Sequence record: OR513085.1
DNA: 64,000 nt
Strand: one strand, 5' to 3'
Shown: piece by piece, positions 1 to 64,000 of the stretch
Numbering within the stretch: position 1 is the first letter of the stretch
Layout: each line of letters opens with the position of its first letter
Made by a program: the position numbers and the translations under genes
Notes under the pieces: model-generated
What the model saw: the letters and a program-made list of their open reading frames with translations, nothing else
Told to the model about the DNA's origin: nothing
The model's database searches: none

Positions 1-2
1 TA

Positions 3-971
3 CGTAATAACGGAGATTTATTCCCAAGGGCTATACTTGAACCTGTTGAACTAGATGGCTCAACAGTTAGGCATGCATCGTTATTCAACTATGGAAATAT
101 GCTTAAACAAGGACTATTCCCAGGAGCTGAAGTTATTGTCGTAAAATCTGGTGACATTATTCCGGATATCGAAATGGTTTTGGTAAGATCAGAGGAAACT
201 CAGGGGTTCAAGGACGAATATGAATTGAACGAATGTGTTTATGATGGAGTTAACCTAAAATCCAACAGAGATGTAACTGCAAAAAGATTCACTGCAGGAT
301 GTAACTGGCTAGGATTCAAAGATGCAGGACATGCAATGTTTGTTAAACTATTCGATGCAGGCTATAACACAACAATGGACCTTTTTAAATTTGACAAAGA
401 CGCATTCATTGAAAAGTATGGAAACAACAAAACATCCAACAATATTTCAGATCAGATTTTATCCAAGTTTTCCAAAATGAACCTAGCAGCATTGATTGGC
501 TCTTTAAGATTCCCAGGAATTGGAAACACGATGTCCGGAGTACTTGCAGATGCTATAAAACAATATGCTAATTCAAATATGCTAATGGATAGCAATCTAA
601 ACGAATTAATTTTAGACAATACTGATGGTATCAATAAATGGGCTAGAACATTTCTTGACTCAGAAGTATTTGAACAATTAATTAAATGCATTATTATTTT
701 TGATGAACGAATTGATTGGTCTACTGAAGTTAAGCAAGAAGTTTCTGCAGATGCCTTGAAAATTATGATGACTGGTTCACCAAAAAACTTCGGTTACAAA
801 ACAAAAGATGTATTCATGGCTTACTTAACTGAGAAAGGAATTGATTTTGTAGAGGTTGGCAAAATTGCAGAATGCGATGTTCTTATTGCAGACTCAGTTG
901 ATGGAAACTCTTCAAAATTGAAGGACGCTAGAAACAAAGGAAAAGAAATCAAAACATATGGCGATTTTTAA
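3..971 (+). CDS. ligA: NAD-dependent DNA ligase, C-terminal part (OB, HhH, BRCT); 5' truncated by window
   Basis: Frame open from base 3: RNNGDLFPRAILEPVELDGSTVRHASLFNY...VVKSGDIIPDI matches LigA OB motifs (PVAxLEPV, ATLHN, RAGDVIP); IGSLRFPGIG HhH; C-terminal BRCT-like IMMTGSP...SSKLKDARNKGKEI. Confidence 0.9.
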   Translation, partial: RNNGDLFPRAILEPVELDGSTVRHASLFNYGNMLKQGLFPGAEVIVVKSGDIIPDIEMVLVRSEETQGFKDEYELNECVYDGVNLKSNRDVTAKRFTAGCNWLGFKDAGHAMFVKLFDAGYNTTMDLFKFDKDAFIEKYGNNKTSNNISDQILSKFSKMNLAALIGSLRFPGIGNTMSGVLADAIKQYANSNMLMDSNLNELILDNTDGINKWARTFLDSEVFEQLIKCIIIFDERIDWSTEVKQEVSADALKIMMTGSPKNFGYKTKDVFMAYLTEKGIDFVEVGKIAECDVLIADSVDGNSSKLKDARNKGKEIKTYGDF

Positions 972-1039
972 TCGCAAATTTTGAAACAATATGGCGACTA
1001 TTAGTAGTCGCCATTAAAACAAAATACACATACAAAAAC

Positions 1040-1756
1040 ATGAACACTACACCATTTTACGTAGAGCACAAACGTGCAGCATCCGACTACTTTGAATTGT
1101 TAAGAACTGTGCTTGACGAATTCAAAATTGCAAAAGGCATGGGTAACTTACTAGCCTTGATTAGACTTATTGACTTGGAAAACTTCCTAGCCAATGCAAC
1201 ACCAGAATTTATACGTGATGAAGACTTAGCCAGGCTACTTGACGACTTAGGAATTTCATACGACTTCGTTATATTTGCAAACAATTCTGAATATAAGCCA
1301 AACAATTTGGATAGCATTAGCAAAGATAACGTACTAGAAGCTAATACTATTGAAGCTACTAATGTTACGTTGATACAACATCACAATGTTACATTCAAAT
1401 CTGAAATTTTGGACAAGCGCACATTTAATGATGATGCATTAAAGGATACGATAAGTATAGTTTACAGATTGCCAGAATCTGCAGATATTAGTTCAATTCA
1501 AGACTATCCGCAAATGCTAACAATTAATTATACAGTTGCTTCTGATGATGTAACGCCGGCTGACCATATGGATGTTATGATGCTAACGTTTTACAAAACT
1601 AACGTACACTTAGTTGAGAACTTCCTAGAAATGCCAGGTCAATACATTGGCAACTCTGTATTCTTCGACAGTAATGGTGGCATACATAACTATGCAGTAT
1701 ACTTAGAAACTGAGGTTGAACTTGACGGTGATGCTGAAGAAGTTACAGAGGACTAG
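1040..1756 (+). CDS. acidic hypothetical protein
   Basis: 238-aa ORF, ATG after A-rich leader. Confidence 0.7.
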   Translation: MNTTPFYVEHKRAASDYFELLRTVLDEFKIAKGMGNLLALIRLIDLENFLANATPEFIRDEDLARLLDDLGISYDFVIFANNSEYKPNNLDSISKDNVLEANTIEATNVTLIQHHNVTFKSEILDKRTFNDDALKDTISIVYRLPESADISSIQDYPQMLTINYTVASDDVTPADHMDVMMLTFYKTNVHLVENFLEMPGQYIGNSVFFDSNGGIHNYAVYLETEVELDGDAEEVTED

Positions 1757-1786
1757 TAAAAGTTTTTAAAAATAGTTTCCCAAATG

Positions 1787-1818
1787 TTTTCACGTTTGGG
1801 AATTTTTGTTTATATTTA
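1787..1818 (+). promoter_or_regulatory. early/middle-type promoter (Bacteroidota -7-like)
   Basis: TTTTCACGTTTG-N12-TATATTTA. Confidence 0.7.
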
Positions 1819-1842
1819 CATAACAATAAAAATTTAAAAATA

Positions 1843-2217
1843 ATGAACAAACCAGTATATCCAAAATTTGTAGTACTAAATGATGGCCAAGAGACTATAA
1901 TTGTGGCAGGAATGTGTACGTATCACAGAGAACTGTTTAACGAAAAGCACTTCAATTGCATAGGCGGAGGATGGTTCAAATGGGATCGTCAAGCCGGAAT
2001 TTTTCAGATGTATAGTAACTCAGATCAGTTTGGTTATGCAGATATACGAATTGTTGAGGATTGCATAGCAGAAGGTAAAGTTTATACTTCATCAAGGAAA
2101 CACCGAAAACTTGATCTTTCGCAAATGTCAAGAATTACTTTTACTTCAGCATTAGTTCCTGATTTGAACTATACTAACTTGGACATTCCTGAAGTTTTGG
2201 CATACACAACTAACTAA
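1843..2217 (+). CDS. hypothetical protein
   Basis: 124-aa ORF directly after promoter. Confidence 0.7.
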   Translation: MNKPVYPKFVVLNDGQETIIVAGMCTYHRELFNEKHFNCIGGGWFKWDRQAGIFQMYSNSDQFGYADIRIVEDCIAEGKVYTSSRKHRKLDLSQMSRITFTSALVPDLNYTNLDIPEVLAYTTN

Positions 2218-2243
2218 AAACTAACCCAAATATATTTTAGCCT

Positions 2244-2459
2244 ATGAATTTTAATCGCTTTTACAAAAGACTTTTGAAAAAATGTGTAACTCTAACTACA
2301 ATTCTTATGGGAATTTGGTTGATGCTATTTCTTAATGGAGTTGACTCAATGGTTCAATACATTACTTCGATATCCGTAGTCGTCGGATATTTTGCAGGAG
2401 GTATAACAATGGTAAAAGAAATTAAAACGGGCATGGTAGCCGAATCTACCAACATCTAA
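2244..2459 (+). CDS. small 2-TM membrane protein
   Basis: two hydrophobic segments, basic N-terminus. Confidence 0.6.
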   Translation: MNFNRFYKRLLKKCVTLTTILMGIWLMLFLNGVDSMVQYITSISVVVGYFAGGITMVKEIKTGMVAESTNI

Positions 2460-2464
2460 AAACC

Positions 2465-2501
2465 AAATGGCTATTTGTACTAATTACAAATAGCCATTTT
2501 T
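2465..2501 (+). terminator. intrinsic terminator
   Basis: AAATGGCTATTTGTA-ctaat-TACAAATAGCCATTT then T-run. Confidence 0.8.
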
Positions 2502-2523
2502 GTTAAAAATAGTTGCCAAAATG

Positions 2524-2555
2524 TTTTCATATGTCGAAAATTATGCCTATATTTA
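2524..2555 (+). promoter_or_regulatory. early/middle-type promoter, TTGC class
   Basis: TTTTCATATGTC-N12-TATATTTA; TTGC at 2513. Confidence 0.8.
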
Positions 2556-2622
2556 TACTATAATTAATTAATAATTGAACTAAAGGTTCTATAAAAATAA
2601 AACAATAAAAATCATTTAAGTT

Positions 2623-2841
2623 ATGACTACAGCAGAATTAAAAAACGGAGTACTTGCAGAAGGTTTACAATTTTTAGTAAACAATTTTAAATTGCAAACT
2701 ATTGTTCCTGAATACAACACTATAACTCACTACTTTGAAGGAGGACTTAGATTAGTTTCTAAAGGCGGTGGTTGTTCTGGCGAAGACTTTTTAGACACTA
2801 CACTATATAATGCTGAAGGCGAAACTATAGCAGTTTGGTAA
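2623..2841 (+). CDS. hypothetical protein
   Basis: 72-aa ORF after promoter. Confidence 0.65.
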   Translation: MTTAELKNGVLAEGLQFLVNNFKLQTIVPEYNTITHYFEGGLRLVSKGGGCSGEDFLDTTLYNAEGETIAVW

Positions 2842-2876
2842 TTTTTAAAACTCAACAAAATAAAAAATAATATAGC

Positions 2877-3443
2877 ATGACAATGACAGAAATGAACGAC
2901 GAGCTACGTAATAGCATATTTAGTAAGGACGTTAACAACATCGACGACATCATAAAACGTAGCTTAAACATACTAGGTGACCGAACATTCCTAGTTTACA
3001 AAGGCACTACTAATAGTGACAATCCGCAACAATTCTATGTAACTTTAGAACTTACTGGCAGTCACTTAACTATTAAATTCTACCATGGCAAAGTTACTAG
3101 GCTTAACGATTGTGCTGCATACTTAAACATTAAAACTGTTTTTGATGATGGCAAAAAATTTACGTCATATACTACATTCAATATTGGTAGTGTACCTTAC
3201 ATTCAACATTTTCTAAGTATAGCTAAAATCGATGACTGGATGACTTTGCCTGAATTTGAAGTATCTAAATTTTCGCTAGGCGACAAAATGCTACATCAAT
3301 ATGCAACTACCGTACAAAACATGCCTGATTGGAAAACATTAGTAGCGGGCAAAAATCCTGATATGCTAGAAAGTCTTTACAAAATGGCAATCGAATGGTA
3401 CTTCAATGGTTCGCCAAAAGATCATAACGTTAACAATCACTAA
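2877..3443 (+). CDS. hypothetical protein
   Basis: 188-aa ORF. Confidence 0.7.
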   Translation: MTMTEMNDELRNSIFSKDVNNIDDIIKRSLNILGDRTFLVYKGTTNSDNPQQFYVTLELTGSHLTIKFYHGKVTRLNDCAAYLNIKTVFDDGKKFTSYTTFNIGSVPYIQHFLSIAKIDDWMTLPEFEVSKFSLGDKMLHQYATTVQNMPDWKTLVAGKNPDMLESLYKMAIEWYFNGSPKDHNVNNH

Positions 3444-3446
3444 GCT

Positions 3447-3635
3447 ATGACACTAACAGAACAAATTATAGCAGGAATTATCGTAGGTTTGTTTTCTTCG
3501 CCATTTTTCCTAATGCTTTTTGTACAGCCAGGAATTCATGGCGCTAAGGAATATTCAAACAAATTTCTATTGACTATGTTATTGTTGTACTTAGTTGTAG
3601 TAGACATCATATCAGTGCTTTTCTTTTTCGACTAA
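3447..3635 (+). CDS. small 2-TM membrane protein
   Basis: two hydrophobic stretches. Confidence 0.6.
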   Translation: MTLTEQIIAGIIVGLFSSPFFLMLFVQPGIHGAKEYSNKFLLTMLLLYLVVVDIISVLFFFD

Positions 3636-3652
3636 CAAAAATCAAAATCATC

Positions 3653-4378
3653 ATGACATTTACAATAACATTTCAGCGTAATGAACGTAACTACATAATT
3701 ACTTCATGTCGCAAAACATACAAATATTTAGCAAACGGTCACTATGGATTGTATAATCCAAGACCAAACAATCAGATTATCCTAGTAGATCGTAACAAAC
3801 TTGAATGCAAAACTGAAATTGGTGTACTAATTTGGTATCGCAAATTGGAAAGATTGCTAAACTTCTACGAAAGTTCGGCTAACATAACGTCATTACGTTT
3901 CGACATTAACAACGATAATTACGTTAAGCTTTCAATGGACACTGAGTTGTTACGTTACATAAAGCCTAACGACGACTACAGCTACATTGACGTTATTCAT
4001 GCTATGGCTAGACAAACATTACCAAAGGACAATCCAATTGTTTATTCGTTGAACAAAAATAATCCAAGCTTTTTCAAAATGCTACCAAGGGAGTTTATGA
4101 AGCTACTAAAGGCCGAGTTTGACCACAAATTTCCAGGCTTTATTTGTGAAATTTTCAAATGTTGGGAAGGTCAGCATTATGAATTGCAATCCAGACTTTT
4201 TGCAGAAACTGTAGCAGGTCTTGATATTGCCAGATCGAATGGCTATAAAGCTGCATGGAAATGGGCCAATGATGCAGACAGAGCTTTCCGTAAATACTTT
4301 GGTTTTAGTGAATTATTAGTATTTAGCGAAATATCTATTAACATTAGGGCTGTCGAACGTTACGAAAGCCTAGCATAG
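3653..4378 (+). CDS. hypothetical protein
   Basis: 241-aa ORF. Confidence 0.7.
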   Translation: MTFTITFQRNERNYIITSCRKTYKYLANGHYGLYNPRPNNQIILVDRNKLECKTEIGVLIWYRKLERLLNFYESSANITSLRFDINNDNYVKLSMDTELLRYIKPNDDYSYIDVIHAMARQTLPKDNPIVYSLNKNNPSFFKMLPREFMKLLKAEFDHKFPGFICEIFKCWEGQHYELQSRLFAETVAGLDIARSNGYKAAWKWANDADRAFRKYFGFSELLVFSEISINIRAVERYESLA

Positions 4379-4423
4379 TGTAGCCAAATACATATTACAT
4401 AACCACTAATAAAATTAAGTGAT

Positions 4424-4705
4424 ATGGCTAATACAGTTTTCAAAGACTTACGTACTAATGAAGTAACGTTAGTAACTACAAATGCTAAACTTTATGATGG
4501 CATTGTAAATGGAAGAGTTAAACCACTAATTGGTGATGAACGACTACAAATTGACAATGTCAAAGTTAAAAGTTCAGATCACTGGAAGTCATACCACTTA
4601 AAGTTAAGGGAACGTTTAGCTAATGATGCTAACGTTGAACTACTAGAACACTTAAACACATACATAAAAAATGACAAAACTAAAAACAAGCTGGCTGTTA
4701 GCTAA
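4424..4705 (+). CDS. hypothetical protein
   Basis: 93-aa ORF. Confidence 0.6.
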   Translation: MANTVFKDLRTNEVTLVTTNAKLYDGIVNGRVKPLIGDERLQIDNVKVKSSDHWKSYHLKLRERLANDANVELLEHLNTYIKNDKTKNKLAVS

Positions 4706-5243
4706 GTCAAAGTTTGCTGAAAGTTTGGCTGACTTTTTCAATGCCAAGCTTTGCAAAGTTAAACAAGCTATAGAAGCTAAGCATAGAGGCCAGGCTATAG
4801 AGGCTGCACGTGAACGTATACGTAGGAAGCAAATTTGCATTATTCCTATGACATCATTTACTAATGAAACTGAACGTCACTTACGAGGTTACTATCTTGA
4901 AGGTCCTGTAATGATTGACCAAACTATACTGGCAGACTCTTCAGTTATGGGAAATAGCCTGGCCGATCTAAGCATACATTTTAGATGCAGAGGTAACAAA
5001 AATATGTCGGAGCATAAGCTAGCTGAAACGTTAGCAATGTGCGATGGAACATTACTAGTTTATGACAGACGTCGAATGGAATACATGTCCAGGCTAATTA
5101 TTGAGGCTAACGTAAGGCTTACGTTAGCATTGCATAGCAAAACGTCTTTAAGCTATAAGCTACTACAAAAGCTACATAACTATTTTGTAGACCTAGAAAA
5201 CAAAACAAACACAGAACTATATGAACAAGTGTTCAAATCTTAA
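4671..5243 (+). CDS. hypothetical protein
   Basis: 190-aa ORF overlapping previous gene by 35 nt. Confidence 0.65.
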   Translation: MTKLKTSWLLAKSKFAESLADFFNAKLCKVKQAIEAKHRGQAIEAARERIRRKQICIIPMTSFTNETERHLRGYYLEGPVMIDQTILADSSVMGNSLADLSIHFRCRGNKNMSEHKLAETLAMCDGTLLVYDRRRMEYMSRLIIEANVRLTLALHSKTSLSYKLLQKLHNYFVDLENKTNTELYEQVFKS

Positions 5244-5249
5244 AACGAT

Positions 5250-5702
5250 ATGAAGAAGTTTTTCTTAAAGAAGCAACGCGAGGAGCTTGAAGTCGATGAC
5301 TTTTCAGGCTACGATATGCCAGAAAATCAACAAATGCTAAACGAAGCAGGAAACATAGCAACTGACATTATTGACATTGGTCATGGCGATCGTAAAATTT
5401 TTGCAACCGTCAATGGCAAAACTGCAGGAGAGCTTTATCTTTTTCCTGAAAAGGGACAGCTACATATTGAACTTGTAAAAGTATTGCCTAATTTCAGAGG
5501 CCAAGGTATTGCAGGAATTCTACTTGAAAGGGCTGTCGAAGTTTCCAAAACTGAACGTAAAGACATAACGCTCATGGCTAGTCCTGTAGGCAAAGATGCC
5601 AGCTTAAGCAAGGACCAGTTAGTTAAACTTTATGGAAAGTACGGATTCAAAGTTTACGATGATTCCGATGAGCTTAATACTTACATGATTCGCAGACATT
5701 AA
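5250..5702 (+). CDS. GNAT-family acetyltransferase
   Basis: Acetyl-CoA motif A VKVLPNFRGQGIAGILLERAV; C-terminal LVKLYGKYGF. Confidence 0.85.
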   Translation: MKKFFLKKQREELEVDDFSGYDMPENQQMLNEAGNIATDIIDIGHGDRKIFATVNGKTAGELYLFPEKGQLHIELVKVLPNFRGQGIAGILLERAVEVSKTERKDITLMASPVGKDASLSKDQLVKLYGKYGFKVYDDSDELNTYMIRRH

Positions 5703-5703
5703 C

Positions 5704-5738
5704 AAAATGCCATTTTAGACGTCTAAAATGGCATTTTT
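5704..5738 (+). terminator. intrinsic terminator
   Basis: perfect palindrome AAAATGCCATTTTAG-acgt-CTAAAATGGCATTTT. Confidence 0.8.
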
Positions 5739-5785
5739 ATTTTTCATATGAAAGTTTAACAAAACTTTATACCTTTGGTAAAAAA

Positions 5786-5841
5786 TTAACGTAATTTTAA
5801 CATTTTATGTTTTAATATGTCATAAAAAATTCTTAAATTTA
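5786..5841 (+). promoter_or_regulatory. promoter, TTAACA class
   Basis: TTAACG-N5-TTAACA, TTTTAATATGTC-N12-TAAATTTA; first 36 bp identical to 21938-21973. Confidence 0.8.
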
Positions 5842-5895
5842 CTATAACAAAATTAAACAATTTGAAGTACAAACCTAAACTTAAAACTTTACAAA

Positions 5896-6096
5896 ATGAC
5901 AACAATATTAACAACCACAGAAATTTACGCTATCTACGCTATTACCGTAGCAATATTTTTACTCACTGACTATGTAACAATTGGTAAGTCTGGAGCTTTA
6001 AGAAAAGCAATGACTATTACAAGAAGACTTGCAGGAGCTGCATTCATTGCAGTATTGCTGCTACAAATTATCCAATACTACTTACAGTCTAAATAA
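5896..6096 (+). CDS. small 2-TM membrane protein
   Basis: two hydrophobic helices. Confidence 0.6.
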   Translation: MTTILTTTEIYAIYAITVAIFLLTDYVTIGKSGALRKAMTITRRLAGAAFIAVLLLQIIQYYLQSK

Positions 6097-6104
6097 CAAT
6101 TGAC

Positions 6105-6323
6105 ATGACAAAATTAATGAATGCTTTAGCAAAGCTAGCTTCTCTAGGACATCCGTTCTATTACAGAATTGCGGTTACTCCGCAAAGCATTGAACTAAAA
6201 GTTTCTTATTGCCACAAAGGTTCTACACAACCTGCAGAAGACAACTACGTAGTTTCAAACACTGAAGCAACTAGAGAACGCCTAACTAAAGCAGTTACCA
6301 AAATAGTTAACTCACACAAATAA
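6105..6323 (+). CDS. hypothetical protein
   Basis: 72-aa ORF. Confidence 0.6.
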   Translation: MTKLMNALAKLASLGHPFYYRIAVTPQSIELKVSYCHKGSTQPAEDNYVVSNTEATRERLTKAVTKIVNSHK

Positions 6324-6335
6324 AAATAATGCATC

Positions 6336-8093
6336 ATGGGACGATACAATTTTAACATAACTGGCGATTACCTTGAAAACTTTATGAAAGACTGCTTTAA
6401 GTCAGGTTCTTTCAAAACATTCTACGAACTATGCCAAGACAACGGGTTTGACGAAGCTACTACAAAACATTGCTTTACTTTAGCATTTACTATGCAAGGT
6501 GAAAGCCGTGAAGATACTTTGTCGATCGACATTAACGTAGAACAACCAGAAGACTATGCAGAAATACTTTGGACCGGCTTAAAATCTTCAATACCTTTGG
6601 AATATTCAGACTTTAAGCATGAACTTGCATGGTACAGATTATTTGAATCTGACGAATCTTTGGATTTGTATTTCAGAAGACATCCTGCAGCTTTAGGAAA
6701 TATTTGCAGACTAGTACAATATGTTTCACGTGAAACAATAGTAAGCTTACTACGTGATAAGTTCTTTGCAGAGGAAGGTTACGAAGTTACTACGTTAGCT
6801 AAAGAAATTATGGCTGACAGATCATACGGAGTTAACGGGGTAATTGCTCAGGACGGTAAATTCTTAGCATGCGGATTCCAAGATCACATCAATATGCTAC
6901 CAGTAGCCAAGTCACTAGGATTAGTTGAAACTGACGATATAATGGCCGGCAGAGAATCTAATGCTATTCATATTTCCAGCAATAGCTACTCAGGTGGTGC
7001 TTCACATTACTTTAGCTCACCAGAATATTACGACTACTATGATGATCGTAAAATTAGCAATGAACAAATTGAAACTGTTTGGAATTCTGTAGACGAACTA
7101 AACCGATTTTATTTGAACAATTCTGGCTTAGTTACTGTAGGCGATTCATGTATGAAACTTTATGCAGGCAATGCTAACAGTGGTGCTAAATTTGGCAACT
7201 TAGAGTTCCTAAAGAATATTGTTAAGTTGGAAGAACGTTTCGACATTAAATTGCCTAGCTATGCTAACGTACTAACTGATGAACTAACTAATGCAGAAGC
7301 TATGATTGTTAGAACGTCACCAAAGAAAAGTATGCCAGGATTGTTAGAATCTATTGTAGTTATAGAACCTACGTTGAACAAAATTGGCAAAGCATGTGAA
7401 CAAATTGAAGCAGACTTTGAAAAGCATAATACTAGCGGACGTAACAAAATTCACTTCATGTTCCAGGAATTTATTGAAGGTGTTAATGGTGTGGCACATA
7501 TTGACTACTACCAAGCTATGGAAACTGGTGATTACAGACACCAAGGAGTAAATTTTAGATATGCTGCCTCAGAAAAACAAGGAGACATAGTAAACGGTGT
7601 TAAAAGTTCAACTGCAATATCATACGAAAATGCAGTAAAGCTTGAAAAGTTTATGAAGTTAATGGCTACCAGAATGTTTGCTAAAATTCAGGTAGAGTTT
7701 GTTGAGGACTTAAGTGGCCAACTTTATGTTCTACAAATAAGAACTTTCCTTAGCGAAAAAGTTACTAATGCTAGCAAAGAGCTATATGATAGCTATGCTA
7801 TACATGGCAAAACATTCTGCCAAGGTAACGCATACAAAGATGAACAAGTAATTTCGGTTAATGATGTACTTGTAGTAGATTCAGAGGCAACTTCCGAACA
7901 ACTTAAAGGCAAAAAATGTTTAATTGTCCTGGAAGATACTGACTTCTCGCATATCCTAGCATTGTCATATAATTTCAACATTCCGGCAATCTTTGCTATA
8001 CAAGAAAAGGACATATTCAAGAAAAAACTAAGTCAAAATAAGTACATAGTAGTTAATACTAGGTACCAAGAAGGCCTTATAAATTTTGTCTAA
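6336..8093 (+). CDS. PPDK/PEP-synthase-type ATP-grasp plus phospho-His swivel protein with unknown N-terminal domain
   Basis: GAKFGNLEFL (GGKxxNL), IVRTSPKKSMPGLLES (VRS..SMPG), FMFQEFIEGVNGVA, IQVEFV..GQLYVLQIRT, swivel SHILALSYNFNIPAIF (His539); no TIM barrel. Confidence 0.8.
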   Translation: MGRYNFNITGDYLENFMKDCFKSGSFKTFYELCQDNGFDEATTKHCFTLAFTMQGESREDTLSIDINVEQPEDYAEILWTGLKSSIPLEYSDFKHELAWYRLFESDESLDLYFRRHPAALGNICRLVQYVSRETIVSLLRDKFFAEEGYEVTTLAKEIMADRSYGVNGVIAQDGKFLACGFQDHINMLPVAKSLGLVETDDIMAGRESNAIHISSNSYSGGASHYFSSPEYYDYYDDRKISNEQIETVWNSVDELNRFYLNNSGLVTVGDSCMKLYAGNANSGAKFGNLEFLKNIVKLEERFDIKLPSYANVLTDELTNAEAMIVRTSPKKSMPGLLESIVVIEPTLNKIGKACEQIEADFEKHNTSGRNKIHFMFQEFIEGVNGVAHIDYYQAMETGDYRHQGVNFRYAASEKQGDIVNGVKSSTAISYENAVKLEKFMKLMATRMFAKIQVEFVEDLSGQLYVLQIRTFLSEKVTNASKELYDSYAIHGKTFCQGNAYKDEQVISVNDVLVVDSEATSEQLKGKKCLIVLEDTDFSHILALSYNFNIPAIFAIQEKDIFKKKLSQNKYIVVNTRYQEGLINFV

Positions 8094-8119
8094 TATTTAA
8101 CCTTTAATCAAAAAAGATC

Positions 8120-8590
8120 ATGAAATTAATTAAATCAAATAATGCCCTGCATGCACAAATAGAATCTCACGAAGAGTTATGCTACATGGAGGTACTGTTA
8201 CAGGTCGTATTCCGCGACATTTGCAAAGCATGCATAGAATCCGGTGAACCTCCATATAGGTACAATCACCTACTAGGAATGCTAAAAGGCCCGGCAAAAG
8301 CTACGTTTAGCCTGGCATGTATGTCTGCAGGAGTTGCTAAAATGTCAGAGTACACTGCACAAAAATTTACAACTGATCCGCTACTAAGCATGCAAAAATC
8401 CATGGATTCGTATATGTCTACACTTACAAAAACATTCATTAGACATGGTGAAGCATGCATTAGTATAGACTCAGGAGGCATACAATTCGGCCTTGAGGAA
8501 GCTGAAGTACTGGAAGAACTTAGTGCATTTCCAGGCTACACACTACAACTCGACAAATTTAGAGACTCGACATATTTCTGGACAGTATAA
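8120..8590 (+). CDS. hypothetical protein
   Basis: 156-aa ORF. Confidence 0.65.
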   Translation: MKLIKSNNALHAQIESHEELCYMEVLLQVVFRDICKACIESGEPPYRYNHLLGMLKGPAKATFSLACMSAGVAKMSEYTAQKFTTDPLLSMQKSMDSYMSTLTKTFIRHGEACISIDSGGIQFGLEEAEVLEELSAFPGYTLQLDKFRDSTYFWTV

Positions 8591-8603
8591 AAATTTAAAA
8601 CAC

Positions 8604-9305
8604 ATGACAAATAAAAAACACCAAGTAGTATATTTCAAAACTACTACAGGACGCTATGGAATTCATGCAGGCTTCCTAGTATTCAACAAAGAACAAATTA
8701 TCAAAACTATTAAAGACGACAGCTACTCTGGTAGTATACGTTACGGAATTGCAGACGGTAAAACTCAGTCTGGCCTACTTTCACAAATGCCAATAGAATT
8801 GTTTGAGTCGGAATTTCCTGACCACTTAAAGCTGTTTACAGCCAAACAAATTACTGCCAAGTTTTCAAAAGCTATTAGCGAAAAGTACGGAGAACATAAA
8901 ATAAAGGCCGCAATAAAAACGCTTAAGCCTTCTGAACTAAAACCAGGCTTCATTTATCAAGACAAAGACGGCCATAATGAAGTTTTCCTTGGCAAAGCTA
9001 CATGGACCGAAAGTCATACTAAAGCAAACAAAGCTAATGTAGAAAAAGAAGGTTATGCTTTTATGCGAATGTGGCAAATTACTCAAGGTACTGAAGACAC
9101 TAATGCAGAAAATGAACGTATGACCAGATGGGTAGATGTTCTTAAAACTAAACGCAAATACGTTAAGGAAGTCGGCAGGTTTGTTATGAAAAATATAAAG
9201 TCTGAGTATTCATATTATCGTGATGAACGTGGCTATATGTACCATGACCGTGATAAAATTGTCAATACTACTACATGGACACTAAAATTGCATGACTTTA
9301 CCTAG
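8604..9305 (+). CDS. hypothetical protein
   Basis: ATG at 8604 after A-rich leader; the track start at 8493 overlaps the upstream gene. Confidence 0.65.
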   Translation: MTNKKHQVVYFKTTTGRYGIHAGFLVFNKEQIIKTIKDDSYSGSIRYGIADGKTQSGLLSQMPIELFESEFPDHLKLFTAKQITAKFSKAISEKYGEHKIKAAIKTLKPSELKPGFIYQDKDGHNEVFLGKATWTESHTKANKANVEKEGYAFMRMWQITQGTEDTNAENERMTRWVDVLKTKRKYVKEVGRFVMKNIKSEYSYYRDERGYMYHDRDKIVNTTTWTLKLHDFT

Positions 9306-9343
9306 CTATTTTGTATTATAAAAACTAACAACAATACCTACAC

Positions 9344-10333
9344 ATGCACAAAATTGTTTACTTAGACACAGAAACTTCAGGATTGCCGCAAAGGCATGGC
9401 ACTCTTGAACAACAACCATACATACATTCCTGCTCAGTTATCAAAGAACATTTTGACGAACGTACAGGCGAACACTTAGAAGTTGAAAAATACGAAGTTT
9501 ATGACAGAGATACTGTTGACTTAGTTAATGAAGCTACCGTAAAAATCAACGGCATTACTAAGGAGTACTTGCTTGAGCACGGAATTCCTAGCGACGAAAT
9601 GTACGCAAAGATTAAGCGCTCTTTGGCTGATGCCGAGGTTATAGTATGTCACAACACTAAATTCGACTTACAATTACTTTGGTACACTGCTTTAAGACGT
9701 AGAGATAACGAGCTTATCATGAAAATTCTAACTACAAAAACATTCTGTACGTCAGCATACTCAAGACATTATAGCATTTCTGACAAAAAGCCATACCAAA
9801 TGAACCTTAGACATTTACATGATAAATTGTTTGGCTATGTTTTTGATGGCGCACATAATGCTTTAGCTGATACTATTGCTTTGCGTGATTGTACGCATGA
9901 ATTGCTTAAGCGTGGTGAAATTTCAGCAAAACATTTAACTTCGCCTACGTACTTTAGTTACGTAACTTTTGCAGAAGTTGGCGATGACGAATGGAAGCTG
10001 CAAATTTCAAACATTTGTCCTAAAACGTTTTATCCAATGACAACTCAGGAATCGTCGTCATTCAAGCTGTCTGAACTTACTAAAGCATTCAATGACTTTA
10101 CTATGGCATCATCTGTTATGTTTTTCCGAACTAAGGAAGACATTCAAAAAATTCAGACTGCATGCATTGAAAACTCAGGCTTCTGTACAACTTTAGGATT
10201 TAAGCTTATGACTTACTTAAACCGTGAGGATATTCTGGATAGTCGTGAACTTGCAGAATATCACAAGTCAATTGACAAAAAATTCATAAATCCTTTTGTA
10301 CTTTTCTCGGATAACAATAACAAATACGACTAG
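9344..10333 (+). CDS. DEDDh 3'-5' exonuclease (DnaQ-like) with C-terminal extension
   Basis: ExoI YLDTETSG, ExoII CHNTKFD, ExoIII AHNALADT. Confidence 0.9.
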   Translation: MHKIVYLDTETSGLPQRHGTLEQQPYIHSCSVIKEHFDERTGEHLEVEKYEVYDRDTVDLVNEATVKINGITKEYLLEHGIPSDEMYAKIKRSLADAEVIVCHNTKFDLQLLWYTALRRRDNELIMKILTTKTFCTSAYSRHYSISDKKPYQMNLRHLHDKLFGYVFDGAHNALADTIALRDCTHELLKRGEISAKHLTSPTYFSYVTFAEVGDDEWKLQISNICPKTFYPMTTQESSSFKLSELTKAFNDFTMASSVMFFRTKEDIQKIQTACIENSGFCTTLGFKLMTYLNREDILDSRELAEYHKSIDKKFINPFVLFSDNNNKYD

Positions 10334-10397
10334 GCAGGGTCTATGCTATCTGAACAGTCTTTATATGACAGGATAGGAATTTCCTGGACAGCCTAGC

Positions 10398-10429
10398 AAG
10401 CCTGGACATTTAAAATGTCCAGGCTTTTT
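10398..10429 (+). terminator. intrinsic terminator
   Basis: AAGCCTGGACATT...AATGTCCAGGCTT plus T-run. Confidence 0.75.
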
Positions 10430-10470
10430 GCATTTCAAAAGGAATATATAACTAAACAAACTTTACTTAC

Positions 10471-11724
10471 ATGGCTTTAAAAGATATAGTCGCAAATTCA
10501 TTCGCTAAGCAAGAATCGTCAATTGGTGCTGCAGTTAATGGAGTTTATGCTGACTTAACTGAACCTACATATTTAGTTTTTGAACCAATTTTTAACTTTA
10601 ATATGCCTACTGGCTTGCTGGCTGACGAGAGTCACGTTAACTCGGCGTTAGCGTTTTTGAAGCGAAATGGCGAAATGGCCAGGTATACTCAGCTTAAAAA
10701 TGCTATAGCTTCATTGAAAATTATGCTTCAGCAATCGCCTTGGATTTTTGAGTCAGTTACAGGTTTTTCTGATGCTATGTCTTACGAAATGAACGAGCCT
10801 GAAATTACAGATGGCAAAATTGAAATGGTTTTGCATGAAACTTTGGACATGCGAGTATCAAATTTCATTCATACTATGCAACAAGTTATATACGACTACA
10901 ATGTACGAGTTGTTGAAATATTGCCAAGAAACTTACAGGAATTCTCAATGGGAATTTTGATACATGAACTACGTTTTTTCCAGGACACTAACCAAGTAGC
11001 TTCCAAAATGCTAAAACAATTTGATGGCAATGGCGACGCTCAGGCAGTTATGTCGTCTAACCACTTTTTGCTACACTTTGGTAAATGTAGAATTTTACGT
11101 ACGTCAGGTAACAATATGTTCAAAGAATTTAGCAACGAAACTATTGATGCAGTTAAAATGAACCTGGACATTGAGTACAAAACATTTGTACAGACGCACA
11201 ACTTCAACACGCTTGCCGAGTATGACATAACTGGCCAGGCTGACCAAGTTAAGGTTGAAACCGCACAGGATAAAGTTCAGCAACTTTCTGATAAACTTAG
11301 TTCCGCAGTAGGTACGTCAAAAGTAGGCTTAGTAGGTAGTAATATTTTTGGTAACGCTGCAAATGTAGTAGGTAACCAATTCAACTTAAATTCATATTCT
11401 GCTGCAGGTATTTCTATGGACACCGTTAAAGCTAAACTAGCCAATGCTTATGATGTTGCTGAAGGTATTGCAATTAACTCAGCGTCCAGGTATGCAGAGC
11501 AATTGGCTAACAAAGGTGTACATGAACTTAAAAACATTTTTGGTGACGTAACTCAAGAAGTTGCAGGATTCCTGCCAAAACGCCTAACTACTAACATTTT
11601 CTTTCAAGGAATGTTAGGCCAATTCGAGGACTTAAAGAATCCTAGAATATGGGACATTATTGACACGCTGGCATCAGACACACACGTTAACAAACGAGGC
11701 ACTTACAATATCTATCGTCAATAG
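10471..11724 (+). CDS. late structural protein, possibly tube-fold baseplate protein (gp48/gp54-like)
   Basis: TATATAA late-like leader at ~10445; adjacent to gp5-like gene; fold assignment is by impression only. Confidence 0.4.
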   Translation: MALKDIVANSFAKQESSIGAAVNGVYADLTEPTYLVFEPIFNFNMPTGLLADESHVNSALAFLKRNGEMARYTQLKNAIASLKIMLQQSPWIFESVTGFSDAMSYEMNEPEITDGKIEMVLHETLDMRVSNFIHTMQQVIYDYNVRVVEILPRNLQEFSMGILIHELRFFQDTNQVASKMLKQFDGNGDAQAVMSSNHFLLHFGKCRILRTSGNNMFKEFSNETIDAVKMNLDIEYKTFVQTHNFNTLAEYDITGQADQVKVETAQDKVQQLSDKLSSAVGTSKVGLVGSNIFGNAANVVGNQFNLNSYSAAGISMDTVKAKLANAYDVAEGIAINSASRYAEQLANKGVHELKNIFGDVTQEVAGFLPKRLTTNIFFQGMLGQFEDLKNPRIWDIIDTLASDTHVNKRGTYNIYRQ

Positions 11725-11757
11725 ATATTGACATGCTTAGCATATAACATTTAAATA

Positions 11758-12531
11758 ATGGTAGACTTAGAAAATTTCCTTAAACTTCCACATGCCGAGG
11801 TAATGGGGACTGTTAAAAACAACAAGGACGAACATAAACAATCTCGGCTACAAATAGAAATTCCTGGCTTTAACCATGATGTGCCTAATGAACACAAAGA
11901 ATGGATTGAAAAGGCTACGGCTTCTATTAACAATACGCTTGACATACCTGCAGTAGGTGACGTAGTTTACGTAGTTACGACTAACGGACAATTACGTTGG
12001 CGCCACCTAGACTTTTTTGACAAAGATGCAATGAATCAATTTGTTGGCGACGATGACTACTTAAAATCCGTAGTGCTGACTTACAAAAACTTACAAAAGT
12101 TTGGCGCATCTGGACATCTTTTTGTAGGTTGGGCCGACTCGACTGGTTACAGAGTCATAAAAGACCAGGCACATTTTGAATTACGTAAAGACAACTCAGT
12201 TTTGCTTTACAATGGCAGACAGTCTGTGCATGTAAATAATGACAACATATCGCTAGGCTCCGAGAATATTTCAAAAGAACCTGGCGTTATGGGTGACCAA
12301 AATCACTTGTCATTGGATATGCTTAATGATACCATAAAGGCACTGGCTAACCTTGTCGAAAACCATATGAATCAGGTTGCGTTAAAATGTAAAACATCTC
12401 CATATACCGGGCATTTAGCTCCGGACTTTAGACAATTTGGCTCAAATTTTAAAAGCCGAGCATATGATTTATGCGGCAAAAACGCTTCACAATTTCCAAA
12501 AACTTTATCAAAAATAGTTTCACTAGACTAA
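11758..12531 (+). CDS. baseplate spike/hub gp5/VgrG-type OB-fold protein, no lysozyme domain
   Basis: GTVKNNKD..SRLQIEIPG...W...IPAVGDVVYV pattern of the gp5 OB domain. Confidence 0.7.
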   Translation: MVDLENFLKLPHAEVMGTVKNNKDEHKQSRLQIEIPGFNHDVPNEHKEWIEKATASINNTLDIPAVGDVVYVVTTNGQLRWRHLDFFDKDAMNQFVGDDDYLKSVVLTYKNLQKFGASGHLFVGWADSTGYRVIKDQAHFELRKDNSVLLYNGRQSVHVNNDNISLGSENISKEPGVMGDQNHLSLDMLNDTIKALANLVENHMNQVALKCKTSPYTGHLAPDFRQFGSNFKSRAYDLCGKNASQFPKTLSKIVSLD

Positions 12532-12559
12532 ACAAATGCGGCAATATTGCCGCATTTGT
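12532..12559 (+). terminator. terminator-like palindrome
   Basis: ACAAATGCGGCAATATTGCCGCATTTGT. Confidence 0.7.
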
Positions 12560-12647
12560 TGTACATTATAAACATAATCGAATAACACATTAAGTATGCA
12601 AAATGCGTACTTCGTAACACATTAACTTAAAAACCTCATTAATTACA

Positions 12648-13934
12648 ATGAAACATTTATTCAATGTGCAGCTTACAAACAATAGAGTACTTCCAGTGTA
12701 CAAAGCTGCCAACTTACGTCAACTTTACGTAAACCTTAGCCATTTTCAAAACATTGTCGGCGCTGACATCGAAACTTTAGTCAATGCCTTCAACAAAGAA
12801 CGCGAACATAACTTTGAACTTGTAAAAAGTAAAAGTAAATTGCAGTCTAATGTCTCTGATGATTTAATAAAGTCTGCAACTAAACCATTTACTGTAGCTA
12901 AGCTTCAAATTTGTGATAGCCACGCACAATATGGCTATTATGGAATTGATGCATTCTATCAAATGCATGACGAACTATCAATAATACTTAATGGAATTAA
13001 CTACGTTTCGGTTCAGCTGGCTCAGCTATTCTTTGATAACAAAGACGCATTTATTCTTGCAGACGTAGTGTATTCAATTCTTAACAATGAGCCTATAGCC
13101 TTGGATGTCAAAATAAACGATGCCCAAGTTTGGTACTTTCCGCAACATAAGCAATTTTATATTACGGAACAGGATTTTAACAGAGGTGTCAATGGTAATA
13201 TAGAATTGCCTAATAACTTTGATAACGAAATGCTGCTACGCGTTGCAGAAGGTAATGCATGCTATTATCGTTATGACGGCACATCTAATCCGGCATCTAC
13301 AATGATGTCTGAAATGGTTAAGCTTACAAGAGCTCCTGGAAAGCCTGGCGAATGGAAGGAATGGACTAGATATGTTGCCGTAAGTTTACTTACTGCGTTT
13401 ACTTTCGATTATCGCGATATGCCTGCATATAAAACAAAATTTATGACAGATTTACATAATGCTGCACACGAATTAAGCCATTTTGTAGTAGACAATGTAC
13501 AATTATCTGAATTTAACAAAATTCATGGCATTACAGATTTTATCAATTTTGTTAAGCTTCGTACAGGAGGCATGAAATTCCATGCTTTACGCGGTCATGA
13601 TAATACGCTTAACGTTTTCTTCAATGACAAACAGTCAGGTGACTTAGTTCATTTGACCAAGCCTTTCAAAAATTGGAGCGAATTTAAAAAGGCACATGCT
13701 ACTGATTTTGTTGAACGTATGCTTGACAGAGCCCCATCAATTTTTGTTACTGCAGATAGCCTTAAAATTACTATGCAACATGGCAGAGTAAAAGATGTAG
13801 AAAATTGGAATGCTGCATATGGTCCAGTAGATAGTATAGTAAGCACTACAGGCACAGTTAAATTCGCAAATGCTAATGATGTAGTTTCAAAAATGACTCC
13901 TGAACAAGTAATAAACACACTATCCCAACAATAA
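12648..13934 (+). CDS. hypothetical protein with HExxH motif
   Basis: 428-aa ORF; AAHELSHF. Confidence 0.7.
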   Translation: MKHLFNVQLTNNRVLPVYKAANLRQLYVNLSHFQNIVGADIETLVNAFNKEREHNFELVKSKSKLQSNVSDDLIKSATKPFTVAKLQICDSHAQYGYYGIDAFYQMHDELSIILNGINYVSVQLAQLFFDNKDAFILADVVYSILNNEPIALDVKINDAQVWYFPQHKQFYITEQDFNRGVNGNIELPNNFDNEMLLRVAEGNACYYRYDGTSNPASTMMSEMVKLTRAPGKPGEWKEWTRYVAVSLLTAFTFDYRDMPAYKTKFMTDLHNAAHELSHFVVDNVQLSEFNKIHGITDFINFVKLRTGGMKFHALRGHDNTLNVFFNDKQSGDLVHLTKPFKNWSEFKKAHATDFVERMLDRAPSIFVTADSLKITMQHGRVKDVENWNAAYGPVDSIVSTTGTVKFANANDVVSKMTPEQVINTLSQQ

Positions 13935-13976
13935 CATCTCTCAATTAGCTTGATTTTTTCATATTTGACATGAGTG

Positions 13977-14004
13977 GCCGGAACCTGACTAGTTCCGGCT
14001 TTTT
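13977..14004 (+). terminator. intrinsic terminator
   Basis: GCCGGAAC-N7-GTTCCGGC-TTTTT. Confidence 0.75.
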
Positions 14005-14066
14005 AGTTTATTAACGTTAAAAATTTTAACACTTTAATTGCAAATTTAACGTTATACGTATAACGT

Positions 14067-14111
14067 TTAACACTTTAAATTTTCAAAAGTCAAATAAAAT
14101 GTATAAATTTA
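14067..14111 (+). promoter_or_regulatory. promoter, TTAACA class
   Basis: TTAACA at 14067, TTTTCAAAAGTC-N12-TAAATTTA. Confidence 0.7.
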
Positions 14112-14260
14112 CATATTATTAAAGTTTACTGAAAATGTAAACATGCCTAAATCAGACCAGAGTGGTCAAAGTTTAAACAAAACAACTTAAAACAAACTTT
14201 TACATTTACGGGTAATTGGAAAACACTTTCAATATAGGCTGCCCACCTAAACCAAAACTT

Positions 14261-14605
14261 ATGAAAAAACTTTTAACAGCAGTGATGCTTAATGTCGGAG
14301 TTCTTTTTATTGCACAACAATCATTTACTGCAACGTTCTACTCAGATTACTATGAGGGAAAGAAAGCTGCAAATGGTTCAATATTCAGACAATCCGGGCT
14401 TACTGCCGCTAGCAACGTTTACAAACTTGGCACGAAAGTCAAGGTAACTAACGCTACAACAGGAAAATCGGTAACTGTGAAAATCACAGACCGCCTGGCT
14501 AAACGATTTAGTCACAAAATTGATCTTTCAAAAACGGCTTTTAGACAAATAGCGTCACTTGAAAAAGGCTATCAAAAAGTTATCGTTGAGGTCGTGGAAT
14601 CTTAA
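14261..14605 (+). CDS. rlpA: RlpA-like double-psi beta-barrel lytic transglycosylase with signal peptide
   Basis: ATFYSDYYEGKKAANG...LTAAS...LGTKVKVTN...SVTVKITDR...IDLSKTAF; hydrophobic N-terminus from ATG 14261. Confidence 0.85.
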   Translation: MKKLLTAVMLNVGVLFIAQQSFTATFYSDYYEGKKAANGSIFRQSGLTAASNVYKLGTKVKVTNATTGKSVTVKITDRLAKRFSHKIDLSKTAFRQIASLEKGYQKVIVEVVES

Positions 14606-14651
14606 CTACAAAACAGGGCAACTATTGACAAATGAAATATTTTTAAAATAG

Positions 14652-14694
14652 TTGCCCTTTTATTTTTACATGTCATAAAAAATGATTAAATTTA
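14652..14694 (+). promoter_or_regulatory. promoter, TTGC class
   Basis: TTGC...TTTTTACATGTC-N12-TAAATTTA. Confidence 0.75.
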
Positions 14695-14717
14695 CATATA
14701 ATTAAAAAATCAAAAAC

Positions 14718-14960
14718 ATGAATACAGTCGAAGTTAATTTAGAAAATGAAGAAATGTATGGCGAACCTGCGCATCCTGTAGTAATTGATAAAACTACAAC
14801 GTCATCGTATCCGGGCTTAACAAAGCTTGAACATATGTCAGCTACAATACTTGCAGGAATGCTATGTAGTCCTAGACATGATGCAATACCTATGCAACAA
14901 AAAATTTCAAATGCAGTAGATGCGGCAAAGGCTTTAATCAAAAAATGCAATTCAATTTAA
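14718..14960 (+). CDS. hypothetical protein
   Basis: 80-aa ORF after promoter. Confidence 0.65.
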   Translation: MNTVEVNLENEEMYGEPAHPVVIDKTTTSSYPGLTKLEHMSATILAGMLCSPRHDAIPMQQKISNAVDAAKALIKKCNSI

Positions 14961-14976
14961 CAAAAATAAAAACATC

Positions 14977-15549
14977 ATGGAATACAAAGAAATCATCGCA
15001 AAACTTGACAACCTTAGAGAACAAAAAACTGTAGTACTTAATCATGCTACTAATCCAGCAAATGACAAACTTCCGGCAGACATAAAGTCCGACCTTGAGC
15101 TTACATATGCTAAAAACTTGGATAAGATTAACTTGGAACTTATTGAAGTTATGAATGACATTTGTAACTATGCGGAAAATGACAGAATTATGCGTAATGT
15201 AGTTGCTATAAGACCATTCAACATTATGATGGGCCACCTTGTAGCTAATAACGTACATAGCATTGAAATGTCAGATGGTACTTTGCTTAAATACGAACAA
15301 TTCATGGAGTACTACAATGAAATTTATGAGCCAGGAGAAATGGACAGCTACAGTGCTGCAGATGTTAGAATTCGTATTGAGGAGGACCAAGACTTATCAA
15401 TTGCAGAAATAAACATGATCAAGTATTTTGATGTTAAGTTACTGCTAGATAATGAAGTGCACTGCCTAAACATGGAACGTGAAAGCAAAGAATACGTTAA
15501 CTTCAAGAAGTTGGTATGCAAACTTAATGCTAACTTAAACAACTATTAG
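14977..15549 (+). CDS. hypothetical protein
   Basis: 190-aa ORF. Confidence 0.7.
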   Translation: MEYKEIIAKLDNLREQKTVVLNHATNPANDKLPADIKSDLELTYAKNLDKINLELIEVMNDICNYAENDRIMRNVVAIRPFNIMMGHLVANNVHSIEMSDGTLLKYEQFMEYYNEIYEPGEMDSYSAADVRIRIEEDQDLSIAEINMIKYFDVKLLLDNEVHCLNMERESKEYVNFKKLVCKLNANLNNY

Positions 15550-15559
15550 CATAACGAAT

Positions 15560-15949
15560 ATGGGAACTAAAGCAAACATACCTATAGACTACTTGGTTAT
15601 TGAAACGCCAATATCATTGAATATTAATAACTACCTGGAGCTTTATGATGAAGCACAAATATCTGGCCAAGTTCTTTACAGATGCTTTGACAAGGATGGA
15701 ATGCATGTAGTACTAGGCAACCAACCTACATATTGTATGGAAACTAATAAGTTCTATGCAAACACTCCAGAAGGCAAACGCATTCAGCCAGAAATGATTT
15801 TGCTACGAAATACTATAAATGTAGGTGACGTTGAGAAAATTTCACATGGTATGATTAGTACTGAATTTGTACAACGTATGGCTACTACAAAGAAGCATTT
15901 AGTTAGCGATGAATTTCATGCTAGACTTAATTGCAAGAACGCTAAATAA
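15560..15949 (+). CDS. hypothetical protein
   Basis: 129-aa ORF. Confidence 0.65.
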   Translation: MGTKANIPIDYLVIETPISLNINNYLELYDEAQISGQVLYRCFDKDGMHVVLGNQPTYCMETNKFYANTPEGKRIQPEMILLRNTINVGDVEKISHGMISTEFVQRMATTKKHLVSDEFHARLNCKNAK

Positions 15950-15952
15950 AAT

Positions 15953-16501
15953 ATGAAGCATTCAATAAAACTAGGATTCGCGGCGGACAAAGAAGCCGCG
16001 AATCCTTCAGTCATTCATAAAATGTGGTCGCTACTTAATGGCATATACCACGTAGAAACTGTAATGACTCAACAAAGCTCAGACCTTTCAAAAGTCATAA
16101 TTGACATAGCTAACCAGGCTATGGTTCCAGTTTTTAAGTTTTTACCTAATTGGCATCAACATCCAAAGAACGCTAAACAAATTTCAGATGCTACGATAGT
16201 TGATAATTCGGGCATTATGCTGTTGGTTTGGAATGGTAAGTCTGCAGGCATTCATGGCTTAGCCAACAGAATGGAGAAAGCCAACAAACCTTATGTTAAG
16301 TTACAAGATGTTGAAACTACTTCAAAAACTCAGCAACGCTTAGAAGGTGAACGTTTTGTGCTATACCAGCTAAACAAAGGTACTGCTTACGAATTTAAGC
16401 GAGTACTTGAAGTCTACAAATCTGAAAACTACATTGTTAACATGGATGGCGAGCAAGTTAACTACTATAAATGCTTCCTGGTAGACTTTTACAATCCTTA
16501 A
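15953..16501 (+). CDS. SLOG/YspA-like protein
   Basis: MLLVWNGKSAGIHGLANRMEKANKPY resembles the SLOG-family AFWDGxSxGT motif. Confidence 0.5.
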   Translation: MKHSIKLGFAADKEAANPSVIHKMWSLLNGIYHVETVMTQQSSDLSKVIIDIANQAMVPVFKFLPNWHQHPKNAKQISDATIVDNSGIMLLVWNGKSAGIHGLANRMEKANKPYVKLQDVETTSKTQQRLEGERFVLYQLNKGTAYEFKRVLEVYKSENYIVNMDGEQVNYYKCFLVDFYNP

Positions 16502-16537
16502 TAGACATGGATAGATATAAAAAGTACTCTAACCAAC

Positions 16538-16918
16538 ATGCAAACATTCTTACAAACAATCAATGAATCTGGTGTGGTTGACTACCGAGTCAAAAATGAT
16601 GGTGATACTGTTACGCTAACAATGTACATAGGACAAGTTAATGTAGGTCGATTCATTGCAAAAATCGAAGATGACAAGGCAGTCATAACGCACATGAGGG
16701 TCGGCGAATACTATAGGCATAACGGTTACGGTACCGTTTTATTAAAGAAGCTTATAAGAATTTTAAAGACCAATTTTGAATCAATTAATGAAATTTATGT
16801 TACTATTAAGAAAAGTCAATCAGTTAGCACTGATATGTTTAGAGCGTTACTATCTAAGGCCGGGTTTGAACCACGTACTTATGGTACTATAGAAGCTACA
16901 TTTAGCCTGAAAGTCTAA
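16538..16918 (+). CDS. GNAT-fold protein with CTS-like N-terminus
   Basis: MQTFLQTINES; motif A MRVGEYYRHNGYGTVLLKKL; late-like GATATAAA upstream. Confidence 0.7.
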   Translation: MQTFLQTINESGVVDYRVKNDGDTVTLTMYIGQVNVGRFIAKIEDDKAVITHMRVGEYYRHNGYGTVLLKKLIRILKTNFESINEIYVTIKKSQSVSTDMFRALLSKAGFEPRTYGTIEATFSLKV

Positions 16919-16933
16919 CTACAAAATATACAC

Positions 16934-17227
16934 ATGGCAAACAAATTAGTGCAGAAACAAGCACTTAACAAATTGTTTCAAAAAATGTCAGAACAAGCAT
17001 TTAAACAAACATTTAATGCCGACACAGTTTCGGAAGACTTAGCAACCAACATTGATTCAATTTCATCTACGTTTGCAAAAAACATGGCTGCTAATTCAGA
17101 TGCGCTTTTTGAAATCATAGATCAGCTTGTAGATACTAAGCTAAGCACAGCCACTATAATTCCTAAGTTAGGTGCACCTAGTGGCGGAGGGCCAGTAACT
17201 GGCGTCATAACTATAACAGGAACATAA
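16934..17227 (+). CDS. hypothetical protein, probably structural
   Basis: 97 aa, C-terminal LGAPSGGGPVTGVITITG; late cluster. Confidence 0.6.
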   Translation: MANKLVQKQALNKLFQKMSEQAFKQTFNADTVSEDLATNIDSISSTFAKNMAANSDALFEIIDQLVDTKLSTATIIPKLGAPSGGGPVTGVITITGT

Positions 17228-17250
17228 ACCAAATTTTAAATAACACTAAT

Positions 17251-17466
17251 ATGAACAACAGCCAAAAACCTTCACAAACACCGACCGGTTGGGATATGAA
17301 CCAAGCAAGCTCGGCTATGTTTTTGAACGAAACAATTACTTGTGCTCATGAAATGTACGACAGTCAATTAGTTGCTACTGGAAAAGCCAAGTCGCTTAAT
17401 GAAGCTAGAAATCAGCCAAGAGCAATTTCATGTAATTGCAACAAATGCTCGCAAAGAGGTAAGTAG
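17251..17466 (+). CDS. small Cys-containing hypothetical protein
   Basis: 71 aa, CxCxxC tail. Confidence 0.5.
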   Translation: MNNSQKPSQTPTGWDMNQASSAMFLNETITCAHEMYDSQLVATGKAKSLNEARNQPRAISCNCNKCSQRGK

Positions 17467-17488
17467 AACTTTTAAATCTAACCGCACT

Positions 17489-17626
17489 ATGGTAGTTATC
17501 GTAGAAACAATTATGTACTCTGCCGGTATAGGAGGTTATCTTTACTACGAGTTCAAACACTGGATTTGCAGAAACAAAGCCTCAGAATTACACCAAAACG
17601 TTCTTGATGAACGTGACGTTAAATAA
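17489..17626 (+). CDS. putative small membrane protein
   Basis: internal ATG of track ORF 17372; hydrophobic N-terminus; ends at terminator. Confidence 0.35.
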   Translation: MVVIVETIMYSAGIGGYLYYEFKHWICRNKASELHQNVLDERDVK

Positions 17627-17627
17627 C

Positions 17628-17661
17628 AAAAATGCCAAGCATCCTGGATGCTTGGCATTTT
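17628..17661. terminator. bidirectional terminator between convergent genes
   Basis: AAAAATGCCAAGCAT-CCTGG-ATGCTTGGCATTTT. Confidence 0.8.
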
Positions 17662-17680
17662 TGTGTAAATATAGTTAGTC

Positions 17681-18559
17681 TTAACTGAACATAATAATTG
17701 GCGATGAGCCGTCAGCATCAAGTTCTTCCTTAACTTCATCAATTAGTTCCTGGCCCCATTCTTTGTATTCGCTTGGGTCAATCTCTATACCTCCTGGCAT
17801 TTTGAATCCAAATACTCGTAGAATCCTAGTGATGTTTTTAAGGCACATACCTACTACGTATCTTGTAAATCTGTCGTCATCATAAAGGTCCTGTAAACAT
17901 AGACGTTCGTAAACTTCTAGCACAATGTTTGACGTTGGAACGTCAGAAAGGAAACGTAGCGTACGTGAGTTTCTGTTGTAGCTATGATAGTAGTGCTTGC
18001 TAAAAATTGAATTTATGTCACCTTGTGCTTGGATAGCAATCATAGAGTCACCGATGTTATCGTAGAATCTGTTTGAATAAACTTTGTTGATTGCATTCAT
18101 AGCGTAACCTCCAACTGAAGTATTTGACCAAGCTGCAGCTGTCATGAACATAGTTTCGTAACGGAATGCTAGGTTGTAGCTATACGGCATCATAGTAAAT
18201 GAAGTGTTTGGGTTAATTCCCTTCACTTGGTTAACTGACAATATTCTGTGAGGTAGTCTGATGTCCAAGTTAAAGTTGCCATTACGTCTAAGGTCGTTAG
18301 TGTCGATCATAAGCCACTTAATTTCCACAGCATCTTCGCAATGACGGAAATACCACTCTGCAGCCTGTTCAACTACGATTGGAATATTGTCGATAGGCAC
18401 TTGGAAAGGCAATTGTCCGTTTATCGTGATCATGTTTTGTATCTTTTGAAGGAACGCCAAATCCGCAGCATACTCGTCTTCCAATGACTCCTTGGAATAA
18501 ATTGACTTTATTAAGTCTTCACGGCTCCAACCGTTTTTAAATTGTCTTTCGTTTGACAT
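17681..18559 (-). CDS. neck protein gp13-like
   Basis: YVVGMCLKNITRILRVFGFKMPGGIEIDPSEYKEWGQELIDEVKEEL matches the T4 gp13 C-terminal LPGGV motif; start MSNERQ. Confidence 0.8.
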   Translation of the reverse strand: MSNERQFKNGWSREDLIKSIYSKESLEDEYAADLAFLQKIQNMITINGQLPFQVPIDNIPIVVEQAAEWYFRHCEDAVEIKWLMIDTNDLRRNGNFNLDIRLPHRILSVNQVKGINPNTSFTMMPYSYNLAFRYETMFMTAAAWSNTSVGGYAMNAINKVYSNRFYDNIGDSMIAIQAQGDINSIFSKHYYHSYNRNSRTLRFLSDVPTSNIVLEVYERLCLQDLYDDDRFTRYVVGMCLKNITRILRVFGFKMPGGIEIDPSEYKEWGQELIDEVKEELDADGSSPIIMFS

Positions 18560-18579
18560 AATTGTAGATTGTTGTTTAA

Positions 18580-18596
18580 GTATGTATAATACATAC
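18580..18596. promoter_or_regulatory. candidate bidirectional late promoter
   Basis: GTATGTAT-A-ATACATAC inverted repeat between divergent structural genes. Confidence 0.5.
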
Positions 18597-18621
18597 ACTA
18601 TCAAAATATTTAATACGTACT

Positions 18622-21600
18622 ATGGCTACACAAACATCCAAGAACATTAATGACTTTCTAGGCGAATTGCATAGATTGTATAATGTTGGCTTGAAATACC
18701 AGGAAGTTATACAGAAAGCTATGGTTGCTACGACTGACTACGTAACAATCGATGTTCCTTCAATTGACGGAAATGCTGCACAGACAATAACAGTCCCTTC
18801 ATTTACTTACATACAAACTCAGCAACAGGCTATCATTAACAATATGAATGCTATGTCCAAGCTACAAGATGGCTCAGGATATGCAGTACTTGTTGATGAG
18901 GTTAATGGCAAAATAAGACAGCTATTTGAACTTTCTTACAATGAAGCTCCTTATATTGCTACAAACATTTTGCCAACGCCGGCAACAGCCAAAGCTTTCG
19001 TCGATGAACAAAATGCGCTAATAAACAAACTAGCATATCCAAACTTGTCATATGCACTAGATTGTACGCAACTAATTAGATCGTATTCGCGTAAAGTTCA
19101 GTTACGTAAGATCAACATAACAAACTACAACAATTACGCAGACAATCAAGCCGAGCTTTTAGGATTGCAAAACATCGATGAAGTCAAAGCATTCCTAGGT
19201 TCTAAGTCAATTGCATATGAAGATACTTCTAGCATTGAGGAGGTTGAATACTACCAATCCAGATACTATGGAGATTTTAGCGTACTAGAATCTGTACGTA
19301 ATGCTGATGGTACATTCACTGCTAAGCTTGATACTTTGAACTATTCCGATCGCCAAAATGCAGTACGCCAATCACGTGAATTAGCTAAAGGCTCTAAATT
19401 AGCAATGCTTAATGAAAATACTTTGTTCTCAGTTGTTAGCGTTAACTTAGCTACGAAAAGCGTAACGTTACAAAGAGTTTATGGCTTTGATGAGTTATTA
19501 GTAGGCGTAAGCAACTTAACTTACTTGGACGACAATACAAAACGTAACGTTAACGTACCGCTACGTTATGGTGAAAACGTACTACTTTTCTTTGCTGCAA
19601 CTCACCTTATTCATGGTACTATGTCAGGATATTCAAAACCTTTTGCATATTCTACTCATGACTTACAAATTTCTGCAGGTGCCGACTTAATGTCAGTTAA
19701 TGACTACCTAAAAGCTTCTAACGCTTCGGACGTTAAAACTGTTTTGCAATCATTTATTTCGCAACAACCAATACCGCTAAAATATGCTGTAACGCCTAAC
19801 AAACCTCAGGTAGATTTGTCAATGTTCAAGGTAGTTCAGATTAACAAACATATTGTAGATGGTTCGGACATTGAGTACATCAAAAAGCTTTATGAGTCTC
19901 AACGTAAGATAGCTGGTGACATGAAAATCACTAACACTAAAATTAGTGACTTAAAGTCTGCATTAGAACAATCCAACTATAAAAATGAATCCGATCGTAA
20001 GCAAATTGCTAAAGAGCTTGAAACAGAACAATCCAAATACGTTACACAACAAACCGAATATTCGACGATTGTCGGTGAACTTTCTAATAAGGATATCGGG
20101 CTTTACGCTAGTACATACGCGCCTAAATATCGAGTTAGAGGCTTCTGGCCGGTACAAGATGACATGGCTTCCGAATACACACGTAACCAAGTGGTATTGG
20201 CGTACAAAGTTCAGTTCCGTTATGTTTCGGCTAACAATAAAATAGCAAATTCTGATAACTTCAGTTTAAAGGAAAGAGTTGAAGGCGAAGAAGTTGAGAC
20301 TACTGGGTCTTTCTCAGTTTGGCAAGAATTCATAACGCCTTTACGTAAAAGAACGTTAAACGCCGATGGCTCAGTAACGTACGAGCCTAACAACATTACT
20401 GATGCTGACCAAATAAACTTAAACCAACTTGATATTGCTATACAAAACAATGAACAAGTTGATGTAAGAATACAGGCTATTTCTGAGGTTGGCTATCCTG
20501 GTGTTCAAATAACTTCTGAATGGTCTGATACGGTCAGAGTTAATTTCCCACCAGAATTTACTACAGATATAGACTTTACTAAGCTACAGGACGAAGTTAA
20601 CGTTGCTAAGCAAGAGCTAGCATTACGAGGACTACTACAAAACGAAGGTTTAATTCAGCACATCAAAAACTCTTCAAACGAACAAAACATTTACTTTGCA
20701 CACAAAGCTACAGAAATTGATTCTGGTTGGTGGACTGCAGAACGTAACAAAGTTCCATTGTTTGACAAGCTATCCGAAATGGCTAGAGAAATTGAAGCGT
20801 TACGTAACATCATAGTTAACCAGGCATCTACAATGTCGCTATCTTTGATTGATGGTCAGCAAAATGTTCACAAAGTAACTAACAATGCAACACTAAAAAT
20901 ATTTGCAGGTTACTATACTGATGATGCGACAACTAAGCCTGCTGGTGATATTGCAACATACCAAATGTACTTGAAGCTTTCAAACACTCAAGTTTCACAA
21001 GTTTATTCACTTGACCCTGGTGACAATGCATTAGTTACATCAATTGCTGATTATAGAAAGGCTCCAGTAGGCTACATTAACGATGATGGTAATGCTATAC
21101 TGCCTTATGGAACTCCTCAAACGCATGCACAAATAGCATACTTACGTTCTAGGAATGTCATAAACAATGGCGATTTGTATGAATCTAACCCAGCATTAGC
21201 TACACCTTGGTCTAACACAGTTCCGGCAGGTTCAATTGATACTGGTGCTACTGACCCACAAAAGAATGTCATTCATATTTCGGCAGGTCAACTTGCTAAA
21301 GTAGCGCTAAATGATTCAGACAATACTAAGTTTATTGCCATGCATAAGGACCACCCGGATTACCAAGAAACTGGTGCTAATGTTAAGATCAAAGCTTACC
21401 TGGAGAAAATGTCAACTATGCTGACTATACCAGAATCTAAACAACTTGAAACTGATGCAGATAATCAAGTTAAAACATGGTTCGAGGTTAACGACAAATT
21501 CTTGGTTGGCGAACTTACTACCGGGGCGTACTTAACATTCAACGCAATGACGCAATCAGGCGTTAAAGTAGCTAGCAATGCAATTGATGCTTACAAAGAA

Positions 21601-21867
21601 GTTGGCCCTAACACTGACATACTAATTCCTATTATGTTCCAGTTTAGAATGACTGATGCATTAGGCAGAATCAATGGTAAGCCTAACGTTACTGACACTA
21701 ACATAACTTACACTAAACGAATTGGCATCGACATCCTACTTAACGGAGTCATGACTAAATTCGATATTGAAGTTTCTGCTAAGTATACGCCAACTGCCTT
21801 AGCTGCTAACAATTTACCTAAAGCAGGCACACAACTAAATTTCAACAACGGTTCGTCAATGAACTAA
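18622..21867 (+). CDS. large virion structural protein (1081 aa), function unassigned
   Basis: long ORF, beta-rich regions plus coiled coil, divergent from gp13. Confidence 0.65.
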   Translation: MATQTSKNINDFLGELHRLYNVGLKYQEVIQKAMVATTDYVTIDVPSIDGNAAQTITVPSFTYIQTQQQAIINNMNAMSKLQDGSGYAVLVDEVNGKIRQLFELSYNEAPYIATNILPTPATAKAFVDEQNALINKLAYPNLSYALDCTQLIRSYSRKVQLRKINITNYNNYADNQAELLGLQNIDEVKAFLGSKSIAYEDTSSIEEVEYYQSRYYGDFSVLESVRNADGTFTAKLDTLNYSDRQNAVRQSRELAKGSKLAMLNENTLFSVVSVNLATKSVTLQRVYGFDELLVGVSNLTYLDDNTKRNVNVPLRYGENVLLFFAATHLIHGTMSGYSKPFAYSTHDLQISAGADLMSVNDYLKASNASDVKTVLQSFISQQPIPLKYAVTPNKPQVDLSMFKVVQINKHIVDGSDIEYIKKLYESQRKIAGDMKITNTKISDLKSALEQSNYKNESDRKQIAKELETEQSKYVTQQTEYSTIVGELSNKDIGLYASTYAPKYRVRGFWPVQDDMASEYTRNQVVLAYKVQFRYVSANNKIANSDNFSLKERVEGEEVETTGSFSVWQEFITPLRKRTLNADGSVTYEPNNITDADQINLNQLDIAIQNNEQVDVRIQAISEVGYPGVQITSEWSDTVRVNFPPEFTTDIDFTKLQDEVNVAKQELALRGLLQNEGLIQHIKNSSNEQNIYFAHKATEIDSGWWTAERNKVPLFDKLSEMAREIEALRNIIVNQASTMSLSLIDGQQNVHKVTNNATLKIFAGYYTDDATTKPAGDIATYQMYLKLSNTQVSQVYSLDPGDNALVTSIADYRKAPVGYINDDGNAILPYGTPQTHAQIAYLRSRNVINNGDLYESNPALATPWSNTVPAGSIDTGATDPQKNVIHISAGQLAKVALNDSDNTKFIAMHKDHPDYQETGANVKIKAYLEKMSTMLTIPESKQLETDADNQVKTWFEVNDKFLVGELTTGAYLTFNAMTQSGVKVASNAIDAYKEVGPNTDILIPIMFQFRMTDALGRINGKPNVTDTNITYTKRIGIDILLNGVMTKFDIEVSAKYTPTALAANNLPKAGTQLNFNNGSSMN

Positions 21868-21878
21868 ATATTTTGATG

Positions 21879-21912
21879 AAAGCTCAGACATTCAAAAATG
21901 TCTGGGCTTTTT
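21879..21912 (+). terminator. intrinsic terminator
   Basis: AAAGCTCAGACAT..ATGTCTGGGCTTTTT. Confidence 0.75.
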
Positions 21913-21937
21913 GTGAGTTTTATGCATAGCAAAACTT

Positions 21938-21993
21938 TTAACGTAATTTTAACATTTTATGTTTTAATATGTCGAAAAAAATGCTTAAATTTA
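21938..21993 (+). promoter_or_regulatory. promoter, TTAACA class
   Basis: TTAACG-N5-TTAACA, TTTTAATATGTC-N12-TAAATTTA. Confidence 0.8.
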
Positions 21994-22027
21994 TACTATA
22001 AAAATAAAACAATAAAACATTTAGAAT

Positions 22028-22327
22028 ATGTCAACTATAGCAAATCTTACAATCGAACAAAAAAGAACTTTATTAGCGCAACTTTATAGAAGCGAAAGTA
22101 ATACTGAAGCTGATAAAGTTAGACTAGATGAGTTAATGCATGATCAGGCAACTTTCTTGAAAACTGATAATCCTAACCTTTATGTAAAGGCTTGTTTAAT
22201 TCCAAATCACGATGATGACGTAGTATTTTATGATGGCGAATGGCATGTAGTAGATTTTGATACTTACGATGGAGTAATTCAAAACTTTATTGTAGTTGAT
22301 GGCAAAATTATTAACTTAGAATATTAA
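22028..22327 (+). CDS. hypothetical protein
   Basis: 99-aa ORF after promoter. Confidence 0.65.
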   Translation: MSTIANLTIEQKRTLLAQLYRSESNTEADKVRLDELMHDQATFLKTDNPNLYVKACLIPNHDDDVVFYDGEWHVVDFDTYDGVIQNFIVVDGKIINLEY

Positions 22328-22334
22328 GCACATA

Positions 22335-22709
22335 ATGAATAAGACAATAATACGACACGAAATAGTTAAAGTTAATGCTGTAGTAGGCTTTGAAACTTTT
22401 AACGATATGCACCACAAAATTGCAATTAGCAATGCATATAAAATGTTACGCAACAAAGCTCAGTGGCTAAACAATCATGAAGCTCACATTAACGTGGAGC
22501 AAAACAAACTTAAAAAGTTAGTAGCTGCATTACAAAGGGGCCATTCGTTTATCAGAACTCAACGACTAAACAAAGAGATTTTGCAAATGAAAGTTTATGG
22601 TAATGACACTGCTGCAGAATGCTTACTATCGCAAGATGGCGTTAAAGTAAACCTTATCGTATGTCATGCACCAGTAAACATAGAACTTTTACTAAAAATC
22701 ATAAAATAG
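22335..22709 (+). CDS. hypothetical protein
   Basis: 124-aa ORF. Confidence 0.65.
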   Translation: MNKTIIRHEIVKVNAVVGFETFNDMHHKIAISNAYKMLRNKAQWLNNHEAHINVEQNKLKKLVAALQRGHSFIRTQRLNKEILQMKVYGNDTAAECLLSQDGVKVNLIVCHAPVNIELLLKIIK

Positions 22710-22715
22710 TATATC

Positions 22716-23126
22716 ATGAAAATTCCAACATCCGCATTAATAAACAGACACTTTTCAGATTTAGTAAATGCCGAAGACGATCAAGTAGTCAACCTTTATG
22801 CTAGACAACTTCAAGCGTTACATTACGTAGAACGTTTGCTAAAGGAAAACAATGACTTCCATTGGCATGAACGTAAGTTATGGAAGCATAAACAAGCAAA
22901 GAATAAGTTCCTTAAGAATTTCAAAAACAAATTGAACCGAGGACTTTCGCTTATTCAGTACTGTGCAAGTAATGGTACAGGATATGTAGCTATTGGCAAC
23001 TACATGGAAAATCATTTGTACAGCCAGACGTCAATAGCAGGTTACATTTCTCCAAAATACAACACTCCTGAAGACTATGTAAACTTTTTACTAGCAAACA
23101 CTGAAATATACGACACGACATGTTAA
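22716..23126 (+). CDS. hypothetical protein
   Basis: 136-aa ORF. Confidence 0.65.
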   Translation: MKIPTSALINRHFSDLVNAEDDQVVNLYARQLQALHYVERLLKENNDFHWHERKLWKHKQAKNKFLKNFKNKLNRGLSLIQYCASNGTGYVAIGNYMENHLYSQTSIAGYISPKYNTPEDYVNFLLANTEIYDTTC

Positions 23127-23650
23127 AACAAGAAGAAAACTTATATGCACCTAATTGCATCAGGACATTTTCCGGAAAATACTTAAACGTTTTTGAGCCG
23201 GACCCTGAACTAATATGTATTGAGGACATAGCACACTCGCTATCTATGCAATGTAGGTTTGCTGGACATTTGCCAGTTTTCTACTCAGTAGGTCAGCATT
23301 CTAAATTCTGTTCAGACTACGTAGATAACGATGCTGACAGACTAGGCGCTCTTATGCATGATGCGTCCGAAACGTACTTGACTGATATGCCTAGCCCAAT
23401 TAAACGTAACATGCCAGAATATCGTACAATTGAGGATAACTTGATGAAAGTTATTGCTGAAAAGTTTGGCTTTGAATATCCATTTAGCAAGAATATCAAG
23501 GCTATTGACGAAATAGCTCTGCAAATAGAATGGAATCAGCTTATGCTTGGCAAAAAGCCGGAGCATGACGAACATTTGTTAGTTCCGCTGTCGCAGGCTG
23601 AAGCTAAAGCACAATTTCTTTCAACATTCCTAACTTTAAAAGGCTTTTAA
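23120..23650 (+). CDS. HD-domain phosphohydrolase (YfbR-like 5'-deoxynucleotidase family)
   Basis: IEDIAHSLSMQCRFAGH...YSVGQHS...LMHDASETYLTDMPSPIK. Confidence 0.88.
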   Translation: MLKQEENLYAPNCIRTFSGKYLNVFEPDPELICIEDIAHSLSMQCRFAGHLPVFYSVGQHSKFCSDYVDNDADRLGALMHDASETYLTDMPSPIKRNMPEYRTIEDNLMKVIAEKFGFEYPFSKNIKAIDEIALQIEWNQLMLGKKPEHDEHLLVPLSQAEAKAQFLSTFLTLKGF

Positions 23651-23656
23651 AACATT

Positions 23657-24595
23657 ATGAAAATTCTAAAAGTAAAAGAGGCTGGTAGCGGACAAATTCG
23701 CACAATAATTGAGAATCCTCAGACTGTACGTAAGCAGGCAATTGCAGAAACGTTCAGCAGCACTAACGTTAATAACGTAACTACGTTCCGCCACAAAGAC
23801 TTAGATTACGTTAAATGCGAAATATACGAAAACAAAATTCAGTATTTACTGACCAACAAGGCAGGACTAATTTCAGTTGTTGATTTTGACAAGGCTGAAA
23901 AAATAATTCATGCGGCTAGACTAAACGAAGTTAACAAAGAGTTCAATGTTTGCGATGCATTCAATGACATGTTCCAGCCAGAATATCCTGAATACTTTAC
24001 ATCAGGCTATGACAACATTAGTGCAGCGTTGTCTAAAGTAAGTGCAGATGATTGGTTTTCGCAAAAGCGTAAAGTACTTAGATCGCTATACTGCAAAGCA
24101 ACTATAGACAACAAAAAGCATTTTAGTATTGAGGCTAAATTGGTTGACTTAGAAGGCAGACTTTATTTCAATGAGGATGGCAATTTTGTAGTAGAGTCTT
24201 ACCTTATGGACTTTGGCGTAGTTCAACGTAAAGATTGTAATTACGTTAGCCAAGTAAATGCGTTTAACAAAGCTTTTGCCGAAGCTATTGGCAACTACGA
24301 AAACTACGATATTGCAGAGTCTGGCTTTGATAATATGTTAATATTTTTGGCTGATGGAAAGGCTTTGATGATTAAAAACATAAGCAATCAGACAATTTTG
24401 TCTATAGAAGCTTATGAGAAATATGGCAATTGCGAATTGTATACTAAAGCAGGTACTGATTCTGCAAACTATGCAATAGGCTACAAAAACCGTAAGCAAG
24501 TTAAGCGTTCAGAACTACGTCAGTTAATCCTGGCAACGGTTCCAAAGTTTAAGCAAATGGGAATTATAAGCAAAAACTCACTAAAAGTAAAGTAG
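23657..24595 (+). CDS. hypothetical protein
   Basis: 312-aa ORF. Confidence 0.7.
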   Translation: MKILKVKEAGSGQIRTIIENPQTVRKQAIAETFSSTNVNNVTTFRHKDLDYVKCEIYENKIQYLLTNKAGLISVVDFDKAEKIIHAARLNEVNKEFNVCDAFNDMFQPEYPEYFTSGYDNISAALSKVSADDWFSQKRKVLRSLYCKATIDNKKHFSIEAKLVDLEGRLYFNEDGNFVVESYLMDFGVVQRKDCNYVSQVNAFNKAFAEAIGNYENYDIAESGFDNMLIFLADGKALMIKNISNQTILSIEAYEKYGNCELYTKAGTDSANYAIGYKNRKQVKRSELRQLILATVPKFKQMGIISKNSLKVK

Positions 24596-24597
24596 TC

Positions 24598-24945
24598 ATG
24601 ATTTTAGAATTTACACCAAAACATACAAAAAATGTCAAAGCTGAGCCTGATGCTCAAAGAGTTAAACGTAAGTTTGCTTGGCTTCCTCAGATCATTTACG
24701 ATAACTGGATTGAACGTAAGTATTTTGTATGGTTTTCCAGCTACTACGTTATTCAACGTTACGAATTTAAAGGTTGGGAACGTGAACGTACTATGGGCAG
24801 TTTTGAAATGTCAGATGGCGCATATAAAATTTACGACTGGACTGACTATGCATACTTTACTGACATAATTAATGCTGAACGTTGGCAGAAACAACGCCAG
24901 GCTATCAAAGACATTTGGAACAAAAATACAACTACAGTATCATGA
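24598..24945 (+). CDS. aromatic-rich hypothetical protein
   Basis: KRKFAWLP...VWFSSYYVIQ; resembles the next gene. Confidence 0.65.
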   Translation: MILEFTPKHTKNVKAEPDAQRVKRKFAWLPQIIYDNWIERKYFVWFSSYYVIQRYEFKGWERERTMGSFEMSDGAYKIYDWTDYAYFTDIINAERWQKQRQAIKDIWNKNTTTVS

Positions 24946-25244
24946 AATTTAAAGCAAAAAGAACACCCAAGGTAGGCGATGTTAGATGGCGATGGAAACA
25001 AGCCTGGTTTCCTACAAAAATTGAAGATTCTGTTACTAGCCAATTTTACTGGCTATGGTTAACCGAATACTACGTTATTGAAACTTTTGTAGATGGCGGA
25101 GTAGTTTCTAACTACTGGCAGACTAACTATGAATATCTTAGCAAAATGGATGCGCTTAACCATCAAAATGAACTTAAAGGTTTACTTAAAAGGGTAGGCG
25201 AAAGACTTGATGAAAGCTTAGCTAAAGCAAATTCAACTTTATAA
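24942..25244 (+). CDS. aromatic-rich hypothetical protein
   Basis: ATGA overlap at 24942; WKQAWFP...LWLTEYYVIE. Confidence 0.65.
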   Translation: MKFKAKRTPKVGDVRWRWKQAWFPTKIEDSVTSQFYWLWLTEYYVIETFVDGGVVSNYWQTNYEYLSKMDALNHQNELKGLLKRVGERLDESLAKANSTL

Positions 25245-25313
25245 AAACTCTATATATACTGGCCTATATAAAGTTAGGTCAGTGTGTATACTAGACAAAT
25301 AATAAAACAATAC

Positions 25314-26801
25314 ATGATTTTAGACGTTATCTACAATAATGTAGTAAACTCACAACTTGTGATAAGCTATGTTAATGACAAAGGCGGAGTAGACTTGAAA
25401 CATTACACAGTTTCAGATCAACCGAACCAATTTACAAAGTGGGTTTATAGCCACAATCCTACGGAAGTTATGCAAGGAGTAGTTTCGTTTGATGGAAAAC
25501 CAGTAAAACTTGACTTTGCTTCGAGATACAACAGGTTCGACTTTATGCAATTTGTTAACGGACTTCCTGAAGCAGAACGTGAAATGTTACTAGGCTTTAA
25601 GCCGATTGCTTGGTACTTTTTCGATATCGAAACGGAAATTCAGGATGAGTTCCCGGATGCAGAAAATGCAAAGACTCCAATTGTTTCTATATGCGTAACT
25701 GCAATGGATTCTAAACTTACTTCAATCGTTTTGACAACTGACCCATTACATAAAGAAACTGCAGAGGAAGCTACAAAAATCACAGTCGACTATATCCAAA
25801 CTAACTACGACAAAAACCAAGAAGTTGATGTTAGATTTGTTTATTGTGCATCTGAATATGAGTTGATTAAGATTTTCCTACAAATATACAAGAAAATCCC
25901 AGCATTATCAGGATGGAACATTGGTCCTGGTGAACGTGCGTATGACTGGCCTTACATTCTAAACAGAATGAAAAAGTTAGGATTGTCAATGACTGAAGCT
26001 TCAATTGACGGAACGTTAGACAGACATGGCTTACCAAACCACAAGCTTAATGTTGACTACATGGAACTTTTCAAAAAGTACGACTTCTCACTTAAACCTT
26101 ATGAATCTTACAGATTAGACTGGGTAGCTGGCAAGTCTTTGAAACTTCCAAAATTACCATATGACGGAACTTTAAAGCAATTGAGGGAAAACGACTTAGC
26201 AAGATTCTTGGCATATAATGCGATCGACACTATAATACTGGCGCTACTTCACAGAAAGCATAACTTAGTGTCGGTATTGAATGGGCTTTCATTAGTAACA
26301 TCACTGCCAATGCGAGATTGTATGGGGCCAGTGAACCAATCAGAAGCAGTATTGTTCAAATATTACTTTAAGCAAAAAGGTCCTAACGGAGAAATTGTAG
26401 TTTGCCCGCAACGTGAAAACCGACCTACAAAATACAAATACGACGGCGGTTATGTAAAAGACCCTGCAAGACAAATTGCAAAATACGTAATTTGTTTGGA
26501 CTTTTCATCACTATACCCATCATTGTATCGTACAATGAATCAAGGGCCTACGAATATATTGTTTGACGGTAGAACATTAACGCCATCTGAAATTGCACAG
26601 TATTCAAGCAATCCTGACTACATTATTTCTGCACAAGGCAGACTTTATGATAACCGAAAACCTTCGGCATACAAAGAAGTTCAGTCGGAATTGTACGTAA
26701 AGCGTAAAGAATATCAAGGCGACCAGTTCTTTTACTTGAACCAAATTCACTTCCCTGTTCAGCAAGAGGAAAAACGTAGAGGCTTAGTAGACTCAATTTA
26801 G
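25314..26801 (+). CDS. polB: family B DNA polymerase, N-terminal half (exonuclease plus motif A), gp43A-like
   Basis: FFDIETE, GWN..DWPY, YNAIDT, YDGGYVKDP, LDFSSLYPS; ends after the first fingers helix. Confidence 0.92.
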   Translation: MILDVIYNNVVNSQLVISYVNDKGGVDLKHYTVSDQPNQFTKWVYSHNPTEVMQGVVSFDGKPVKLDFASRYNRFDFMQFVNGLPEAEREMLLGFKPIAWYFFDIETEIQDEFPDAENAKTPIVSICVTAMDSKLTSIVLTTDPLHKETAEEATKITVDYIQTNYDKNQEVDVRFVYCASEYELIKIFLQIYKKIPALSGWNIGPGERAYDWPYILNRMKKLGLSMTEASIDGTLDRHGLPNHKLNVDYMELFKKYDFSLKPYESYRLDWVAGKSLKLPKLPYDGTLKQLRENDLARFLAYNAIDTIILALLHRKHNLVSVLNGLSLVTSLPMRDCMGPVNQSEAVLFKYYFKQKGPNGEIVVCPQRENRPTKYKYDGGYVKDPARQIAKYVICLDFSSLYPSLYRTMNQGPTNILFDGRTLTPSEIAQYSSNPDYIISAQGRLYDNRKPSAYKEVQSELYVKRKEYQGDQFFYLNQIHFPVQQEEKRRGLVDSI

Positions 26802-26812
26802 ATAAACATAGC

Positions 26813-26841
26813 AAAGAAGCCTAACAAAATTAGGCTTCTTT
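26813..26841 (+). terminator. intrinsic terminator
   Basis: AAAGAAGCCTAA..TTAGGCTTCTTT. Confidence 0.75.
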
Positions 26842-26870
26842 GTATACTAACAACAATAACACACAATAAA

Positions 26871-27980
26871 ATGACAAACTTACAAATTGCAACTATCGAA
26901 AGTACAACTAACAGATTATTTACGTACTACTGCGATAACGCTCAGAATGCTAAAGCTTTACAAATTAACAGGGATGCTTTAGAAATTTTCAGACAGACTA
27001 TAGGAGTTCCAGGATTCCTACATGTACAGCTACTAGCAGCTATTGCAGCTAACGACGTTTTGACTGAAATTATGCCTAACATAAATGTTACTGGCGTTAT
27101 TACAGAACATGAACACCGACTAAAAGATATTATTGTTGAATCTGCAAAAGCATTAGGAGTTTCATTTTCTGAAGCAACCAAATCATTTGTTGACCTTGGT
27201 TCAGATCATGCAAGAGTTATCGAACTTGCCAAAGAATCTTTGCTTGCTCCAGAAAATGTAGAAGGCTTTGTAATGGAAAGAATTGCAGCTAACAAAACTA
27301 TCGACGCTGAGGATGTTATACAAGCTTTAGGCGACATTGGACAAGGCGCAGCTAAAGTTGTAGAAGCGGTAACTAAAGTCGTGACTGCAGGAACTTATGG
27401 GCAAATTAGTGATAATGGCGAAAACAATGAATCAAAAAAAGTCCTGGAAATGGTTGAATGCCGTGATGGCCGAGTAGTTTTGACTGACGGTAAGGATGTT
27501 TTCCTTTACTCAGCATATGACGAAAATGGCGATCCTATGCCAGATGCCAAAATTGACTTGGAAACTCCGTCAACGGAAATTACTTATGCTGACTTGCTAG
27601 AATTTAGAAATGAAACTGAATTGGCTGATACTAAAATAGCTGCAGAAGAAACAATAACCGAATTAAGCGATGTAGTCGCAGATACTCTTGTTAATATTGC
27701 CAACCAGGAAGTTTCGGAGGAATTAGTTTCTAGGGAGGCCGAAGTTAAAGTAGAAATTGGCGTGCCTATTGAAGTACAGGAACAGGCATTTAACTTGGCT
27801 ACTAACAAGCTAGAAAACTATACAATTGCCAAAGGTAAGAAAGCGGCGCTTAAGGTGTATTTAGAAAGCCAGGACCTTGGGTATGTTTTGGAAGACATTG
27901 AGGCCGGGGAACCTTTAGAGTTTGAAAAAGAAATTATCGAGGCTTTAAAAGAGTTCTTAACTTTAGAACAGCCTAAATAA
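26871..27980 (+). CDS. acidic hypothetical protein between PolB halves
   Basis: 369-aa ORF, E-rich C-terminus. Confidence 0.7.
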   Translation: MTNLQIATIESTTNRLFTYYCDNAQNAKALQINRDALEIFRQTIGVPGFLHVQLLAAIAANDVLTEIMPNINVTGVITEHEHRLKDIIVESAKALGVSFSEATKSFVDLGSDHARVIELAKESLLAPENVEGFVMERIAANKTIDAEDVIQALGDIGQGAAKVVEAVTKVVTAGTYGQISDNGENNESKKVLEMVECRDGRVVLTDGKDVFLYSAYDENGDPMPDAKIDLETPSTEITYADLLEFRNETELADTKIAAEETITELSDVVADTLVNIANQEVSEELVSREAEVKVEIGVPIEVQEQAFNLATNKLENYTIAKGKKAALKVYLESQDLGYVLEDIEAGEPLEFEKEIIEALKEFLTLEQPK

Positions 27981-27989
27981 ATAAAAATC

Positions 27990-28018
27990 ACAAATGCCTA
28001 GCTTTGTTAGGCATTTGT
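27990..28018 (+). terminator. terminator-like hairpin
   Basis: ACAAATGCCTAG..TTAGGCATTTGT. Confidence 0.65.
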
Positions 28019-28065
28019 GTATTATAACATTACAATACAACATAATAAATACACACGACAAAATC

Positions 28066-28938
28066 ATGAGCAATGTAACAACAAAAATTAAGTATGACGC
28101 ACAAGTAACGTTGAAAAACGTAGATGTAAGAGCTTTCCAAAGAATCCTGGAACCTGCTTTACTTTTTGGCGATCAAATTACTTTTAACATTAACCTTGAA
28201 TCTGGGGAGATTTACGGATTTTCAGGAGGTTCTGACAAATTTAAATTCTGGAATGCTCCACTAACTCAAATCTGCGAAAAGGTAGAATTTGGCGATGGCT
28301 ACACAGAAACACTTCCAGTAAAAACTGTTATCATGCAGACAAGGGCATTACTTAACGTAATGAACATTGTAGGCGCTAACATTGATGTTGAGATCAACCT
28401 TAAAAAGCATACGTTAGTTTATGAAGCAAAAGGCCTAACGTTACGTAAGGACAGACTAACATTAGAATATGCATGCGGATTACTTTCAGTAGGTCAACCA
28501 GATATCACTGACGAAAAGAAAGCTGAAAGACTTGGCTCTTACGGTGAAACTCATGAATTTGAAATGCCAGTACAAGTTCTTGGCAGAATCAAACAATTGT
28601 CGAATATCCAAACTTTGGAAAAGAAAATCGACAATATCACGTTTACTTCGCAGGATGGATTCCTTAGAATTTGCAATGATGTATTCGATGACGTTTTTGA
28701 AAGTATATACGTTGGTGAAATGCCAGAATACAAATTCAAAACTGAAGTATTCGGATTGATTGACAATGATAACTACAATGTTACAATCACAAGAAATCCA
28801 AGAGGTATCAAAAAAATTATGTTCTTCTCAAAAGACAGAGACATCAAATTCGTATCTTCGTTACTTGCAAAAGTTGATGACGTCGAGGATTCTGGAGATA
28901 TTTCAAATGAATTTGCTGCTTTCGCTAACGGGCACTAA
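28066..28938 (+). CDS. probable sliding clamp (gp45/PCNA-like)
   Basis: 290 aa, repeated helix/beta pattern (FQRILEPALLFGDQITFNI; FEMPVQVLGRIKQL), located inside the PolB locus. Confidence 0.55.
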   Translation: MSNVTTKIKYDAQVTLKNVDVRAFQRILEPALLFGDQITFNINLESGEIYGFSGGSDKFKFWNAPLTQICEKVEFGDGYTETLPVKTVIMQTRALLNVMNIVGANIDVEINLKKHTLVYEAKGLTLRKDRLTLEYACGLLSVGQPDITDEKKAERLGSYGETHEFEMPVQVLGRIKQLSNIQTLEKKIDNITFTSQDGFLRICNDVFDDVFESIYVGEMPEYKFKTEVFGLIDNDNYNVTITRNPRGIKKIMFFSKDRDIKFVSSLLAKVDDVEDSGDISNEFAAFANGH

Positions 28939-28958
28939 CATACAATACATTATATTTA

Positions 28959-28989
28959 GCTCGGATAGTTATGCTATCCGAGCATTTTT
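28959..28989 (+). terminator. hairpin: terminator or IS605-type left-end hairpin
   Basis: GCTCGGATAG-ttatg-CTATCCGAGC immediately upstream of tnpB. Confidence 0.55.
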
Positions 28990-29005
28990 AAAAATTAACA
29001 ACTAA

Positions 29006-30172
29006 ATGAAAACAATAAAAGCTTACAAATACCGAATTTATCCTAACGCTACTCAAAAGGTAGTGCTTGATAAGTCGTTTGGCTGTGCACGTTTTTATTG
29101 GAATACTTTAGTTGCCGAATTAAATTCATATTCAAACGAGCATACTCCAGTATACAAAAGCGCTTCGCAAATACGTAGCGAATTTACTTGGATGCAAGAA
29201 GTGTCATGCTCAATGCTACAACAAAGGCGTATAGACTTTGATAGAGTACGTAACCAGTATTTTAACAAAAATCGCAAAACTAAATTGGGTAGAATTAAAT
29301 TCAAACGCAAAAATGAAAACCAATCATTTAGAATGAACAATCAAAATTTTGCGTTGCTTGACAATAAACTCAAAGTTACTAAATTAGGCTATATTAAAAT
29401 AAGCATTGACCGCAGGCCTCCTGAAAATGCTAAATACTTATCGGTTACTATTAGCAAAAATAATCTTAACGAGTACTATGCATCAGTATGCTTTGAATAT
29501 GAACATGAACCAAAAATAAAACAAACTACAAAAAATGTAGGCTGCGATTTAGGTATAGCATCATTGCTTACTTTATCGGACGGCTTACAATTTGCAAATC
29601 CTAAAATATTCAGAGAAAACCAATCTGAGTTAAGAAGATTGCAACAACATTTATCTAAAAAGCGTAAAGGAAGTTCTAGACATAACAAATGCAGAATTAA
29701 AGTCGCAAAGCTTTATAAAAAGATGACTAGGCAACGTGAATGGCTACTACATAATATTTCAAAATATGTAGTAACTAATTACAATGAAATTGCTTTAGAA
29801 GATTTGTCTATATCGTCTATGCGTAAACGTTATAGAATGAATAAGCAATTTAGACGTGCTTTGGAGGACGCTTCAATGACCAAATTAAAAAATTATATTT
29901 GGTACAAGCAGCAAGAATATGGTATACATGCACGTTTCATTCCACGTTATACAGCGTCATCTAAAGAATGCTATGAATGTGAGAACGTACAAAAAATTGC
30001 AATGCGAGAACGTGAATTTATTTGCACGTCATGCGGTACTGTACGTGACCGAGACTTAAACGCTGCTTTAGTAATACAAAGAAAAGCACTAGGTAGAATC
30101 AGCCCTAGTATACAAACATTGAGTGATATTAAGTCGTTACATCCACTTGTGGTTATAACGCAATTACAATGA
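29006..30172 (+). mobile_element. tnpB: IS200/IS605-family TnpB RNA-guided endonuclease, no TnpA in window
   Basis: HTH KAYKYRIYPN..Q..FGCARFYWN; RuvC-I GCDLG, RuvC-II ALEDL, CxxC..CxxC Zn ribbon, RuvC-III DRDLNAA. Confidence 0.93.
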
Positions 30173-30259
30173 AATGTTAAGACTTAAACAAGAGTCATGA
30201 TTATATGGACACGGATTTATACCTCCATTTTTATACTTTATAAAAAATAAAACAATTAA

Positions 30260-31537
30260 ATGAAATTACAAAATCACATTATTAACGAAGAAGGCAATAT
30301 TATTTTTGATGGTAAGTGGGATATGTCTAAACTTGAAACGTATACGCCAGAGGAATTACAAATTATTAAGGATGATGCGTTAGTTTGGTCAATTCTAAAT
30401 GGTTCGATGTCAGTTTCACAAAAAACTATGATGAACTCAATTTATGGCGCAACAGCTAATGAGTGGTATTATTTCGCATCCATAGAAGCTGCTGATGACG
30501 TTACTGCTGAGGGTAGGTATTACATTAAGTTGTCGGAACAGATAATTATGGATTATATGAAAAATGTTTGGCACTTAGATAAAGAATTGCATAAACATTT
30601 AAAAGAACATCCAGAACTTAAAGCTTCTTTCAAAGACCCGGATTGGCGAGCTGAAGTTAAGCAAATAGATGTTAATTTGGATTACGTACTTTATATGGAC
30701 ACTGACTCGATGTACGTTACGTTTGAGGAATTATTTGAAACTATTGGCTATGACCCGCAACATGACGGTTCATATGCCAGGTTTATTATGGAAATGAATT
30801 CGTTCAGACTACGTGGATTGTTTAAGGAAAAAATTGGTGAACGTGTAGCCGAAAGACATGGTGAAAACTTTTTAGTTTTCGATTTGGAATCGGTATCTGA
30901 AACTACATGTTTCCTGGCAAAGAAAAAATATGTGATGTCGTACAAAATGGAAGACGAAAAAATTTATGACGACCCACTTAAACATATAAAAGGTAAAGGT
31001 GTTGAGCTAGTTCAGCAAAAATTAGCAGTGCCAATCAAAGACATGATTCGTTTCATGGTAGTTCAAATGTTCAAAGGTAAAATTACGAATGTTAACTACA
31101 AAACTTACATGAGGTATATGTTCCAGCAATTCTCGCAACTACCTTTCCAGCAAAGATGTACTTTAGGTTCAGCAAACACGTATGATAAATATGTGCTTAA
31201 CGATACTACAAGATGTGAATTTGCTTCTGGCGCAGGTGCAGATGTTAAAGGTATGGCATATTACAACTTTGATGTTAATGCAAAAGGACTTAAAACAAAA
31301 TATGAAGTTCTTAAAGGCGGTAAGTTAGTTTGGTATTATGCAAAACCTACGCAAGAGCATCCTGATAGATTTTCATACGCATTCCATGTTGACGAATATC
31401 CTGAGGAACTTGCTCCTGAAATGGACATCGAAACTCAATTTATGAAACTTGTAGCAGGACCTGTTGGTAGAATTGTAGCATGTGCCGGAATTGATGTAGG
31501 AAATCCTCTGGCATCTCAAATGATGATGGAATTATAA
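30260..31537 (+). CDS. polB: family B DNA polymerase, C-terminal half (motifs B and C), gp43B-like
   Basis: QKTMMNSIYG, VTAEGR, YMDTDS, KKKY, KGVE. Confidence 0.92.
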   Translation: MKLQNHIINEEGNIIFDGKWDMSKLETYTPEELQIIKDDALVWSILNGSMSVSQKTMMNSIYGATANEWYYFASIEAADDVTAEGRYYIKLSEQIIMDYMKNVWHLDKELHKHLKEHPELKASFKDPDWRAEVKQIDVNLDYVLYMDTDSMYVTFEELFETIGYDPQHDGSYARFIMEMNSFRLRGLFKEKIGERVAERHGENFLVFDLESVSETTCFLAKKKYVMSYKMEDEKIYDDPLKHIKGKGVELVQQKLAVPIKDMIRFMVVQMFKGKITNVNYKTYMRYMFQQFSQLPFQQRCTLGSANTYDKYVLNDTTRCEFASGAGADVKGMAYYNFDVNAKGLKTKYEVLKGGKLVWYYAKPTQEHPDRFSYAFHVDEYPEELAPEMDIETQFMKLVAGPVGRIVACAGIDVGNPLASQMMMEL

Positions 31538-31584
31538 ACCTAATTTGCTTTAATAAATAATTCAATACAAAATATAAACACATT

Positions 31585-31677
31585 GTTCGTAAAGTAGGTT
31601 ATGTTGTCACAGCGCCTTGTATCGGCTTAAGTTTTCCCCAAAATGAATCTGTACAAGGCCTGTTTTTCCTACTGAAC
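31585..31677 (+). ncRNA. candidate structured RNA
   Basis: nested stems GTTC/GAAC, AGTAGG/CCTACT, ACAG/CTGT, GCCTTGTA/TACAAGGC in an intergenic gap. Confidence 0.35.
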
Positions 31678-31726
31678 TTTGATGCTTAAATTATACATAA
31701 ACCAACAACATAATTTATATTTTACA

Positions 31727-33112
31727 ATGAGTAAGGACCTATTAAACCCAGCAGAATATGTTGCTGGTCTTCAGGGAATTAAAGCACAAACCTTAACTGG
31801 TACAAATTTTGTTAACGAGGCTATTTCGCAAATAACTATGAATCCGTTTAGCCACAATATGGCAGCAAACATAGTTAACACTGCAGGTCAAATTCAAGAT
31901 CAAAATGTACAGAAATGGGCGAACGATGTTTATTCCAGAATTGATGAAAACATTATGACTTTTAGCATTGGTTTGCTATGTGAGTCGACACAGTATTCTA
32001 CGGCTGTTTTTGCTGGATTTAAATCAGTAGCCGGAGATATTCTACAAATGGCTGAGGCTGATATTGTAAGACAAATTGCGGTTAACGGAGCATTCGATAA
32101 GTATGCATTAATTCCGGAAGTTAAGCAATTAATCCTTAAAGCTAAGAACATTACGTTAGCTAAATCTGGCGTAACTAATCAAGTACTTACTGCAGATGAC
32201 AAGTATGCTTTGAAACCTATGCTTGCAATTATTTCTCAAATCGCTGCAACTACTTTTGTTGTAGGATTTGACGGAAACGTAAACATTTTGCATAATTCGG
32301 CTAACAAAAGAGTAGCTCTAGCGTCTTCTGCTGACATTATGGCTAGCGTTGATAGCGAAAACTTTATGTTTGACGGAGGCGAATTTGCTGGTAGAGTAGG
32401 AGCTCTTAAAACTTTTGAAAACTATTATGATAGCGACATGCAATCTTTTGTTTTCAACATTCTTGGTAATAAAATTCTTTGGAGACTTTCTGACGGATAT
32501 TTATTCCTTAACGGAGAGGATTCGACATTTGAGGCTATCGTAAGAGTTCTACAAGCTAAAGCTACTGCGTTATCGCTTAAACAATCAGCTTACACAAACC
32601 CTTCGCATTCAGCAACAGACGACCAATTGCTTGAAGCTTTCCATATCCTTTGGAATGGCAGAGACAACCTAATCATTTTTGATGCTATGATTGCAGTACC
32701 TAACAAAGATGGCGGAATAGTTTATACTCTTTGTGCTAAGAACACTGACGTAACTACGGTTAGACCTAACGTGTATACTTGCATTACTAAATTCCCAGGT
32801 TCTACACAACCGTTCACTACAGTTTATGACAGATTCTATGACTATGCTAAACAATTCAACAACCAATTTGTTATAGCAACGTTACAAAAAATCTTCTGTG
32901 ATGAAATTGCGGCTGAGGATGCTATGGCAGCTTTGATTACTGTAGGAAATCAAACAGTTAACGACAACATTGCTAGATTAGTTCAAACAAGAACTGACTT
33001 AGAAAATGCAAAAGTTAACTTACCTGCAGCTTCACTAGCCGGAGTTAATGCGCAGATTATATCAATTGATGATATGATTGCTCAGCAACAAAGTAAAATT
33101 CAACAATTTTAA
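31727..33112 (+). CDS. hypothetical protein, probably virion structural
   Basis: 461 aa from ATG 31727; TATACATAA late-like leader; C-terminal coiled coil. Confidence 0.6.
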   Translation: MSKDLLNPAEYVAGLQGIKAQTLTGTNFVNEAISQITMNPFSHNMAANIVNTAGQIQDQNVQKWANDVYSRIDENIMTFSIGLLCESTQYSTAVFAGFKSVAGDILQMAEADIVRQIAVNGAFDKYALIPEVKQLILKAKNITLAKSGVTNQVLTADDKYALKPMLAIISQIAATTFVVGFDGNVNILHNSANKRVALASSADIMASVDSENFMFDGGEFAGRVGALKTFENYYDSDMQSFVFNILGNKILWRLSDGYLFLNGEDSTFEAIVRVLQAKATALSLKQSAYTNPSHSATDDQLLEAFHILWNGRDNLIIFDAMIAVPNKDGGIVYTLCAKNTDVTTVRPNVYTCITKFPGSTQPFTTVYDRFYDYAKQFNNQFVIATLQKIFCDEIAAEDAMAALITVGNQTVNDNIARLVQTRTDLENAKVNLPAASLAGVNAQIISIDDMIAQQQSKIQQF

Positions 33113-33120
33113 ATAAAATA

Positions 33121-33143
33121 AAGCCAGGCAATGCCTGGCTTTT
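33121..33143 (+). terminator. intrinsic terminator
   Basis: AAGCCAGGCA-a-TGCCTGGCTTTT. Confidence 0.7.
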
Positions 33144-33214
33144 GCAGTTTGTGTGTATAATATAAACATAAATAACAACAACCGATCTTTAACATACTTG
33201 AACAATTTACTATC

Positions 33215-33622
33215 ATGGCTGATGAAACAAAGAAGCAGGATGCTGTAACTACAGCGCCAAAGAAAAAACCAGGCAGAAAGCCTTACTTAACAAAAGAGGA
33301 ATTAAAGGCAGAGTTGGCAGTGTCACATGAACGTGGACAGCTAACAAACAAAAATGCTAAAATGTTCCAGCTTATGGTTAGCAAAATTCAGTCAAGAGTT
33401 TTTTATAAAGACCCTGCAGCAAAAGAAGACTGTGCAGCGCATGCGATGTATATCGTAGCTAAAAATTGGCATAAGTTCGACATGACTCAGGACAATCCAT
33501 TTGGATTCTTTACAACTACAATTATCAATGCATTATCTGCAGGATGGAATGCTAATGAACGTAGGCCAATTCACATACCATTGGATGCATTCATTAACAA
33601 CGACGCAGATAAAGCTGAGTAG
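33215..33622 (+). CDS. late-transcription sigma factor gp55-like
   Basis: PYLTKEEL...KEDC...WHKFDMTQDNPFGFFTTTIINA resembles the gp55 NPFAYFTQI region. Confidence 0.75.
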   Translation: MADETKKQDAVTTAPKKKPGRKPYLTKEELKAELAVSHERGQLTNKNAKMFQLMVSKIQSRVFYKDPAAKEDCAAHAMYIVAKNWHKFDMTQDNPFGFFTTTIINALSAGWNANERRPIHIPLDAFINNDADKAE

Positions 33623-33672
33623 AACAATACTTGCCGGGTTACCGGATTTTTCATGATTTTTTTATTTTTTTG

Positions 33673-33706
33673 CACCCTGACTATCGCTTTTAGTCAGGGT
33701 GTTTTT
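33673..33706 (+). terminator. intrinsic terminator
   Basis: CACCCTGACTA-N7-TAGTCAGGGTG-TTTTT. Confidence 0.8.
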
Positions 33707-33728
33707 GTTTGAAAGTTTTTGAAAAAAG

Positions 33729-33771
33729 TTGCCTAAAAATTTTCATATGTCGTTTATTTTTCTTAAATTTA
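33729..33771 (+). promoter_or_regulatory. promoter, TTGC class
   Basis: TTGC...TTTTCATATGTC-N12-TAAATTTA. Confidence 0.8.
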
Positions 33772-33810
33772 TACTATAATTAAAAACAATTAAAAAAAAT
33801 CATTTAAGTT

Positions 33811-34005
33811 ATGAAAAATTCAGCAAAATACAAGAAAAAGCCAATTACTTTACTAGAATGGATTCATGATGACAATCATCCGCAAATTATGGTAACGTTA
33901 GCTAATGGTAACGACCAGATTTTAGAAGTTTCCGATTTTCTAGCAAACGGCGGAAAGTTTAAAGACTTGCAAAATGTAATTAACGAATACGAAGCAAACA
34001 AATAA
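33811..34005 (+). CDS. hypothetical protein
   Basis: 64-aa ORF after promoter. Confidence 0.6.
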   Translation: MKNSAKYKKKPITLLEWIHDDNHPQIMVTLANGNDQILEVSDFLANGGKFKDLQNVINEYEANK

Positions 34006-34014
34006 ATTAAAAAC

Positions 34015-34449
34015 ATGGCAACAATAAAAATTTTAGAACAAAACGGTTACGATGTTTTATACAACCAGGAGACTGAAAAGTTTGAATCAAGCATTATTAA
34101 GCACAGACTGCTAGACGTAGTTAAGTCAGGAATTAAGCATTATACATTACAAAAGAATTACTTGGATCAGCTTGACCGTGCTACGCTACTACTAAAGGAA
34201 AGCATAGCTATGCCGATACTTGGCGTGCATGATAATGACTATATTTTTCTTTGGAATGTAGATCATATAACAGTAGTTCCTGCAGGCATGGCATCTAGGT
34301 TACGTAGAGTTATCGACCTCAATTCATATATAGAAGCAAAAGGCAGACTATGTAGACTGCTACAAGAACGTAAAGAACTTGACTTACGCATAGCAGAACT
34401 AGAATATGAATTGCCTTTAGCATTCCCGCAATTTAGCAAAGCAAAATAA
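34015..34449 (+). CDS. hypothetical protein
   Basis: 144-aa ORF. Confidence 0.65.
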   Translation: MATIKILEQNGYDVLYNQETEKFESSIIKHRLLDVVKSGIKHYTLQKNYLDQLDRATLLLKESIAMPILGVHDNDYIFLWNVDHITVVPAGMASRLRRVIDLNSYIEAKGRLCRLLQERKELDLRIAELEYELPLAFPQFSKAK

Positions 34450-34478
34450 AATAAACCTTACTACCTGACATATTTTTT

Positions 34479-34512
34479 AAAAGCCTGGCGTTATGTAAAC
34501 GCCAGGCTTTTT
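34479..34512 (+). terminator. intrinsic terminator
   Basis: AAAAGCCTGGCGTT..AACGCCAGGCTTTTT. Confidence 0.8.
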
Positions 34513-34571
34513 GTTGTTTAGCACAGCAATATGCTTTGCATAAGAATACATACCTTATATAAGCTATAATT

Positions 34572-35240
34572 ATGTTTAACAATCCAAATAAAACGTCCTG
34601 GAAAGTGTTTTTGCCGCCTAACTTGCTGCCAAACACACTTAACGAGGACCTTTCGCAATACTTTTTTAATGAGGCTACGTTGCCATATCGTAACGTTCTT
34701 GAAGGTTGTTTTGAAGCTCAGATTACTGGCTATGAAATTCCGGAGCTAGGTATCGAAGCAGTTTCGCAAATGACGTATCCAGGAGGCCAAGTTACTCAGT
34801 TGCCTGCGTTATTTACACACGAGGCATATGGAGATAACCGAGTAGCTTTGACATTCAAATGCATGGATGGCTATTTCAATTACTTCCTGGCCAGGTATGC
34901 ATTCCTAATTTACACCAATCCAAAGACTAACTCTGACAAAAACAAAACTGGTCAGATTGGCGACCTCATTATAACATTCAACACTCAAGGCTCACTTTTT
35001 CAGTACACTGTAGTTTATCGCCAAGTAGTTTGGGTATCTGTAGATGGCAAAAACTTTTCGTATGATGCTACACAAATGGACTTTGACACATTTGGAATGA
35101 CTTTCCGCCACAATGGATTCGACATTATTCCAGGAATCAACACAAGAATTGCAGAATCTAAAGGACTAAAAATTGAGGTTGGCGATGTAGATTATAGCAA
35201 GAAGGGCTTAGAGGAACTTAAACTACGAGAAAAGAAATAA
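34572..35240 (+). CDS. tail-tube-fold baseplate protein (gp19/gp54-like)
   Basis: ITGYEIPEL...VALTFKCMDG...VSVDGKNFSYD..DTFGMTFRH; first gene of the baseplate cluster. Confidence 0.6.
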   Translation: MFNNPNKTSWKVFLPPNLLPNTLNEDLSQYFFNEATLPYRNVLEGCFEAQITGYEIPELGIEAVSQMTYPGGQVTQLPALFTHEAYGDNRVALTFKCMDGYFNYFLARYAFLIYTNPKTNSDKNKTGQIGDLIITFNTQGSLFQYTVVYRQVVWVSVDGKNFSYDATQMDFDTFGMTFRHNGFDIIPGINTRIAESKGLKIEVGDVDYSKKGLEELKLREKK

Positions 35241-35246
35241 GCGAAC

Positions 35247-35669
35247 ATGGCACTAACAGAACTACAATCATGTGAAAACTTGACTACTGATGGCAATGGT
35301 AACATTGTTTTCAACTCAAGTTTCCGAATGAATATTGACGATATTAAAGTAGTCAATACATTTACAGTTGACGATATGACTGAACATAGAGCCCAGCTAA
35401 TTTCGCAATCAATGTTTCAGACACAAAACTATGCAGACTTAATTTGCATATTCAACCAAATAAACAATCCTTTTTATATACCAAAGGGCACAATTCTAAA
35501 AGTTCCTGATTTAGCTCACATTCAAAGCAAAATGCTATTGTTTAGCCAACAAAACGTAGCGTTCGCAACAGAGAACGTTATACAAGAGAACGTACTAACT
35601 AAAAAAGCTAACAAAAGCTCTAACGTTCAACGTTCAGAAGGTAGACTAATTTTCAGGAAACAAAATTGA
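35247..35669 (+). CDS. baseplate wedge gp53-like (LysM-like)
   Basis: HRAQLISQSMF...DLICIFNQINNPFYIPKGTILKVPD. Confidence 0.7.
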   Translation: MALTELQSCENLTTDGNGNIVFNSSFRMNIDDIKVVNTFTVDDMTEHRAQLISQSMFQTQNYADLICIFNQINNPFYIPKGTILKVPDLAHIQSKMLLFSQQNVAFATENVIQENVLTKKANKSSNVQRSEGRLIFRKQN

Positions 35670-35684
35670 CAATAAGCATAACAC

Positions 35685-38153
35685 ATGGCAACAATCAAAG
35701 AAATTTTAAAGCCTAACAACACGGCTAACGACATAGTCTTGCATGTTGGTGCTAACAAAACTACTACGCCAGAGAACGCATATTCAGACTTGCAATTTCA
35801 AGCAGGATTTTATTGGCCTATAGTAAAAGTTAGATCAACTACATTCACTAAGCCAGCAATCAAAACGTTTGAGCTTAACTTCGGTTACCAACTATTACCA
35901 ACGTTAGAGTTTATGGTTGTTGATGACTCTAGGTCGTTCCAACAATCAGACTATCCTGTTAAAAATGATGTAGTTACAGTATTCCTTGGCAACAACTACG
36001 ATACCTCATCAAAGCCAATACAACTTGACTTTCTAATTGATGACGTAACTACACTAAATAGCATGGATGGTTCCGGCTCGGCTAAGCATAGCTTTACCTG
36101 TACGTTAGCAATCGAGCATGCTTTTGAAAACATAAATTTTGCAGGAGAACAAACATCACTTAATGTTTTGTACGAACTTTGTAAAGCTATGAACTTGGGG
36201 TTAGTTACAAATTTGGATAGTACTAACGATCGCTACAAATATCGTCAATATAGCAAAACAAATATTGAATATTTGAAAGATGTTTGTTCCAAAGTTTATG
36301 TCGATGATGCTACAATTATTCATTACTACATTGACCAGTACTTTAGACTTAACGTTATTGACATTAATGCAATACTTAGCGCACCAGCACCTAGATTGCC
36401 AGTACGTCGTGACGTTACGTTCTTCAAAACGTTAGCAAATCCTGAGGAGCTAGTACTAAACAATGCTCAGTACAACCTAACTAATGTACAATTTAAGTTT
36501 GGTAGCTACACTACGTCTAGTAATGCATTTGAAACATACAAGGAAGTTAAGCCTGTCGAATCTACTGTAATTAACAAAGATTATTCGCAAGCTATTGTTA
36601 AAAGTACAGTAAAAGATACGCGAGTTAAGGCTAACGCTACAACCGGAGGAGCTACAAAAAGTGAGAACGTTACAGAAAATAACGTAACAAATAGCAAACG
36701 TATACAAACAATTGCTATTGATGGCGAACACAACAGTAACGTACAGCAATTAGGTAGCAATGCAAACAAAAGTAGGTTTAGATACTTAACAAACAACTCT
36801 ATAACGCTAAGGCTTAACAATCCTAGCAACTTACTAAACATTAACCAAATGGTACCTGTTGAGTTGTACAAGCCAGATCAGTTTTCACAAACACCGCTAA
36901 AAAATTCAGATACTAACCTAGATAGCACACAACGGCCAATAACGCCAGATGGTACAGAAGCCATTAATCCAACGTTATCAGGTGACTATGCAATAACAGG
37001 AATGACTTTTGCATATCGTCAAAATCAAAACCTTTGGCAGGAATTGAAGTTGATTCGTAGAGAATGGAAGCCTCAGCATTATGACGTTGACAAATCTCGT
37101 AAAATTGACTTATCAGAAGCTACATTCGGTGCGCCTAAGCCTTATACTTACCCACCACCGCCACCGCCACCTGCAGTAGACAACTCAGGCTATGGCGGGC
37201 AATATGGAGGATCATTAGGCAACTGGATGCAAATTGCTAGAGGTGAGCTAGGAACTGCGGAAGTTGCAGGTGCCGGTTCAAACCCAAGAATTGACGAATA
37301 TCACCGAGTTGGAGGAGGACTTTCAGGAGGGCAGGCTAACGATGCTACTGCATGGTGCGGTTCGTTTGTAGGCTGGTGTATGGTCAAGGCAGGCTACCCT
37401 AAACCTAACGGCTCGGCTGCAGCAATATCATGGGCTAACTATGGAATACCTTGTGCTCCAGGTACAGTCGGCGCAATAATTGTGTTGAAGCTTAAGCCTA
37501 GTAGCATGACTTATTCAGGTAACCACGTAGGATTTTGTGCAGGCTTGAATGGTGATAAAGTTTCAATTTTAGGAGGTAACCAAGGCAACAGCGTTAGTCA
37601 GCTTAACATGGCTTCTGCAAAAGTTATTGCATGGAGGCTGCCACCCGGCTCACCTAGCCAAGGCATAGCTAACGCAGGCAATAGCGTAGCACCTACAGGA
37701 CCTTTAAGAATTTCTAACCAAGGTGTTGAATTTATCAAATCTAAGGAAGGTTGTAAGCTTACAGCATATTGGGATAGCTATGGTAAAGTATGGACCGTAG
37801 GTTACGGAAATACTAAACAAGCTAAGCCTGGCATGACAATTACGTACCAACAGGCTGAGCAACTTTTACGTCAAGACATAGTTTACTTTGAAAACTACAT
37901 AAATCAAAATGTAAAAGTTAAGCTAACGCAGGCTATGTTTGATGCTTTAGTATGTTTAACGTTCAACACTGGGCCAGGTAAAGTTTCACCTAGCTCAGCC
38001 ATTGGAATAGCTTTGAAAAATCGGCAATACCAAACTGCAGCAGATACATTCCTACGTTACAACACATCAAAAGGTAAGTACTTGCAAGGCTTAGCTACTA
38101 GAAGGCAACAAGAACGCCAAATGTTTATGAGTCAAGGCGTAAATCCAATTTAA
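35685..38153 (+). CDS. baseplate hub protein fused to an NlpC/P60-like (TIGR02594-type) peptidase and a GH24 lysozyme
   Basis: N-terminal hub region, poly-Pro linker, WMQIARGELG..AWCGSFVGW..NHVGF..LGGNQ, then ISNQGVEFIKSKEG..D..WTVGYG..FDALV..GLATRRQQE. Confidence 0.85.
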   Translation: MATIKEILKPNNTANDIVLHVGANKTTTPENAYSDLQFQAGFYWPIVKVRSTTFTKPAIKTFELNFGYQLLPTLEFMVVDDSRSFQQSDYPVKNDVVTVFLGNNYDTSSKPIQLDFLIDDVTTLNSMDGSGSAKHSFTCTLAIEHAFENINFAGEQTSLNVLYELCKAMNLGLVTNLDSTNDRYKYRQYSKTNIEYLKDVCSKVYVDDATIIHYYIDQYFRLNVIDINAILSAPAPRLPVRRDVTFFKTLANPEELVLNNAQYNLTNVQFKFGSYTTSSNAFETYKEVKPVESTVINKDYSQAIVKSTVKDTRVKANATTGGATKSENVTENNVTNSKRIQTIAIDGEHNSNVQQLGSNANKSRFRYLTNNSITLRLNNPSNLLNINQMVPVELYKPDQFSQTPLKNSDTNLDSTQRPITPDGTEAINPTLSGDYAITGMTFAYRQNQNLWQELKLIRREWKPQHYDVDKSRKIDLSEATFGAPKPYTYPPPPPPPAVDNSGYGGQYGGSLGNWMQIARGELGTAEVAGAGSNPRIDEYHRVGGGLSGGQANDATAWCGSFVGWCMVKAGYPKPNGSAAAISWANYGIPCAPGTVGAIIVLKLKPSSMTYSGNHVGFCAGLNGDKVSILGGNQGNSVSQLNMASAKVIAWRLPPGSPSQGIANAGNSVAPTGPLRISNQGVEFIKSKEGCKLTAYWDSYGKVWTVGYGNTKQAKPGMTITYQQAEQLLRQDIVYFENYINQNVKVKLTQAMFDALVCLTFNTGPGKVSPSSAIGIALKNRQYQTAADTFLRYNTSKGKYLQGLATRRQQERQMFMSQGVNPI

Positions 38154-38662
38154 TGAAAATAAATATGTCAGAACAAGATAAAAATATAGCTAAAGGCCAC
38201 AACATCAAAAACTTAAAGCCTCGAAAAGGTGGCCACTTCAAACAAGGTTATTTCGATGCTTCAGACAAATATGTCGGCGCCAGACCAGTAATTTACAGGT
38301 CTGGCCTCGAACTTAAAGTATTCAACCTCTTTGAAAGATCGCCAGGAATTAAGCATTGGTCGTCTGAACCAGACTTCATAGTTATCAAGTACATGTACGG
38401 AGGTAAGCTTCGCCAATATAATGTTGATGTTTATGCAGAATATCACAATGGCGTAAAGGAAATTATTGAGATTAAGCCATATGCGCAAACACAGGCTCCT
38501 GAAGCTCATCGCTATTTTGGCAAAGAAGCACGTTACGCTAAGGACGTAGAAACGTACCAACGTAATATAGCCAAATGGAAGGCTGCATGGGAATATGCTA
38601 ATGAAAACAATATGAGGTTTAAGATCATAACAGATCATGCGTTAAAACAATTTAACATTTAG
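38153..38662 (+). CDS. head completion nuclease gp4-like (TnsA fold)
   Basis: FKQGYF..KYVG..IYRSGLE..WSSEP..YNVD..EIKPYAQT..N.AKWKAA..FKIITD. Confidence 0.88.
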   Translation: MKINMSEQDKNIAKGHNIKNLKPRKGGHFKQGYFDASDKYVGARPVIYRSGLELKVFNLFERSPGIKHWSSEPDFIVIKYMYGGKLRQYNVDVYAEYHNGVKEIIEIKPYAQTQAPEAHRYFGKEARYAKDVETYQRNIAKWKAAWEYANENNMRFKIITDHALKQFNI

Positions 38663-38713
38663 TAGCCAAAATATTTTCAAATGTCAAAAAATGTTATATA
38701 GTTATTGTAACTT

Positions 38714-38769
38714 TTAACAAAAGTTTAACAATTAGAATTTTTTACTTTGTAAAATAATTCTTATATTTG
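38714..38769 (+). promoter_or_regulatory. promoter, TTAACA class
   Basis: TTAACA-N5-TTAACA, TTTTTTACTTTG-N12-TATATTTG. Confidence 0.75.
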
Positions 38770-38896
38770 CATTATACAAATTTGATAAATATAAAACAAT
38801 CAAAACGCTTCAATACTAGGCCGGAGGACTAAAGTAAGTGTTCATTTTAACAACAAACCTATTTTTAATCGCCGAAAGGCACAACAGCAAAACAAA

Positions 38897-39703
38897 ATGA
38901 AAAACTTTTTCAGCTTTATCAACGAAGCAAATTCATTCAATACAGACAACGGAAATCCTTTTAATGCAGGTGACATAGTTTATACAAAATCTGGTCGAAT
39001 TAAAGGGGTAATTGCATCAGATTACGTAAGCAAATCATCTAACGGACTTTCAGTTTACGTCGACTACCTAGAACCTGGGTCATACAAAGGCGGCAAGAGT
39101 ATGAAATTGCATTTAATTTCTGAACTTGTAGCATCTAGCGAAAAGAACATAGAAGGCAAAGAATTGGTGAAAAACTTCAAGCCTGGTGACTTAATAAAAA
39201 TTAAAGCAACAGGAAATGTTGGCGAAATTATCGAACATGACTTAGGCAAAAACAGAATTCAGTACAAAATTGTACAGGGCGAAAATATTACAAGACTAGA
39301 TAATTTCGTTTCCGCATTTGGAATTGAACTTGTAGATGCTAAGAAAATGGCAGATGCTAAATTAGCCGAGCTTAAGGCTAACAAAGACCTTAACAAATTC
39401 TTTAAAATTTCAATGAACTGGGAATGCGAATTTACTTTGGAAAAGGCTGACGACAAAAAGCCAGGTAGGTTCTGGGTTAGAATTCAAACATTCGGAAAAC
39501 GACTTTCTGAATATGAAGCTTACAAAACTGCAACTAACTTTGCGCCTCAGTCTAACAAAGAATATTCTGTTTCAGATTCGTATTACTTTGACACTAACGC
39601 ATCTAAACCAACATCTTGGAAAGAACTTAAAGAAAAGTTTAGTGAAAGCGAATCAAATTCAGAAGTTTCTGGTAGAATTTACCGTTACTTAGACCTCAAA
39701 TAA
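38897..39703 (+). CDS. putative internal head protein with CTS-like N-terminus and two SH3/KOW-like repeats
   Basis: MKNFFSFINEA; FNAGDIVYTK and FKPGDLIKIK modules. Confidence 0.6.
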   Translation: MKNFFSFINEANSFNTDNGNPFNAGDIVYTKSGRIKGVIASDYVSKSSNGLSVYVDYLEPGSYKGGKSMKLHLISELVASSEKNIEGKELVKNFKPGDLIKIKATGNVGEIIEHDLGKNRIQYKIVQGENITRLDNFVSAFGIELVDAKKMADAKLAELKANKDLNKFFKISMNWECEFTLEKADDKKPGRFWVRIQTFGKRLSEYEAYKTATNFAPQSNKEYSVSDSYYFDTNASKPTSWKELKEKFSESESNSEVSGRIYRYLDLK

Positions 39704-39724
39704 CACATAAACAACAAAAGCTAC

Positions 39725-39759
39725 AAAAAGCCTGAACGTTCGTAACGTTCAGGCTTTTT
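39725..39759 (+). terminator. intrinsic terminator
   Basis: AAAAAGCCTGAACGTT-cgt-AACGTTCAGGCTTTTT. Confidence 0.8.
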
Positions 39760-39835
39760 GCGTTGTATGCAATATGCGTAGCATGCACAATTTAATTTAA
39801 ATTGTGTACATATACTACACATTACAACTACAATT

Positions 39836-40594
39836 ATGCCTAGATTTAACACAAAATCAATATTTGCTTCGGCAACTAAATTTGCAAGAGGCATCCTTAG
39901 CTCAACACAAAAAATGTTTAATTCATCGGTTAAGGATGGCAATTATGACCTCAAAAAACGAATTGAGGAATCAGAATTTGTTAGAGATGATTCGTCCGCT
40001 AAGTCAGCTGCGCAAGATTGGCTACGTAAATACATGCAGAACAAAGACGTTCAGTTCAAGAAAAGACAAATGGAGGCAGGAAAGCTTTACTTTTTTCGCT
40101 ATATGAAGCCTAAACACATGGACACTTTGGAATACTGGGACCGAGGACCTCTAGTACTTTGCTTAGGCGGATATTGGTCGGCGGAAAATCAATACATTGA
40201 AGTTGGCTTAAACCTACACTTACTACCACCAAAAATTAGGCAGCAAGTACTAATTAAAGTATTTGACATGTTCAGACAACGTTATCGTGGCGAAATGTAC
40301 GCGCCTACGCAACGTCCGCTAGAACTTAATTGGCAGGCTATTGCTAGGCCTTTGCTACAATATGGAGCAGCTTTTGCATTTCGTAGCTACATACCACATC
40401 TACGTAGCCAAGCCATAGAGTTCAAATATGAAGACTGGGATAAAGCAATATTTGTTCCTAACGAATATTTAAACAAAACTACGGCACTGGAATTGAGAAA
40501 TATGTGGGCTGATTTTACTAGAAATCGTGCACTAAATCAATTATCATCTAGCAACTTAGAAAACTTATTGTCTGGTAATGGTCAAAGAAGGTAG
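39836..40594 (+). CDS. DNA end protector gp2-like
   Basis: GKLYFFRY..YWDRGPLV..GLNLHLLPP..FRSY. Confidence 0.85.
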   Translation: MPRFNTKSIFASATKFARGILSSTQKMFNSSVKDGNYDLKKRIEESEFVRDDSSAKSAAQDWLRKYMQNKDVQFKKRQMEAGKLYFFRYMKPKHMDTLEYWDRGPLVLCLGGYWSAENQYIEVGLNLHLLPPKIRQQVLIKVFDMFRQRYRGEMYAPTQRPLELNWQAIARPLLQYGAAFAFRSYIPHLRSQAIEFKYEDWDKAIFVPNEYLNKTTALELRNMWADFTRNRALNQLSSSNLENLLSGNGQRR

Positions 40595-40733
40595 AACGTT
40601 ATTACGTAACAAACGTTCTGCTACAATAACGTAATTGCTACATTTTGCAAAAGCCTTAGCTAACGTTATTACGTAACAAACGTTCTGCTACAATAACGTA
40701 ATTGCTACATTTTGCAAAAGCCTTAGCTAACGT
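40595..40733. repeat. exact 67-bp tandem duplication, palindrome-rich
   Basis: units 40595-40661 and 40662-40728 plus partial AACGT. Confidence 0.95.
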
Positions 40734-40741
40734 AACGTACG

Positions 40742-40780
40742 TAAAGCATAACGTTCAACAACAAATTACGTTATGCTTTA
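40742..40780. repeat. 13-bp inverted repeat
   Basis: TAAAGCATAACGT-N13-ACGTTATGCTTTA. Confidence 0.9.
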
Positions 40781-40907
40781 ATATGCAAGCATGCACAACT
40801 TACTAAAAAGTTATGCAAGTAAAACTTTTCCATAGGAATATATAAACTACCTAACTATACACAATAAAGTTCAAATATAGGCATTAGCCTTTAAAGCAAT
40901 ACACCAC

Positions 40908-42617
40908 ATGGCAGTAGAAAATTTTAACAACAACATAAACGTTACTAAGCAGAACGACTTGATGCGTAAACGTATCTTCAAGGAGATGCAGAACAACACA
41001 ACAAAGTCTGTTATTAACAAAATTTACAACTCTATTCAAGGTAACCAAACCACCATGGACAACATCGTCAATGAAGACGCCGTATCTCCTGGCAACTTGG
41101 CAGGCAAAGCTACACAAACAGTTTTCAATACTAAAGTAGCTTCTGTAGCCGATTGTATTGGTGCTGCCTCTGAAATGGAAATTGCAGATATCCTAGATCG
41201 TTTTGTCGATGAAATGATTGTTTACGGAACTGGCAACAACAGATTCTGTGAACCTGACTATTCGTCAATTGAGCAATTGGATATTACTGACAATGCTAAG
41301 CAGGAACTAAAAGACGAAATTGACAAAGCGTTTTCAAGAGTTTATAGATTGCTTAAGTACTCACGTCATAACATTCGTAGCGTTGAGGACGTTTCTGCAT
41401 TAGCAAAACGTTGGCTAACTATTGGTAAGCTAGCATACTTTATTGTCTATGACAACTTAGAAAAGCCTACAAAAATTCTAGACATTATCCCAATTGACTT
41501 ACGTAGATACACGCTAATTAAGCATGATATCCCAGTTAAAGTTAATAATGGGAAATATACATCGACTAAGACAGTTACTTATTGGACACTTCACGAAAAC
41601 ACTGGTAACGACCAGTACGGAAGAACAATGTATAACTCGGCAATGACTAACTTTACTTACTCGTTAGATAACGCACAGTTCCAAAAAGACATTTTTACTG
41701 ACATGGAAATTACTATGGCAGACTGGTCTAGAGTAGAATTTGAACTATCTAACGTACAGTCATATACTGCCATGCTACTTAGACCTTTCAACATTCTACG
41801 TATCATGGAACGTACAAAAATAATCTGGGCTGTAATGAACTCACGTTACAGAACAATGTATAAAATTCCTGTTGCTAACTTAGGTAAGCAAAGAGGTAAG
41901 CAGGTTATTTCAATGGTAATGAACGACTACAAGGAAAATGTAGAATTCAATTCGACTACCGGACAAATTTCAGTCAACGGACAGCCGGACTTACCTTTTA
42001 ACAAGGACATTTGGATGGGCCGAGGTAATGCAGGTGAACCTGAAATTATACCACTTGGCGGTAATGGTCCTGATATGTCAGACACTTCTACATTAACTCC
42101 GTTCTACCAAAAGTTACAAAAAGCGTCTAAAATGCCAATGTCTAGATTCGAGGAAAACAATGCAGTTTACTGGGATATTAACCCAATGGCAATTTCTCTT
42201 GAAGAACGTAGATTTGGTAAATACAACGAAAAAGTTCAGCAACAATTTATCGAACCTCTACGTAAATGTACGTACTACCAGCTACTTATAGCTAATCCAA
42301 AATATATTGGCGACACTAACATTTATGATGCTCTTAACATTCGTTGCAACAGATACAATGAACTTGAGCAAATGATGGAACTTGAAACTTTGAACAAGAA
42401 AATCGAACTTATCGGAGATGTTAAAGACAAAATGAAAATTTACGATAAGGATGGCAACGAAGTTCCACTTATATCTACTAGATTGCTACTTGACAAATAC
42501 TTACCGCTTACTAAGGCAGAAAAAGAACTTAACGAGAAGTACATCAAGGAAGAGCAGGAGAATATTAAGAAGGCTATACAAAATCAAACATATTCTGGTG
42601 AAAACCAAGGTTATTAG
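40908..42617 (+). CDS. portal protein gp20
   Basis: RWLTIGKL, LRPFNILRIMERTKIIWAVMNS..YKIPVANL, DIWMGR, LQKASKMPMSRF, EERRFGKY. Confidence 0.92.
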   Translation: MAVENFNNNINVTKQNDLMRKRIFKEMQNNTTKSVINKIYNSIQGNQTTMDNIVNEDAVSPGNLAGKATQTVFNTKVASVADCIGAASEMEIADILDRFVDEMIVYGTGNNRFCEPDYSSIEQLDITDNAKQELKDEIDKAFSRVYRLLKYSRHNIRSVEDVSALAKRWLTIGKLAYFIVYDNLEKPTKILDIIPIDLRRYTLIKHDIPVKVNNGKYTSTKTVTYWTLHENTGNDQYGRTMYNSAMTNFTYSLDNAQFQKDIFTDMEITMADWSRVEFELSNVQSYTAMLLRPFNILRIMERTKIIWAVMNSRYRTMYKIPVANLGKQRGKQVISMVMNDYKENVEFNSTTGQISVNGQPDLPFNKDIWMGRGNAGEPEIIPLGGNGPDMSDTSTLTPFYQKLQKASKMPMSRFEENNAVYWDINPMAISLEERRFGKYNEKVQQQFIEPLRKCTYYQLLIANPKYIGDTNIYDALNIRCNRYNELEQMMELETLNKKIELIGDVKDKMKIYDKDGNEVPLISTRLLLDKYLPLTKAEKELNEKYIKEEQENIKKAIQNQTYSGENQGY

Positions 42618-42631
42618 CTACAACAAACAAC

Positions 42632-42658
42632 AAAAGCCTAGCATAACGTTAGGCTTTT
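42632..42658 (+). terminator. intrinsic terminator
   Basis: AAAAGCCTAG..TTAGGCTTTT. Confidence 0.7.
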
Positions 42659-42686
42659 GTTTAATTTTTAAAAAATGCAATAATAT

Positions 42687-42935
42687 ATGAAAACATTTAC
42701 ATACTTTATTAATGAAGCTAAACGAAACGAAAATTTACGTAATGACATTTATGCTAAATTGACTGCAGGCTCATCTAAAGTACCGCTGACAGTTATACAA
42801 AGATTAACTGCAATGATACAAAATAAAAAAGTATCGTTGACTGCAATTTTATCATTTGCTGAAAGTTTCATAAAAGACAAAGACTTACTTAATGAAATTG
42901 TTAGCATGCTAAATTCAAATTTCGTTAATGAATAA
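42687..42935 (+). CDS. small putative internal head protein with CTS-like N-terminus
   Basis: MKTFTYFINEA; lies between portal and protease. Confidence 0.65.
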   Translation: MKTFTYFINEAKRNENLRNDIYAKLTAGSSKVPLTVIQRLTAMIQNKKVSLTAILSFAESFIKDKDLLNEIVSMLNSNFVNE

Positions 42936-42978
42936 CACTATTGTGTAGTATACATACTAAAACCTACAATATTATTTT

Positions 42979-45900
42979 ATGAACAACACACAGAACTTAG
43001 GTTTTCTTGTAGAAAATCATGTTTCGCACAACGTCTTCCAAAGAATTGACGAATCTGTTGCGTTACCAGATGGAGTTCTGATGCTTATGCGAGGTACGTT
43101 TATTCCTATGGACGTTCCTGGCGAGAATGGCAGATGGTACACTTACGCTGACTATGCACCGCAGGTAGAAATGTTACTACCTAAAATTGCTAGGAAAGAA
43201 TGTTTTGGAGAAATTGAACATCCTCAAAGAGTTCACGTTCCTTACGACTTAGCGTCTCACAGAGTTGAGGAAGTTTACTACGACAAAGCATCAAATTCTT
43301 GGATTGGTACTATCGCAATTTTAGATACTGACAAAGGTAGAGCAGTTTACGATATCGCAAAAACTGGAGCTCCTATATACGTTTCGCATAGAGCGTTAGG
43401 TTCAGTTGACCAAAAGACTGGCAAAGGAATTCTACTTAAATTGCTTACTTGGGACGTAACTTCCAATCCATCGTTTAAGGCTGCAGAATTTAGCAGAGCC
43501 GAACTTATCAATGAATCCGCTTACGTTTACTTGCCGCTAGAAGACGAAATGCTTAACGAATGCTATGCTGAGCTTGGCTTAACGTCAGAAGACTTCATCA
43601 ACGAATCTACTGTTACTCTAACTCAAAGCGAATTGTTAGCTATGCTTAATGAAGCGTCTAACAATGCTAACGCTATAGCTACCGAACGTTACGCAAAGCT
43701 TTTAGCTAACGCAATTAATGTAAATGCCAATTTTGTTAATGAACATATTGCAATTCAGCCATCACAAGTTATCGACGTCGTTAAGAAAATTAAAGAACGT
43801 CCTTGGATGACTGCCCAGGAAATGCTTGACCCGGAATTCAAATTTAACGACGAATATATGCATCCGCTAGATTTAGTTGCTGCAATGCAAGCTCTGGCTT
43901 CAGAAGGCATGCTATACGACGAAGATGCTCCTGGTTTTGATGAAAACGAACCTCAAATAGCATCAGTTATTGCAGTACCTCAATTAGAAGAAGTAATTGC
44001 TAATTGGCAAATGGAGCAAGATGCTTTAGCTGCGGATGTTATTGCTGCCGAAGAAGCCAAAGCTGCTAAGTTTTCAAATGAATCTGTAGACTTCGTAAAT
44101 AATTTTGCATCTGAATATGCTTTTGTAGGTCCTTATGAAGCTACAAAACAAGCAGTAGCTGCATTAACTGGCAAAGCTATTGGTGATCTTTCTGAATCTG
44201 TTGAAGCTAGAATTTCCGACATAATGGTTAACGCTAAACCTGGTAATGCTGAGGAAATTATAAATGCTTTAGTTGACGCTGAACTATATGTTAGTGAAGC
44301 TTTAGAAGCAGCTAGCAATCCTAATAAGAACAAAGAAATGCTACAAATTTTAGTTAACTTTACAAAATATGTTGAACTAAAATTACATGTATTCCACCAC
44401 AATACTAAAAGCTACGCACAACATAAAGCATTCGATACAGCATACAAAAGCTTCCAAAAGCTAACTGATAGCATAATTGAACAAGCTATGGGATATAGCG
44501 GCGAACGCTATGATACTATAGACCTTTCAGTTTCTATGCCAATTGTATATGCTGACGATTCTGGAGCTGATGTTATAGAATCACTTTATTCGTTGTCAAA
44601 AGTTATTAAGCTAATTTCTGAGGATTTGATTGCCGGAGGACTTTCTACGTTATCTGACGATGTTTCAGGAATTGGTGCGCAACTTTCGTACTTAATGACA
44701 TTAAACGAATCTCAGCTAGATGAATTTGCTAATGAAGGTGTTTCTAGCTGGCTTAAAGATAAGTGGTCTAGGCTTAAACGTTGGGCCAACTCAAACATAG
44801 ATGCTACTGTAACTATTGATGGAGTAGACTATATTATTGATGACATTCAGGAAGACGACAAAGTAATTTGCAGAGATTCCGATGGCAAAGCCAAAGAATT
44901 TACCTTTGACGAGGTTTATAAATACTTAAACGAAAACAACATATTACAACCACAAACAATGGCAAATACACACATTAACGAGGGCGTTGACGGAGCAAAA
45001 GCAAACGTTCTAGCTATTCTTTCCGGAGCAAAATTTGTAAGCTCGGTAGATAATGCAACAGATTATGACTATTCAATTGACGACGACGGACTTACTGCAG
45101 CTTCTGATGAAGTGGCATTAGATATCCTAGCCGTTCTTAAAAATAACGCAGTTACTGCTTCTGTAGATGGAGCTAAAGTAGCTATAACTTTCGGAATTGT
45201 TCCTGCAGTAGTTACTGACCAAATTAACGAATCTTTAGAAGACTTCTGTAACAAAATGCTTAGCTATGCTAACGAATCAGGTAATGCAGGAAACATTATT
45301 AACGCAGCAATGGCTATTCAAAATGCTAATGGCGTTATAAACATTAACGAATCTTACGTTACGTATTGCGAACAAATTGTAGAATATGCTAACGAATCAG
45401 GAGTAGCTTCTGACATTGCTAACGCTGGATCGCTATTACAAAATGCTTTAGAAGCAAAATTTGCTAATGAGGCCGAAGAAACTGCAGCAATCGTATCTGA
45501 TGCTACAATTGCCGGAGATGTTGCTGTAGATGGAGGTAATGAAAGATATGCAGTAGGATGCGTATTCTCAGTAGATTCTCAAAACTTCACAGTTGCTGAA
45601 TTTGACGGAACTAACGTAGTAACTACTACTGGTGAAACTTTCACTGTAGCTGAACTAAAGAAAGACGATGACGCACCAATTCCTGGAACTGATGATGCAT
45701 TAGAACCTGGTGCTCCTGTAGAAGGCGACAATACTGTTGATATGACTGTAACTCCTGTAGGAACTATCGGTTCAATCAACGAATCTTATAGCAAAACTAA
45801 CAAGCCAAAAATTGGTGATAAAGTTACTTTCATCATGGATAACCCAGACGGTCCTGGATTTGGTAAAGTTAAAAATGGTGAAAAAGTTACTGCTACTGTA

Positions 45901-46602
45901 GCTGATTTTGGTGACTGGGAAGGTGACGGTTATTCTCTTGACGTAGTACTTACTGGAGTTTCTGAGGAATACAACGTTTACACTACTGAACTTATCAATG
46001 AAGCTGCTGAGGACTTAACTGACTTACCTTCTGGAACTGCAGAGAACATTGACCATAAAGTTATCGAGGATGGCAATGCTACTGACATTCCTAGCAACCT
46101 CGACAAACCACTAGAAAACAAATTAGCTGAGGACTTCCTTGCTAGAGCTGATAAAGGCGTAACATTTGAACAATGGATTGTTGACCAAGCTTCTGCTAAC
46201 GAATTAGTTACTCCTCAGTTAGTAATGACGGTTAAAACAATTATTTCTGACATGGAAGTTAAGCAAATGATTAACGAATCTGCAGTACTAACCGCAGCAT
46301 TTATTAACGAATCTGCAGAAGCTACTGAACAATCAGCTCACTTAAAGCTTATTGGTGACCACATCGGACAATCTCACAAATACATGTTTGAACACTTGAA
46401 CGAATCTGCAAAAGGAGTTCTAGTTGCTCAAGCTGAATTGTATAACTTGTCCAGCCAAAATATCCACGACTTCCTTGATACAAGAAACTGGGCACAAATC
46501 GCTAATACTACAATTAACGAATCAGTAGCTCAAATTTCTGCAAATATTCAACAAAATGACTGGAAATCTGCACTTAAAGCATCTTTCAGAGCAGGTAGAT
46601 AG
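42979..46602 (+). CDS. prohead protease gp21 fused to long scaffold/core polyprotein
   Basis: N-terminal gp21 motifs NGRWY, FGEIEHP, VSHRALGSV, WDVTSNPSF; acidic remainder with recurrent (I/L/A)NE(S/A/G). Confidence 0.9.
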   Translation: MNNTQNLGFLVENHVSHNVFQRIDESVALPDGVLMLMRGTFIPMDVPGENGRWYTYADYAPQVEMLLPKIARKECFGEIEHPQRVHVPYDLASHRVEEVYYDKASNSWIGTIAILDTDKGRAVYDIAKTGAPIYVSHRALGSVDQKTGKGILLKLLTWDVTSNPSFKAAEFSRAELINESAYVYLPLEDEMLNECYAELGLTSEDFINESTVTLTQSELLAMLNEASNNANAIATERYAKLLANAINVNANFVNEHIAIQPSQVIDVVKKIKERPWMTAQEMLDPEFKFNDEYMHPLDLVAAMQALASEGMLYDEDAPGFDENEPQIASVIAVPQLEEVIANWQMEQDALAADVIAAEEAKAAKFSNESVDFVNNFASEYAFVGPYEATKQAVAALTGKAIGDLSESVEARISDIMVNAKPGNAEEIINALVDAELYVSEALEAASNPNKNKEMLQILVNFTKYVELKLHVFHHNTKSYAQHKAFDTAYKSFQKLTDSIIEQAMGYSGERYDTIDLSVSMPIVYADDSGADVIESLYSLSKVIKLISEDLIAGGLSTLSDDVSGIGAQLSYLMTLNESQLDEFANEGVSSWLKDKWSRLKRWANSNIDATVTIDGVDYIIDDIQEDDKVICRDSDGKAKEFTFDEVYKYLNENNILQPQTMANTHINEGVDGAKANVLAILSGAKFVSSVDNATDYDYSIDDDGLTAASDEVALDILAVLKNNAVTASVDGAKVAITFGIVPAVVTDQINESLEDFCNKMLSYANESGNAGNIINAAMAIQNANGVININESYVTYCEQIVEYANESGVASDIANAGSLLQNALEAKFANEAEETAAIVSDATIAGDVAVDGGNERYAVGCVFSVDSQNFTVAEFDGTNVVTTTGETFTVAELKKDDDAPIPGTDDALEPGAPVEGDNTVDMTVTPVGTIGSINESYSKTNKPKIGDKVTFIMDNPDGPGFGKVKNGEKVTATVADFGDWEGDGYSLDVVLTGVSEEYNVYTTELINEAAEDLTDLPSGTAENIDHKVIEDGNATDIPSNLDKPLENKLAEDFLARADKGVTFEQWIVDQASANELVTPQLVMTVKTIISDMEVKQMINESAVLTAAFINESAEATEQSAHLKLIGDHIGQSHKYMFEHLNESAKGVLVAQAELYNLSSQNIHDFLDTRNWAQIANTTINESVAQISANIQQNDWKSALKASFRAGR

Positions 46603-46659
46603 CACTTAAATTTTTAAAGTTAGGTTTTAAACAACGTGTGTTACACGTATATTTGAACG

Positions 46660-46690
46660 AACCTGGATTCTTTTTAGAGTCCGGGTTTTT
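46660..46690 (+). terminator. intrinsic terminator
   Basis: AACCTGGATTC..GAGTCCGGGTTTTT. Confidence 0.75.
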
Positions 46691-46777
46691 GCGTTCAAAA
46701 CTAGTGAAAATATTTTCAAAAACTTTTCAAAAAAGTGCCCAAAATGGCCCATTTTCAAAATAACTTTGCAGGTAGGT

Positions 46778-46785
46778 TATAAATA
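46778..46785 (+). promoter_or_regulatory. T4-type late promoter
   Basis: TATAAATA 32 nt upstream of the MCP ATG; gp55-like sigma present in window. Confidence 0.7.
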
Positions 46786-46817
46786 ATTTAACAATAACAA
46801 AAATAAAACATTTTCAC

Positions 46818-48539
46818 ATGCAAACATTATTTCCAAACGCCAACCAAGTTGGCAACATGGTAGACAGATGGTCTGAATTTATTAACGAAGCAGCTCCTAA
46901 AGGTGGTAGTACTCTATCTGATGGTAAGAGAGCAATGATCGCTCAGGTTGCAGAATTCCACGCTCATGGCAAGGATATCGCAACTGGAGGATTCTTGAAC
47001 GAATCTATCATCGGTACAAATATTATGTCAAACGGTGCTAACATGAACGGAATGGGTTCTATTACTCTTCCTACTAACGTTAAAGCTGGATTTACCCAAT
47101 TCAACCAACAAACTCCTGGTTCTGGTGATGTTCCTGTGACTGTGCTTTCAATGGCAATGTCAGTAGCTGCGACTACTATCGGTTTTGATTTGTTACCAAC
47201 TATTCCAATTTATCAGCCTGCAGTAATGCTACAGTACGTAGATTACCTTTACGGTGGTGGTAAACTTGATTCGGCAGATAACCCTCCTTTGATCGTTATG
47301 GCTAGAATTGAGGAACTTAGAGGACACCTTGATCTTAGACAAGGTTCTAAAGTTGCTATCCACTCTGTTGCAGGTGATGCTACTTCTGGATGGACATTTG
47401 AGTTCGTTGGATTTACAAGATTAGAAGGATATGCAACTTTAAAGGTTGACACTTTCGCTAACAAAGTAACTCCTGCATTAGGTTCTCTTGCTTTAGTTGA
47501 ATTTACTATTGACGGTGGTGCTCCTGTAACAGTTGCTCCTGCTGGAAATCCTAAATTGGAATTAGCTAGAGCGGTTGAAAACCACTTCTCAATGTTCACA
47601 GCTTACGGAAACCTTGATGGTGAAGGAGTTGATAGAGCTGAAGCTGAAAAAGGTACAAGATCAGTTATCGAAATGAGAACTTACTCTAAAGTAGTAAGAA
47701 CTAAAGAACATGCTGTAGAAGGTATCGTTTCAAGACAACAAGCTAGAGATATCAAAGCTATGGGTCTTGATGCATTCCCTCAATTGAAAGTTGCAATGCA
47801 GAATGACATCTCTCAGTCATTAAACAAGGAAATCCTTATGAGAATGAGACAGATGGGTGTTTCTACACACTTAATGTTACAGAAATCTCAAGGAGTTAAC
47901 TTGAACACTTACATTGACTTACCAGCTAACACTTCTAAGCCAATTGTACAGTTCAAAACTCAGCCTCTTATCGACAAGAACGGAGTTAACCAAACTGCTA
48001 ACTTCTTACCAGCTCCTAACTCTGAAACTAACTCAGCTGCTGAAAACCTTTGGACTAGACAAAGAAGAGTAACTTCTACCATCATCACTGGTGCTGCTCT
48101 AGTAGGACAAGCTTCTTTCCACGGTTCTGCTGACGCTGTAGTTGTTAACTCTCAGTTAATGGCAGCTATTAAGGAATCTGTTGGTTACCAGCCAGCTACT
48201 ATTGAGAACAAAATCTCTCAGTCTACAAAGGCTCTTTATTATGCAGGTACTATTTCTGACGTTGCAGTTTACTGTGACCCTAACATGAAATGGAACGATA
48301 CTACTGCTATCTTGGCTAGAACAGGTAAAACTGATGACGGTCTTGATATTAACCAATTAGCAGAAGGGTTAGTTTTTCTTCCGTATGTCTTGAGTTCGGA
48401 AGTTGAAATTATCACTGAAGGAACTATGGGTCCTAAAGCGTTAATCGAAACTGTTTATGCTATCGGAGAAATTGGTATCAGACCAGAACTTGCTTACTTA
48501 ACTATCGTATTCGATAACGGATTTGGTAGATGGGCATAA
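46818..48539 (+). CDS. major capsid protein gp23
   Basis: 573 aa after the protease; gp23-like VLSMAMSVAATTIGFDLLPTIP..YVDYLY, AEAE, RQQARDIKA; N-terminal INEA/LNES sites; strongly biased codons. Confidence 0.92.
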   Translation: MQTLFPNANQVGNMVDRWSEFINEAAPKGGSTLSDGKRAMIAQVAEFHAHGKDIATGGFLNESIIGTNIMSNGANMNGMGSITLPTNVKAGFTQFNQQTPGSGDVPVTVLSMAMSVAATTIGFDLLPTIPIYQPAVMLQYVDYLYGGGKLDSADNPPLIVMARIEELRGHLDLRQGSKVAIHSVAGDATSGWTFEFVGFTRLEGYATLKVDTFANKVTPALGSLALVEFTIDGGAPVTVAPAGNPKLELARAVENHFSMFTAYGNLDGEGVDRAEAEKGTRSVIEMRTYSKVVRTKEHAVEGIVSRQQARDIKAMGLDAFPQLKVAMQNDISQSLNKEILMRMRQMGVSTHLMLQKSQGVNLNTYIDLPANTSKPIVQFKTQPLIDKNGVNQTANFLPAPNSETNSAAENLWTRQRRVTSTIITGAALVGQASFHGSADAVVVNSQLMAAIKESVGYQPATIENKISQSTKALYYAGTISDVAVYCDPNMKWNDTTAILARTGKTDDGLDINQLAEGLVFLPYVLSSEVEIITEGTMGPKALIETVYAIGEIGIRPELAYLTIVFDNGFGRWA

Positions 48540-48575
48540 TCAATAAAGCTTCGGCTAAATTGATTTAACAATATG

Positions 48576-48608
48576 AACCTCGGTTACTTTTTGTAGCCGA
48601 GGTTTTTT
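48576..48608 (+). terminator. intrinsic terminator
   Basis: AACCTCGGTTAC..GTAGCCGAGGTTTTTT. Confidence 0.8.
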
Positions 48609-48620
48609 GTGTTAAAATAG

Positions 48621-48663
48621 TTGCAAAAATATTTTCATATGTTAAATAAAATGATTAAATTTA
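48621..48663 (+). promoter_or_regulatory. promoter, TTGC class
   Basis: TTGC...TTTTCATATGTT-N12-TAAATTTA. Confidence 0.75.
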
Positions 48664-48667
48664 TATA

Positions 48668-50098
48668 ATGATTAAACGTAAAAGACAAACATATAATGAC
48701 GTTATAGCCGATTGCAAAAAAGCTCATGGTAATTATTATGACTATGTAGATACGTCTGCTACTTGGTATAAGAAAACTGACAAACTTAGAATTATATGTC
48801 CTGTTCATGGCGAATTTGAACAATCTGGCAAAAACCATAGTAAAGGCCAAGGCTGCACAAAATGCAAAAAGAACATACAATCGTATGACCAAATTATAAC
48901 TAAAGTCCTGGAAATTCATGCGTCCAGAGGCTATATTTACGAAGACACTTCGGCAGAATTTACAGTTTCAACATCGTCATTCCTTAAAGCTAATTGTCCT
49001 AAGCATGGCGAATTTGAAGTCAGGGCGCATGCACATAGTGTAGGTGTTTTAGGATGTCAAGGATGCTATACGGATGATTTAGTTGATCGTCAAAGATATA
49101 GTAAAGATGAAATGCATAGCATTTGTAAAGTTATTTTAGCTAAACGTAAATGTACAATTTTAGACATAACTTTTTATGTCGATAAAGCAAATTCAAATTT
49201 TATAATAAATTGCCCTAAGCATGGCAATTTTGAAAAGAATGCTTATCAAATTTTATTAAAACAAGGTTGCCCTAATTGCGTAGGCTATAATTCCTCAAAG
49301 GCTGAAACATTTTTGAGAGATCATTTAGTTGGCCAAGGTATTGCAGATGCTGTAGGTCGTAAGCGTTTTAGACATCATGAAACTAATAAACTTTACGAAA
49401 TAGACGTGCAATCGCCAAGCTTAAAAATTGGAATAGAATTTAACGGAATACATTGGCATAGAGGCGAAGTATTCAAGCATAAACATATGCTAAAAACTAC
49501 AAGCCTAGACTATATGAACTGGCAGTTAATTCATATTTTTGAGGATGAATATCATGCAAAATTTAATGCAGTAATGTCAATGATTAATCATAAGCACGGA
49601 GTTACTAAACAAAAAATTCATGCCAGGAAAACTAAGACTGCTTTAATTGACGAAGACACTTACGTACAATTCTGCAACGAAAACTGCATACAAATTTTTG
49701 ACAAGCTGGCATTTAATTACGTAGGGCTATATTTAGCAGAAACATTAGTTGGCGTAATTGCGTATAACGTAGATACTAAAGCTAACGTAGACATCATAAA
49801 TATTGCGATGTTAAACAATCATAATATAATTGGCGGAGTCGGCAAATTAGTAGCTTATGTAGAACGTTCGGAACGTCCTGCATCAATAACCGCTACGCTA
49901 AACAGGCAATTCTCAACTAAGCATAACGTTTTTGCAAAACTAGGCTTTGATTTTGTTGAATATACAGAACAGAATTTTATGTACAGTATACATAGCAGTC
50001 CTAGGATTTTGCCAGAACATACGTCTATTGAACATCAAATAGATTCTAATAAAGTCTGGGATGTCGGTAACATTATTATGAAAAAAGTGTTCAAATAA
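48668..50098 (+). CDS. free-standing Hef-like/DUF559-type homing endonuclease
   Basis: three CPxHGxF..GCxxC Zn ribbons; EIDV..KIGIEFNGIHWH..LIHIFEDE nuclease core. Confidence 0.8.
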   Translation: MIKRKRQTYNDVIADCKKAHGNYYDYVDTSATWYKKTDKLRIICPVHGEFEQSGKNHSKGQGCTKCKKNIQSYDQIITKVLEIHASRGYIYEDTSAEFTVSTSSFLKANCPKHGEFEVRAHAHSVGVLGCQGCYTDDLVDRQRYSKDEMHSICKVILAKRKCTILDITFYVDKANSNFIINCPKHGNFEKNAYQILLKQGCPNCVGYNSSKAETFLRDHLVGQGIADAVGRKRFRHHETNKLYEIDVQSPSLKIGIEFNGIHWHRGEVFKHKHMLKTTSLDYMNWQLIHIFEDEYHAKFNAVMSMINHKHGVTKQKIHARKTKTALIDEDTYVQFCNENCIQIFDKLAFNYVGLYLAETLVGVIAYNVDTKANVDIINIAMLNNHNIIGGVGKLVAYVERSERPASITATLNRQFSTKHNVFAKLGFDFVEYTEQNFMYSIHSSPRILPEHTSIEHQIDSNKVWDVGNIIMKKVFK

Positions 50099-50130
50099 TT
50101 TTCATATGTCGTAAAAAATGATTAAATTTA
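50099..50130 (+). promoter_or_regulatory. early/middle-type promoter
   Basis: TTTTCATATGTC-N12-TAAATTTA. Confidence 0.8.
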
Positions 50131-50157
50131 CATATAATTAAAAATAACGATAACAGC

Positions 50158-50340
50158 ATGAAAAAGACATTCCTACTTAGAGACTGGCAAAATTTATACT
50201 ATTGCTTTGAGCATTATCAATTTTGGCACGTAGATAAAGGTCAAGCTAAAATGTTTTATTCAATGGAAGACGTTGAAGCTACAGTAATTGAAAATAACCT
50301 ACAGGACGTAGAAATCGTAACTTTACTAAGCAAAGCATAA
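50158..50340 (+). CDS. hypothetical protein
   Basis: 60-aa ORF after promoter. Confidence 0.6.
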   Translation: MKKTFLLRDWQNLYYCFEHYQFWHVDKGQAKMFYSMEDVEATVIENNLQDVEIVTLLSKA

Positions 50341-50343
50341 AAT

Positions 50344-50784
50344 ATGGCTATGAACAAACAAAACATACAGCGTGCAATAAACCATATTAGAACATTACGG
50401 CCTGAAAATTTTGATATGCAAGATTACCGTGCAGCCCAATTTACTGACAAAGCTCCTGAATGCAAAACTATAGGATGCATAGTAGGCCATTGCACTATAC
50501 TTGATGCCAAAAACATCAATGAAAAATTTATAGATATGCGTAACGATTCCATTATGTTCAACGAATGGTCAGTCGAATTCTTTGGCATTGGTATTTTGCA
50601 AAGAAGCTGGGACTATATGTTTTCATGTAATTGGGCTAAGTCACAAAAAACTAACACTATAGAACATGCAATTTATCGCATGGAACGTATAATTGACGAT
50701 TATAAGCCAGGCAATATTGACGATGAATATTCATACGAAACTGGCGCTACTAGGCTTGAACCTGGATATACTGACAACGACTAA
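50344..50784 (+). CDS. hypothetical protein
   Basis: 146 aa; CKTIGCIVGH motif. Confidence 0.7.
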   Translation: MAMNKQNIQRAINHIRTLRPENFDMQDYRAAQFTDKAPECKTIGCIVGHCTILDAKNINEKFIDMRNDSIMFNEWSVEFFGIGILQRSWDYMFSCNWAKSQKTNTIEHAIYRMERIIDDYKPGNIDDEYSYETGATRLEPGYTDND

Positions 50785-50840
50785 CTTTTATGCACTACAG
50801 TGCAATCTATAAACATAATAACAAATAAATTTTTAAAACA

Positions 50841-51758
50841 ATGACAAACATCAACGCGACCGAAAGACTCATTGCTATCTGGCAAAATGATTATGCTAGG
50901 CACACTAAAAACCACAAAACAGTCAACGAAGACGGCATTCTTAAAAAGTATTGGAAAAATCCAATTACACATTATTATGCTAATATTGGCACTGATGTAC
51001 TTAGACAAATGCTAGAAGATTCAGAAGCTTATGACTATCCTGGCTTAGAATTTGCAGAACCTCAGCAAAATCCTAACAAAACTGCAATGCCTGAATACAT
51101 AGGCAGTTATGCACTTTCAGAGGACCAGGTCATTCAATTTTATCATGACAAAGACCTCAAAAATGACATGCAGATGTACTATGCAGAAGAGGAATATGAT
51201 TATCATCGACTACTTTTCGGAAGTCGTAGCAATCCTACATTAGGCAAAGTATTCTCAAAAGTTTATTGTAACATCATTACAGATACGCCAATTTCAGACT
51301 TCCTTAGACTTCATATTTACCGAGTACTAAACAACCTGGATAATGAAGGCACTAAATTCTACTTGCTACTTTCTGCAGCTGCAGCAAAACAACTAAAGCA
51401 TGAGTCAGACTTTACTGAACAAATTTCAATGACTACAATTAGCCAAATTAAACACAACACATCAAAATTTGGCACGTTCCGACCAAAATGGAAAAAGACT
51501 TCTAATTATGGCAGAGCATTCAGGAACATTTTAGAAAATCATGCATGCATAGAATTGTACGAATGCCATGATTCAGGAGCTTCTATTAACCAGGAGCATA
51601 ATTATCCTATGGCTGCTATACTTACTAGCTACAAAATGCATGAACGTTTCGATAATTGTAGCATACATTCACCAATGCATCCTAACGATCATACGCCAAC
51701 ATCATTAAAGTCAGAACTAATTGAAAATATTTTGGACAAAGCTTTAAAAACTTGCTAA
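50841..51758 (+). CDS. hypothetical protein
   Basis: 305-aa ORF. Confidence 0.7.
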   Translation: MTNINATERLIAIWQNDYARHTKNHKTVNEDGILKKYWKNPITHYYANIGTDVLRQMLEDSEAYDYPGLEFAEPQQNPNKTAMPEYIGSYALSEDQVIQFYHDKDLKNDMQMYYAEEEYDYHRLLFGSRSNPTLGKVFSKVYCNIITDTPISDFLRLHIYRVLNNLDNEGTKFYLLLSAAAAKQLKHESDFTEQISMTTISQIKHNTSKFGTFRPKWKKTSNYGRAFRNILENHACIELYECHDSGASINQEHNYPMAAILTSYKMHERFDNCSIHSPMHPNDHTPTSLKSELIENILDKALKTC

Positions 51759-51794
51759 AATGTTTTCACGTTTCAAATAATTTTCTTATATTTG
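51752..51794 (+). promoter_or_regulatory. promoter, TTGC class
   Basis: TTGC...TTTTCACGTTTC-N12-TATATTTG. Confidence 0.75.
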
Positions 51795-51823
51795 TATTAT
51801 TAAAATAACACACATACAAAACA

Positions 51824-52558
51824 ATGCAAAACAAACCAATCTTAACAAGAGATCAAAAGCTAGCAATCCTAGGAGATAACCCACATAATTGGGACGTTGA
51901 CAACTTGGAAATTGTACAGGACATTGCAATAACAAACGAATTTGTAATGCAGGCTAACGAGGCAAACTACAAAACGTTGCTAGGCTTAGGCTGGACCAAC
52001 CACTACACAATTCATTTGTTGGATAAAATCAACCTCAACTATTACATAGACACTCCAGAAGTTTCAGGAAAACCTTCAAGCGACTTCAAAATTTCAATGA
52101 GGAATCACTTTGACCAGGATGTTGCCGAAGACTTAGGAACTGTACCGAACTCAGAAGTAGGAACTGCATTTACAAACTTATGGACTAGGCAAAATGCTTT
52201 AGTTACACATTTGTTCAAAGCATCAAGCATTATGAATACTATGTACGGCAATTTTGGTAAAACTATAATCGTAAATTCACAACTTGCTGCGGCTATTAAA
52301 AGTACAGAATTGTTCAAGCCTACACCTGTAGAGGAATTGGCTGAAACGTCATCAACTTCAATGCCATATGTTGCAGGTACGATTACTACCGAAGATGGCA
52401 AAATGTCACTAAAAGTCGTAGTTAATCCTCAGCAGCCATGGGCAGATACTACTGCAGTATTGTATGACGGTGACTTTGACTTCCAAACAATTGAACTTGA
52501 GGAAGGCTTAACTTCAATTTCATTCGCATTCAATAACGGATTAGGCCCATGGGCGTAG
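51824..52558 (+). CDS. truncated paralog of MCP (C-terminal half)
   Basis: shares NLNxYIDxP, PNSE..NLWTRQ, VNSQLxAAIK, YxAGTI, WxDTTAxL and terminal NGxGxWA with 46818-48539. Confidence 0.9.
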   Translation: MQNKPILTRDQKLAILGDNPHNWDVDNLEIVQDIAITNEFVMQANEANYKTLLGLGWTNHYTIHLLDKINLNYYIDTPEVSGKPSSDFKISMRNHFDQDVAEDLGTVPNSEVGTAFTNLWTRQNALVTHLFKASSIMNTMYGNFGKTIIVNSQLAAAIKSTELFKPTPVEELAETSSTSMPYVAGTITTEDGKMSLKVVVNPQQPWADTTAVLYDGDFDFQTIELEEGLTSISFAFNNGLGPWA

Positions 52559-52782
52559 AATTAACCTCAGAAGAAAAGAAGGCGTATATCCAGTCGAAAG
52601 GCTGGACTACCCTTTGGCATGACAACTATTGGGTACATTCAGGAATCATGGCCGGTGCCAACCTAGATTATTGTGGAATTGATTTAAACTCTGCATACAA
52701 ATGCCAATTAAAGCATGAAGCGCCAAAAGAAGTACAGAATAATAAACTTCCAGGCTTCAAAGACCACAACAATTTAACATAG
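52549..52782 (+). CDS. hypothetical protein
   Basis: 77-aa ORF overlapping previous stop. Confidence 0.6.
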   Translation: MGVELTSEEKKAYIQSKGWTTLWHDNYWVHSGIMAGANLDYCGIDLNSAYKCQLKHEAPKEVQNNKLPGFKDHNNLT

Positions 52783-52826
52783 CGGCTAAGCTGCAATACT
52801 TTTATAACAACAAACAATACAACAAC

Positions 52827-53240
52827 ATGAAACAAAGACTAACAAAACTATTTACATTCTCATTCGTACTAATTGCACTACTTTCACTACAATCATGCTG
52901 GGAATTTTCAAGACAGCAAGCTATCAATGACGCTGAGGCTAAAGGTATTGCAACCTTAAAAGAATCCGAGTCTTCCAAGAAAGCTATGGTTGAACAAGCT
53001 AAAGCTGAAAACCAGGCATCTACACTTAAGGCTGAAGCTATGGTTAAAATTGCAACTGCCCAGGCTAACGCTGAAATTGAACGAGCTAAAGGTGTTGCCA
53101 GAGCTAATGAAATTATCGGCCAATCGCTTAAAGGTAACAACGAATACTTAAAGTACTTGCAAATTGACGCAATTAAGGAATCCAAAGGTGCCAAAGTTTA
53201 CATTCCTACTGAGGCAGGACTTCCAATTATTGAAAGATAG
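52827..53240 (+). CDS. lipoprotein with SPFH/prohibitin-like C-terminal coiled coil
   Basis: lipobox LQSC; AEIERAKGVARANEIIGQSL..YL..IPTEAGLPI. Confidence 0.75.
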   Translation: MKQRLTKLFTFSFVLIALLSLQSCWEFSRQQAINDAEAKGIATLKESESSKKAMVEQAKAENQASTLKAEAMVKIATAQANAEIERAKGVARANEIIGQSLKGNNEYLKYLQIDAIKESKGAKVYIPTEAGLPIIER

Positions 53241-53261
53241 ACTAATTCGTATAAATATAGC

Positions 53262-53293
53262 AATCCCAAGTGCCTGGTGTACTTGGGATTTTT
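53262..53293 (+). terminator. intrinsic terminator
   Basis: AATCCCAAGT..ACTTGGGATTTTT. Confidence 0.75.
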
Positions 53294-53353
53294 GTGCTTT
53301 GTATGGACCTTGCTAGGCACTAATATATACTTTATCAAACAAATTATTAAACT

Positions 53354-53584
53354 ATGACAACTCAACACGACATAACGATTCAAAACGTTACGGGTTCTGA
53401 CAGCGGAGTTTGCGTTGTCACCCTCAAAAACTCAATTGATGAACAGACTAAACTAAGTATTGTAGCTAAACCAAGCTTTGTTTCAGTAGTTCCGGTAATG
53501 GGTTCAAACAAAACTTTAAAACTAATATGGCATGCGGAAACAATTGCCGAACAATACAACGTCAAGCTCAAAATTGAGCGCTAA
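53354..53584 (+). CDS. hypothetical protein
   Basis: 76-aa beta-rich ORF. Confidence 0.55.
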   Translation: MTTQHDITIQNVTGSDSGVCVVTLKNSIDEQTKLSIVAKPSFVSVVPVMGSNKTLKLIWHAETIAEQYNVKLKIER

Positions 53585-53624
53585 TTGACGTTCTGCTTCT
53601 TGCAACTTTGTCATGTGTATTTAG

Positions 53625-53656
53625 AAAAGCCCTAGTCAAATTTGACTAGGGCTTTT
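53625..53656 (+). terminator. intrinsic terminator
   Basis: AAAAGCCCTAGTCAAA/TTTGACTAGGGCTTTT. Confidence 0.8.
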
Positions 53657-53683
53657 CTTGTGTGTAAAAATTGTTGAAAATAC

Positions 53684-53726
53684 TTGCCAAAACATTTTCA
53701 TATGTCGAATAATTGTTATATATTTG
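53684..53726 (+). promoter_or_regulatory. promoter, TTGC class
   Basis: TTGC...TTTTCATATGTC-N12-TATATTTG. Confidence 0.8.
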
Positions 53727-53754
53727 TAATAACAAAATGAAACATATTAATATT

Positions 53755-54015
53755 ATGACAACTACAAATTATACTGAAATTGAATTGGCTATTTTAAACT
53801 CAGAAAATTATAAGCATAACTCACAAAGTATAGATTATCTTGGTGATTTTTACAAAACTAACAATGACCAAAGCGTATTTTCAGTTATATCAAAAACTGA
53901 AAGTGAAATTAAAATGCATATGTTTGATGTTGAAGATGATGGAAGTCATTCAAATGCATACACAAAAATTGAATCTTTAAAAACTTTAAATTTTAACGAT
54001 TTTTTAACACTTTAA
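53755..54015 (+). CDS. hypothetical protein
   Basis: ATG 53755 (or 53737) downstream of promoter. Confidence 0.6.
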   Translation: MTTTNYTEIELAILNSENYKHNSQSIDYLGDFYKTNNDQSVFSVISKTESEIKMHMFDVEDDGSHSNAYTKIESLKTLNFNDFLTL

Positions 54016-54048
54016 ATTTTTTACTTTCAATTATTTTTCTTAAATTTA
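53993..54048 (+). promoter_or_regulatory. promoter, TTAACA class
   Basis: TTAACG-N5-TTAACA, TTTTTTACTTTC-N12-TAAATTTA. Confidence 0.75.
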
Positions 54049-54086
54049 TACTATAATTAAAAACAAACATTTAAAAAATCAAACTT

Positions 54087-54389
54087 ATGAAAAAGCAAAT
54101 TAGAATTACTGCTACAATGAGAGAAACTCTTACAACAAAACAAATTTTAAGCTTAGAAGCTAAACAAGCAAAAATTGCTAAAGCCAACAAGGAGGCTAAA
54201 GCAAAACAAAAAATCAAAGAAGCTAAAGCTGCAGAGAAAGCTGCTAAGGCTGAAGCTAAACGTTCAAAATTTGAACACGTAAAAATGCTTAACTATCCAG
54301 GAATGGAGTATATGCCAAATCTTGATAACTTGCTAAAAGCTACTGATACTGTCGAGTTCTTTGCAAAGAAAAAATCCGACTTCATTTGA
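54087..54389 (+). CDS. basic K/A-rich hypothetical protein
   Basis: 100 aa; possibly frameshift-fused to the next ORF. Confidence 0.65.
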   Translation: MKKQIRITATMRETLTTKQILSLEAKQAKIAKANKEAKAKQKIKEAKAAEKAAKAEAKRSKFEHVKMLNYPGMEYMPNLDNLLKATDTVEFFAKKKSDFI

Positions 54390-54675
54390 AATTTTCAGAA
54401 TCTGCAATAACAAGAAAACTCATGCTTTAGTTATTACGCCATCCAGGTTAGAACGTAACCACGTACTTTGCCAAAACTTAAATGGCAATTCAAGACAACA
54501 AGTAGTTTTAGAATTTGGCGCACAGGATGAAATCCTTGCACTACTTGCAGGACTGCCAATCTACAATGACTACGATATGGACTATAACCACACTCAAAAG
54601 GACAAATATTACGTAGCAGGTCAATGTATTCAGAACGACATGACTATCTACAGAGCAATATTTGCTTCCATCTAA
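54361..54675 (+). CDS. hypothetical ORF lacking an early ATG, +1 frame relative to upstream gene
   Basis: open frame overlapping 54087 ORF across an A6 run. Confidence 0.5.
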   Translation: MQRKNPTSFEIFRICNNKKTHALVITPSRLERNHVLCQNLNGNSRQQVVLEFGAQDEILALLAGLPIYNDYDMDYNHTQKDKYYVAGQCIQNDMTIYRAIFASI

Positions 54676-54698
54676 TACCAACGTTCTAACCTTCCTAC

Positions 54699-54723
54699 AA
54701 AGCCTAGTTTCGGCTAGGCTTTT
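54699..54723 (+). terminator. intrinsic terminator with TTCG loop
   Basis: AAAGCCTAGT-TTCG-GCTAGGCTTTT. Confidence 0.8.
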
Positions 54724-54750
54724 CTAAAAATCAAACAAAATCAAAATATC

Positions 54751-55119
54751 ATGTTCACAATAAAATTACTTCAAGAAGCTTCAAAACTACAAAATGCTAA
54801 CGATCCTAACGAAAGATTAGTAGCAGTAGTATCACAACTAACCCCGCAACAATATGTTGAGTTGCTTAGCGAAATTGATTTTGACGGCAATTATTCATTT
54901 GATGATGCTGGGCAGCTTTGGTTCTATGATAAAATTGGTTATTATGACGAACCTAAGGTTAAAGTCGAAGACGCTAAGATTCCTACAAGCATGGTAATGT
55001 TTGTAGAACTTACGGATGAGTTACTTACTACATTCGTAGAAATTTTGTATAGTTTAATACAAACTTACAATTCAGGCTTCAATCACCCTTCAAGAAGACA
55101 TTTAAAAATCGCAATTTAA
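54751..55119 (+). CDS. hypothetical protein
   Basis: 122-aa ORF. Confidence 0.65.
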   Translation: MFTIKLLQEASKLQNANDPNERLVAVVSQLTPQQYVELLSEIDFDGNYSFDDAGQLWFYDKIGYYDEPKVKVEDAKIPTSMVMFVELTDELLTTFVEILYSLIQTYNSGFNHPSRRHLKIAI

Positions 55120-55126
55120 AAATAGC

Positions 55127-55408
55127 ATGGCAGAACTTACATTTTCAGAAAAATACAAAGCTTTACTGGCAGAAGCGCAAAACAAACTAAACGTTTGGTG
55201 TAATGATAATATAAAGTCTAAAGGCTTAAAGTCTATAAAGCTTAAGCATGAGTTTATCGACAATGGTGATGTGGATTGGTATAATTATGACGAACTTACG
55301 TCAGATGGCGAATTACTATCAACTGAAGAAAGCTACACGTTATCAGTTGCTTCAGCAACTAACGTATTTGGATTCCTTGAACTTATTGACGAACTTACAC
55401 AAAACTAA
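55127..55408 (+). CDS. hypothetical protein
   Basis: 93-aa ORF. Confidence 0.6.
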   Translation: MAELTFSEKYKALLAEAQNKLNVWCNDNIKSKGLKSIKLKHEFIDNGDVDWYNYDELTSDGELLSTEESYTLSVASATNVFGFLELIDELTQN

Positions 55409-55416
55409 AACATATC

Positions 55417-56328
55417 ATGGCAAAAACATTTGAACTTATAAAAGACGGTAGTATAAAACATGCAGGCCGTACACTTTACAAAATAAAAGCTTTAGTAGAC
55501 ATTCCAAATCATGGCGTAAATGCCGGAGATATTGGTGGATGGGTAGAATCTGAAAATAACCTACAAAGCGATGAAGCATGGATTGGCGATGCAGCCATGG
55601 TTTATGGTGACGCTGTAGTTTCAGAAAAGGCTTTAGTTACTGAATTTGCACAAGTTTCAGGATTTGCTGAAATTAAAGGCTTTGCAAAAGTACAAGGTAA
55701 TGCCAAAATTTCAGACAAAGCCAGAATTTGGGGAAGCTGTACTGTTGAAGACAACGTTACGATAGGAGGCTTTACATTCATTGCAGACTTTGCAATAGTA
55801 CGAGGATTTGCTAAAATTGCAGGAGAAATTCAAATTATTGAAAACGCTAGAATTTGGGGTCATGTAAAAATTTATGCTAACGCTATAATTAGAGGTCATG
55901 CACAAATTTATGGTGATGCTGCCATTTATGGAGGCACTATTTCAGGTAATACGGTAGTTTGTGACTATGCAAAAATAGGTTCTCATGTTATGCTAAGCTA
56001 TGGAATTTTTAAAGGTAGGGCTGTAGTTACTACACCTAGTGACTACGCAGCAATTGCTAACATAGGCTCAAGGAATGGAACTACTATAGCATATAAAACT
56101 AACGTACTTGCTCAAAGACCATCACAAATTGAAATTATTTGCGGATGTTTCACAGGTGACTTACAACAATTCTACAATATTGTACGTAGACAATATGGCG
56201 GGCATAACGTAGGTATTGCGGGTAGACGTTACTACAAAGAATACATGGCAGCTATACAACTTATTGAAGCCAAATTCTCTGTGAAAGTAAAGCGTAAAGG
56301 TAGATTTTTGGCATGGTTAAGATCATGA
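55417..56328 (+). CDS. left-handed beta-helix (hexapeptide repeat) protein
   Basis: LYKIKAL..AGDIGGWVESENNL then repeats such as AMVYGD/AQVSGF/AKVQGN; C-terminal CGCFTG. Confidence 0.85.
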   Translation: MAKTFELIKDGSIKHAGRTLYKIKALVDIPNHGVNAGDIGGWVESENNLQSDEAWIGDAAMVYGDAVVSEKALVTEFAQVSGFAEIKGFAKVQGNAKISDKARIWGSCTVEDNVTIGGFTFIADFAIVRGFAKIAGEIQIIENARIWGHVKIYANAIIRGHAQIYGDAAIYGGTISGNTVVCDYAKIGSHVMLSYGIFKGRAVVTTPSDYAAIANIGSRNGTTIAYKTNVLAQRPSQIEIICGCFTGDLQQFYNIVRRQYGGHNVGIAGRRYYKEYMAAIQLIEAKFSVKVKRKGRFLAWLRS

Positions 56329-56415
56329 ACCTACTAATTGGAATTTTTGGTTTTAGAATTGAAATAACCAACTGCGAATACGAGAATTTTTCTAACGAAC
56401 AAAGACAAATCGACA

Positions 56416-57126
56416 ATGAATTATAACGACATATCAATACCAGTAGCTAATTTAAAGGCCGGTTGCTATGAAAATCACATAGGCAACAATATTTCGCCGA
56501 ACGCTACGATAGCTGTGCTACTTTACGTTCTTTACGATAACGAAGTTATAAACAAGCAATCATTACTTGACAGAACAAAAGTGTTACGTAACACACCTAA
56601 AGGGCTAGGCGAAATTAAAAACGATTCCGAATTGTACCATTACTACGAAACACATAAATGCCCAATTACTGGCGAGTGGTATAGTGACACTAGGAATCAT
56701 CACATTCTGAATGATGCTATTGACGAAAAAGTTGAATGGAATGTACTAAATAGCCTTAGGATTCCTTACGCAAAAATGGTTGAATTCCTTATGTTAATCT
56801 ACGGAGTTTCAAAAAGTAAGGCTAAGGATTTGTTCAATAAACTATACATTCTGGATGCTTTGGTTGATTTTAGATCACTAGGAAGCCATACAGTTGAATG
56901 GTACAAAAGTCTTGGCTTTATTGACATCGAACCTAAAGATTTTGAAATGCCTGACTACAAGCATAATTTCAAGTTTGCTTTTACTGGACCAGTTGATACT
57001 GATGATTTTGAAGCTAAATTTAACGATGAGAAACGTAAAGCCTACGCTAAGCTAGAACAACAAAAACGTTCGACATTAGGATTGCTAATGCAAACTCATG
57101 CAATTAACTTAAAAGCTACTTACTAA
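56416..57126 (+). CDS. hypothetical protein
   Basis: 236-aa ORF. Confidence 0.7.
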   Translation: MNYNDISIPVANLKAGCYENHIGNNISPNATIAVLLYVLYDNEVINKQSLLDRTKVLRNTPKGLGEIKNDSELYHYYETHKCPITGEWYSDTRNHHILNDAIDEKVEWNVLNSLRIPYAKMVEFLMLIYGVSKSKAKDLFNKLYILDALVDFRSLGSHTVEWYKSLGFIDIEPKDFEMPDYKHNFKFAFTGPVDTDDFEAKFNDEKRKAYAKLEQQKRSTLGLLMQTHAINLKATY

Positions 57127-57128
57127 AC

Positions 57129-57422
57129 ATGGAACTAGACATTTTACTTAGCAACATACTAGCCAACGCCAGCAAAACAGAACGTAACGCTTACGAAATG
57201 CTTAACGAAACTAACCAAACATTTAGCAACATAGGAACTTTCAAGCTGAAGAAATTTGACAAGCCATTCACAATAAAAGTTACTAAAGAACGTTGGTCAG
57301 GTAAGTTATGCTTTAGGAAGCAGGACAAAAACAAGTACAAAGGATTCACAGTTTCTACTGTACTTACAGACGATGAGCTATCAGAAATCTACGGAAAATA
57401 CTCAGACAACGATATAGCATAA
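57129..57422 (+). CDS. hypothetical protein
   Basis: 97-aa ORF. Confidence 0.6.
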   Translation: MELDILLSNILANASKTERNAYEMLNETNQTFSNIGTFKLKKFDKPFTIKVTKERWSGKLCFRKQDKNKYKGFTVSTVLTDDELSEIYGKYSDNDIA

Positions 57423-57455
57423 AAAATGCCAAGCATACTGTATGCTTGGCATTTT
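57422..57455. terminator. bidirectional terminator between convergent genes
   Basis: AAAAATGCCAAGCAT-ACTGT-ATGCTTGGCATTTT. Confidence 0.8.
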
Positions 57456-57466
57456 GTTTTCTCTTT

Positions 57467-57694
57467 TTATTTCTTTGCAGATTCAAGTTTTTCAAGCTGG
57501 TCAGCTTTTATTTTCTTGTCTCCTTTTAACTTCTCCATTATAGCTTTGTAAGTGATTGTTCCACCTACTGCAACAGTCGTCATTAGTGCAGTTGCTAAGT
57601 ATTCAATTTGTTCTGGGCTTAATCCTGAAATTATGTCTGAAATTGATTCGTTAGCAAAAGATTGCTTAGGTCCTTGTTTTCTAAATGTACTCAT
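57467..57694 (-). CDS. small putative virion/internal protein with ANES site
   Basis: MSTF...SFANES then hydrophobic segment; GTAAATAA late-like leader; convergent terminator. Confidence 0.6.
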   Translation of the reverse strand: MSTFRKQGPKQSFANESISDIISGLSPEQIEYLATALMTTVAVGGTITYKAIMEKLKGDKKIKADQLEKLESAKK

Positions 57695-57773
57695 TGTTGT
57701 AAGATGTTTATGTTGAATTATTTACACAACTTGCTAAAAGTTGTGAATGCTTCGCATATTAATGTAAAAGTTT

Positions 57774-57816
57774 TTGCAAAAATGTTTTACGATGTCAAAT
57801 AAAAGTTATATATTTG
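57774..57816 (+). promoter_or_regulatory. promoter, TTGC class
   Basis: TTGC...TTTTACGATGTC-N12-TATATTTG. Confidence 0.75.
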
Positions 57817-57837
57817 TATTATACAAAAACAAACAAT

Positions 57838-58110
57838 ATGAACCAAATAAGCAAAACTGCTTTGGCTATAACTTTCGCAGTACTACTTTTCTTTGGGCCG
57901 TTAGGTTACAAGATTTACAAAGGCAATTTTCAGCCTAAAGAAAACTTTACAATTGAGTTAACTTATATTGATGGCTACGTTGAAACTAAAACGTACAACC
58001 TAAACAAAGACTCTGAGTTCTACGTACAAACATCCAAAGGTAGCTATAGCCTGCAAACGCAATACGTTGTAGTAGCTCCTGGTGTTATACGTTACAAACT
58101 AATTAAGTAG
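57838..58110 (+). CDS. membrane-anchored hypothetical protein
   Basis: N-terminal hydrophobic helix from ATG 57838. Confidence 0.6.
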   Translation: MNQISKTALAITFAVLLFFGPLGYKIYKGNFQPKENFTIELTYIDGYVETKTYNLNKDSEFYVQTSKGSYSLQTQYVVVAPGVIRYKLIK

Positions 58111-58129
58111 GAAAAGTTTTTGAAAATAG

Positions 58130-58172
58130 TTGCAAAAACATTTTCATAAGTCAAAAACTTTTCTTATATTTG
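58130..58172 (+). promoter_or_regulatory. promoter, TTGC class
   Basis: TTGC...TTTTCATAAGTC-N12-TATATTTG. Confidence 0.8.
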
Positions 58173-58225
58173 TATTATACAAAATCAATAATTAACATTT
58201 ATTAATCAAACAAATTCAAAACAAA

Positions 58226-59509
58226 ATGACAACAAACGTACAAAACTTAGGAACTATTTTCGCAGATAAATTCAATGAAGTAATGGCTAACGAAGCTAAT
58301 GTAACAAAAGCTTACCAAGTCATAGCTAAATTTTGTATAAGCCAAGCTAACCAGGCAGATGAAGATGACTCAGAAACTATAGCTTTCTGGAATGAAAAAG
58401 AAACTTATTGTATGGACAAAGCTAAATCAGGAGTTGCTAAAGTTGCAACGACAATCGAACGCTTCCAAAAGAACACTTCAAACTTCAAAACTGAATTTAA
58501 GTTTTCAAGTAAGGAGGAAAGAACAATTTACCAAAGATTCGTAGAAAACAAGGAAAACACTACAAACAAGTTAATGTACTACACAGTAACTGATGAAAAC
58601 TTCAATTACAGAACTGAGTCTGGCATTTACTTCCACAACATGGTTAATGCAATTGTTGAGAGATTTAACGAAATTTCAAACTACGAATTTGCTATAGTTG
58701 ACAAGGAGTTCTTAGTTAACAACGAATTTGCTATTGATACTGAACTTGGTAGAAGATATGCATTCTATGTAGATACTGATGACTTCCATGCATCTACAAA
58801 AGAACAAGTAGCATCAGTTTATTCAAAAGTACATCCAGGATGCAGAGTATTCGTTTCTTACGAAGCATTAGCCGAACATATCTCAACTTACATCAGATAC
58901 AAAGCTATCTACATTCTAAGCGACCAGGCATTCAATGCTTTACGTTACTTAGTAGATTCAATTGAGGTAGTTAAATGCCCAAACCTTGATCTTTCAGAAT
59001 TTGGTGATGATAACTTGGTAAGCCATGACTTTCAGGCATACGCAGAATTCCTAAGCTTCAGAAAATTCAATACTGTACATTACACAAATTCAGAAGTTGT
59101 AGAAGTAGAAGTTGAACAAAAACAAGAGTTCTTCTCTGACTTTATCAGATTCAAATCTACAGGAAAGGCAGAGAAAAAGTCAGTAACAAAGGACATTACT
59201 TACGACCTAGTAACAATTTCTAAACCGGCATCAAAGGTACCAGTTTACCGATTTGCTAAAAGAATGAAGCAAAATCCAGGTACTAGACAAATCCTGATTC
59301 AAAACATCCTATTGACATTGAACGAAAACTTACAATTGGAAAACATTGAAGTTATGCCAGAAGATTTTACGTTAAGCAACAACAAAGATTACGTTATGCA
59401 TAGCCAACTTAACTCCATCATTACAATTGCTAACAGAGATGCAGACAAATTCCATGCAGGAACGTTAGAAGCATTAACAAACATTTTGCAAATACAAATT
59501 AGAAAGTAG
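58226..59509 (+). CDS. hypothetical protein
   Basis: 427-aa ORF after promoter. Confidence 0.75.
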   Translation: MTTNVQNLGTIFADKFNEVMANEANVTKAYQVIAKFCISQANQADEDDSETIAFWNEKETYCMDKAKSGVAKVATTIERFQKNTSNFKTEFKFSSKEERTIYQRFVENKENTTNKLMYYTVTDENFNYRTESGIYFHNMVNAIVERFNEISNYEFAIVDKEFLVNNEFAIDTELGRRYAFYVDTDDFHASTKEQVASVYSKVHPGCRVFVSYEALAEHISTYIRYKAIYILSDQAFNALRYLVDSIEVVKCPNLDLSEFGDDNLVSHDFQAYAEFLSFRKFNTVHYTNSEVVEVEVEQKQEFFSDFIRFKSTGKAEKKSVTKDITYDLVTISKPASKVPVYRFAKRMKQNPGTRQILIQNILLTLNENLQLENIEVMPEDFTLSNNKDYVMHSQLNSIITIANRDADKFHAGTLEALTNILQIQIRK

Positions 59510-59590
59510 GATAATTTTTCATAGACATATAATTTTTGCCTGGGTAGTCTTTAAGATTGCCCAGGATTTTTAAAACAAACTTAACAAACA

Positions 59591-60061
59591 ATGGAAACTA
59601 TAACAGTCATAACAAGCCCAGTTCACAGAAGTATTTATGAAGTCAACATAGGCGTAAATAGCTACGACATTACTTATGTACAACAAAGCGGAACGTCAAT
59701 ACATAGAAACAAAGCTACAAATGATTTGTTGGAACTAAATACTAACGATGAAGCTAAGCTAGAATTAGTTTGTGCGTACTTTAATGCCCTACGTAACTGG
59801 CAATTAGCATACATTAACGAAGACTATCTTACGTTTAACATTGGCAACTTATTAATTCCTGATACACTTAAGGAAAAGTTTATTGGCGAAGTACGTAAGC
59901 ATACGCTAACTTCAATGTTTGGTACATTACAACTTATGGATTCTATGAACATCAAAATTGAAGTTCCTCAATCAGAAGTTGTAGGCAGACCTTTGCTAAA
60001 ATATGCTAAAGCTATCAACCACTACCACAACTACTGCAAACAACAACTTAACAATGGATAA
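59591..60061 (+). CDS. hypothetical protein
   Basis: 156-aa ORF. Confidence 0.65.
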   Translation: METITVITSPVHRSIYEVNIGVNSYDITYVQQSGTSIHRNKATNDLLELNTNDEAKLELVCAYFNALRNWQLAYINEDYLTFNIGNLLIPDTLKEKFIGEVRKHTLTSMFGTLQLMDSMNIKIEVPQSEVVGRPLLKYAKAINHYHNYCKQQLNNG

Positions 60062-60659
60062 ACAAAAACATACACCAAAGCTAATAGCTATTTTTGCTAT
60101 AACTACTAACAACGTTATTGGTGACGTTAAGGATGGTCAGCATATCATGCCATGGCCTAGAATTAGCCAGGACATGAAAAGATTCAAGGCGCTAACTGAT
60201 GGTCATGTTGTAGTAATGGGACGTAACACTTGGGATAGCCTAGGCTCCTATGCGCCATTACCAAATCGAACAAACATAATTGTTTCGCGTACGTTACGTT
60301 ACACTGACGTTATGCATCACCCAAATACTTACGTTTTTGATAGTATTGATGATGCTATAGCTTATGCTAAGGAAATTTGTGAGACTAATTTGCCTGAACT
60401 TGGTAGAAATGTTTACATCATGGGCGGCGGCCAAATATACAGGCAGACTAAGGGCATTGTAGATCAGATTGAAGTTACTAATATTATAGCATGTCCTAAT
60501 GTAGGTCCTGACACTGTAAAATTCAATTCATTCGAGGCATACAAAGGATTTAAGCGTACAGAAACATCACCAGTATACAATATGACTGACAAAAGTACTG
60601 GTAAAAAGTTGGATTTTTATTTCTATACGGAGGTACGCGATACCCAAAAATTGCCTTAA
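60054..60659 (+). CDS. folA: dihydrofolate reductase
   Basis: IFAITTNNVIG..MPWP..DMKRFKALT..VVMGRNTWDS..PLPNRTNIIVSR..IMGGGQIY. Confidence 0.95.
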   Translation: MDKQKHTPKLIAIFAITTNNVIGDVKDGQHIMPWPRISQDMKRFKALTDGHVVVMGRNTWDSLGSYAPLPNRTNIIVSRTLRYTDVMHHPNTYVFDSIDDAIAYAKEICETNLPELGRNVYIMGGGQIYRQTKGIVDQIEVTNIIACPNVGPDTVKFNSFEAYKGFKRTETSPVYNMTDKSTGKKLDFYFYTEVRDTQKLP

Positions 60660-60717
60660 ATTTTTGTACTTTAATATAACTTAACAAAATAATTTAAATA
60701 CACAGATAAACACTACA

Positions 60718-61380
60718 ATGGCAAAAATCTTAAAAGAAACTACAACAATTGACTTAGGCATAAAATATGCTGGCAAAGTATCAAAATCAATCACAGATAC
60801 TTTCGCTGACCGACTTAACAACATTACAATCAATGCAATCGTAACACAGTTTGCACATTCGCCAGAAGGTGCAAAAATTATGTTCATGGGTGTTGGCAAA
60901 AATTCATACCTTTCGCATAAACTTGCAGCTACTTGTCAGTCATTGAATATCAATGCAAACTACTTTGATTCTGTACATGCTATGCATGGTGACTTAGGCG
61001 CTTTACGTTCAGGTGATATTGTAATTGCGTTTTCAAAATCTGGCAAAACTGCCGAGTTGCTTCACACTTTAGCTTACCTTAAAAAGCACAAAAAACATTT
61101 TGGTGTAACTACTGTAGGTGTTTTTGCATCAGATGATGATTATAATTCTGAGGCGGTTACTTCAATGGAAATAACAAAAAACACAGACTACCAAATTTTG
61201 CTTAAATCATGCCAAGAATTGGACGACAACAAAACGGTACCGACAACTTCAGCATTGGTTATGCAGGCAGTAGGCGACGTTATAGCATTACAAATTGCAT
61301 CTAATAACGGCCTTACTACAGAACAATTTGGATTAACACACCCAGGCGGCTTAATTGGTGCAACACATAACAAAGACTAA
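60718..61380 (+). CDS. KdsD/GutQ-like SIS sugar-phosphate isomerase (arabinose-5-phosphate isomerase family), no CBS domains
   Basis: GVGKNSYLSHKLAAT, AMHGDLG, SKSGKTAEL, PTTS, HPGG. Confidence 0.88.
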   Translation: MAKILKETTTIDLGIKYAGKVSKSITDTFADRLNNITINAIVTQFAHSPEGAKIMFMGVGKNSYLSHKLAATCQSLNINANYFDSVHAMHGDLGALRSGDIVIAFSKSGKTAELLHTLAYLKKHKKHFGVTTVGVFASDDDYNSEAVTSMEITKNTDYQILLKSCQELDDNKTVPTTSALVMQAVGDVIALQIASNNGLTTEQFGLTHPGGLIGATHNKD

Positions 61381-61626
61381 TGTGGCCTATAAAAGAAAAC
61401 CTTAATTGCAAAAGTTAGGCATCATTTTGCACAAACCGATCATTATGATGCCGAACTTGCTAAGTTATGCCTAGCACATATTAAACCACTTTGGGATAAA
61501 GAGCTTTGGCAAGAATGTAAAGATGAAGTCTACAAATTTTATGAAGGCTTAGACATCTCGATAGAAAAGGACATGATCCTTGCAAACCTAAATAAACGAA
61601 TAAGATTAAAAACTACACATGACTAA
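61380..61626 (+). pseudogene. frameshifted gene missed by the ORF track
   Basis: TAATG-coupled ATG at 61380 stops after 12 codons; +1 frame open 61393-61626 and overlaps the next ATG. Confidence 0.65.
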
Positions 61627-61867
61627 ACAATACACCGTAGCGTATATGTCATTCTTTGACAATGACTTAAGACTTGCAGTAGTCGAAGCTACATCAGAAC
61701 TTGAAGCTGCAAAGAAATTTTTGTATGACATAACTGATGACAAATACAAACAAGGAGAACTTGATGAACAGGCTAGCGAAAACTATCCAAAAGACATGGA
61801 AGCTTTGAAAGAATATCATTTTAATGCTGACGCAGTTATTAACGTTATCGAAATTCCGACTAAATAG
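61619..61867 (+). CDS. hypothetical protein
   Basis: 82-aa ORF. Confidence 0.65.
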   Translation: MTKQYTVAYMSFFDNDLRLAVVEATSELEAAKKFLYDITDDKYKQGELDEQASENYPKDMEALKEYHFNADAVINVIEIPTK

Positions 61868-61932
61868 TCTAACAAATGCCGGTATTACTGCCGGCATTTG
61901 TGTATTTTAGCATTAAATTTAAAAATCTACAC

Positions 61933-63693
61933 ATGACAAATCAAAAATTTGAAAATCTTATAATTGTAGCATCTGGTGCAGGTACTAGAATGGCTGAATA
62001 TACAATGAACAACACAATTCCAAAGCTTCTTGTTAGTCTTGGAAACGAAACAATCTGGTCGTCTATGCTTAAAAACATTGACCGAGTTGCCGAATATGTT
62101 TTTGTTATTGCCAATAGTAAGCATATTCCAATGTTGCAAGAGGTTGCAAAACTTACATATCCTGAACAGGCTGAAAACATAATTTATGTTGATTACGATG
62201 AACAAGATGGTACAGCAAACACGATTGCTAAAACAGTTTCTGATAGAATGATTGATGGTACTACTTTGATAGTTTGGTCTGACATTCTTGAAGCTTCTAC
62301 AGAATCTTTGTTACCGTTAACCAGTTCGTTATCTAAGCTTAAGGAATATGATGGCGATAATTTACAAGTATGTGTTATAGCAGACAGACAGCCAAGACAC
62401 CGATTTAAAATTGATGGTTCTGTTATAGAAGAAGTTGCTGATGCTTCAGGTAACATTGTAGGCGCTTATGCTACTAACGAAATTGCAAAATTTGGAGCAT
62501 GGTCAGGTTCTCATGGAAGAGGTTTAAGAGATTTTAAATTTACTGGTGAAGTTCTAAGGCATAACCAGGACTTTATTTCGTTAGTCAAAGTTATGCATGA
62601 ACGCGATGATTTACGTTCAATCAAAACTTTCTATGGTGACTTTATTGATCTTGGTGATTCTGCAAAATACCAGGCATACATGGCTTCCAAGGAAATAAAA
62701 ACTCGCTATTTCAACAAGCTAGAAATTGGTACTGACAGAGTTACTAAAACTGCCACTAATGCTAAAGGCAGAGCAGTTATGGCTAATGAGGCAAGTTTTT
62801 ATATGTTCATGGAAAAGTCCGGATTTGACCAAATGTTTGCAGGAGTTATTGGAATGATTGGCGATAGTATTGAAGATGATATGTCTACTTTAGTACTTGA
62901 AAAGCTTGACAAAACAGTACACCAGCATATTACAGAACATGTAGCTAATGTAAAGAATGTAGATAAACATGCATATACTGCAAGATCGTATGCTGCAAGG
63001 ATAGCTTACAAAAACTTCAAGGAGTTTATGAAGCCTTTGCATACAGCAAATCCTGATCATTTTTTACCACAGTCGGATTTTTCAGATGATGTATTAACTA
63101 ATGCTGCATGGAAGGAATACATTGAAGTAACTAGGTCAAGGTACGAATCAATCAAAGGATTGCTTTCAGCATCTGACATTATCAGGTTTAATGGCGAAGT
63201 TGTGCCAAGCTTTGACTATGTAATGGCTAAGCTAGAAGACTACTTACGAAATTCAAACGTACTAAATTTAGGGCTTATCCATGGTGATACTAACACCGCA
63301 AATGTTATGATGGATTCCAAAGGCGCTATGAAGCTTATTGACCCTAGAGGAGTTTTTGGAGATATGCAATATGCAGGTGATACTAATTATGACCTAGCAA
63401 AATTCCTTTACGGCTTAACTGGCTACACTGACTTTAATGATTCTACAGACTTCAAAGTTAAAAAGGATGGCACTTCGTTATATTGCGAATTATTCAACAA
63501 ATTGCCATCACCTTGGTATGTTTGCCAGGATAACGAAGGTAACGACGACATTAATGCGGTTATCTTAGTAGGTCTTATTTGGCTTAAGCTTCCTGCTTAC
63601 ATTATCAACAATCCACTAAAATCGTTAGTAGCTTACTACAAAGGCTTGACGTTGCTAAACAAAGCATTGAACGAATACGAATTTACAAGATAA
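61933..63693 (+). CDS. sugar nucleotidyltransferase fused to APH/choline-kinase-like phosphotransferase
   Basis: IIVASGAGTRM..PKLL, WSD; kinase LIHGDTNTANV, KLIDPRG, YDLAK. Confidence 0.88.
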   Translation: MTNQKFENLIIVASGAGTRMAEYTMNNTIPKLLVSLGNETIWSSMLKNIDRVAEYVFVIANSKHIPMLQEVAKLTYPEQAENIIYVDYDEQDGTANTIAKTVSDRMIDGTTLIVWSDILEASTESLLPLTSSLSKLKEYDGDNLQVCVIADRQPRHRFKIDGSVIEEVADASGNIVGAYATNEIAKFGAWSGSHGRGLRDFKFTGEVLRHNQDFISLVKVMHERDDLRSIKTFYGDFIDLGDSAKYQAYMASKEIKTRYFNKLEIGTDRVTKTATNAKGRAVMANEASFYMFMEKSGFDQMFAGVIGMIGDSIEDDMSTLVLEKLDKTVHQHITEHVANVKNVDKHAYTARSYAARIAYKNFKEFMKPLHTANPDHFLPQSDFSDDVLTNAAWKEYIEVTRSRYESIKGLLSASDIIRFNGEVVPSFDYVMAKLEDYLRNSNVLNLGLIHGDTNTANVMMDSKGAMKLIDPRGVFGDMQYAGDTNYDLAKFLYGLTGYTDFNDSTDFKVKKDGTSLYCELFNKLPSPWYVCQDNEGNDDINAVILVGLIWLKLPAYIINNPLKSLVAYYKGLTLLNKALNEYEFTR

Positions 63694-63700
63694 AGCTTTG

Positions 63701-63733
63701 AAGCCAGAACATTCGGAACGTTCTGGCTTTTTT
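63701..63733 (+). terminator. intrinsic terminator
   Basis: AAGCCAGAAC..GTTCTGGCTTTTTT. Confidence 0.75.
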
Positions 63734-63769
63734 GTATACATAACAATATAACTAAACAAACATTACGTA

Positions 63770-64000
63770 ATGGCAAAATTTACAAAACTTGCTGGAGAAG
63801 TTGCTAAGCTTTACGACGGTAAAGTTACTGGCAGCATTATCAAATTTGACAGTGAGGACGACTTATTTAAAGCAGCTGATGAAATTGCAGATCAGTTCGC
63901 ATTTACAATGGACCAGGATAAACTGACCATCGAGTTCCTTAACGAAAACATTGACATAAAATTCCTTAAGCAATTTGCTTCTGCAATGGGAGTTTCTCAA
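63770..64000 (+). CDS. hypothetical protein, 3' truncated by window
   Basis: ATG 63770, frame open to window end. Confidence 0.6.
   Translation, partial: MAKFTKLAGEVAKLYDGKVTGSIIKFDSEDDLFKAADEIADQFAFTMDQDKLTIEFLNENIDIKFLKQFASAMGVSQ

Follow-up and report, generated by a model that had tools for sequence, protein, structure and literature searches.

The window analysed here, 64,000 nucleotides of sequence record OR513085.1, derives from Chryseobacterium phage MA9V-2, a jumbo phage of Chryseobacterium. It carries four exact copies of the direct repeat TTAACR-N5-TTAACA, all on the plus strand and all intergenic (Table 1); shuffled sequences gave an expectation of 0.10 exact tandems, and none of 100 shuffles reached four. 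A single half site upstream of the gene for an RlpA-like protein, in which a DPBB_1 domain is present, is likewise real, its distal slot (14056-14061) reading ACGTAT. In all five promoters the end of the proximal half site lies exactly 31 nt (N31) from the TA of the -7 box. The original prediction, that four repeats and one half site share one register relative to the -7 element, was confirmed by these exact matches and the uniform spacing, and the 36 bp of identity reported between the copies at 5786 and 21938 was verified by direct reading of the sequence. The other tandem copies have their half sites in common and differ in their linkers.

Table 1. Repeats and predicted promoter cores in the MA9V-2 window
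Feature	Position	Strand	Remarks
Tandem TTAACG-N5-TTAACA, Pho-box-like, promoter of MA9V2_165	5786..5802	+	exact match; distal seed-44, proximal seed-33
Promoter core: TTTT(A) -33-like at 5810, spacer ATGTC, -7 box TAAATTTA 5834-5841, start region	5810..5849	+	PWM score 40.2 (42-copy family)
Single proximal half site TTAACA in register, distal slot unmatched, promoter of RlpA-like MA9V2_174	14067..14072	+	
Promoter core, -7 box TAAATTTA 14104-14111	14080..14119	+	PWM score 43.2
Tandem TTAACG-N5-TTAACA, promoter of MA9V2_185, 36 bp identical to the 5786 copy	21938..21954	+	exact match
Promoter core, -7 box TAAATTTA 21986-21993	21962..22001	+	PWM score 50.0
Tandem TTAACA-N5-TTAACA, promoter of MA9V2_205	38714..38730	+	exact match
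Promoter core, variant spacer TTTTTTACTTTG, -7 box TATATTTG 38762-38769	38738..38777	+	PWM score 28.1
Tandem TTAACG-N5-TTAACA, promoter of MA9V2_220	53993..54009	+	exact match
Promoter core, variant spacer TTTTTTACTTTC, -7 box TAAATTTA 54041-54048	54017..54056	+	PWM score 36.2

The tandem occupies a slot at about -59 to -43, upstream of an intact -33 element, and each half site holds an invariant C. The layout is that of a Pho box, with half sites 11 bp apart and A/T-rich linkers in the four window tandems and in one same-orientation copy outside the window. A weak copy of the promoter family described below lies at 38694, just upstream of the core at 38738..38777.

Promoter family in MA9V-2 and MA9V-1

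The repeats belong to promoters of a family of about 75 bp that a position weight matrix (PWM) located at 42 places in the MA9V-2 genome. Across the 42 copies the -7 box is TA(A/T)ATTT(A/G) with TTTT(C) 20 nt upstream, in agreement with the sigma-A promoters of Bacteroidota (-7 box TAnnTTTG and a -33 element 19-21 nt upstream); the copies are predicted promoters. In most of them the upstream slot is filled by AAAATAGTTGC. MA9V-2, a T4-like jumbo phage, has some 40 promoters for the host polymerase that are long and highly conserved. Its protein repertoire includes KpsF-like and TnpB proteins; the paper describing the phage does not mention promoters.

The whole genome holds eight exact copies of TTAACR-N5-TTAACR, six of which are found in the 120-bp stretches upstream of family promoters, which together make up 2.3% of the genome (enrichment P ~4e-9). 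The promoter-linked sites beyond the window are at record positions 60891 (plus strand) and 30844 (inverted), and inverted copies keep another fixed register. The sister phage MA9V-1 has the identical tandem in the identical register, bringing the pooled count to 13 of 15 exact sites just upstream of family promoters, and at orthologous promoters of the two phages the box and AAAATAGTTGC are exchanged for each other.

Occurrence in other phages

When two promoters with the box were compared by BLAST with 50,697 phage records, the only matches were MA9V-1 and MA9V-2. Among uncultured phage contigs (IMG/VR), the tandem recurs in the same register in many: when contigs were matched to the tandem alone, 33 of 135 matches had a -7 box at the same exact offset and at most 7 at any other. 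One contig of 200 kb (G001) has 13 exact and two one-base-shifted tandems against about 28 family promoters, so that about half of its early-type promoters (about 15 of 28) carry the box. Five box-using contigs, which are fragments, yielded no homologue of the MA9V-2 sigma protein MA9V2_076, and only one of the five yielded a capsid protein match, at 30% identity. The phoH genes of G001 and two further contigs (G002 and G003) have no upstream tandem.

Bacterial promoters with the same pattern

Association with Pho genes was tested at the level of the Bacteroidota by a metagenome scan and by orthologue look-ups. The scan, using the pattern tandem-N31-TAnnTTTG, found 118 distinct sites at Bacteroidota-type promoters, and a -33 TTG, which the pattern did not force, stood at canonical spacing in 39 of them. 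Phosphate-uptake proteins accounted for 11 of the 56 first downstream ORFs (two PstS, five PHO4, three Na_Pi_cotrans and one Porin_O_P; binomial P ~6e-15 against a background of 0.5%). On one Bacteroidota contig the motif precedes a response-regulator (Trans_reg_C) and PstS operon, and a TonB receptor behind the motif has the same Pfam set as the receptor of the Flavobacterium johnsoniae PhoBR operon (PMC8115612). Other genes behind the pattern encode TetR, MarR and HU-like proteins, which are not phosphate functions and were counted against a Pho assignment. Some of the bacterial promoters have a third and a fourth repeat added over the -33 element. An initial reading of the tandem as a constitutive UP-like element, or as the site of an unknown activator, was downgraded when the genes downstream of the metagenome sites proved to be phosphate transporters.

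The orthologue set consisted of 12 Pho promoters retrieved solely on the basis of protein homology, and seven to eight of them have the motif in register. It is exact at N31 in three (L306, L311 and L319) and in register with up to two mismatches in three more (L307, L312 and L313), so that the fixed position seen in the five phage promoters recurs in six bacterial ones; L309 has the spacing N30 and L310 an exact tandem with a weak -7 box. By source name these genes come from Bacteroidales and Sphingobacteriales, which places the half site upstream of Pho-regulon genes of the host lineage at the level of the phylum. Ahead of a plasmid-borne pstS of Hymenobacter (Cytophagales) stands a single exact half site and no clear -7 box. 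Immediately before the proximal half site the phage invariably has T, where bacterial Pho genes mostly have C, and the linkers of the phage sites are A-rich; because of these differences the two sets of sites are similar, not identical.

Comparison with known regulatory sites

The PhoP box of Bacillus subtilis has the sequence TT(A/T/C)ACA with an 11-bp period, and its Pho boxes need at least four repeats, spanning -60 to -20. In cyanobacteria the box is built of 8-bp units of PyTTAAPyPy(T/A) (PMC10976474). Both resemble the phage tandem in their direct repeats of 11-bp period and their A/T-rich linker, with a core that is almost the same (TTAAC), and the 7+4 layout of a conserved block followed by an A/T-rich linker is common to the tandem and the known Pho boxes. 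Unlike the B. subtilis sites, the tandem has two repeats and lies wholly upstream of a -33 element that is retained. Within the Bacteroidota, the pst promoter is a binding target of PhoB in Bacteroides fragilis, where pstSCAB and a PHO4-type permease are PhoB-dependent (PMC3547664); these are the same families (pstS operon, PHO4-type permease) as those found behind the motif here. That study gives no consensus site (PMC3547664), and our literature search found no published Pho-box sequence or consensus for Bacteroidota.

The closest precedent in phages is host PhoB control of cyanophage genes, which covers pstS and phoA of P-SSM2 as well as genes of S-PM2d, some of the latter with no role in phosphate uptake (PMC10976474). 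As predicted here for MA9V-2, phage promoters there carry the Pho box of the host, and the host PhoBR system raises phage expression when phosphate is scarce. Unlike the cyanophage case, that of MA9V-2 concerns Bacteroidota, with their -33/-7 promoter type, involves no phosphate-acquisition genes and is a prediction from sequence, and its box is a clean two-repeat cassette, held in fixed register within a 42-copy promoter family and swapped at orthologous promoters.

Phage T4 offers a second comparison. Its early promoters have UP elements, and its middle promoters have a MotA box at -30 that replaces the -35 element. The MA9V-2 family resembles this system in having promoter sub-classes set by an extra upstream box, but the position of the site, beside an intact -33 element, is not that of a MotA-type middle promoter. 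A search for MotCF (the MotA C-terminal domain) gave no match in the phage, and the control of that search also gave none.

Interpretation

The tandem repeat is very probably a Bacteroidota Pho box, because the same motif in the same register precedes phosphate-uptake genes. Since the site and its distance from the promoter core equal those found before such genes, some of the phage genes are probably tied to the phosphate-starvation signal of the host. We therefore favour, with moderate confidence, the reading in which the repeats are host-type Pho boxes through which PhoB of the host couples phage transcription units to phosphate. We infer that PhoB is the binder, that activation is the effect and that Chryseobacterium indologenes makes use of the box, its use by the real host being extrapolated from two other orders, the Bacteroidales and the Sphingobacteriales. 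A Trans_reg_C domain was absent from both MA9V-1 and MA9V-2 in the domain search, and any regulator of this family that binds the tandem would therefore have to come from the host.

According to the proposed mechanism, shortage of phosphate in the host would lead PhoR to phosphorylate PhoB, its OmpR/PhoB-family response regulator, and a head-to-tail dimer of phosphorylated PhoB would bind the paired half sites, each of 6 bp (TTAACA or TTAACG) and separated by one helical turn. The boxes sit in the upstream slot of a subset of the sigma-A-type family (-33-like TTTTC, -7 TAnATTT(A/G)), and PhoB bound there would increase transcription of MA9V2_165 onward, MA9V2_185 onward, MA9V2_205, MA9V2_220 onward and, outside the window, MA9V2_073. 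Basal activity is probably kept at these promoters, because their core matches that of family members lacking the box, and PhoB would provide a conditional boost.

The sequence context, with the N31 tandem ahead of pstS, PHO4-type, Na/Pi-cotransporter and porin O/P genes, thus lends support to the original prediction of an OmpR/PhoB-type site that couples the promoters to a host two-component signal. That signal had been proposed to be nutrient or envelope status; the nutrient part stands, narrowed to phosphate by the downstream genes, and envelope stress found no support. The rlpA promoter has one half site only, and the predicted regulated set reaches beyond the window.

Some observations were counted against the Pho-box reading. 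A good distal half site is missing in 10 of the 18 promoters that have a proximal one, the exchange of the box for AAAATAGTTGC at orthologous promoters could mean that the two modules are functionally equivalent and not conditional, and the share of boxed promoters in contig G001 is unusual for a stress regulon of narrow scope. The last point is also what would be expected if the tandem served a temporal class (delayed-early or middle) through an unrecognised phage-encoded or virion-delivered activator, or it might be bound by another OmpR-family regulator of the host, for instance one for envelope stress, the resemblance to Pho boxes being partial or coincidental. The differences in flanking base and linker, the non-phosphate genes behind the metagenome pattern and the presence in the phage of two sigma-like proteins and many small proteins of no assigned function fit such another factor, which we nevertheless consider unlikely: hexamer, 11-bp period and N31 register are the same as at Pho-regulon genes of two orders, neither phage has the Trans_reg_C domain, and the MA9V2_076 sigma protein lacks a homologue in the five box-using contigs, fragmentary as these are.

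It is still less probable that the tandem acts constitutively as a UP-like element, offering two subsites to the C-terminal domains of the RNA polymerase alpha subunits, raising promoter strength and being interchangeable with AAAATAGTTGC. Its position at -59 to -43 and its 11-bp subsite spacing match UP elements of Escherichia coli, and both the exchange of modules between MA9V-1 and MA9V-2 and the many G001 promoters that use the module agree with this. UP elements, however, are A/T tracts at -40 to -60 of strong housekeeping promoters with no invariant G/C, whereas each half site here has its invariant C, the bacterial motif is specific to phosphate-uptake genes and not to housekeeping genes, and the inverted copies hold a different fixed register. 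That the repeats are functionless in themselves and were spread by duplication and gene conversion of a promoter cassette is very improbable, for despite the 36 bp shared by the copies at 5786 and 21938 and the modules exchanged between orthologous sites, the remaining copies share half sites and not linkers, and the tandem and its register are kept in distant phages whose capsid protein is 30% identical or undetectable.

Implications

If the Pho-box reading is true, jumbo phages of Bacteroidota run an infection programme that is linked to the availability of phosphate. As one such phage is being developed against a root-rot pathogen, soil phosphate could then alter its efficacy. A bolder and rather doubtful extension concerns a lineage of Bacteroidota jumbo phages, most of them uncultured, in which host PhoB would be a main driver of early transcription and the box a plug-in cassette gained, lost or swapped between sister phages; the dependence of a phage on the phosphate status of its host would then be rapidly tunable, and MA9V-1 and MA9V-2 would differ in their response to soil phosphate. 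The comparison also shows that members of a multi-copy promoter family in phages exchange modular control elements. For the Bacteroidota themselves, TTAACA-N5-TTAACA placed 31 nt before TAnnTTTG is seemingly the first explicit rule of sequence and placement for a Pho box in the phylum, and may be used for predicting Pho regulons and for building phosphate-responsive promoters in these bacteria.

The promoter family and its variable slot

The window covers bases 124001-188000 of the 218,539-bp record OR513085.1, Chryseobacterium phage MA9V-2, a phage of C. indologenes MA9, and carries nearly all of its genes on the + strand; the sister phage MA9V-1 is ~86% identical. Seeded on the -7 region, a position-weight scan that returned no copies in shuffled sequence identified a promoter cassette of ~75 bp that is present in 42 copies in MA9V-2 (all on the + strand, 16 within the window) and in 46 copies in MA9V-1. 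The cassette consists of a -33-like TTTTC, an ATGTC-bearing spacer, a -7 box TA(A/T)ATTT(A/G) preceded by TGCT or TTCT, and a conserved start region; judged by its sequence, this is the layout of Bacteroidota sigma-A promoters. A variable slot precedes the -33 element and is filled by AAAATAGTTGC in about half of the copies. At an identical position in the slot, TTTAAC(A/G) occurs in 6 copies of MA9V-2 and 12 of MA9V-1, with a second half site 11 bp upstream in 5 and 3 of these, respectively; many MA9V-1 promoters have a single good half site only. Since the two phages often have different modules at orthologous promoters, e.g. at the DNA ligase gene, the slot is readily exchanged. The published MA9V-2 paper makes no mention of these promoters and nothing was found on them in the literature.

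The original prediction of TTAACR-N5-TTAACA tandems was borne out by four exact, intergenic copies in the window, compared to 0.10 expected by chance in shuffles, as was the lone half site at the promoter of the RlpA-like gene MA9V2_174, where the distal slot has no match. The proposed common register also held: in all five promoters, exactly 31 nt (N31) separate the end of the proximal half site (the one nearer the -7 box) from the TA of that box, and the copies at 5786 and 21938 do share 36 identical bases. At the RlpA promoter, a perfect 20-bp palindrome (AACGTTATAC/GTATAACGTT) occupies the distal slot and further TTAAC copies lie upstream, out of phase.

Across their genomes, the two phages contain 15 exact tandems; 13 of these are located immediately upstream of family promoters, eight of them direct at seed-44 and five inverted at a second fixed register, seed-50 (the seed being the reference position of the scan in the -7 region). 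Four of the five inverted tandems sit inside long terminator hairpins (AAAATGCCAC...GTGGCATTTTT). Genes behind the box promoters mostly have no assigned function, with a Pfam domain in only one of ten first genes, the RlpA-like gene; the unit starting at 5830 extends to a DEDDh exonuclease gene.

Other features were noted in the same genomes. In one promoter sub-type, an inverted repeat spans the -33 element, with a run of T behind it (TTCCCAAA-N10-TTTGGGAA in MA9V-2); its arms vary between copies in the uncultured phage contig G001 yet remain complementary, and it resembles a terminator hairpin incorporated into the promoter that follows. A second class of conserved intergenic motif (...AGCATGCACAACTT-N5-AAGTTGTGTACATAA) and shorter TATACATAA-like boxes preceding structural genes are candidate middle or late promoters. 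The presence of a family promoter at each terminus of the linear record suggests a terminal repeat. Between its two DNA-polymerase pieces, MA9V-2 has a TnpB-family gene that is missing there in MA9V-1; a scan of genome contigs detected no relative.

Positions of the promoter elements and associated features
Feature	Position	Strand
Exact direct tandems	window 5786, 21938, 38714, 53993	+
Half site, RlpA promoter	window 14067	
Palindrome, RlpA promoter	window 14045-14066	
Out-of-phase TTAAC copies	window 14010-14040	
Other cassette copies (seeds)	window 1807, 2544, 14683, 33760, 48652, 50119, 51783, 53715, 57805, 58161; 26 more beyond window	+
Inverted exact tandems	record 30844-30860 (beyond window); MA9V-1 22277, 85958, 88671, 205014	
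Inverted repeat over -33	window 1777-1830 (record 125777-125830); record 88, 217803, 218500; G001 (fetched loci L176-L185)	
Second motif class and TATACATAA-like boxes	window 39704-39835, 40595-40907; record 12403, 70271, 89970, 99329, 105121	
Family promoter at record termini	record 1-130, 218410-218539 (seeds 88, 218500)	
TnpB-family gene	window 29006-30172	
Module TTGTTAATAAC, uncultured phages (IMG/VR)	among many, L015-L018, L022, L024, L025, G001	
Module TTGTTAATAAC, promoter of MA9V2_076	record 62255-62300	
phoH of uncultured contigs	G001:105830-106555; G002; G003	

The box in uncultured phages

An IMG/VR query made of the proximal half site and adjacent conserved bases gave promoter-like matches in several contigs, and the distal copy was present in every one of them though absent from the query. 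The tandem alone returned 135 distinct sites, with the -7 box at the exact MA9V offset in 33 and at any other offset in 7 at most. In the complete sequence of G001 (199.7 kb), ~28 promoters have the cassette architecture, of which 13 carry the exact in-register tandem; two further promoter tandems are displaced by one base. The box-bearing contigs appear to be distant relatives of MA9V at most: among five of them, all fragments, the capsid protein has 30% identity in one and was undetected in four, and the sigma protein had no match in these fragments. BLAST of a box-bearing promoter against 50,697 cultured phage records gave no matches beyond MA9V-1 and MA9V-2. Three box-rich contigs carry phoH, with no tandem upstream of it. 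In uncultured phages, the tandem slot is repeatedly preceded by a further module, TTGTTAATAAC (inverted GTTA/TAAC), immediately upstream; this module is also found before the MA9V-2 sigma-factor gene.

The box at bacterial phosphate genes

Metagenome contigs were scanned for the tandem and then for TAnnTTTG 31 nt downstream, with no -33 element imposed, and at least 118 distinct sites were found, several on contigs reaching 50% G+C. Many are genuine Bacteroidota promoters, since 39 of 118 among the matches listed have an unforced TTG where the canonical spacing places the -33 element. By Pfam, 11 of the 56 first ORFs behind the listed sites encode phosphate-uptake proteins (two PstS-type binding proteins, five PHO4-family transporters, three Na/Pi cotransporters and one phosphate-selective porin; P ~6e-15 among the matches listed, at a generous background of 0.5%). 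In eight additional ORFs scanned, one site stands at the head of an operon encoding an OmpR/PhoB-type regulator together with a PstS protein, and behind another lies a TonB receptor whose Pfam set is that of the receptor encoded in the PhoBR operon of Flavobacterium johnsoniae (PMC8115612).

As a motif-independent test, we gathered orthologues of phosphate genes by protein homology alone, by name from Bacteroidales (PHO4, Na/Pi) and Sphingobacteriales (pstS of Solitalea, Anseongella, Pedobacter and Rubrolithibacter). The 12 upstream regions comprised three with the exact tandem-N31-box, one with the exact tandem and a weak box, three with up to 2 mismatches in the N31 register, one with N30 spacing, and four without a clear motif, including a Hymenobacter plasmid copy. 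Several bacterial promoters have third and fourth in-phase repeats over the -33 region, like classical Pho boxes. The base before the proximal half site is T in phage sites and mostly C in bacterial Pho sites; phage linkers are A-rich.

A predicted Pho box in Bacteroidota phages

OmpR/PhoB regulators bind direct repeats of 11-bp period. Most simply read, the tandem would be the Bacteroidota Pho box, which the phage would have installed at some of its promoters in the register that its host uses. Neither MA9V-1 nor MA9V-2 encodes a Trans_reg_C domain. In a Bacteroides fragilis study that gives no consensus site (PMC3547664), PhoB was found to bind the pst promoter, and both pstSCAB and a PHO4-type permease proved PhoB-dependent; we found no published consensus for a Bacteroidota Pho box. 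The cyanobacterial box, PyTTAAPyPy(T/A) (PMC10976474), has the TTAAC core in common with the phage tandem.

The swapping of modules between orthologous promoters and the large proportion of G001 promoters that bear the box could, alternatively, reflect a temporal class or a general activator. Under the Pho-box reading, phosphate limitation would lead host PhoB-P to occupy both half sites, on one helix face just upstream of -33, where it may help RNA polymerase initiate. The box promoters probably keep basal activity, because they have the same core as members of the family that lack the box.

Searches for pstS and phoH showed both to be absent from MA9V-2; phoH is missing from MA9V-1 as well. 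Host PhoB control of phage genes is already known in cyanophages (PMC10976474 and work cited there), whereas for Bacteroidota phages no description was found in the literature and MA9V is a case predicted from sequence. A bolder possibility is that, in a lineage of jumbo phages, PhoB is one of the main drivers of the early transcription programme.

Follow-up and report, generated by a model that had tools for sequence, protein, structure and literature searches.

We consider it rather probable that gene MA9V2_167 of Chryseobacterium phage MA9V-2 encodes an active, phage-specific member of the PEPS/PPDK superfamily that lacks the barrel. The protein would comprise three modules, with phosphate transferred by a swivel domain to an N-terminal module (the N-module), and it would be served by a P-N phosphatase as partner. 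Taken together, the dikinase and its PHPT1-like partner point to an undescribed phage system based on histidine (P-N) phosphorylation. The window analyzed is the whole stretch of 64,000 nucleotides from the deposited record (OR513085.1), within which the following features are discussed.

1843..2217, + strand: MA9V2_156, a PHPT1 (Janus/Ocnus, PF05005)-like protein of 124 aa (Pfam, PDB profile, co-occurrence)
5704..5737, + strand: terminator-like hairpin 3' of a GNAT gene, a possible upstream boundary of the MA9V2_167 transcription unit (consensus scan only)
6336..8093, stop included, + strand: MA9V2_167, a barrel-less PEPS/PPDK-type dikinase-like protein of 585 aa (ORF, homology, AF2 model)
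6336..6773, + strand: N1 subdomain, aa 1-146, mainly helical with a beta-hairpin (secondary structure, conservation)
6774..7121, + strand: N2 subdomain, aa 147-262, alpha/beta (conservation, stand-alone forms; no Pfam or PDB match)
7122..7790, + strand: compact (~220 aa) PPDK_N-type ATP-grasp nucleotide-binding domain, aa ~263-485 (PF01326, hhalign, PDB profile, Foldseek, conservation)
7791..8090, + strand: phosphohistidine swivel (PEP-utilizers mobile) domain, aa ~486-585 (PF00391, alignment of the His, conservation)
10398..10426, + strand: terminator-like hairpin 3' of a DEDDh exonuclease gene, a possible downstream boundary of a unit at 5896-10333 (consensus scan only)

The gene and its dikinase family

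MA9V2_167 (WNN12416.1) is named "hypothetical protein" in the deposited record. The gene is unmentioned in the MA9V-2 paper, and in the literature we found nothing on the dikinase family or on its pairing with a PHPT1-like protein. An earlier reading made from the sequence only had placed the ORF at 6336-8093 on the + strand; this is exactly correct, with an ATG start and a product of 585 aa, and both of the strings quoted in that reading are present. The source is a jumbo phage with a Chryseobacterium host. The gene is part of an accessory region composed of small genes of unassigned product, and the neighborhood includes genes of DNA and nucleotide metabolism (NAD ligase, exonuclease, RNR, NT5C and PNKP). 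Terminator-like sites near the gene are no more numerous in the region than in shuffles by consensus scan, and a promoter scan gave nothing above shuffles using the sigma-70 consensus, the relevance of which is doubtful for a Bacteroidota host. The orthologue in MA9V-1 is 92% identical with dN/dS = 0.072, and the gene is under purifying selection.

On its own the MA9V2_167 sequence gave no matches in Pfam, PHROGs, NCBIfam or PADLOC, nor in the PDB using phmmer. Its similarity to PEPS/PPDK is so low that it fails all Pfam models, and it can be recognized only by family profiles. Exhaustive profile searching gives a family of 232 representative clusters, nearly all on phage contigs. For conservation we used a sample of 84 sequences that are 20-37% identical to MA9V2_167, the MA9V-1 orthologue aside. 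Individually, 56 of the 84 match PPDK_N (PF01326; best E 4.6e-7) and 15 match PEP-utilizers (PF00391). When the family profile was compared with the PDB, the top three matches were the PEP synthases 8a8e, 9dae and 2ols (E 0.011-0.31), and their catalytic His falls opposite that of the family. The exhaustive search also reaches the bridge proteins P0152, P0165 and P0170, with library-wide E values of 1e-8 to 1e-13, and these have curated matches to both PPDK_N and PEP-utilizers. Using hhalign, residues 322-585 align with P0165, a bona fide mini-dikinase (PF01326), with 98.7% probability and E 3.3e-16.

The AF2 model of MA9V2_167 has a pLDDT of 90.2 and a pTM of 0.87. Its best Foldseek matches in the PDB are PPDK (1kbl, 1e-6) and PEP synthase (2ols, 2e-6), followed by other ATP-grasp enzymes. 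The sequence-only reading had named the lack of a predicted ATP-grasp fold as one ground for its refutation, and that fold is predicted with high confidence. The dikinase resemblance of the family is well above chance, and the assignment of a PPDK/PEPS-type ATP-grasp with a His swivel is borne out by profiles, hhalign, Foldseek and the complete conservation of His539.

The PPDK_N-type ATP-grasp that characterizes the PEPS/PPDK superfamily is found in the family, MA9V2_167 alone falling below the Pfam model, and the residues of the nucleotide and metal site are present. Eleven positions in this domain, G283, K285, R326, S328, G335, S339, Q377, G382, V386, Q452 and E454, are invariant in the 84 sequences, with Q467 (99%) and R469 (96%) nearly so. 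In the alignments to PEPS and to P0165 the R-x-S-P, Q..E..V and Q-x-R blocks fall in register, and the conserved residues presumably have the ligand roles established for PPDK. The swivel domain carries His539 (codon 7950-7952) within the motif F537-S538-H539-x-L-A-L-S ... I549-P550, residues 538-552 being S538-H539-ILALSYNFNIPAI. His539 is found in 100% of the sample, and is aligned to the catalytic His of 8a8e, 9dae, 2ols and P0165. By these alignments the catalytic residues of MA9V2_167 are intact.

The C-terminal PEP/pyruvate TIM barrel (PEP-utilizers_C) of PEPS/PPDK proper is absent, as had been claimed from the sequence, and the chain stops 46 residues past His539. There is no Pfam match to the barrel in MA9V2_167 or in ten scanned neighbors, and none is annotated in the record over the window.

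The N-terminal module

The region preceding the ATP-grasp had been read as a novel domain of some 280 aa. Since the ATP-grasp begins at ~263, with G283/K285 as its first invariant motif, the novel part measures some 262 aa. Its novelty has stood up to the structure prediction and fold search that had been suggested for it. The separate model of the N-module is confident (pLDDT 88), and gave no match in the PDB using Foldseek (best E 0.42, probability 0.05) in a search with N1 and N2 as one query, an arrangement that is possibly less sensitive. The viral structure library was searched with the whole MA9V2_167 chain. In a large protein search, region 1-262 returned the MA9V-1 orthologue alone. 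On the basis of the model, the N-terminal region appears to be novel at the sensitivity used.

The two subdomains differ in their conservation. In N1 the conserved residues are F6, G10, G24 (100%) and G55, and the subdomain is missing from a subset of the family, in which some representatives begin at profile position ~137. N2 is the part of MA9V2_167 with the fewest substitutions between MA9V-1 and MA9V-2. Its conserved residues are the invariant His184 (codon 6885-6887), G168, G174, S/T214, S215, G220 and Y259. Residues 168-184 are GVIAQDGKFLACGFQDH, and include the motif that had been noticed earlier; within it only G168 (93%), G174 (99%), C179 (83%) and H184 (100%) are conserved in the 84 sequences.

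The N-module also exists as a separate protein. At two loci (L077 and L079) it is an ORF of its own, immediately 5' of a gene encoding a Pfam-recognizable ATP-grasp and swivel, with the two ORFs overlapping in L077. Stand-alone N-module proteins were recovered by exhaustive profile search, and His184, G168 and G174 are retained in all seven, just as H184 is in all 84 fused forms. That some phages encode the N-module and the ATP-grasp/swivel in two adjacent genes marks the former as a second module in its own right. We propose that N2 around His184 is a candidate acceptor or second active site. Because the N-module has no recognizable relative, an acceptor role is argued from architecture and conservation alone. 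A superficial likeness of pattern (D-G..G....H, then S..G) raised the idea that N2 might be a paralogue of the PHPT1-like partner; the idea was rejected, since shallow as well as deep profiles compared by hhalign gave no better than E 0.04-0.19 and 0.11, at a probability of ~1%.

The following scheme, from catalysis itself and the direction of transfer to the part played by His184, the acceptor and what the partner acts on, is inferred. ATP would be bound by the ATP-grasp domain (aa ~263-485), and His539 would attack the beta-phosphate to give (pyro)phosphorylated His539 and AMP, with the gamma-phosphate passing to water or phosphate. The swivel domain would ferry the phosphoryl group left on it to another site, on the N-module (aa 1-262), built round His184 with G168, G174 and S214-S215. 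There the group would be passed to His184 itself in a His-to-His relay, or to a separate acceptor with His184 playing a catalytic role. Finally MA9V2_156 would hydrolyze the phospho-nitrogen species, whether phospho-enzyme or N-phosphorylated product, serving as a reset or an eraser.

The N-module might instead bind an amine or amide metabolite, with His539~P phosphorylating its nitrogen and the PHPT1-like protein processing or removing the P-N bond. The conserved pocket-like Gly, Ser and His residues of N2 would fit a small ligand, N-P bond formation arose independently in PEPS/PPDK-type kinases (PMC6482885; PMC6429109), and the partner is a member of a family of P-N bond phosphatases (PMC4389004). 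Yet no biosynthetic neighbors are conserved with the two genes, a hydrolase that merely undid the product would leave no evident pathway, and using Foldseek the N-module matches no PDB chain, RPH included, which bears on such enzymes only so far as their structures are solved. We regard such a small-molecule phosphoramidate (N-P) kinase as unlikely.

The PHPT1-like partner and the gene neighborhood

MA9V2_167 had been described as an orphan. That description does not survive the finding of the 232-cluster family and of a conserved partner gene. The survey of gene neighborhoods advocated in the sequence-only reading revealed the PHPT1-like partner, which that reading had missed along with the split two-gene forms, but no conserved neighbor connected with defense or DNA modification. 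Over 26 loci the PHPT1-like gene is the sole conserved neighbor of the dikinase gene, and no further ones were found. Two seeming neighbor clusters, each of 15 loci, turned out to be antisense shadow ORFs within the dikinase gene.

At 13 of 23 non-redundant loci dikinase and partner share a strand and are no more than 10 kb apart; at 10 the partner follows the dikinase within ~1 kb. It overlaps the dikinase stop codon in L005 and L032, and begins 2 to 5 nt past the stop in L009 and L011; from this arrangement the two genes would often be translationally coupled. At the other 10 of the 23 loci no partner was found within 10 kb of the dikinase, nor was one found at the two split-form loci. Among 50,697 cultured phage records, dikinase and partner are each confined to MA9V-1, MA9V-2 and Tenacibaculum phage pT24. 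Taking the partner as the center, a viral scan with a 15-member alignment as query gave a sample of 36 loci, none with a dikinase within 10 kb of the PHPT1-like gene, and therefore PHPT1-like proteins also function without the dikinase. Solitary PHPT1-like proteins occur in many phages with no conserved neighbor. The link between dikinase and partner may be looser than that of an obligate pair.

MA9V2_156 matches PF05005 with 24.0 bits (E 4.2e-5), above the curated cutoff of 23. The same model is matched by 65 of the 95 members of its family at E<=0.01 (best 7.3e-7), and precomputed PF05005 assignments are present on 8 relatives. Residues K8, H28, G42, G43, S60, F63 and G64 are invariant, and dN/dS is 0.13 between MA9V-1 and MA9V-2. 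Human PHPT1 structures are the top three PDB matches of a partner sub-profile, with E values (0.25-0.32) that are not significant alone; for the partner profiles as a whole PHPT1 is on top yet non-significant throughout (E 0.25-1.1). The G-G-G ... S-x-x-x-G block aligns with human PHPT1. His28 is N-terminal of the G-G-G block and is invariant in all 51 linked and solitary members of the partner family. The local alignments to 2ai6 begin C-terminal of His28, and from spacing alone His28 may correspond to His53 of PHPT1. PHPT1/Janus-Ocnus proteins are usually regarded as eukaryotic. Judged by these profile matches, proteins like them form a large family in phages.

The PHPT1 family comprises P-N phosphatases that act on phosphohistidine, phospholysine and phosphoramidate. 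PHPT1 cleaves phosphohistidine, including that of bacterial CheA~P, and phospholysine (PMC11277029, PMC4389004). It is reported to act without a phospho-enzyme intermediate (PMC11277029), which speaks against casting the partner as a relay component instead of a hydrolase. A more particular form of our main reading is a phage 'writer and eraser' pair, in which phosphate would pass from His539 to His184 and thence to a target of host or phage origin, to be removed by the PHPT1-type phosphatase. We hold this form tentatively, as a minor possibility. If true, this would be the first description in any virus of a phosphohistidine system for signaling or relay, and the PHPT1-like proteins that stand alone in many other phages would be erasers of host phosphohistidine signaling.

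The N-module could alternatively be a docking site for a host or phage protein, which would be phosphorylated by His539~P, possibly via His184. The PHPT1-like protein would then reverse the mark, or strip host phosphohistidine proteins such as those of two-component, PTS or phosphorelay-based defense systems. VadK, a PPDK stripped of its barrel, provides a precedent as an autophosphorylating His kinase that has a partner in its operon and binds the enzymes it targets (PMC13400623), and PHPT1 acts on proteins, bacterial CheA among them (PMC11277029). N1 varies or is missing in some members, as expected of a target-docking domain, and solitary PHPT1-like proteins in many phages would fit action on host proteins. 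However, the sequences reveal no protein-binding surface or target, and the invariance of N2 over very different phages favors a universal ligand over a host-specific protein. A protein histidine kinase with a dedicated eraser is in our view not a likely explanation.

The linkage could also be explained by a coupled nucleotide pyrophosphatase. The dikinase would be autophosphorylated from ATP, an NTP or a dNTP and dephosphorylated by the partner, so that NTP would be converted into NMP and two phosphates, reshaping the nucleotide pools. RPH variants keep ATP pyrophosphatase activity without phosphorylation of the substrate (PMC4844700). The position of MA9V2_167 among genes of DNA and nucleotide metabolism is in favor, and a two-step cycle fits the translational coupling of the genes. 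But it leaves unexplained the conserved N-module with its invariant His, the existence of that module as a separate protein, and the many loci that have no partner; moreover simpler NTP pyrophosphatases of phages exist. We think this explanation very unlikely.

The earlier reading had further suggested anti-defense or a link to DNA modification; the phosphorylated substrate would then be a signaling nucleotide, a sugar or DNA. An anti-Gabija Gad2 homolog is found 1.3-1.7 kb downstream of the dikinase in L007 and L019, and DNA-modification domains (Tet_JBP and a weak HMUDK_hel) occur on two of the nine Pfam-annotated homolog contigs (L003 and L005), 4-8.5 kb from the dikinase. The location in an accessory region of small unassigned genes would also be in keeping with counter-defense. 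Against this, none of these neighbors is conserved, the DNA-modification domains being confined to those two of the nine contigs, and neither the dikinase nor the partner nor any relative of either gave a match in PADLOC or to an anti-defense family. With the PHPT1-like gene as the sole conserved neighbor and PADLOC empty, the suggested link is unsupported, and we consider a counter-defense or DNA-modification enzyme extremely improbable.

Relation to known dikinases and phosphatases

Barrel-less dikinases are an emerging class in which the PPDK swivel mechanism is applied to new acceptors, known examples being RPH, which acts on an antibiotic, HpeHI, an aromatic kinase, TalE and Cj1418, which form N-P bonds, and VadK, a His kinase with a regulatory role. 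The present family adds a phage-restricted branch of more than 200 sequence clusters that standard annotation has missed, with a new candidate acceptor module containing an invariant histidine of its own and a genetic tie to a phosphohistidine-phosphatase-like protein. It gives a usable annotation to MA9V2_167, MA9V2_156, their pT24 relatives and many metagenomic jumbo phages. Should phosphohistidine or another P-N phosphate be what the pair acts on, this would open a virus-host chemistry that has hardly been explored because P-N bonds are labile.

In PEPS and PPDK (2ols, 8a8e and 1kbl), as in MA9V2_167, the ATP-grasp is followed directly by the swivel, and the nucleotide-site blocks and catalytic His are in register. 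The phage protein differs in having no TIM barrel, a compact ATP-grasp (~220 aa) and an extra N-module of 262 aa. RPH had been taken as the architectural parallel. It shares the ATP-grasp, a C-terminal His swivel and a non-barrel acceptor domain without structural homologues, and by analogy the reaction expected of the phage protein would be ATP -> AMP + Pi + phospho-acceptor. The swivel mechanism of RPH serves a non-barrel acceptor domain, and the order of its domains is ATP-grasp, RIF-binding domain, swivel (PMC4844700). The order in the phage protein is N-module, ATP-grasp, swivel, so that the parallel fails in this respect, and the phage family has a PHPT1-like partner besides. Comparison with the PDB using Foldseek gave no sign of a RIF-binding-like substrate domain in the N-module (best E 0.42); no RPH structure was matched because the N-module has no significant PDB match of any kind.

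HpeHI is a two-component dikinase, with the ATP-grasp in HpeI and the swivel and substrate domain in HpeH (PMC12167813). The phage split forms resemble it in spreading the dikinase modules over two adjacent genes, but here the division falls between the N-module and the ATP-grasp plus swivel. VadK (Rv1127c) of Mycobacterium tuberculosis is a truncated PPDK with the ATP-binding and histidine domains only; it is autophosphorylated on the swivel His, exerts its action via other proteins and shares an operon with a partner gene (PMC13400623). It has the same barrel-less ATP-grasp and swivel, but differs in having no N-module, in being cellular rather than viral, and in that no PHPT1-like partner is reported.

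The nearest predicted viral structures found by Foldseek are Gp139 of Bacillus phage G (G3MBK5; E 3.3e-10, TM 0.56 on the target) and a 'PEP utilizing enzyme' of Vibrio phage VP-1, barrel-less dikinase-like proteins in other large phages. Neither was retrieved as a sequence relative in the search of cultured phages. Gp139 has 365 aa, and therefore cannot hold an entire N-module.

TalE, acting on a dipeptide, and Cj1418, acting on L-glutamine, are PEPS/PPDK-type kinases that form P-N bonds (PMC6482885). Compared by description, they put phosphate on nitrogen, in keeping with a partner family specific for P-N bonds, but they belong to biosynthetic clusters; no such neighbors are conserved around the phage gene. 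Finally, MA9V2_156 differs from PHPT1/Janus-Ocnus (2ai6, 2hw4 and 2nmm) in being phage-encoded and very divergent, and has ~9-11 fewer residues between the His and the G-G-G block by Pfam coordinates. Both are proteins of ~100-125 aa with an invariant His upstream of that block.

Gene MA9V2_167 and its phage context

The reading frame that the sequence-only reading described as an orphan dikinase is real, and each string quoted from it was found at its assigned residues. The window matches record OR513085.1 at 100% identity; this is the 218.5-kb sequence of Chryseobacterium phage MA9V-2, which infects C. indologenes MA9. Record position equals window position plus 124000. The gene and its partner are

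6336-8093, plus strand: MA9V2_167, an ORF of 585 aa deposited as a hypothetical protein
1843-2217, plus strand: MA9V2_156, 4.1 kb upstream of MA9V2_167, encoding a PHPT1-like protein

The orthologue of MA9V2_167 in phage MA9V-1 has 92% identity with a dN/dS of 0.072, and this ratio indicates strong purifying selection. As a single sequence MA9V2_167 has no match in Pfam, PHROGs, NCBIfam, PADLOC or PDB. An initial search yielded 25 metagenomic relatives of full length (27-36% identity). Exhaustive profile searching widened the family to 232 representative clusters, of which 110 have E ≤ 1e-30. All the homolog contexts that could be annotated are phage-like, with genes for RNR, DNA polymerases, ligases, RNA polymerase and terminase. 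Most of the viral loci come from contigs of jumbo phages, 110-434 kb in length. When 185,579 species-representative genomes were scanned by pattern, a single match came up, on a MAG contig of 2.3 kb. In 50,697 records of cultured phages the dikinase is present only in MA9V-1, MA9V-2 and Tenacibaculum phage pT24, the hosts of which are Flavobacteriia.

MA9V2_167 lies in a plus-strand run of early/middle-type genes, with an NAD-dependent ligase gene to one side and a DEDDh exonuclease gene to the other. Its transcription unit may be delimited by two terminator-like hairpins (5704-5737 and 10398-10426). Minus-strand ORFs inside the gene (7259-7447, 7344-7544 and 7793-8020) recur in homologous loci, and look like shadows of the conserved plus frame rather than genes. 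The downstream genes at 8120-9305, MA9V2_168 (156 aa) and MA9V2_169 (233 aa; phrog_2475, of unknown function), have no Pfam match and are conserved in MA9V-1 only, where an extra 279-nt gene lies between their equivalents. Elsewhere in the window the annotation divides a family-B DNA polymerase into two CDS, MA9V2_192 (25314-26801) and MA9V2_196 (30260-31537), separated by a gene for a TnpB-family RNA-guided endonuclease (29006-30172) and two hypothetical genes; the polymerase may have been split by a mobile element (25314-31537). A gene cluster of cell-envelope or sugar-nucleotide type spans 55417-63693 and includes

55417-56328: LpxD-like acyltransferase
60054-60659: DHFR
60718-61380: KpsF/GutQ sugar-phosphate isomerase
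61933-63693: GlmU

A role in counter-defence or DNA modification, as the sequence-only reading had proposed, is among the least supported explanations because it has no conserved context; Tet_JBP, a weak HMUDK_hel match and anti-Gabija Gad2 occur near some homologs only. Two metagenomic phages that are related to each other have a Gad2 (PF26128) homolog downstream of the dikinase gene, at a distance of 1.3-1.7 kb (L007:13050-13934 and L019:18414-19319); it is not conserved in the other loci. In these two phages a GerE-type regulator lies upstream of the dikinase, by 5.1 kb in L007 and 0.1 kb in L019. In locus L005 (and also L006) a myo-inositol-1-phosphate synthase gene (L005:11903-13090) is found downstream of the dikinase and partner pair at 1.8 kb, with a weak match to the 5-hmU DNA kinase helical domain at 4 kb (L005:14263-15450), and in another phage a Tet_JBP gene (L003:1449-2345) lies 8.5 kb upstream of the dikinase. 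With such neighbors, some of the carriers may have modified DNA or an unusual metabolism, but none of these genes is consistently linked with the dikinase.

The ATP-grasp and swivel domains

The relationship to the dikinases is seen at the level of the family. The three best matches of the family profile in the PDB are PEP synthase structures (E 0.011-0.31), aligned from the last ATP-grasp strands to the swivel, with F-S-H539 lying upon the catalytic T-S-H. Three proteins from the tail of the exhaustive search (P0152, P0165 and P0170; library-wide E 3.5e-13 to 1.8e-8) carry PPDK_N and PEP-utilizers domains at curated thresholds, and hhalign aligns an 84-member family alignment with P0165 over residues 322-585 (98.7% probability, E 3.3e-16). 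Individually, 56/84 members match PF01326 and 15/84 match PF00391. Twelve residues are invariant in 84/84 sequences (G283, K285, R326, S328, G335, S339, Q377, G382, V386, Q452, E454 and H539), and Q467 and R469 are nearly so. The AlphaFold2 model calculated with this alignment (pLDDT 90.2, pTM 0.87) has a predicted ATP-grasp fold, matched by Foldseek to PPDK (1kbl, 1e-6) and PEP synthase (2ols, 2e-6), followed by the ATP-grasps of Ddl, PurK and biotin carboxylase.

The chain stops 46 residues past His539, and no PEP/pyruvate barrel is encoded among the scanned neighboring genes. The absence of the barrel shows that MA9V2_167 is not PEPS or PPDK proper. The homology, predicted fold, conserved residues and missing barrel together bear out the original observation, and place MA9V2_167 in the dikinase superfamily.

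The N-terminal module and its split forms

The N-terminal region, said to be novel, has no recurrent Pfam match across the 84 members. Modeled alone, amino acids 1-262 (pLDDT 88.1, pTM 0.85) are predicted to form two parts

aa 1-146: N1, helical
aa 147-262: N2, alpha/beta

and Foldseek found no PDB match for the module (best E 0.42, probability 0.05). The acceptor domain of rifampin phosphotransferase (RPH) is likewise without structural homologs (PMC4844700). Many family members lack N1 while retaining N2, ATP-grasp and swivel. Within N2 His184 is 100% conserved, the same as the catalytic His539, as are G168 (G/A) and S/T214, with G174 at 99%, Y259 at 96%, G220 at 89% and S215 at 80%. N2 is also the segment with fewest substitutions between MA9V-1 and MA9V-2. 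A coupled NTP pyrophosphatase would leave this conserved module unexplained, placing that reading too among the least supported.

The closest Pfam-recognizable relatives of the family, P0152 and P0165, are phage genes for mini-dikinases. Each has an ORF homologous to N1 plus N2 immediately upstream (367 or 415 aa), which in L077 overlaps the start of the dikinase gene. The homology is seen with the family profile at E 1e-20 and 3.6e-10, and with hhalign at 98.6% over N1 and 93.7% over N2. The mini-dikinases, of 395 or 312 aa, comprise ATP-grasp plus swivel, and the adjacent pairs are

L077:6917-9188: N-module ORF and mini-dikinase
L079:2359-4620: N-module ORF and mini-dikinase

Five more stand-alone N-module proteins were recovered by the exhaustive search. 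G168, G174 and His184 are kept in 7/7 stand-alone modules, and S/T214 and S215 in all that align there. The occurrence of the same two modules both fused and split shows that the N-module has a dedicated function within the dikinase, which would most simply be that of acceptor site. Genes for a PARP-domain protein, PNKP, NT5C and a nucleoside deoxyribosyltransferase lie near the split pair in L077.

The PHPT1-like partner and a proposed phosphoryl transfer

All-against-all comparison of flanking ORFs revealed a single conserved neighbor, a protein of 98-135 aa represented here by MA9V2_156. Of 23 non-redundant loci found via the dikinase, each with at least 5 kb of flank, 13 have a same-strand partner no more than 10 kb away, and in 10 it lies downstream by about 1 kb or less. 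In L009 and L011 the partner begins 2 to 5 nt beyond the dikinase stop codon, and in L005 and L032 it overlaps this codon. Locus L014, apparently without a partner, is phage pT24, which encodes one far off in the same genome. The cultured phages with the partner are the same three that carry the dikinase, whichever clade is queried. Most of the co-occurrence counts refer to windows of ±10 kb, and the scans were pattern-limited.

The link of the partner to PHPT1 is made by Pfam-level statistics. MA9V2_156 scores 24.0 bits against PF05005 (cutoff 23), and 65/95 relatives match at E ≤ 0.01, with eight having a precomputed match. Human PHPT1 structures are among the best PDB matches of the partner-family profiles, and are all three best for a sub-profile, the alignment covering the invariant G-G-G ... 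S-x-x-x-G block; over all these profiles the E values, at 0.25-1.1, are not significant. Conserved residues are K8, H28, G42, G43, S60, F63 and G64, and dN/dS for MA9V2_156 is 0.13. PF05005 is otherwise known from eukaryotic PHPT1.

In uncultured phages small proteins of this kind fall into 241 or more clusters when grouped at 90% identity. A partner-centered sample of 36 viral loci from IMG/VR contains no dikinase up to 10 kb from the partner, and no neighbor of these solitary genes is conserved; most of the uncultured-phage genes (L017 and L040-L075) are solitary, and keep K8, H28, G-G-G and S..F-G. In L017 the solitary gene adjoins that for DNA polymerase III alpha, and the T4-type portal protein gene of this phage (L017:5755-9300) contains an intein, with PF14890 flanked by a Portal_T4 segment on either side. 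Dikinase-linked partners mostly fall into their own sub-clusters. Given this and the solitary loci, the PHPT1-like proteins are a broad phage family, particular branches of which are tied to the dikinase.

We infer the following course of catalysis. ATP would be bound by the ATP-grasp, by homology with PPDK, PEPS and RPH (PMC4844700, PMC5371819), and the β-phosphate transferred to His539 with release of AMP. The swivel domain would then shift to the N-module for phosphoryl transfer at the His184 site, where His184 could be the next carrier in a His-to-His relay or a catalytic residue for an acceptor. PHPT1 removes phosphate from phosphohistidine (including CheA~P) and phospholysine, using a general-base His with no phospho-enzyme intermediate (PMC11277029, PMC4389004). 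The partner would most likely hydrolyze a P-N phosphate, carried by the phospho-enzyme itself or by a product phosphorylated on nitrogen. Precedents for P-N bond formation by kinases of PEPS/PPDK type are TalE and Cj1418 (PMC6482885). One rival reading is that the enzyme is a small-molecule N-P kinase. Another is a protein His kinase with its eraser, resembling VadK, a truncated PPDK that autophosphorylates (PMC13400623).

In the literature searched we found no paper that describes the MA9V2_167 family or a PHPT1-like gene paired with it, and the phosphatase family had not previously been tied to phages. The dikinase family is phage-restricted and linked to that phosphatase family, and joins catalytic domains of a known kind to a new, putative acceptor module. 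It differs from RPH in domain order and in the acceptor domain. The two-component dikinase HpeHI (PMC12167813) is a parallel to the split phage forms in being encoded by separate genes, although the phage forms divide differently.

Follow-up and report, generated by a model that had tools for sequence, protein, structure and literature searches.

Genomic context of MA9V2_179

The window analyzed here, a stretch of 64,000 nucleotides, corresponds to positions 124001-188000 of OR513085.1, the genome of Chryseobacterium phage MA9V-2, a jumbo myovirus of 218,539 bp whose host is C. indologenes MA9; coordinates below are those of the window. The gene MA9V2_179 lies at 16538..16918 on the + strand, encodes 126 amino acids and is annotated in the record as a "hypothetical protein". 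The initial annotation had placed an ORF with the N-terminus MQTFLQTINES at this locus, and exactly this reading frame was recovered; the N-terminus reads MQTFLQTINESGVV. From the ORF, its annotation, a match to PF00583 above the cut-off and an AlphaFold2 (AF2) model, the product is described here as a predicted GNAT precursor composed of a leader and a GNAT core. The leader MQTFLQTINE (16538..16567, + strand) is a putative propeptide of 10 residues resembling a capsid-targeting sequence (CTS), as judged from its occurrence in other genes, a protease-site motif, its pLDDT values and its conservation. Cleavage is predicted after E10, that is, between nucleotides 16567 and 16568, and would therefore yield a mature GNAT of 116 aa (S11-V126; 16568..16915, + strand; 13.1 kDa, pI 9.5) beginning with SGVV, which agrees with the mature N-terminus proposed in the initial annotation. 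The putative acetyl-CoA pyrophosphate-binding loop, R60-H-N-G-Y-G65, is encoded at 16715..16732 (+ strand) and was located by loop matching and the family alignment.

On the 5' side, the neighbor of the GNAT gene is MA9V2_178 (15953..16501, + strand), whose 183-aa counterpart on a related metagenomic contig (L011) shows a weak YAcAr/SLOG-like match. On the 3' side, a gene for a gp13-type neck protein (17681..18559, - strand) is a conserved landmark in all orthologous contigs. MA9V2_179 itself sits outside the head module.

Upstream signals

The initial annotation had described a late-like motif upstream of the gene, GATATAAAAA, at 16514..16523 on the + strand, which matches TATAAATA at 7 of 8 positions. 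The sequence GATATAAA is indeed present at 16514-16521 and is conserved in the related phage MA9V-1, but its match to TATAAATA is at chance level and it does not recur, being found upstream of only 1 of the 254 ORFs. In this AT-rich genome, sequences with at most one mismatch to TATAAATA precede 68 ORFs, versus about 56 in shuffled upstream regions, and perfect copies precede 6 versus 3.8 in shuffles, so that the motif is not enriched. GATATAAA was thus rejected as a late promoter because it is statistically uninformative. Similarly, in a scan for the sigma-70 consensus, sites were no commoner than in shuffled sequence. As separate and anecdotal observations, a perfect TATAAATA lies about 24-31 nt 5' of the ATG of the GNAT orthologue on contig L011, and TATAAATA also precedes the major capsid protein (MCP) gene.

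The strongest signal near the GNAT gene is a conserved promoter-like element of ~45 nt, present in 8 copies in the genome, one of which lies at 14656..14712 (+ strand) before MA9V2_175, about 1.8 kb upstream of MA9V2_179. MA9V2_175 heads a tightly packed run of genes, 175-182. Between the element and the GNAT gene, no terminator-like site was found on the + strand; the only nearby one lies upstream of the element, at 13976-14000. The element at 14656-14712 is probably the start of the 175-182 run, including the GNAT gene.

Predicted structure of the GNAT core

The GNAT core recognized in the initial annotation is well supported. MA9V2_179 scores 29.1 bits against Pfam Acetyltransf_1 (PF00583; gathering cut-off 20.7, E=1.3e-6), and PHROG "acetyltransferase" families match it as well. 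The AF2 model, built from an alignment of 8 family sequences, has a mean pLDDT of 81.6 and a pTM of 0.76, and Foldseek comparisons with the PDB, AFDB and BFVD relate this model to hundreds of GNATs with probability 1.0 and TM scores of 0.62-0.76, the highest value being that of the best AFDB cluster. The best PDB matches are Ta0374, the HP0935 protein acetyltransferase, Naa60, RimI and NatC (TM by query 0.62-0.70), so that the best hits are among protein N-acetyltransferases; among viral proteins, the best match is to PTm1, a related Tenacibaculum phage, whose GNAT has 116 aa. The closest NCBIfam family is RimI (TIGR01575), whose score of 27.8 bits is far under the equivalog cut-off of 86.4. 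PanZ/PanM profiles gave weak matches, the PanZ match being below the cut-off, and a sequence search of the PDB with the family profile matched nothing.

The segment R60-H-N-G63-Y-G65 fits the R/Q-x-x-G-x-G/A pattern of acetyl-CoA loops, and residues E57, R60, N62 and G65 are invariant among the 8 members of the family alignment. In the model, the elements follow each other in the order b1-b2-b3-b4-a3-b5-a4-b6-b7, and the usual a1-a2 arm, which forms part of the acceptor site, is absent. In addition, the position of the canonical Tyr in alpha4 is occupied by Leu in MA9V2_179 and by L, F or V across the family. Many active GNATs lack this Tyr. Judging from the sequence and the model, MA9V2_179 is a compact, minimal GNAT variant whose catalytic activity is plausible; it is not assured, because the a1-a2 arm is missing and the alpha4 Tyr is replaced.

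The leader is shared by unrelated genes

The first ten residues of MA9V2_179 were compared by score with the starts of all ORFs of MA9V-2 (BLOSUM62, residues 2-10, with 61,667 internal 9-mers as the empirical null). Five other N-termini reach a score of at least 20, where 0.063 would be expected (P about 8e-9). The tag is common to at least six unrelated genes, the GNAT gene included (179, 054, 205, 208, 265 and 269). At least five unrelated genes begin with M-[KRQ]-[TN]-F-x-x-[FIT]-[IV]-N-E-[SA], and two of these adjoin the portal and protease genes. MA9V2_208 (82 aa; 42687..42935, + strand) lies between the portal and protease genes and begins with MKTFTYFINE↓A, where the arrow marks the predicted cleavage. 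MA9V2_205 (268 aa; 38897..39703, + strand) lies between the head-completion (gp4-like) and DNA-end-protector (gp2-like) genes and begins with MKNFFSFINE↓A; an Atlas look-up of this protein returned sub-threshold leads only. The other leaders are MRTFTQIINES in MA9V2_054 (154 aa), MKNFFQFINES in MA9V2_269 (199 aa, in the last 3.5 kb of the genome) and MKTFFTFVNES, with V at position 8, in MA9V2_265 (99 aa). Shorter variants are found in 023 (MKNFFINES), 101 (MKQFFVNES) and 237 (MSNYINEA), and MA9V2_141 begins with MKTFSQFITD, which has Asp at position 10. Since MA9V2_054 precedes the large terminase gene, it was considered as a small terminase; this was rejected because its homologues in PTm1 and in phage PAU directly follow the portal gene.

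The placement of the motif is equally specific. When all 218.5 kb of the genome are translated in six frames, the core pattern [KRQ][TN][FY]xx[FITLVM]IxE is found at 5 places, all of them immediately behind the Met1 of annotated genes (179, 054, 205, 208 and 269). Similarly, [IL]NE[SA] begins exactly at residue 8 in 4 proteins encoded in the first 215 kb, where 0.021 would be expected (P about 9e-9), and in a fifth, MA9V2_269, within the last 3.5 kb. BLASTP among the leader carriers tested detected no similarity past the leader. The upstream DNA of the leader genes does not align, which rules out a duplicated DNA segment as the source of the shared leader, and the leader codons differ synonymously; together, these two features mean that the similarity is selected at the peptide level.

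Of all these leaders, that of the GNAT departs furthest from the rest, owing to Q2, L5 and T7; at position 7, where the others have F or I, it carries Thr, and F4 is present. In the AF2 model, residues 1-11 have pLDDT values below 50 and are disordered, the fold begins at residue 13-14, with residue 14 opening the first strand, and structural alignments of MA9V2_179 begin at residues 9-23. As modelled, the leader lies outside the GNAT fold and is dispensable for it.

The head module and the predicted maturation site

The head module of MA9V-2 contains, on the + strand, a T4 gp20-type portal gene (207; 40908..42617; PF07230, E=4e-56), a gene for a gp21-type (S77) prohead protease joined to a long scaffold-like region (209; 42979..46602; 1207 aa) and a gp23-type MCP gene (210; 46818..48539), in the order 204 (gp4-like), 205, 206 (gp2-like), 207 (portal), 208, 209 (protease/scaffold) and 210 (MCP). 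The protease domain is located at the N-terminus of the 1207-aa protein and matches PF03420 with 27.3 bits (cut-off 27.0) and PHROG 207 with E=5.5e-26. Its residues H81 and S136 align opposite H85 and S140 of T4 gp21, which we take to be the catalytic residues of that enzyme.

The tetrapeptide [IL]-N-E-[SA] occurs 37 times in the 254 ORFs, and the shuffled proteome gives an expectation of 5.8±2.4. The protease/scaffold protein holds 12 copies, MA9V2_236 holds 7, and the propeptide in the N-terminal region of the MCP holds 2, namely FINE↓A at residues 22-25 (cleavage after nucleotide 46889) and LNE↓S after Glu62 (nucleotide 47003). The GNAT leader ends in the same way, with I8-N9-E10↓S11, and at each predicted cut Ser or Ala would become the new N-terminus. 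It is known that gp21-family proteases cut after Glu, and that in T4 the protease takes 65 residues off gp23 and chops the scaffold (PMC5694885; PMC9026906). From the enrichment of the motif and its copies in the protease/scaffold protein and the MCP propeptide, we infer that [I/L]-N-E↓[S/A] is the prohead-protease maturation site of this phage.

Orthologues and conservation of the leader

A word-index protein search returned MA9V-1 as the sole match, and no locus was confirmed in scans of viral_contigs with the protein, the portal and the family alignment, or in a scan of metagenome_contigs with the family alignment. Small metagenomic homologues, which are distant orthologues, were detected exclusively by an exhaustive HMMER search. 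Three long "homologues" from these searches (P0003, P0005 and P0009) were discarded as low-complexity artefacts, as they match many unrelated Pfam families and contain no significant stretch.

Two of the orthologues keep the leader at 34-37% identity, P0002 (128 aa, MKLLSKFINEN) and P0004 (123 aa, MQTLSSFINES), and both have Phe at leader position 7. They lie in syntenic phage contigs; in one of these, a DEDDh exonuclease gene is followed by a gene for a 257-aa baseplate-hub-like protein and then by the GNAT gene, and in the other, L011, the GNAT gene directly follows the MA9V2_178 counterpart. P0006, P0008 and P0010 are syntenic as well, with a baseplate gene, the GNAT gene, two small genes and the reverse-strand gp13 neck gene in succession. 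Their hydrophobic N-termini (MQYLTDIIK, MLEFTSFTK) resemble the leader but lack I-N-E and the Glu10 site, which implies that the tag is not universal in the GNAT family; P0007 has no leader. Between MA9V2_179 and its MA9V-1 counterpart, there are 13 synonymous and 4 non-synonymous changes, none of them in the leader, which is identical, and the gene is under purifying selection relative to MA9V-1.

Leaders in PAU and the wider lineage

The nearest cultured relative of MA9V-2 by portal is PAU (30% identity), whose host is actually a Sphingobacterium despite the name Sphingomonas phage (PMC3738902). Within 41 kb around its head genes, 15 PAU ORFs begin with MKT[IL]xx[LM][YF]E, and the carriers include the annotated scaffolding protein gp152 and the "internal capsid proteins" gp142 and gp154. 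Several of these leaders are followed by KLNE↓[AS], and the propeptide of the PAU MCP contains KLNE↓S. PAU resembles MA9V-2 in having a common N-terminal leader that ends in Glu on head-region proteins, but its leader reads differently (MKTISKLYE). A scan of ten PAU cargos revealed no GNAT; one leader carrier, gp114, has a near-threshold phosphoribosyltransferase (PRTase) domain, which hints that enzymes may be tagged elsewhere in the group, too. No recurrent leader was detected in the head regions of the Tenacibaculum phages pT24 and PTm1, so that not all phages of the wider group share the trait. On the sequences compared, the combination of tag and cleavage site is a lineage trait.

Comparison with T4 and other systems

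In T4, residues 1-10 of IPIII are enough to bring about packaging, as described in reviews of the work of Mullaney and Black (PMC9026906, PMC5694885, PMC3012670). Within this CTS, residues 4 and 7 chiefly serve targeting and residues 8 and 10 processing; Asp10 stops processing and leaves targeting intact; and CTS fusions bring GFP, nuclease and beta-galactosidase into heads and then into cells (PMC9026906; PMC5694885; PMC3012670). Proteins that bear the T4 CTS are known to be ejected (PMC9026906). According to the T4 record, IPII and IPIII begin with MKTYQEFIAE↓A and IPI begins with MKTFKEF, and the internal-protein genes are likewise scattered outside the head cluster. A T4-type CTS was taken to be an N-terminal propeptide of 10-19 residues outside the folded domain, and the GNAT leader is of this kind. 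It has the same length as the T4 sequence and shares M1, T3, F/Y4, I8 and E10 with it; in terms of the T4 determinants, positions 4, 8 and 10 agree, and position 7 is Thr. The likeness is even closer in MA9V2_208, which shares M-K-T-(F/Y)-x-x-F-I-x-E-A with IPII and IPIII and occupies the position of T4 gp67/gp68.

The resemblance to the T4 internal proteins extends beyond the leader sequence. In T4 and, as predicted here, in MA9V-2, a common 10-residue propeptide, M-K/Q-T-aromatic-x-x-hydrophobic-I-x-E↓A/S, is carried by otherwise unrelated small basic proteins, the leader ends in an I/L-x-E site of the protease, and the genes of the cargo proteins are dispersed; the predicted mature GNAT is likewise small and basic. 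In addition, the gp20/gp21/gp23-type head module mirrors the T4 order 4-2...20-67-68-21-22-23. On the other hand, MA9V-2 is a distant relative of T4, with a portal about 22% identical to those of T4-like phages, its predicted site is specifically [I/L]-N-E↓[S/A], the host belongs to the Bacteroidota, and the putative cargo is a GNAT-fold enzyme.

Conceptually, the predicted GNAT would be comparable to T4 Alt, a head-borne host-modifying enzyme that the prohead protease cleaves and that enters the cell together with the DNA. This analogy is one of function and not of homology, since Alt is an ART enzyme using NAD+ and the GNAT would use acetyl-CoA, with unrelated folds; a search of MA9V2_179 for an ART fold or domain found none, GNAT families alone being matched. 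Alt also differs in its size of about 70 kDa, versus 13 kDa, its 7-residue propeptide and its C-terminal processing. Another phage GNAT, Rac of phiKMV-like phages, acetylates the alpha subunit of the host RNA polymerase; likened here by its description, it differs in being made after infection and is not known as a packaged protein. GNAT domains have also been predicted in polyvalent proteins that are injected with the DNA (PMC7824862), but these are very large proteins of many domains and have no T4-type CTS. RimI and the Naa-type N-alpha acetyltransferases are the best curated-family and structural resemblances, but the score far under the cut-off, the absent a1-a2 arm and the non-conserved Tyr indicate that MA9V2_179 is not an orthologue. 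The GNATs of jumbo phages, Rac and the injected polyvalent-protein domains have already been discussed together (PMC7824862); no paper was found in which a capsid targeting sequence is linked with either Bacteroidota phages or an acetyltransferase.

Proposed role and alternative explanations

Based on the results presented above, MA9V2_179 is best explained overall, with reasonable though far from complete confidence, as a compact GNAT made as a precursor with the capsid-targeting propeptide MQTFLQTINE, a reading that draws on sequence comparison and on the analogy with T4. Since the tag is common to at least five other phage proteins and is built like the T4 CTS, the GNAT is probably packed in the head, and that it is a targeted, processed head protein is the firmest part of this proposal, at roughly two chances in three. 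That it is, in addition, injected as a catalytically active, host-modifying effector is a real possibility, which we consider to fall somewhat short of an even chance. In the scheme envisaged here, the leader would bind the scaffolding core of the forming prohead, by analogy with T4, and the enzyme would be enclosed. A gp21-type protease would then cut after Glu10, as the motif statistics suggest, and release the basic 13-kDa enzyme beginning with SGVV, which would be retained with the DNA. Finally, the enzyme may exit with the DNA and use host acetyl-CoA on a host macromolecule, of which a protein amino group may be the likeliest target, before phage genes are expressed. The published MA9V-1 and MA9V-2 papers contain no mass spectrometry; the SDS-PAGE gel in the MA9V-1 paper covers 20-260 kDa, above the predicted mass of the GNAT, and the MA9V-2 paper has no gel. 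A look-up of public sequencing runs came back empty. The packaged GNAT with a T4-CTS-like tag put forward in the initial annotation is supported in part, through the shared leader and its predicted cleavage site, its position outside the fold, the diverged orthologues, PAU and the head module; its late promoter is not supported.

The main alternative is that MA9V2_179 is an ordinary cytoplasmic GNAT, made during infection like Rac or the GNATs of other jumbo phages, whose N-terminus merely resembles the other leaders or is a decaying leader, and which is not packaged. Thr7 and Gln2 are off the consensus of the other leaders, and three of the orthologues lack the Glu10 site and a fourth lacks the leader, as might be expected of such a protein. 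An exact I-N-E-S at residues 8-11 together with F4 would, however, arise by chance with P about 1e-8, the leader has been kept in orthologues that, at 35% identity, have diverged elsewhere in the protein, and the model shows it as a disordered segment that the fold does not need, all of which argues against mere resemblance. The location of the gene outside the head module also speaks for a cytoplasmic enzyme, but the T4 internal-protein genes, too, lie outside the head cluster. Further points in its favor are that the promoter-like element of the unit also precedes a helicase gene, that many jumbo phages encode unpackaged GNATs (PMC7824862), and that the best viral structural neighbor, the 116-aa GNAT, comes from PTm1, whose head region has no recurrent leader. 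Taken together, an unpackaged enzyme appears unlikely, at about one chance in five.

If the GNAT is packaged, it might act within the prohead or capsid instead of the host, either by N-alpha-acetylation of the Ser or Ala neo-N-termini or simply as a basic, DNA-associated internal protein. The nearest matches, RimI, Naa60 and NatC, are N-alpha acetyltransferases with Ser/Ala N-terminal substrates, all predicted cleavages expose just these residues, and the pI of 9.5 of the predicted mature protein would suit association with DNA. Resemblance among GNATs is nevertheless a poor predictor of substrate, and the RimI score of 27.8 versus 86.4 is far from an assignment; no precedent for in-capsid acetylation was found in the literature, and T4 CTS proteins are known to be ejected (PMC9026906). 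A role inside the particle is accordingly rather improbable, and its most specific form, an in-capsid N-alpha-acetyltransferase capping the new Ser/Ala ends after [I/L]-N-E↓[S/A] cleavage, is a long shot; if it were true, proteolytic maturation would be coupled to acetylation within the virus particle. Less probable still than a role inside the particle is a non-catalytic GNAT fold, packaged or not, that binds CoA or acetyl-CoA as a PanZ/PanM-type regulator or is a pure binder. Such a protein would be consistent with the weak PanZ/PanM profile matches, with the absence of the canonical alpha4 Tyr from all family members and with the missing a1-a2 acceptor-site arm; E57 is invariant and the acetyl-CoA loop intact, however, many active GNATs do without the Tyr, and the PanZ matches are below the cut-off.

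Implications

Head packaging directed by a T4-type CTS is already known; what would be new here is the chemistry of the cargo, the cleavage code and the phylum of the host. With the packaged and processed GNAT as the preferred reading, MA9V2_179 could be the first case of a phage injecting an acetyltransferase as a stand-alone effector, with its tag acting as a portable packaging signal from T4 to the jumbo phages of Bacteroidota; we regard this as a tentative proposal, somewhat less than evenly likely. If it is true, acetylation would join the chemistries that are delivered ready-made at infection; to our knowledge, the ADP-ribosylation by T4 Alt is the only such chemistry so far. The T4 capsid-targeting mechanism would then be ancient and would have been kept in very distant jumbo phages of the T4 superfamily that infect Bacteroidota, and the cleavage code, [I/L]-N-E↓[S/A], would be specific to the lineage. 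Moreover, a simple sequence rule would predict which proteins are packaged or ejected in this little-studied group of phages, for which the candidates number at least 6-10 in MA9V-2 and at least 15 in PAU, mostly of no assigned function, and the 10-residue tag would be usable to load foreign proteins into the heads of Bacteroidota phages.

A putative protease-scaffold protein and further candidate head proteins

The gene MA9V2_209 (window 42979-46602) encodes a gp21-like protease fused to about 950 extra residues. Because this fused region holds DUF5856 and 12 predicted cleavage sites, its sequence suggests that MA9V2_209 is a protease-scaffold polyprotein. The gene spans 3,624 bp in MA9V-2 versus 4,044 bp in the homologue of its close relative MA9V-1.

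Several candidates lie outside the window (MA9V-2 genome coordinates). The 1044-aa orphan MA9V2_236 (187770-190904) contains seven sites of the form [IL]NE[SA], the inferred cleavage motif of the MA9V-2 prohead protease, and the adjoining MA9V2_237 (191138-192439) has the N-terminus MSNYINE|A, where the bar marks the predicted cut; the two probably add to the set of processed head or ejection proteins. The leader-bearing MA9V2_054 (40608-41072, minus strand) has a NINE|SNV site at its C-terminus in addition to the leader, and therefore may be trimmed at both ends, a candidate likeness to T4 Alt, which is trimmed in this way. MA9V2_054 also gives a weak ParB-like nuclease match, and its homologues in Tenacibaculum phage PTm1 and in PAU, the nearest cultured relative, are located directly 3' of the portal gene. 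Finally, the leader of the 68-aa MA9V2_141 (112548-112754), MKTFSQFITD, has Asp as its tenth residue; in T4, Asp10 stops processing, and packaging is still possible (PMC9026906, PMC5694885, PMC3012670).

Other loci in the window

The small ORF 3' of the GNAT gene (MA9V2_181, window 17251-17466) is conserved in the contigs of relatives (L013, 2708-2887; L014, 4224-4379), and F-[IL]-N-E-T-[IV]-x-C-x-H is kept in all relatives. Rather than marking a cleavage site, this is probably a Cys/His motif. Family-B DNA polymerase annotations fall on two ORFs (window 25314-26801 and 30260-31537) separated by three genes, one of them of the TnpB family (29006-30172); from this arrangement, the interval 25314-31537 may be a polymerase gene broken up by a mobile element.

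A highly conserved promoter-like element of ~45 nt, TTCATATGTCG...TTTACATATAATTAAAAA, is found 20-33 nt 5' of the ATG of eight genes in the MA9V-2 genome, with two copies in the window (14656-14712 and about 50095-50149) and six elsewhere. Among these eight are MA9V2_175, the head of the gene run holding the GNAT gene, and a gene for a DEAD-box helicase.

Leader-like N-termini and candidate packaged enzymes

T4 gp2 (L012, 16062-16886, minus strand) protects the DNA ends and is carried within the phage head. Its N-terminus, MAIFQIINEST, is strikingly like the MA9V-2 leaders, above all MRTFTQIINES of MA9V2_054; the gp2 homologue of MA9V-2 (window 39836-40594) is without a leader-like start.

The second GNAT of MA9V-2, MA9V2_164 (window 5250-5702), is annotated as such and has an in-frame internal ATG at 5316, from which translation would yield MPENQQMLNE|AGN, a 10-residue N-terminus with an LNE|A site at its end. 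If this start is used, MA9V2_164 might be a second tagged acetyltransferase. In PAU, the 268-aa gp114 (L008, 2093-2899) carries the leader MKTISQLYE|G and a phosphoribosyltransferase domain that scores just short of the threshold (PF00156, 25.2 bits versus 26.3), and may be another packaged enzyme.

Follow-up and report, generated by a model that had tools for sequence, protein, structure and literature searches.

Phages of the T4 type commonly carry a paralog of the major capsid protein (MCP) at their vertices, and the known MCP paralogs are vertex proteins of this kind, of full length. T4 gp24 is near full-length, is encoded by a late gene of the head module, and forms the pentons. MA9V2_215, the gene of Chryseobacterium phage MA9V-2 that is described here, resembles the gp24 gene in that it lies downstream of the MCP gene and encodes a paralog of a gp23-type MCP with a predicted HK97-fold A domain. 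Unlike gp24, its product corresponds to the C-terminal 47% of the MCP minus 40 residues (244 versus 573 aa), and the gene stands behind a terminator, has its own sigma-A-type promoter and has lost most of the residues that are conserved in the family. When compared with the gp23-type MCPs themselves (PF07068, phrog_28442), such as those of Tenacibaculum phage pT24 and Sphingomonas phage PAU, the protein is similar to their C-terminal halves. It differs from them in its half length, its place on a separate long branch, the lack of a Pfam match, and its occurrence as a second copy in the phages MA9V-1 and MA9V-2 only.

P4 Sid and SaPI CpmB are small, non-shell satellite proteins that act on the MCP of another genome during assembly. 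The action proposed below for the half-length protein is of the same kind. Sid and CpmB, however, are scaffold-like, encoded by satellites and not derived from an MCP, whereas the half-length protein is a capsid fragment encoded by the phage itself, and the searches run revealed no link in sequence or fold between it and satellite capsid-redirecting proteins. Some phage proteins block defence sensors by competing with the structural protein that triggers them. Like the half-length protein, they have early or accessory genes, and the half-length protein might conceivably compete with a structural protein too; we know of none among them that is a truncated homolog of its own trigger. Among the defences that sense capsid proteins are Lit, PifA and CapRel. 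Within a limited library of literature, no precedent was found for an MCP copy that is trimmed, maintained by selection and non-structural.

A trimmed derivative of the MA9V-2 major capsid protein

The window analysed is a 64,000-nt stretch of the 218.5-kb genome of MA9V-2 (OR513085.1, record bases 124001–188000), a jumbo phage and T4-distant myovirus whose host is C. indologenes MA9; positions below are those of the window unless the record is named. The MCP gene, labelled 'major capsid protein' in OR513085.1, is located after the portal and prohead protease genes (Table 1). Its product matched the Pfam Gp23 model at 5.7e-13 and phrog_28442 at 3e-98, and the profile of this MCP family matched T4 gp23 and gp24 in the PDB, although weakly. 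The neighbouring prohead protease (42979–46602) has an S77-like N-terminus fused to a very long C-terminal extension (1207 aa in MA9V-2, 1347 aa in MA9V-1); a DUF5856 domain lies within the extension, at residues 464–576, and its PHROG match is labelled 'starvation-inducible regulator'.

MA9V2_215 is annotated as a 'hypothetical protein' and encodes a product of 27.1 kDa with a pI of 4.55. The initial annotation had described it as a half-length paralog of the phage's own MCP, starting near MCP residue 300, lacking about 40 residues ahead of a retained C-terminus, and located among small hypothetical genes. All of this was borne out, as were the alignment blocks that it had quoted, each of which was found in the alignments. 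In a BLASTP comparison, the 244-aa protein aligned with the MCP at 28% identity over 215 columns (residues 34–238 versus 325–527, E 6e-22), and when the protein was searched against the window with tblastn, the MCP gene was the sole second match. Multiple alignments extended this relationship to MCP residues 303–573, through the last residue, with the C-terminal tail kept; within this span the half-length protein has one 40-residue gap, equivalent to MCP 518–557, and an insertion of 6–7 residues. It also matched phrog_28442 at profile positions 359–533 of 604 (E 2.4e-14). The Pfam Gp23 model gave no match even at E ≤ 1, and a PDB sequence search gave zero matches. Searches of the protein and its neighbours with Pfam, NCBIfam and PADLOC returned nothing usable and no defence-related family.

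The nucleotide identity between the half-length gene and the MCP gene is 0.48 overall and 0.38 at third positions, as for saturated synonymous sites, while the last 34 nt at the 3' ends of the two genes are 79% identical (repeat family D6). Between MCP residues 295 and 573, an alignment of 21 MCPs has 93 positions with a conservation of 90% or more; 28 of these are kept in the half-length protein, 42 are changed and 23 are deleted, so that 42 of the 70 family-conserved positions that are still present have changed. The A-domain strands and the short helix that follows them are 40–48% identical to the MCP, depending on the segment. In the long helix, identity to the MCP is as low as 14%, yet the MA9V-1 and MA9V-2 orthologs are 95% identical to each other there. 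The half-length protein is also more acidic than the corresponding part of the MCP, which has a pI of 5.77. In a distance tree, the two half-length proteins formed a long branch outside all MCPs, and the tree does not place their origin; identity is marginally highest to the MCP of the same phage (30%, versus 22–28% to other MCPs). The most economical account, although not a proven one, is that the gene was duplicated in this lineage and then diverged fast. MA9V2_215 is an accessory gene for a trimmed derivative of the phage's own gp23-type, HK97-fold MCP, and its product is related to the gp23 family by descent without being a functional member of it.

Two giant proteins in the databases showed repeated short similarity to the half-length protein: P0006 (2516 aa) matches its residues 54–87 in 8 separate stretches, and P0018 (3477 aa) matches residues 60–132 in 4.

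Table 1 Features of the MA9V2_215 locus, in window positions.
Feature	Position	Strand	Basis
Full-length gp23-type MCP, 573 aa, parent paralog	46818..48539	+	Pfam, PHROG, annotation, T4 profile match
Strong terminator-like hairpin after the MCP gene, between the MCP unit and the island	48575..48605	+	
Variable accessory island, about 13 kb, containing the half-length gene	48606..61875	+	Comparison with relatives L004–L007
60-nt 'class 1' promoter element	51745..51798	+	Repeat family D1/D2; PWM 53 bits
Half-length MCP paralog MA9V2_215	51824..52558	+	BLASTP, PHROG, alignments, model, dN/dS
N-terminal tail, residues 1–24	51824..51895	+	Identical in MA9V-1; pLDDT 50–65
Predicted long helix, residues 25–67, equivalent to the MCP spine-helix region (MCP 317–358)	51896..52024	+	Model, profile alignment
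Predicted A-domain-like core, residues 68–244, without an equivalent of MCP 518–557	52025..52555	+	Model, alignments
77-aa gene, start overlapping the stop of the half-length gene by 10 nt	52549..52782	+	
137-aa gene with N-terminal signal/lipoprotein-like segment, last in cassette	52827..53240	+	
Intrinsic-terminator-like hairpin, 12 pairs and T run, closing the cassette	53262..53290	+	

The AlphaFold model of the 244-aa protein (pLDDT 79, pTM 0.75) was built on an input alignment of the two half-length proteins and 15 MCPs, the MCP sequences favouring an MCP-like fold. It consists of a short N-terminal segment, a 43-residue helix, a mixed alpha/beta core and a C-terminal strand at the end. 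The best fold matches in the PDB were weak (E about 0.02, none at 0.001) and were mainly HK97-fold capsid proteins. T4 gp24 and gp23 were among them, with probabilities of 0.96–0.99 over about 100 columns, and the gp24 structures 1yue, 5vf3 and 7vrt were among the best. In BFVD, the top match was the MCP of Tenacibaculum phage pT24 (E 2.7e-12, TMq 0.69); further MCPs and vertex proteins came next.

In T4 gp23, residues 292–307 are assigned to the spine helix, 381–420 to the A domain, 455 to the P-domain sheet and 486–502 to the A–P linker; the A domains form the capsomer core, and the contacts between capsomers are made by the P domains, the N-terminal parts and the linkers of the insertion domain (PMC9546572). 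Judged by a profile alignment to T4 gp23, the 244-aa protein corresponds to the putative spine-helix region and A domain of the MCP. The 40 missing residues would be equivalent, approximately and on a weak alignment to T4 gp23, to the C-terminal P-domain strands and the A–P linker. A model of the full-length MCP, meant for mapping this deletion, was unusable (pLDDT 48). The N-arm, the E-loop and the insertion domain are absent from the half-length protein. Its best-kept block, residues 150–159, aligns by a tentative mapping to the T4 gp23 segment with the gp24-bypass positions 381 and 387, two sites at which T4 subunits meet within the capsomer core (PMC9546572).

Genomic setting and promoter class

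The half-length gene is the first of a three-gene cassette encoding proteins of 244, 77 and 137 aa, because strong terminator-like hairpins are found after the MCP gene and after the 137-aa gene, and none was found in 48606–52781. It starts 3.3 kb past the MCP terminator, and two upstream class 1 promoters (see below) could also reach the three genes. In MA9V-1 the counterpart of the 77-aa gene encodes 60 aa and has the same overlap with the half-length gene; profile searches with the 77-aa product gave no family match. The 137-aa protein matched phrog_11227 at 6.9e-28 and phrog_200 'lipoprotein' at 6e-6.

We place the half-length gene in a variable island because relatives differ in what follows their MCP gene and none has a second copy; at this locus no second MCP-like copy was present in L004, L005, L006 or L007. 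In L004 and L006, which are metagenomic and have MCPs that are 71–75% identical, seven or eight small, unrelated ORFs come after the MCP gene, and a homolog of 53354–53584 comes after these. In the more distant L005 and L007, a homolog of 61876–63693 is found directly after the MCP gene or after a different gene set.

The island contains further genes of note. Directly after the MCP terminator lies an HNH/homing-type endonuclease gene (48668–50098; phrog_559, 4.7e-51) with its own class 1 promoter, which is present in MA9V-1 and absent from L004 and L006. Genes of envelope and sugar metabolism are found at 55417–56328, 60718–61380 and 61876–63693, annotated as LpxD-like acyltransferase, KpsF/GutQ isomerase and GlmU, and the GlmU-like gene is kept beside or near the MCP gene in distant relatives. 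Elsewhere in the window, a family-B DNA polymerase is present as two genes (25314–26801, 'DNA polymerase II', and 30260–31537, 'DNA polymerase family B'), with two hypothetical genes and a TnpB-type RNA-guided endonuclease gene (29006–30172) between them; this region (25284–31537) looks like a split polymerase with mobile-element cargo.

The promoter element upstream of the half-length gene is one of four 54-nt repeat copies in an 8-kb stretch. Its -7 box, TATATTTG, is at 51787–51794, with a TTTTCA word 18 nt upstream of the box. MA9V-1 keeps the last ~50 nt upstream of the half-length gene, and differs in sequence farther upstream. In flavobacteria, the -7 consensus of sigma-A is TAnnTTTG and Shine-Dalgarno sequences are lacking (PMC9723704); the -7 box of the half-length gene fits this consensus. 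The class to which the element belongs (class 1) is marked by a -7 box of this flavobacterial type and by conserved words upstream of the box. With a count matrix from 13 copies in the window, the genome was scanned piece by piece, and 42 class 1 sites were identified at scores of 17–67 bits, all on the coding strand (shuffle maximum 12.6 bits). Forty of the 42 lie 12–157 nt before a gene start, and the other two have no start within 160 nt. Class 1 sites precede the genes for both type II topoisomerase subunits, a DEAD-box helicase, an NAD-dependent ligase and a sigma factor, as well as the endonuclease gene beside the MCP gene and many small hypothetical genes. Genome-wide, none precedes an annotated structural gene (portal, protease, MCP, sheath, neck, terminase or head completion).

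The initial annotation had assigned the half-length gene a host-type promoter rather than a late one. As a class assignment only, this agrees with the sigma-A -7 box and with a 42-member class that lacks annotated structural genes. The late promoter with which it was contrasted fared less well. The 8-mer named for it is present 40 nt ahead of the MCP gene. Neither this 8-mer (4 found in the window versus 8.8 expected) nor a looser pattern was enriched, so that no late-promoter word is statistically established in the MA9V-2 genome. To judge by its promoter class, the half-length protein is probably produced ahead of the late structural proteins or independently of them.

The class 1 set could also be used to map the pre-late transcription units of MA9V-2. 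In the window, its -7 boxes are at 1811, 2548, 14104, 14687, 21986, 33764, 38762, 48656, 50123, 51787, 53719, 54041 and 58165. The phage has two sigma-like genes, one for a small 'sigma-70 region 2' protein (33215–33622) with no class 1 promoter, the other for a 387-aa factor (record 62344–63507) with one, an arrangement that would fit a transcription cascade. A perfect 18+18 nt palindrome without spacer lies in the intergenic sequence at 53623–53658, before the class 1 promoter at 53677–53730, and could be a protein-binding site or a hairpin.

Selection and distribution

The ortholog in MA9V-1 (OR050627.1), MA9V1_157, is identical in length to MA9V2_215. In this single pair, 73.7 synonymous differences were counted versus 35.3 non-synonymous ones, giving a dN of 0.064, a dS of 0.74 and a dN/dS of 0.087, a value in the range of those for dihydrofolate reductase and other neighbouring genes. 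The orthologs do not differ at any of the first 33 residues, and 4 synonymous changes fall there (hypergeometric P = 0.009 for the invariance). Neutral decay, the outcome named beforehand as one that would refute the proposed role, was not seen, the ratio being far from 1 in the one ortholog pair. The gene is under strong purifying selection, as measured on this pair, and is not a decaying remnant; its dN/dS, equal length and conserved promoter mark it as a maintained gene and not a relic. A protein whose function has changed would be expected to look like this, with the constraints of the MCP family lost and constraint between orthologs kept.

Over 46818–61380, MA9V-2 and MA9V-1 have diverged to very different degrees from gene to gene. 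The MCP gene has a dS of 0.12 and the island genes have values of 0.6–2.4, the genes at 54751–55408 are identical or nearly so in the two phages, and the 305-aa protein encoded at 50841–51758 is only 55% identical. This unevenness points to mosaic exchange between MA9V-1 and MA9V-2.

Among the databases searched, the half-length MCP copy was found in MA9V-1 and MA9V-2 only. The searches comprised a word search of 5.8 billion proteins, HMMER on 1.84 billion representatives, a profile search, and searches of phage GenBank (tblastn), IMG/VR, JGI metagenomes and GTDB genomes. No other half-length copies were found in these, the short matches being contig-edge fragments. One short match proved to be a piece of a relative's only MCP gene, read in two frames; that gene has one frame change, which may be real or an assembly error. 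MA9V-3 is an unrelated 103-kb phage.

Each of the two genomes has the N-terminal half of the MCP in one place, no remnants of it were found between the MCP gene and the half-length gene, and MA9V-2 has no MCP paralog besides the half-length one. The 305-aa ORF directly upstream was considered as the N-terminal half of a split gene and was rejected (BLASTP no match, hhalign probability 0.3%).

Possible roles of the half-length protein

We infer that the half-length protein does not serve as a subunit of the shell, since all of the capsomer-linking elements are absent and most family-conserved residues are changed. Our preferred mechanism, to which we give a rough probability of 0.35, is that it acts as a soluble module resembling the capsomer core, which would bind full-length gp23-type subunits, made by the phage itself or by a co-infecting relative, via the retained A-domain core. 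Because such a module would be unable to extend the lattice, it would modulate capsomer formation or compete with it. The long helix and the N-terminal tail, remodelled yet highly conserved, would make a contact of a new kind; the 77-aa protein, whose gene is translationally coupled, is a possible partner in it. The alignment of block 150–159 to a segment at the capsomer-core interface lends tentative support to subunit binding. At such low similarity to the MCP, binding to MCP subunits is not assured.

It is nearly as likely that the fold has been re-used with a new partner, the A-domain core being a mere scaffold from which the helix and the N-terminal tail bind a host protein or the 77-aa protein. 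The task would then be host takeover or exclusion, together with the lipoprotein-like gene of the cassette. The long helix, so different from that of the MCP and so well kept between orthologs, fits this possibility, as do the invariant N-terminal tail, the changes at 42 of the 70 retained family-conserved positions and the shift in net charge evident from the pI. So does the setting of the gene, which lies in a variable island and shares its cassette with a small gene coupled to it in translation and with the gene of a signal-peptide protein. However, the best-kept blocks are the A-domain strands and the short helix, which map tentatively to the capsomer-core interfaces of T4, and no partner can be named, the neighbours being without a family match.

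The main idea of the initial annotation was a capsid decoy, made ahead of the MCP, that would occupy capsid-sensing host sensors without triggering them. This is unlikely. The protein is MCP-derived, its promoter is of a pre-late type, it is encoded in an accessory island, and capsid-sensing defences such as Lit, PifA and CapRel do exist. Yet it is only 28–30% identical to the MCP that it would imitate, the surface-exposed parts are the most changed, and the whole N-terminal half is absent; neither PADLOC nor any other family search gave a link, the literature searched yielded no precedent, and no sensor is known in the host. Similarly doubtful is the broader proposal that the capsomer-core half of the phage's capsid protein has been turned into an early accessory which either soaks up capsid sensors or caps the capsomers of co-infecting relatives; if true, this would be a capsid-derived decoy or inter-phage assembly weapon without precedent.

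Less probable again is a minor virion protein, that is, a reduced gp24-like subunit at the vertices or at another special position. Vertex paralogs of the MCP are common in T4-type phages, gp24 is among the fold matches, and MA9V-2 has no other paralog that could take this place. A published SDS-PAGE of MA9V-1 virions has bands at 25–35 kDa, without protein identities, and such bands would be compatible with a virion protein of this kind. Against this, the half-length protein is devoid of the N-arm, the E-loop, the insertion domain and the segment that maps to the P domain, which are the ties of a penton to its neighbours; its gene stands 3.3 kb away from the MCP gene with a terminator in between, has a promoter of a non-structural class, and is absent from the four relatives at this locus.

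A functionless by-product of partial duplication, arising for example via the homing-type endonuclease gene that directly follows the MCP gene in both phages and is not in the relatives, would account for the similar 3' ends of the two genes, and is largely refuted by selection (dN/dS 0.087, with synonymous sites saturated relative to the MCP gene), by the intact frame and length in both phages with a conserved promoter, and by the lack of flanking repeats and of N-terminal-half remnants nearby, three genes with their own promoters lying between the half-length gene and the endonuclease gene.

Only two closely related phages carry the half-length gene, which limits the reach of the finding. 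The half-length protein would show that the A domain of the HK97 fold can be exapted for a role outside the shell, and it offers a concrete case in which to ask whether phages put pieces of their own structural proteins to use in tuning assembly, in competing with relatives or in blunting capsid-sensing immunity.
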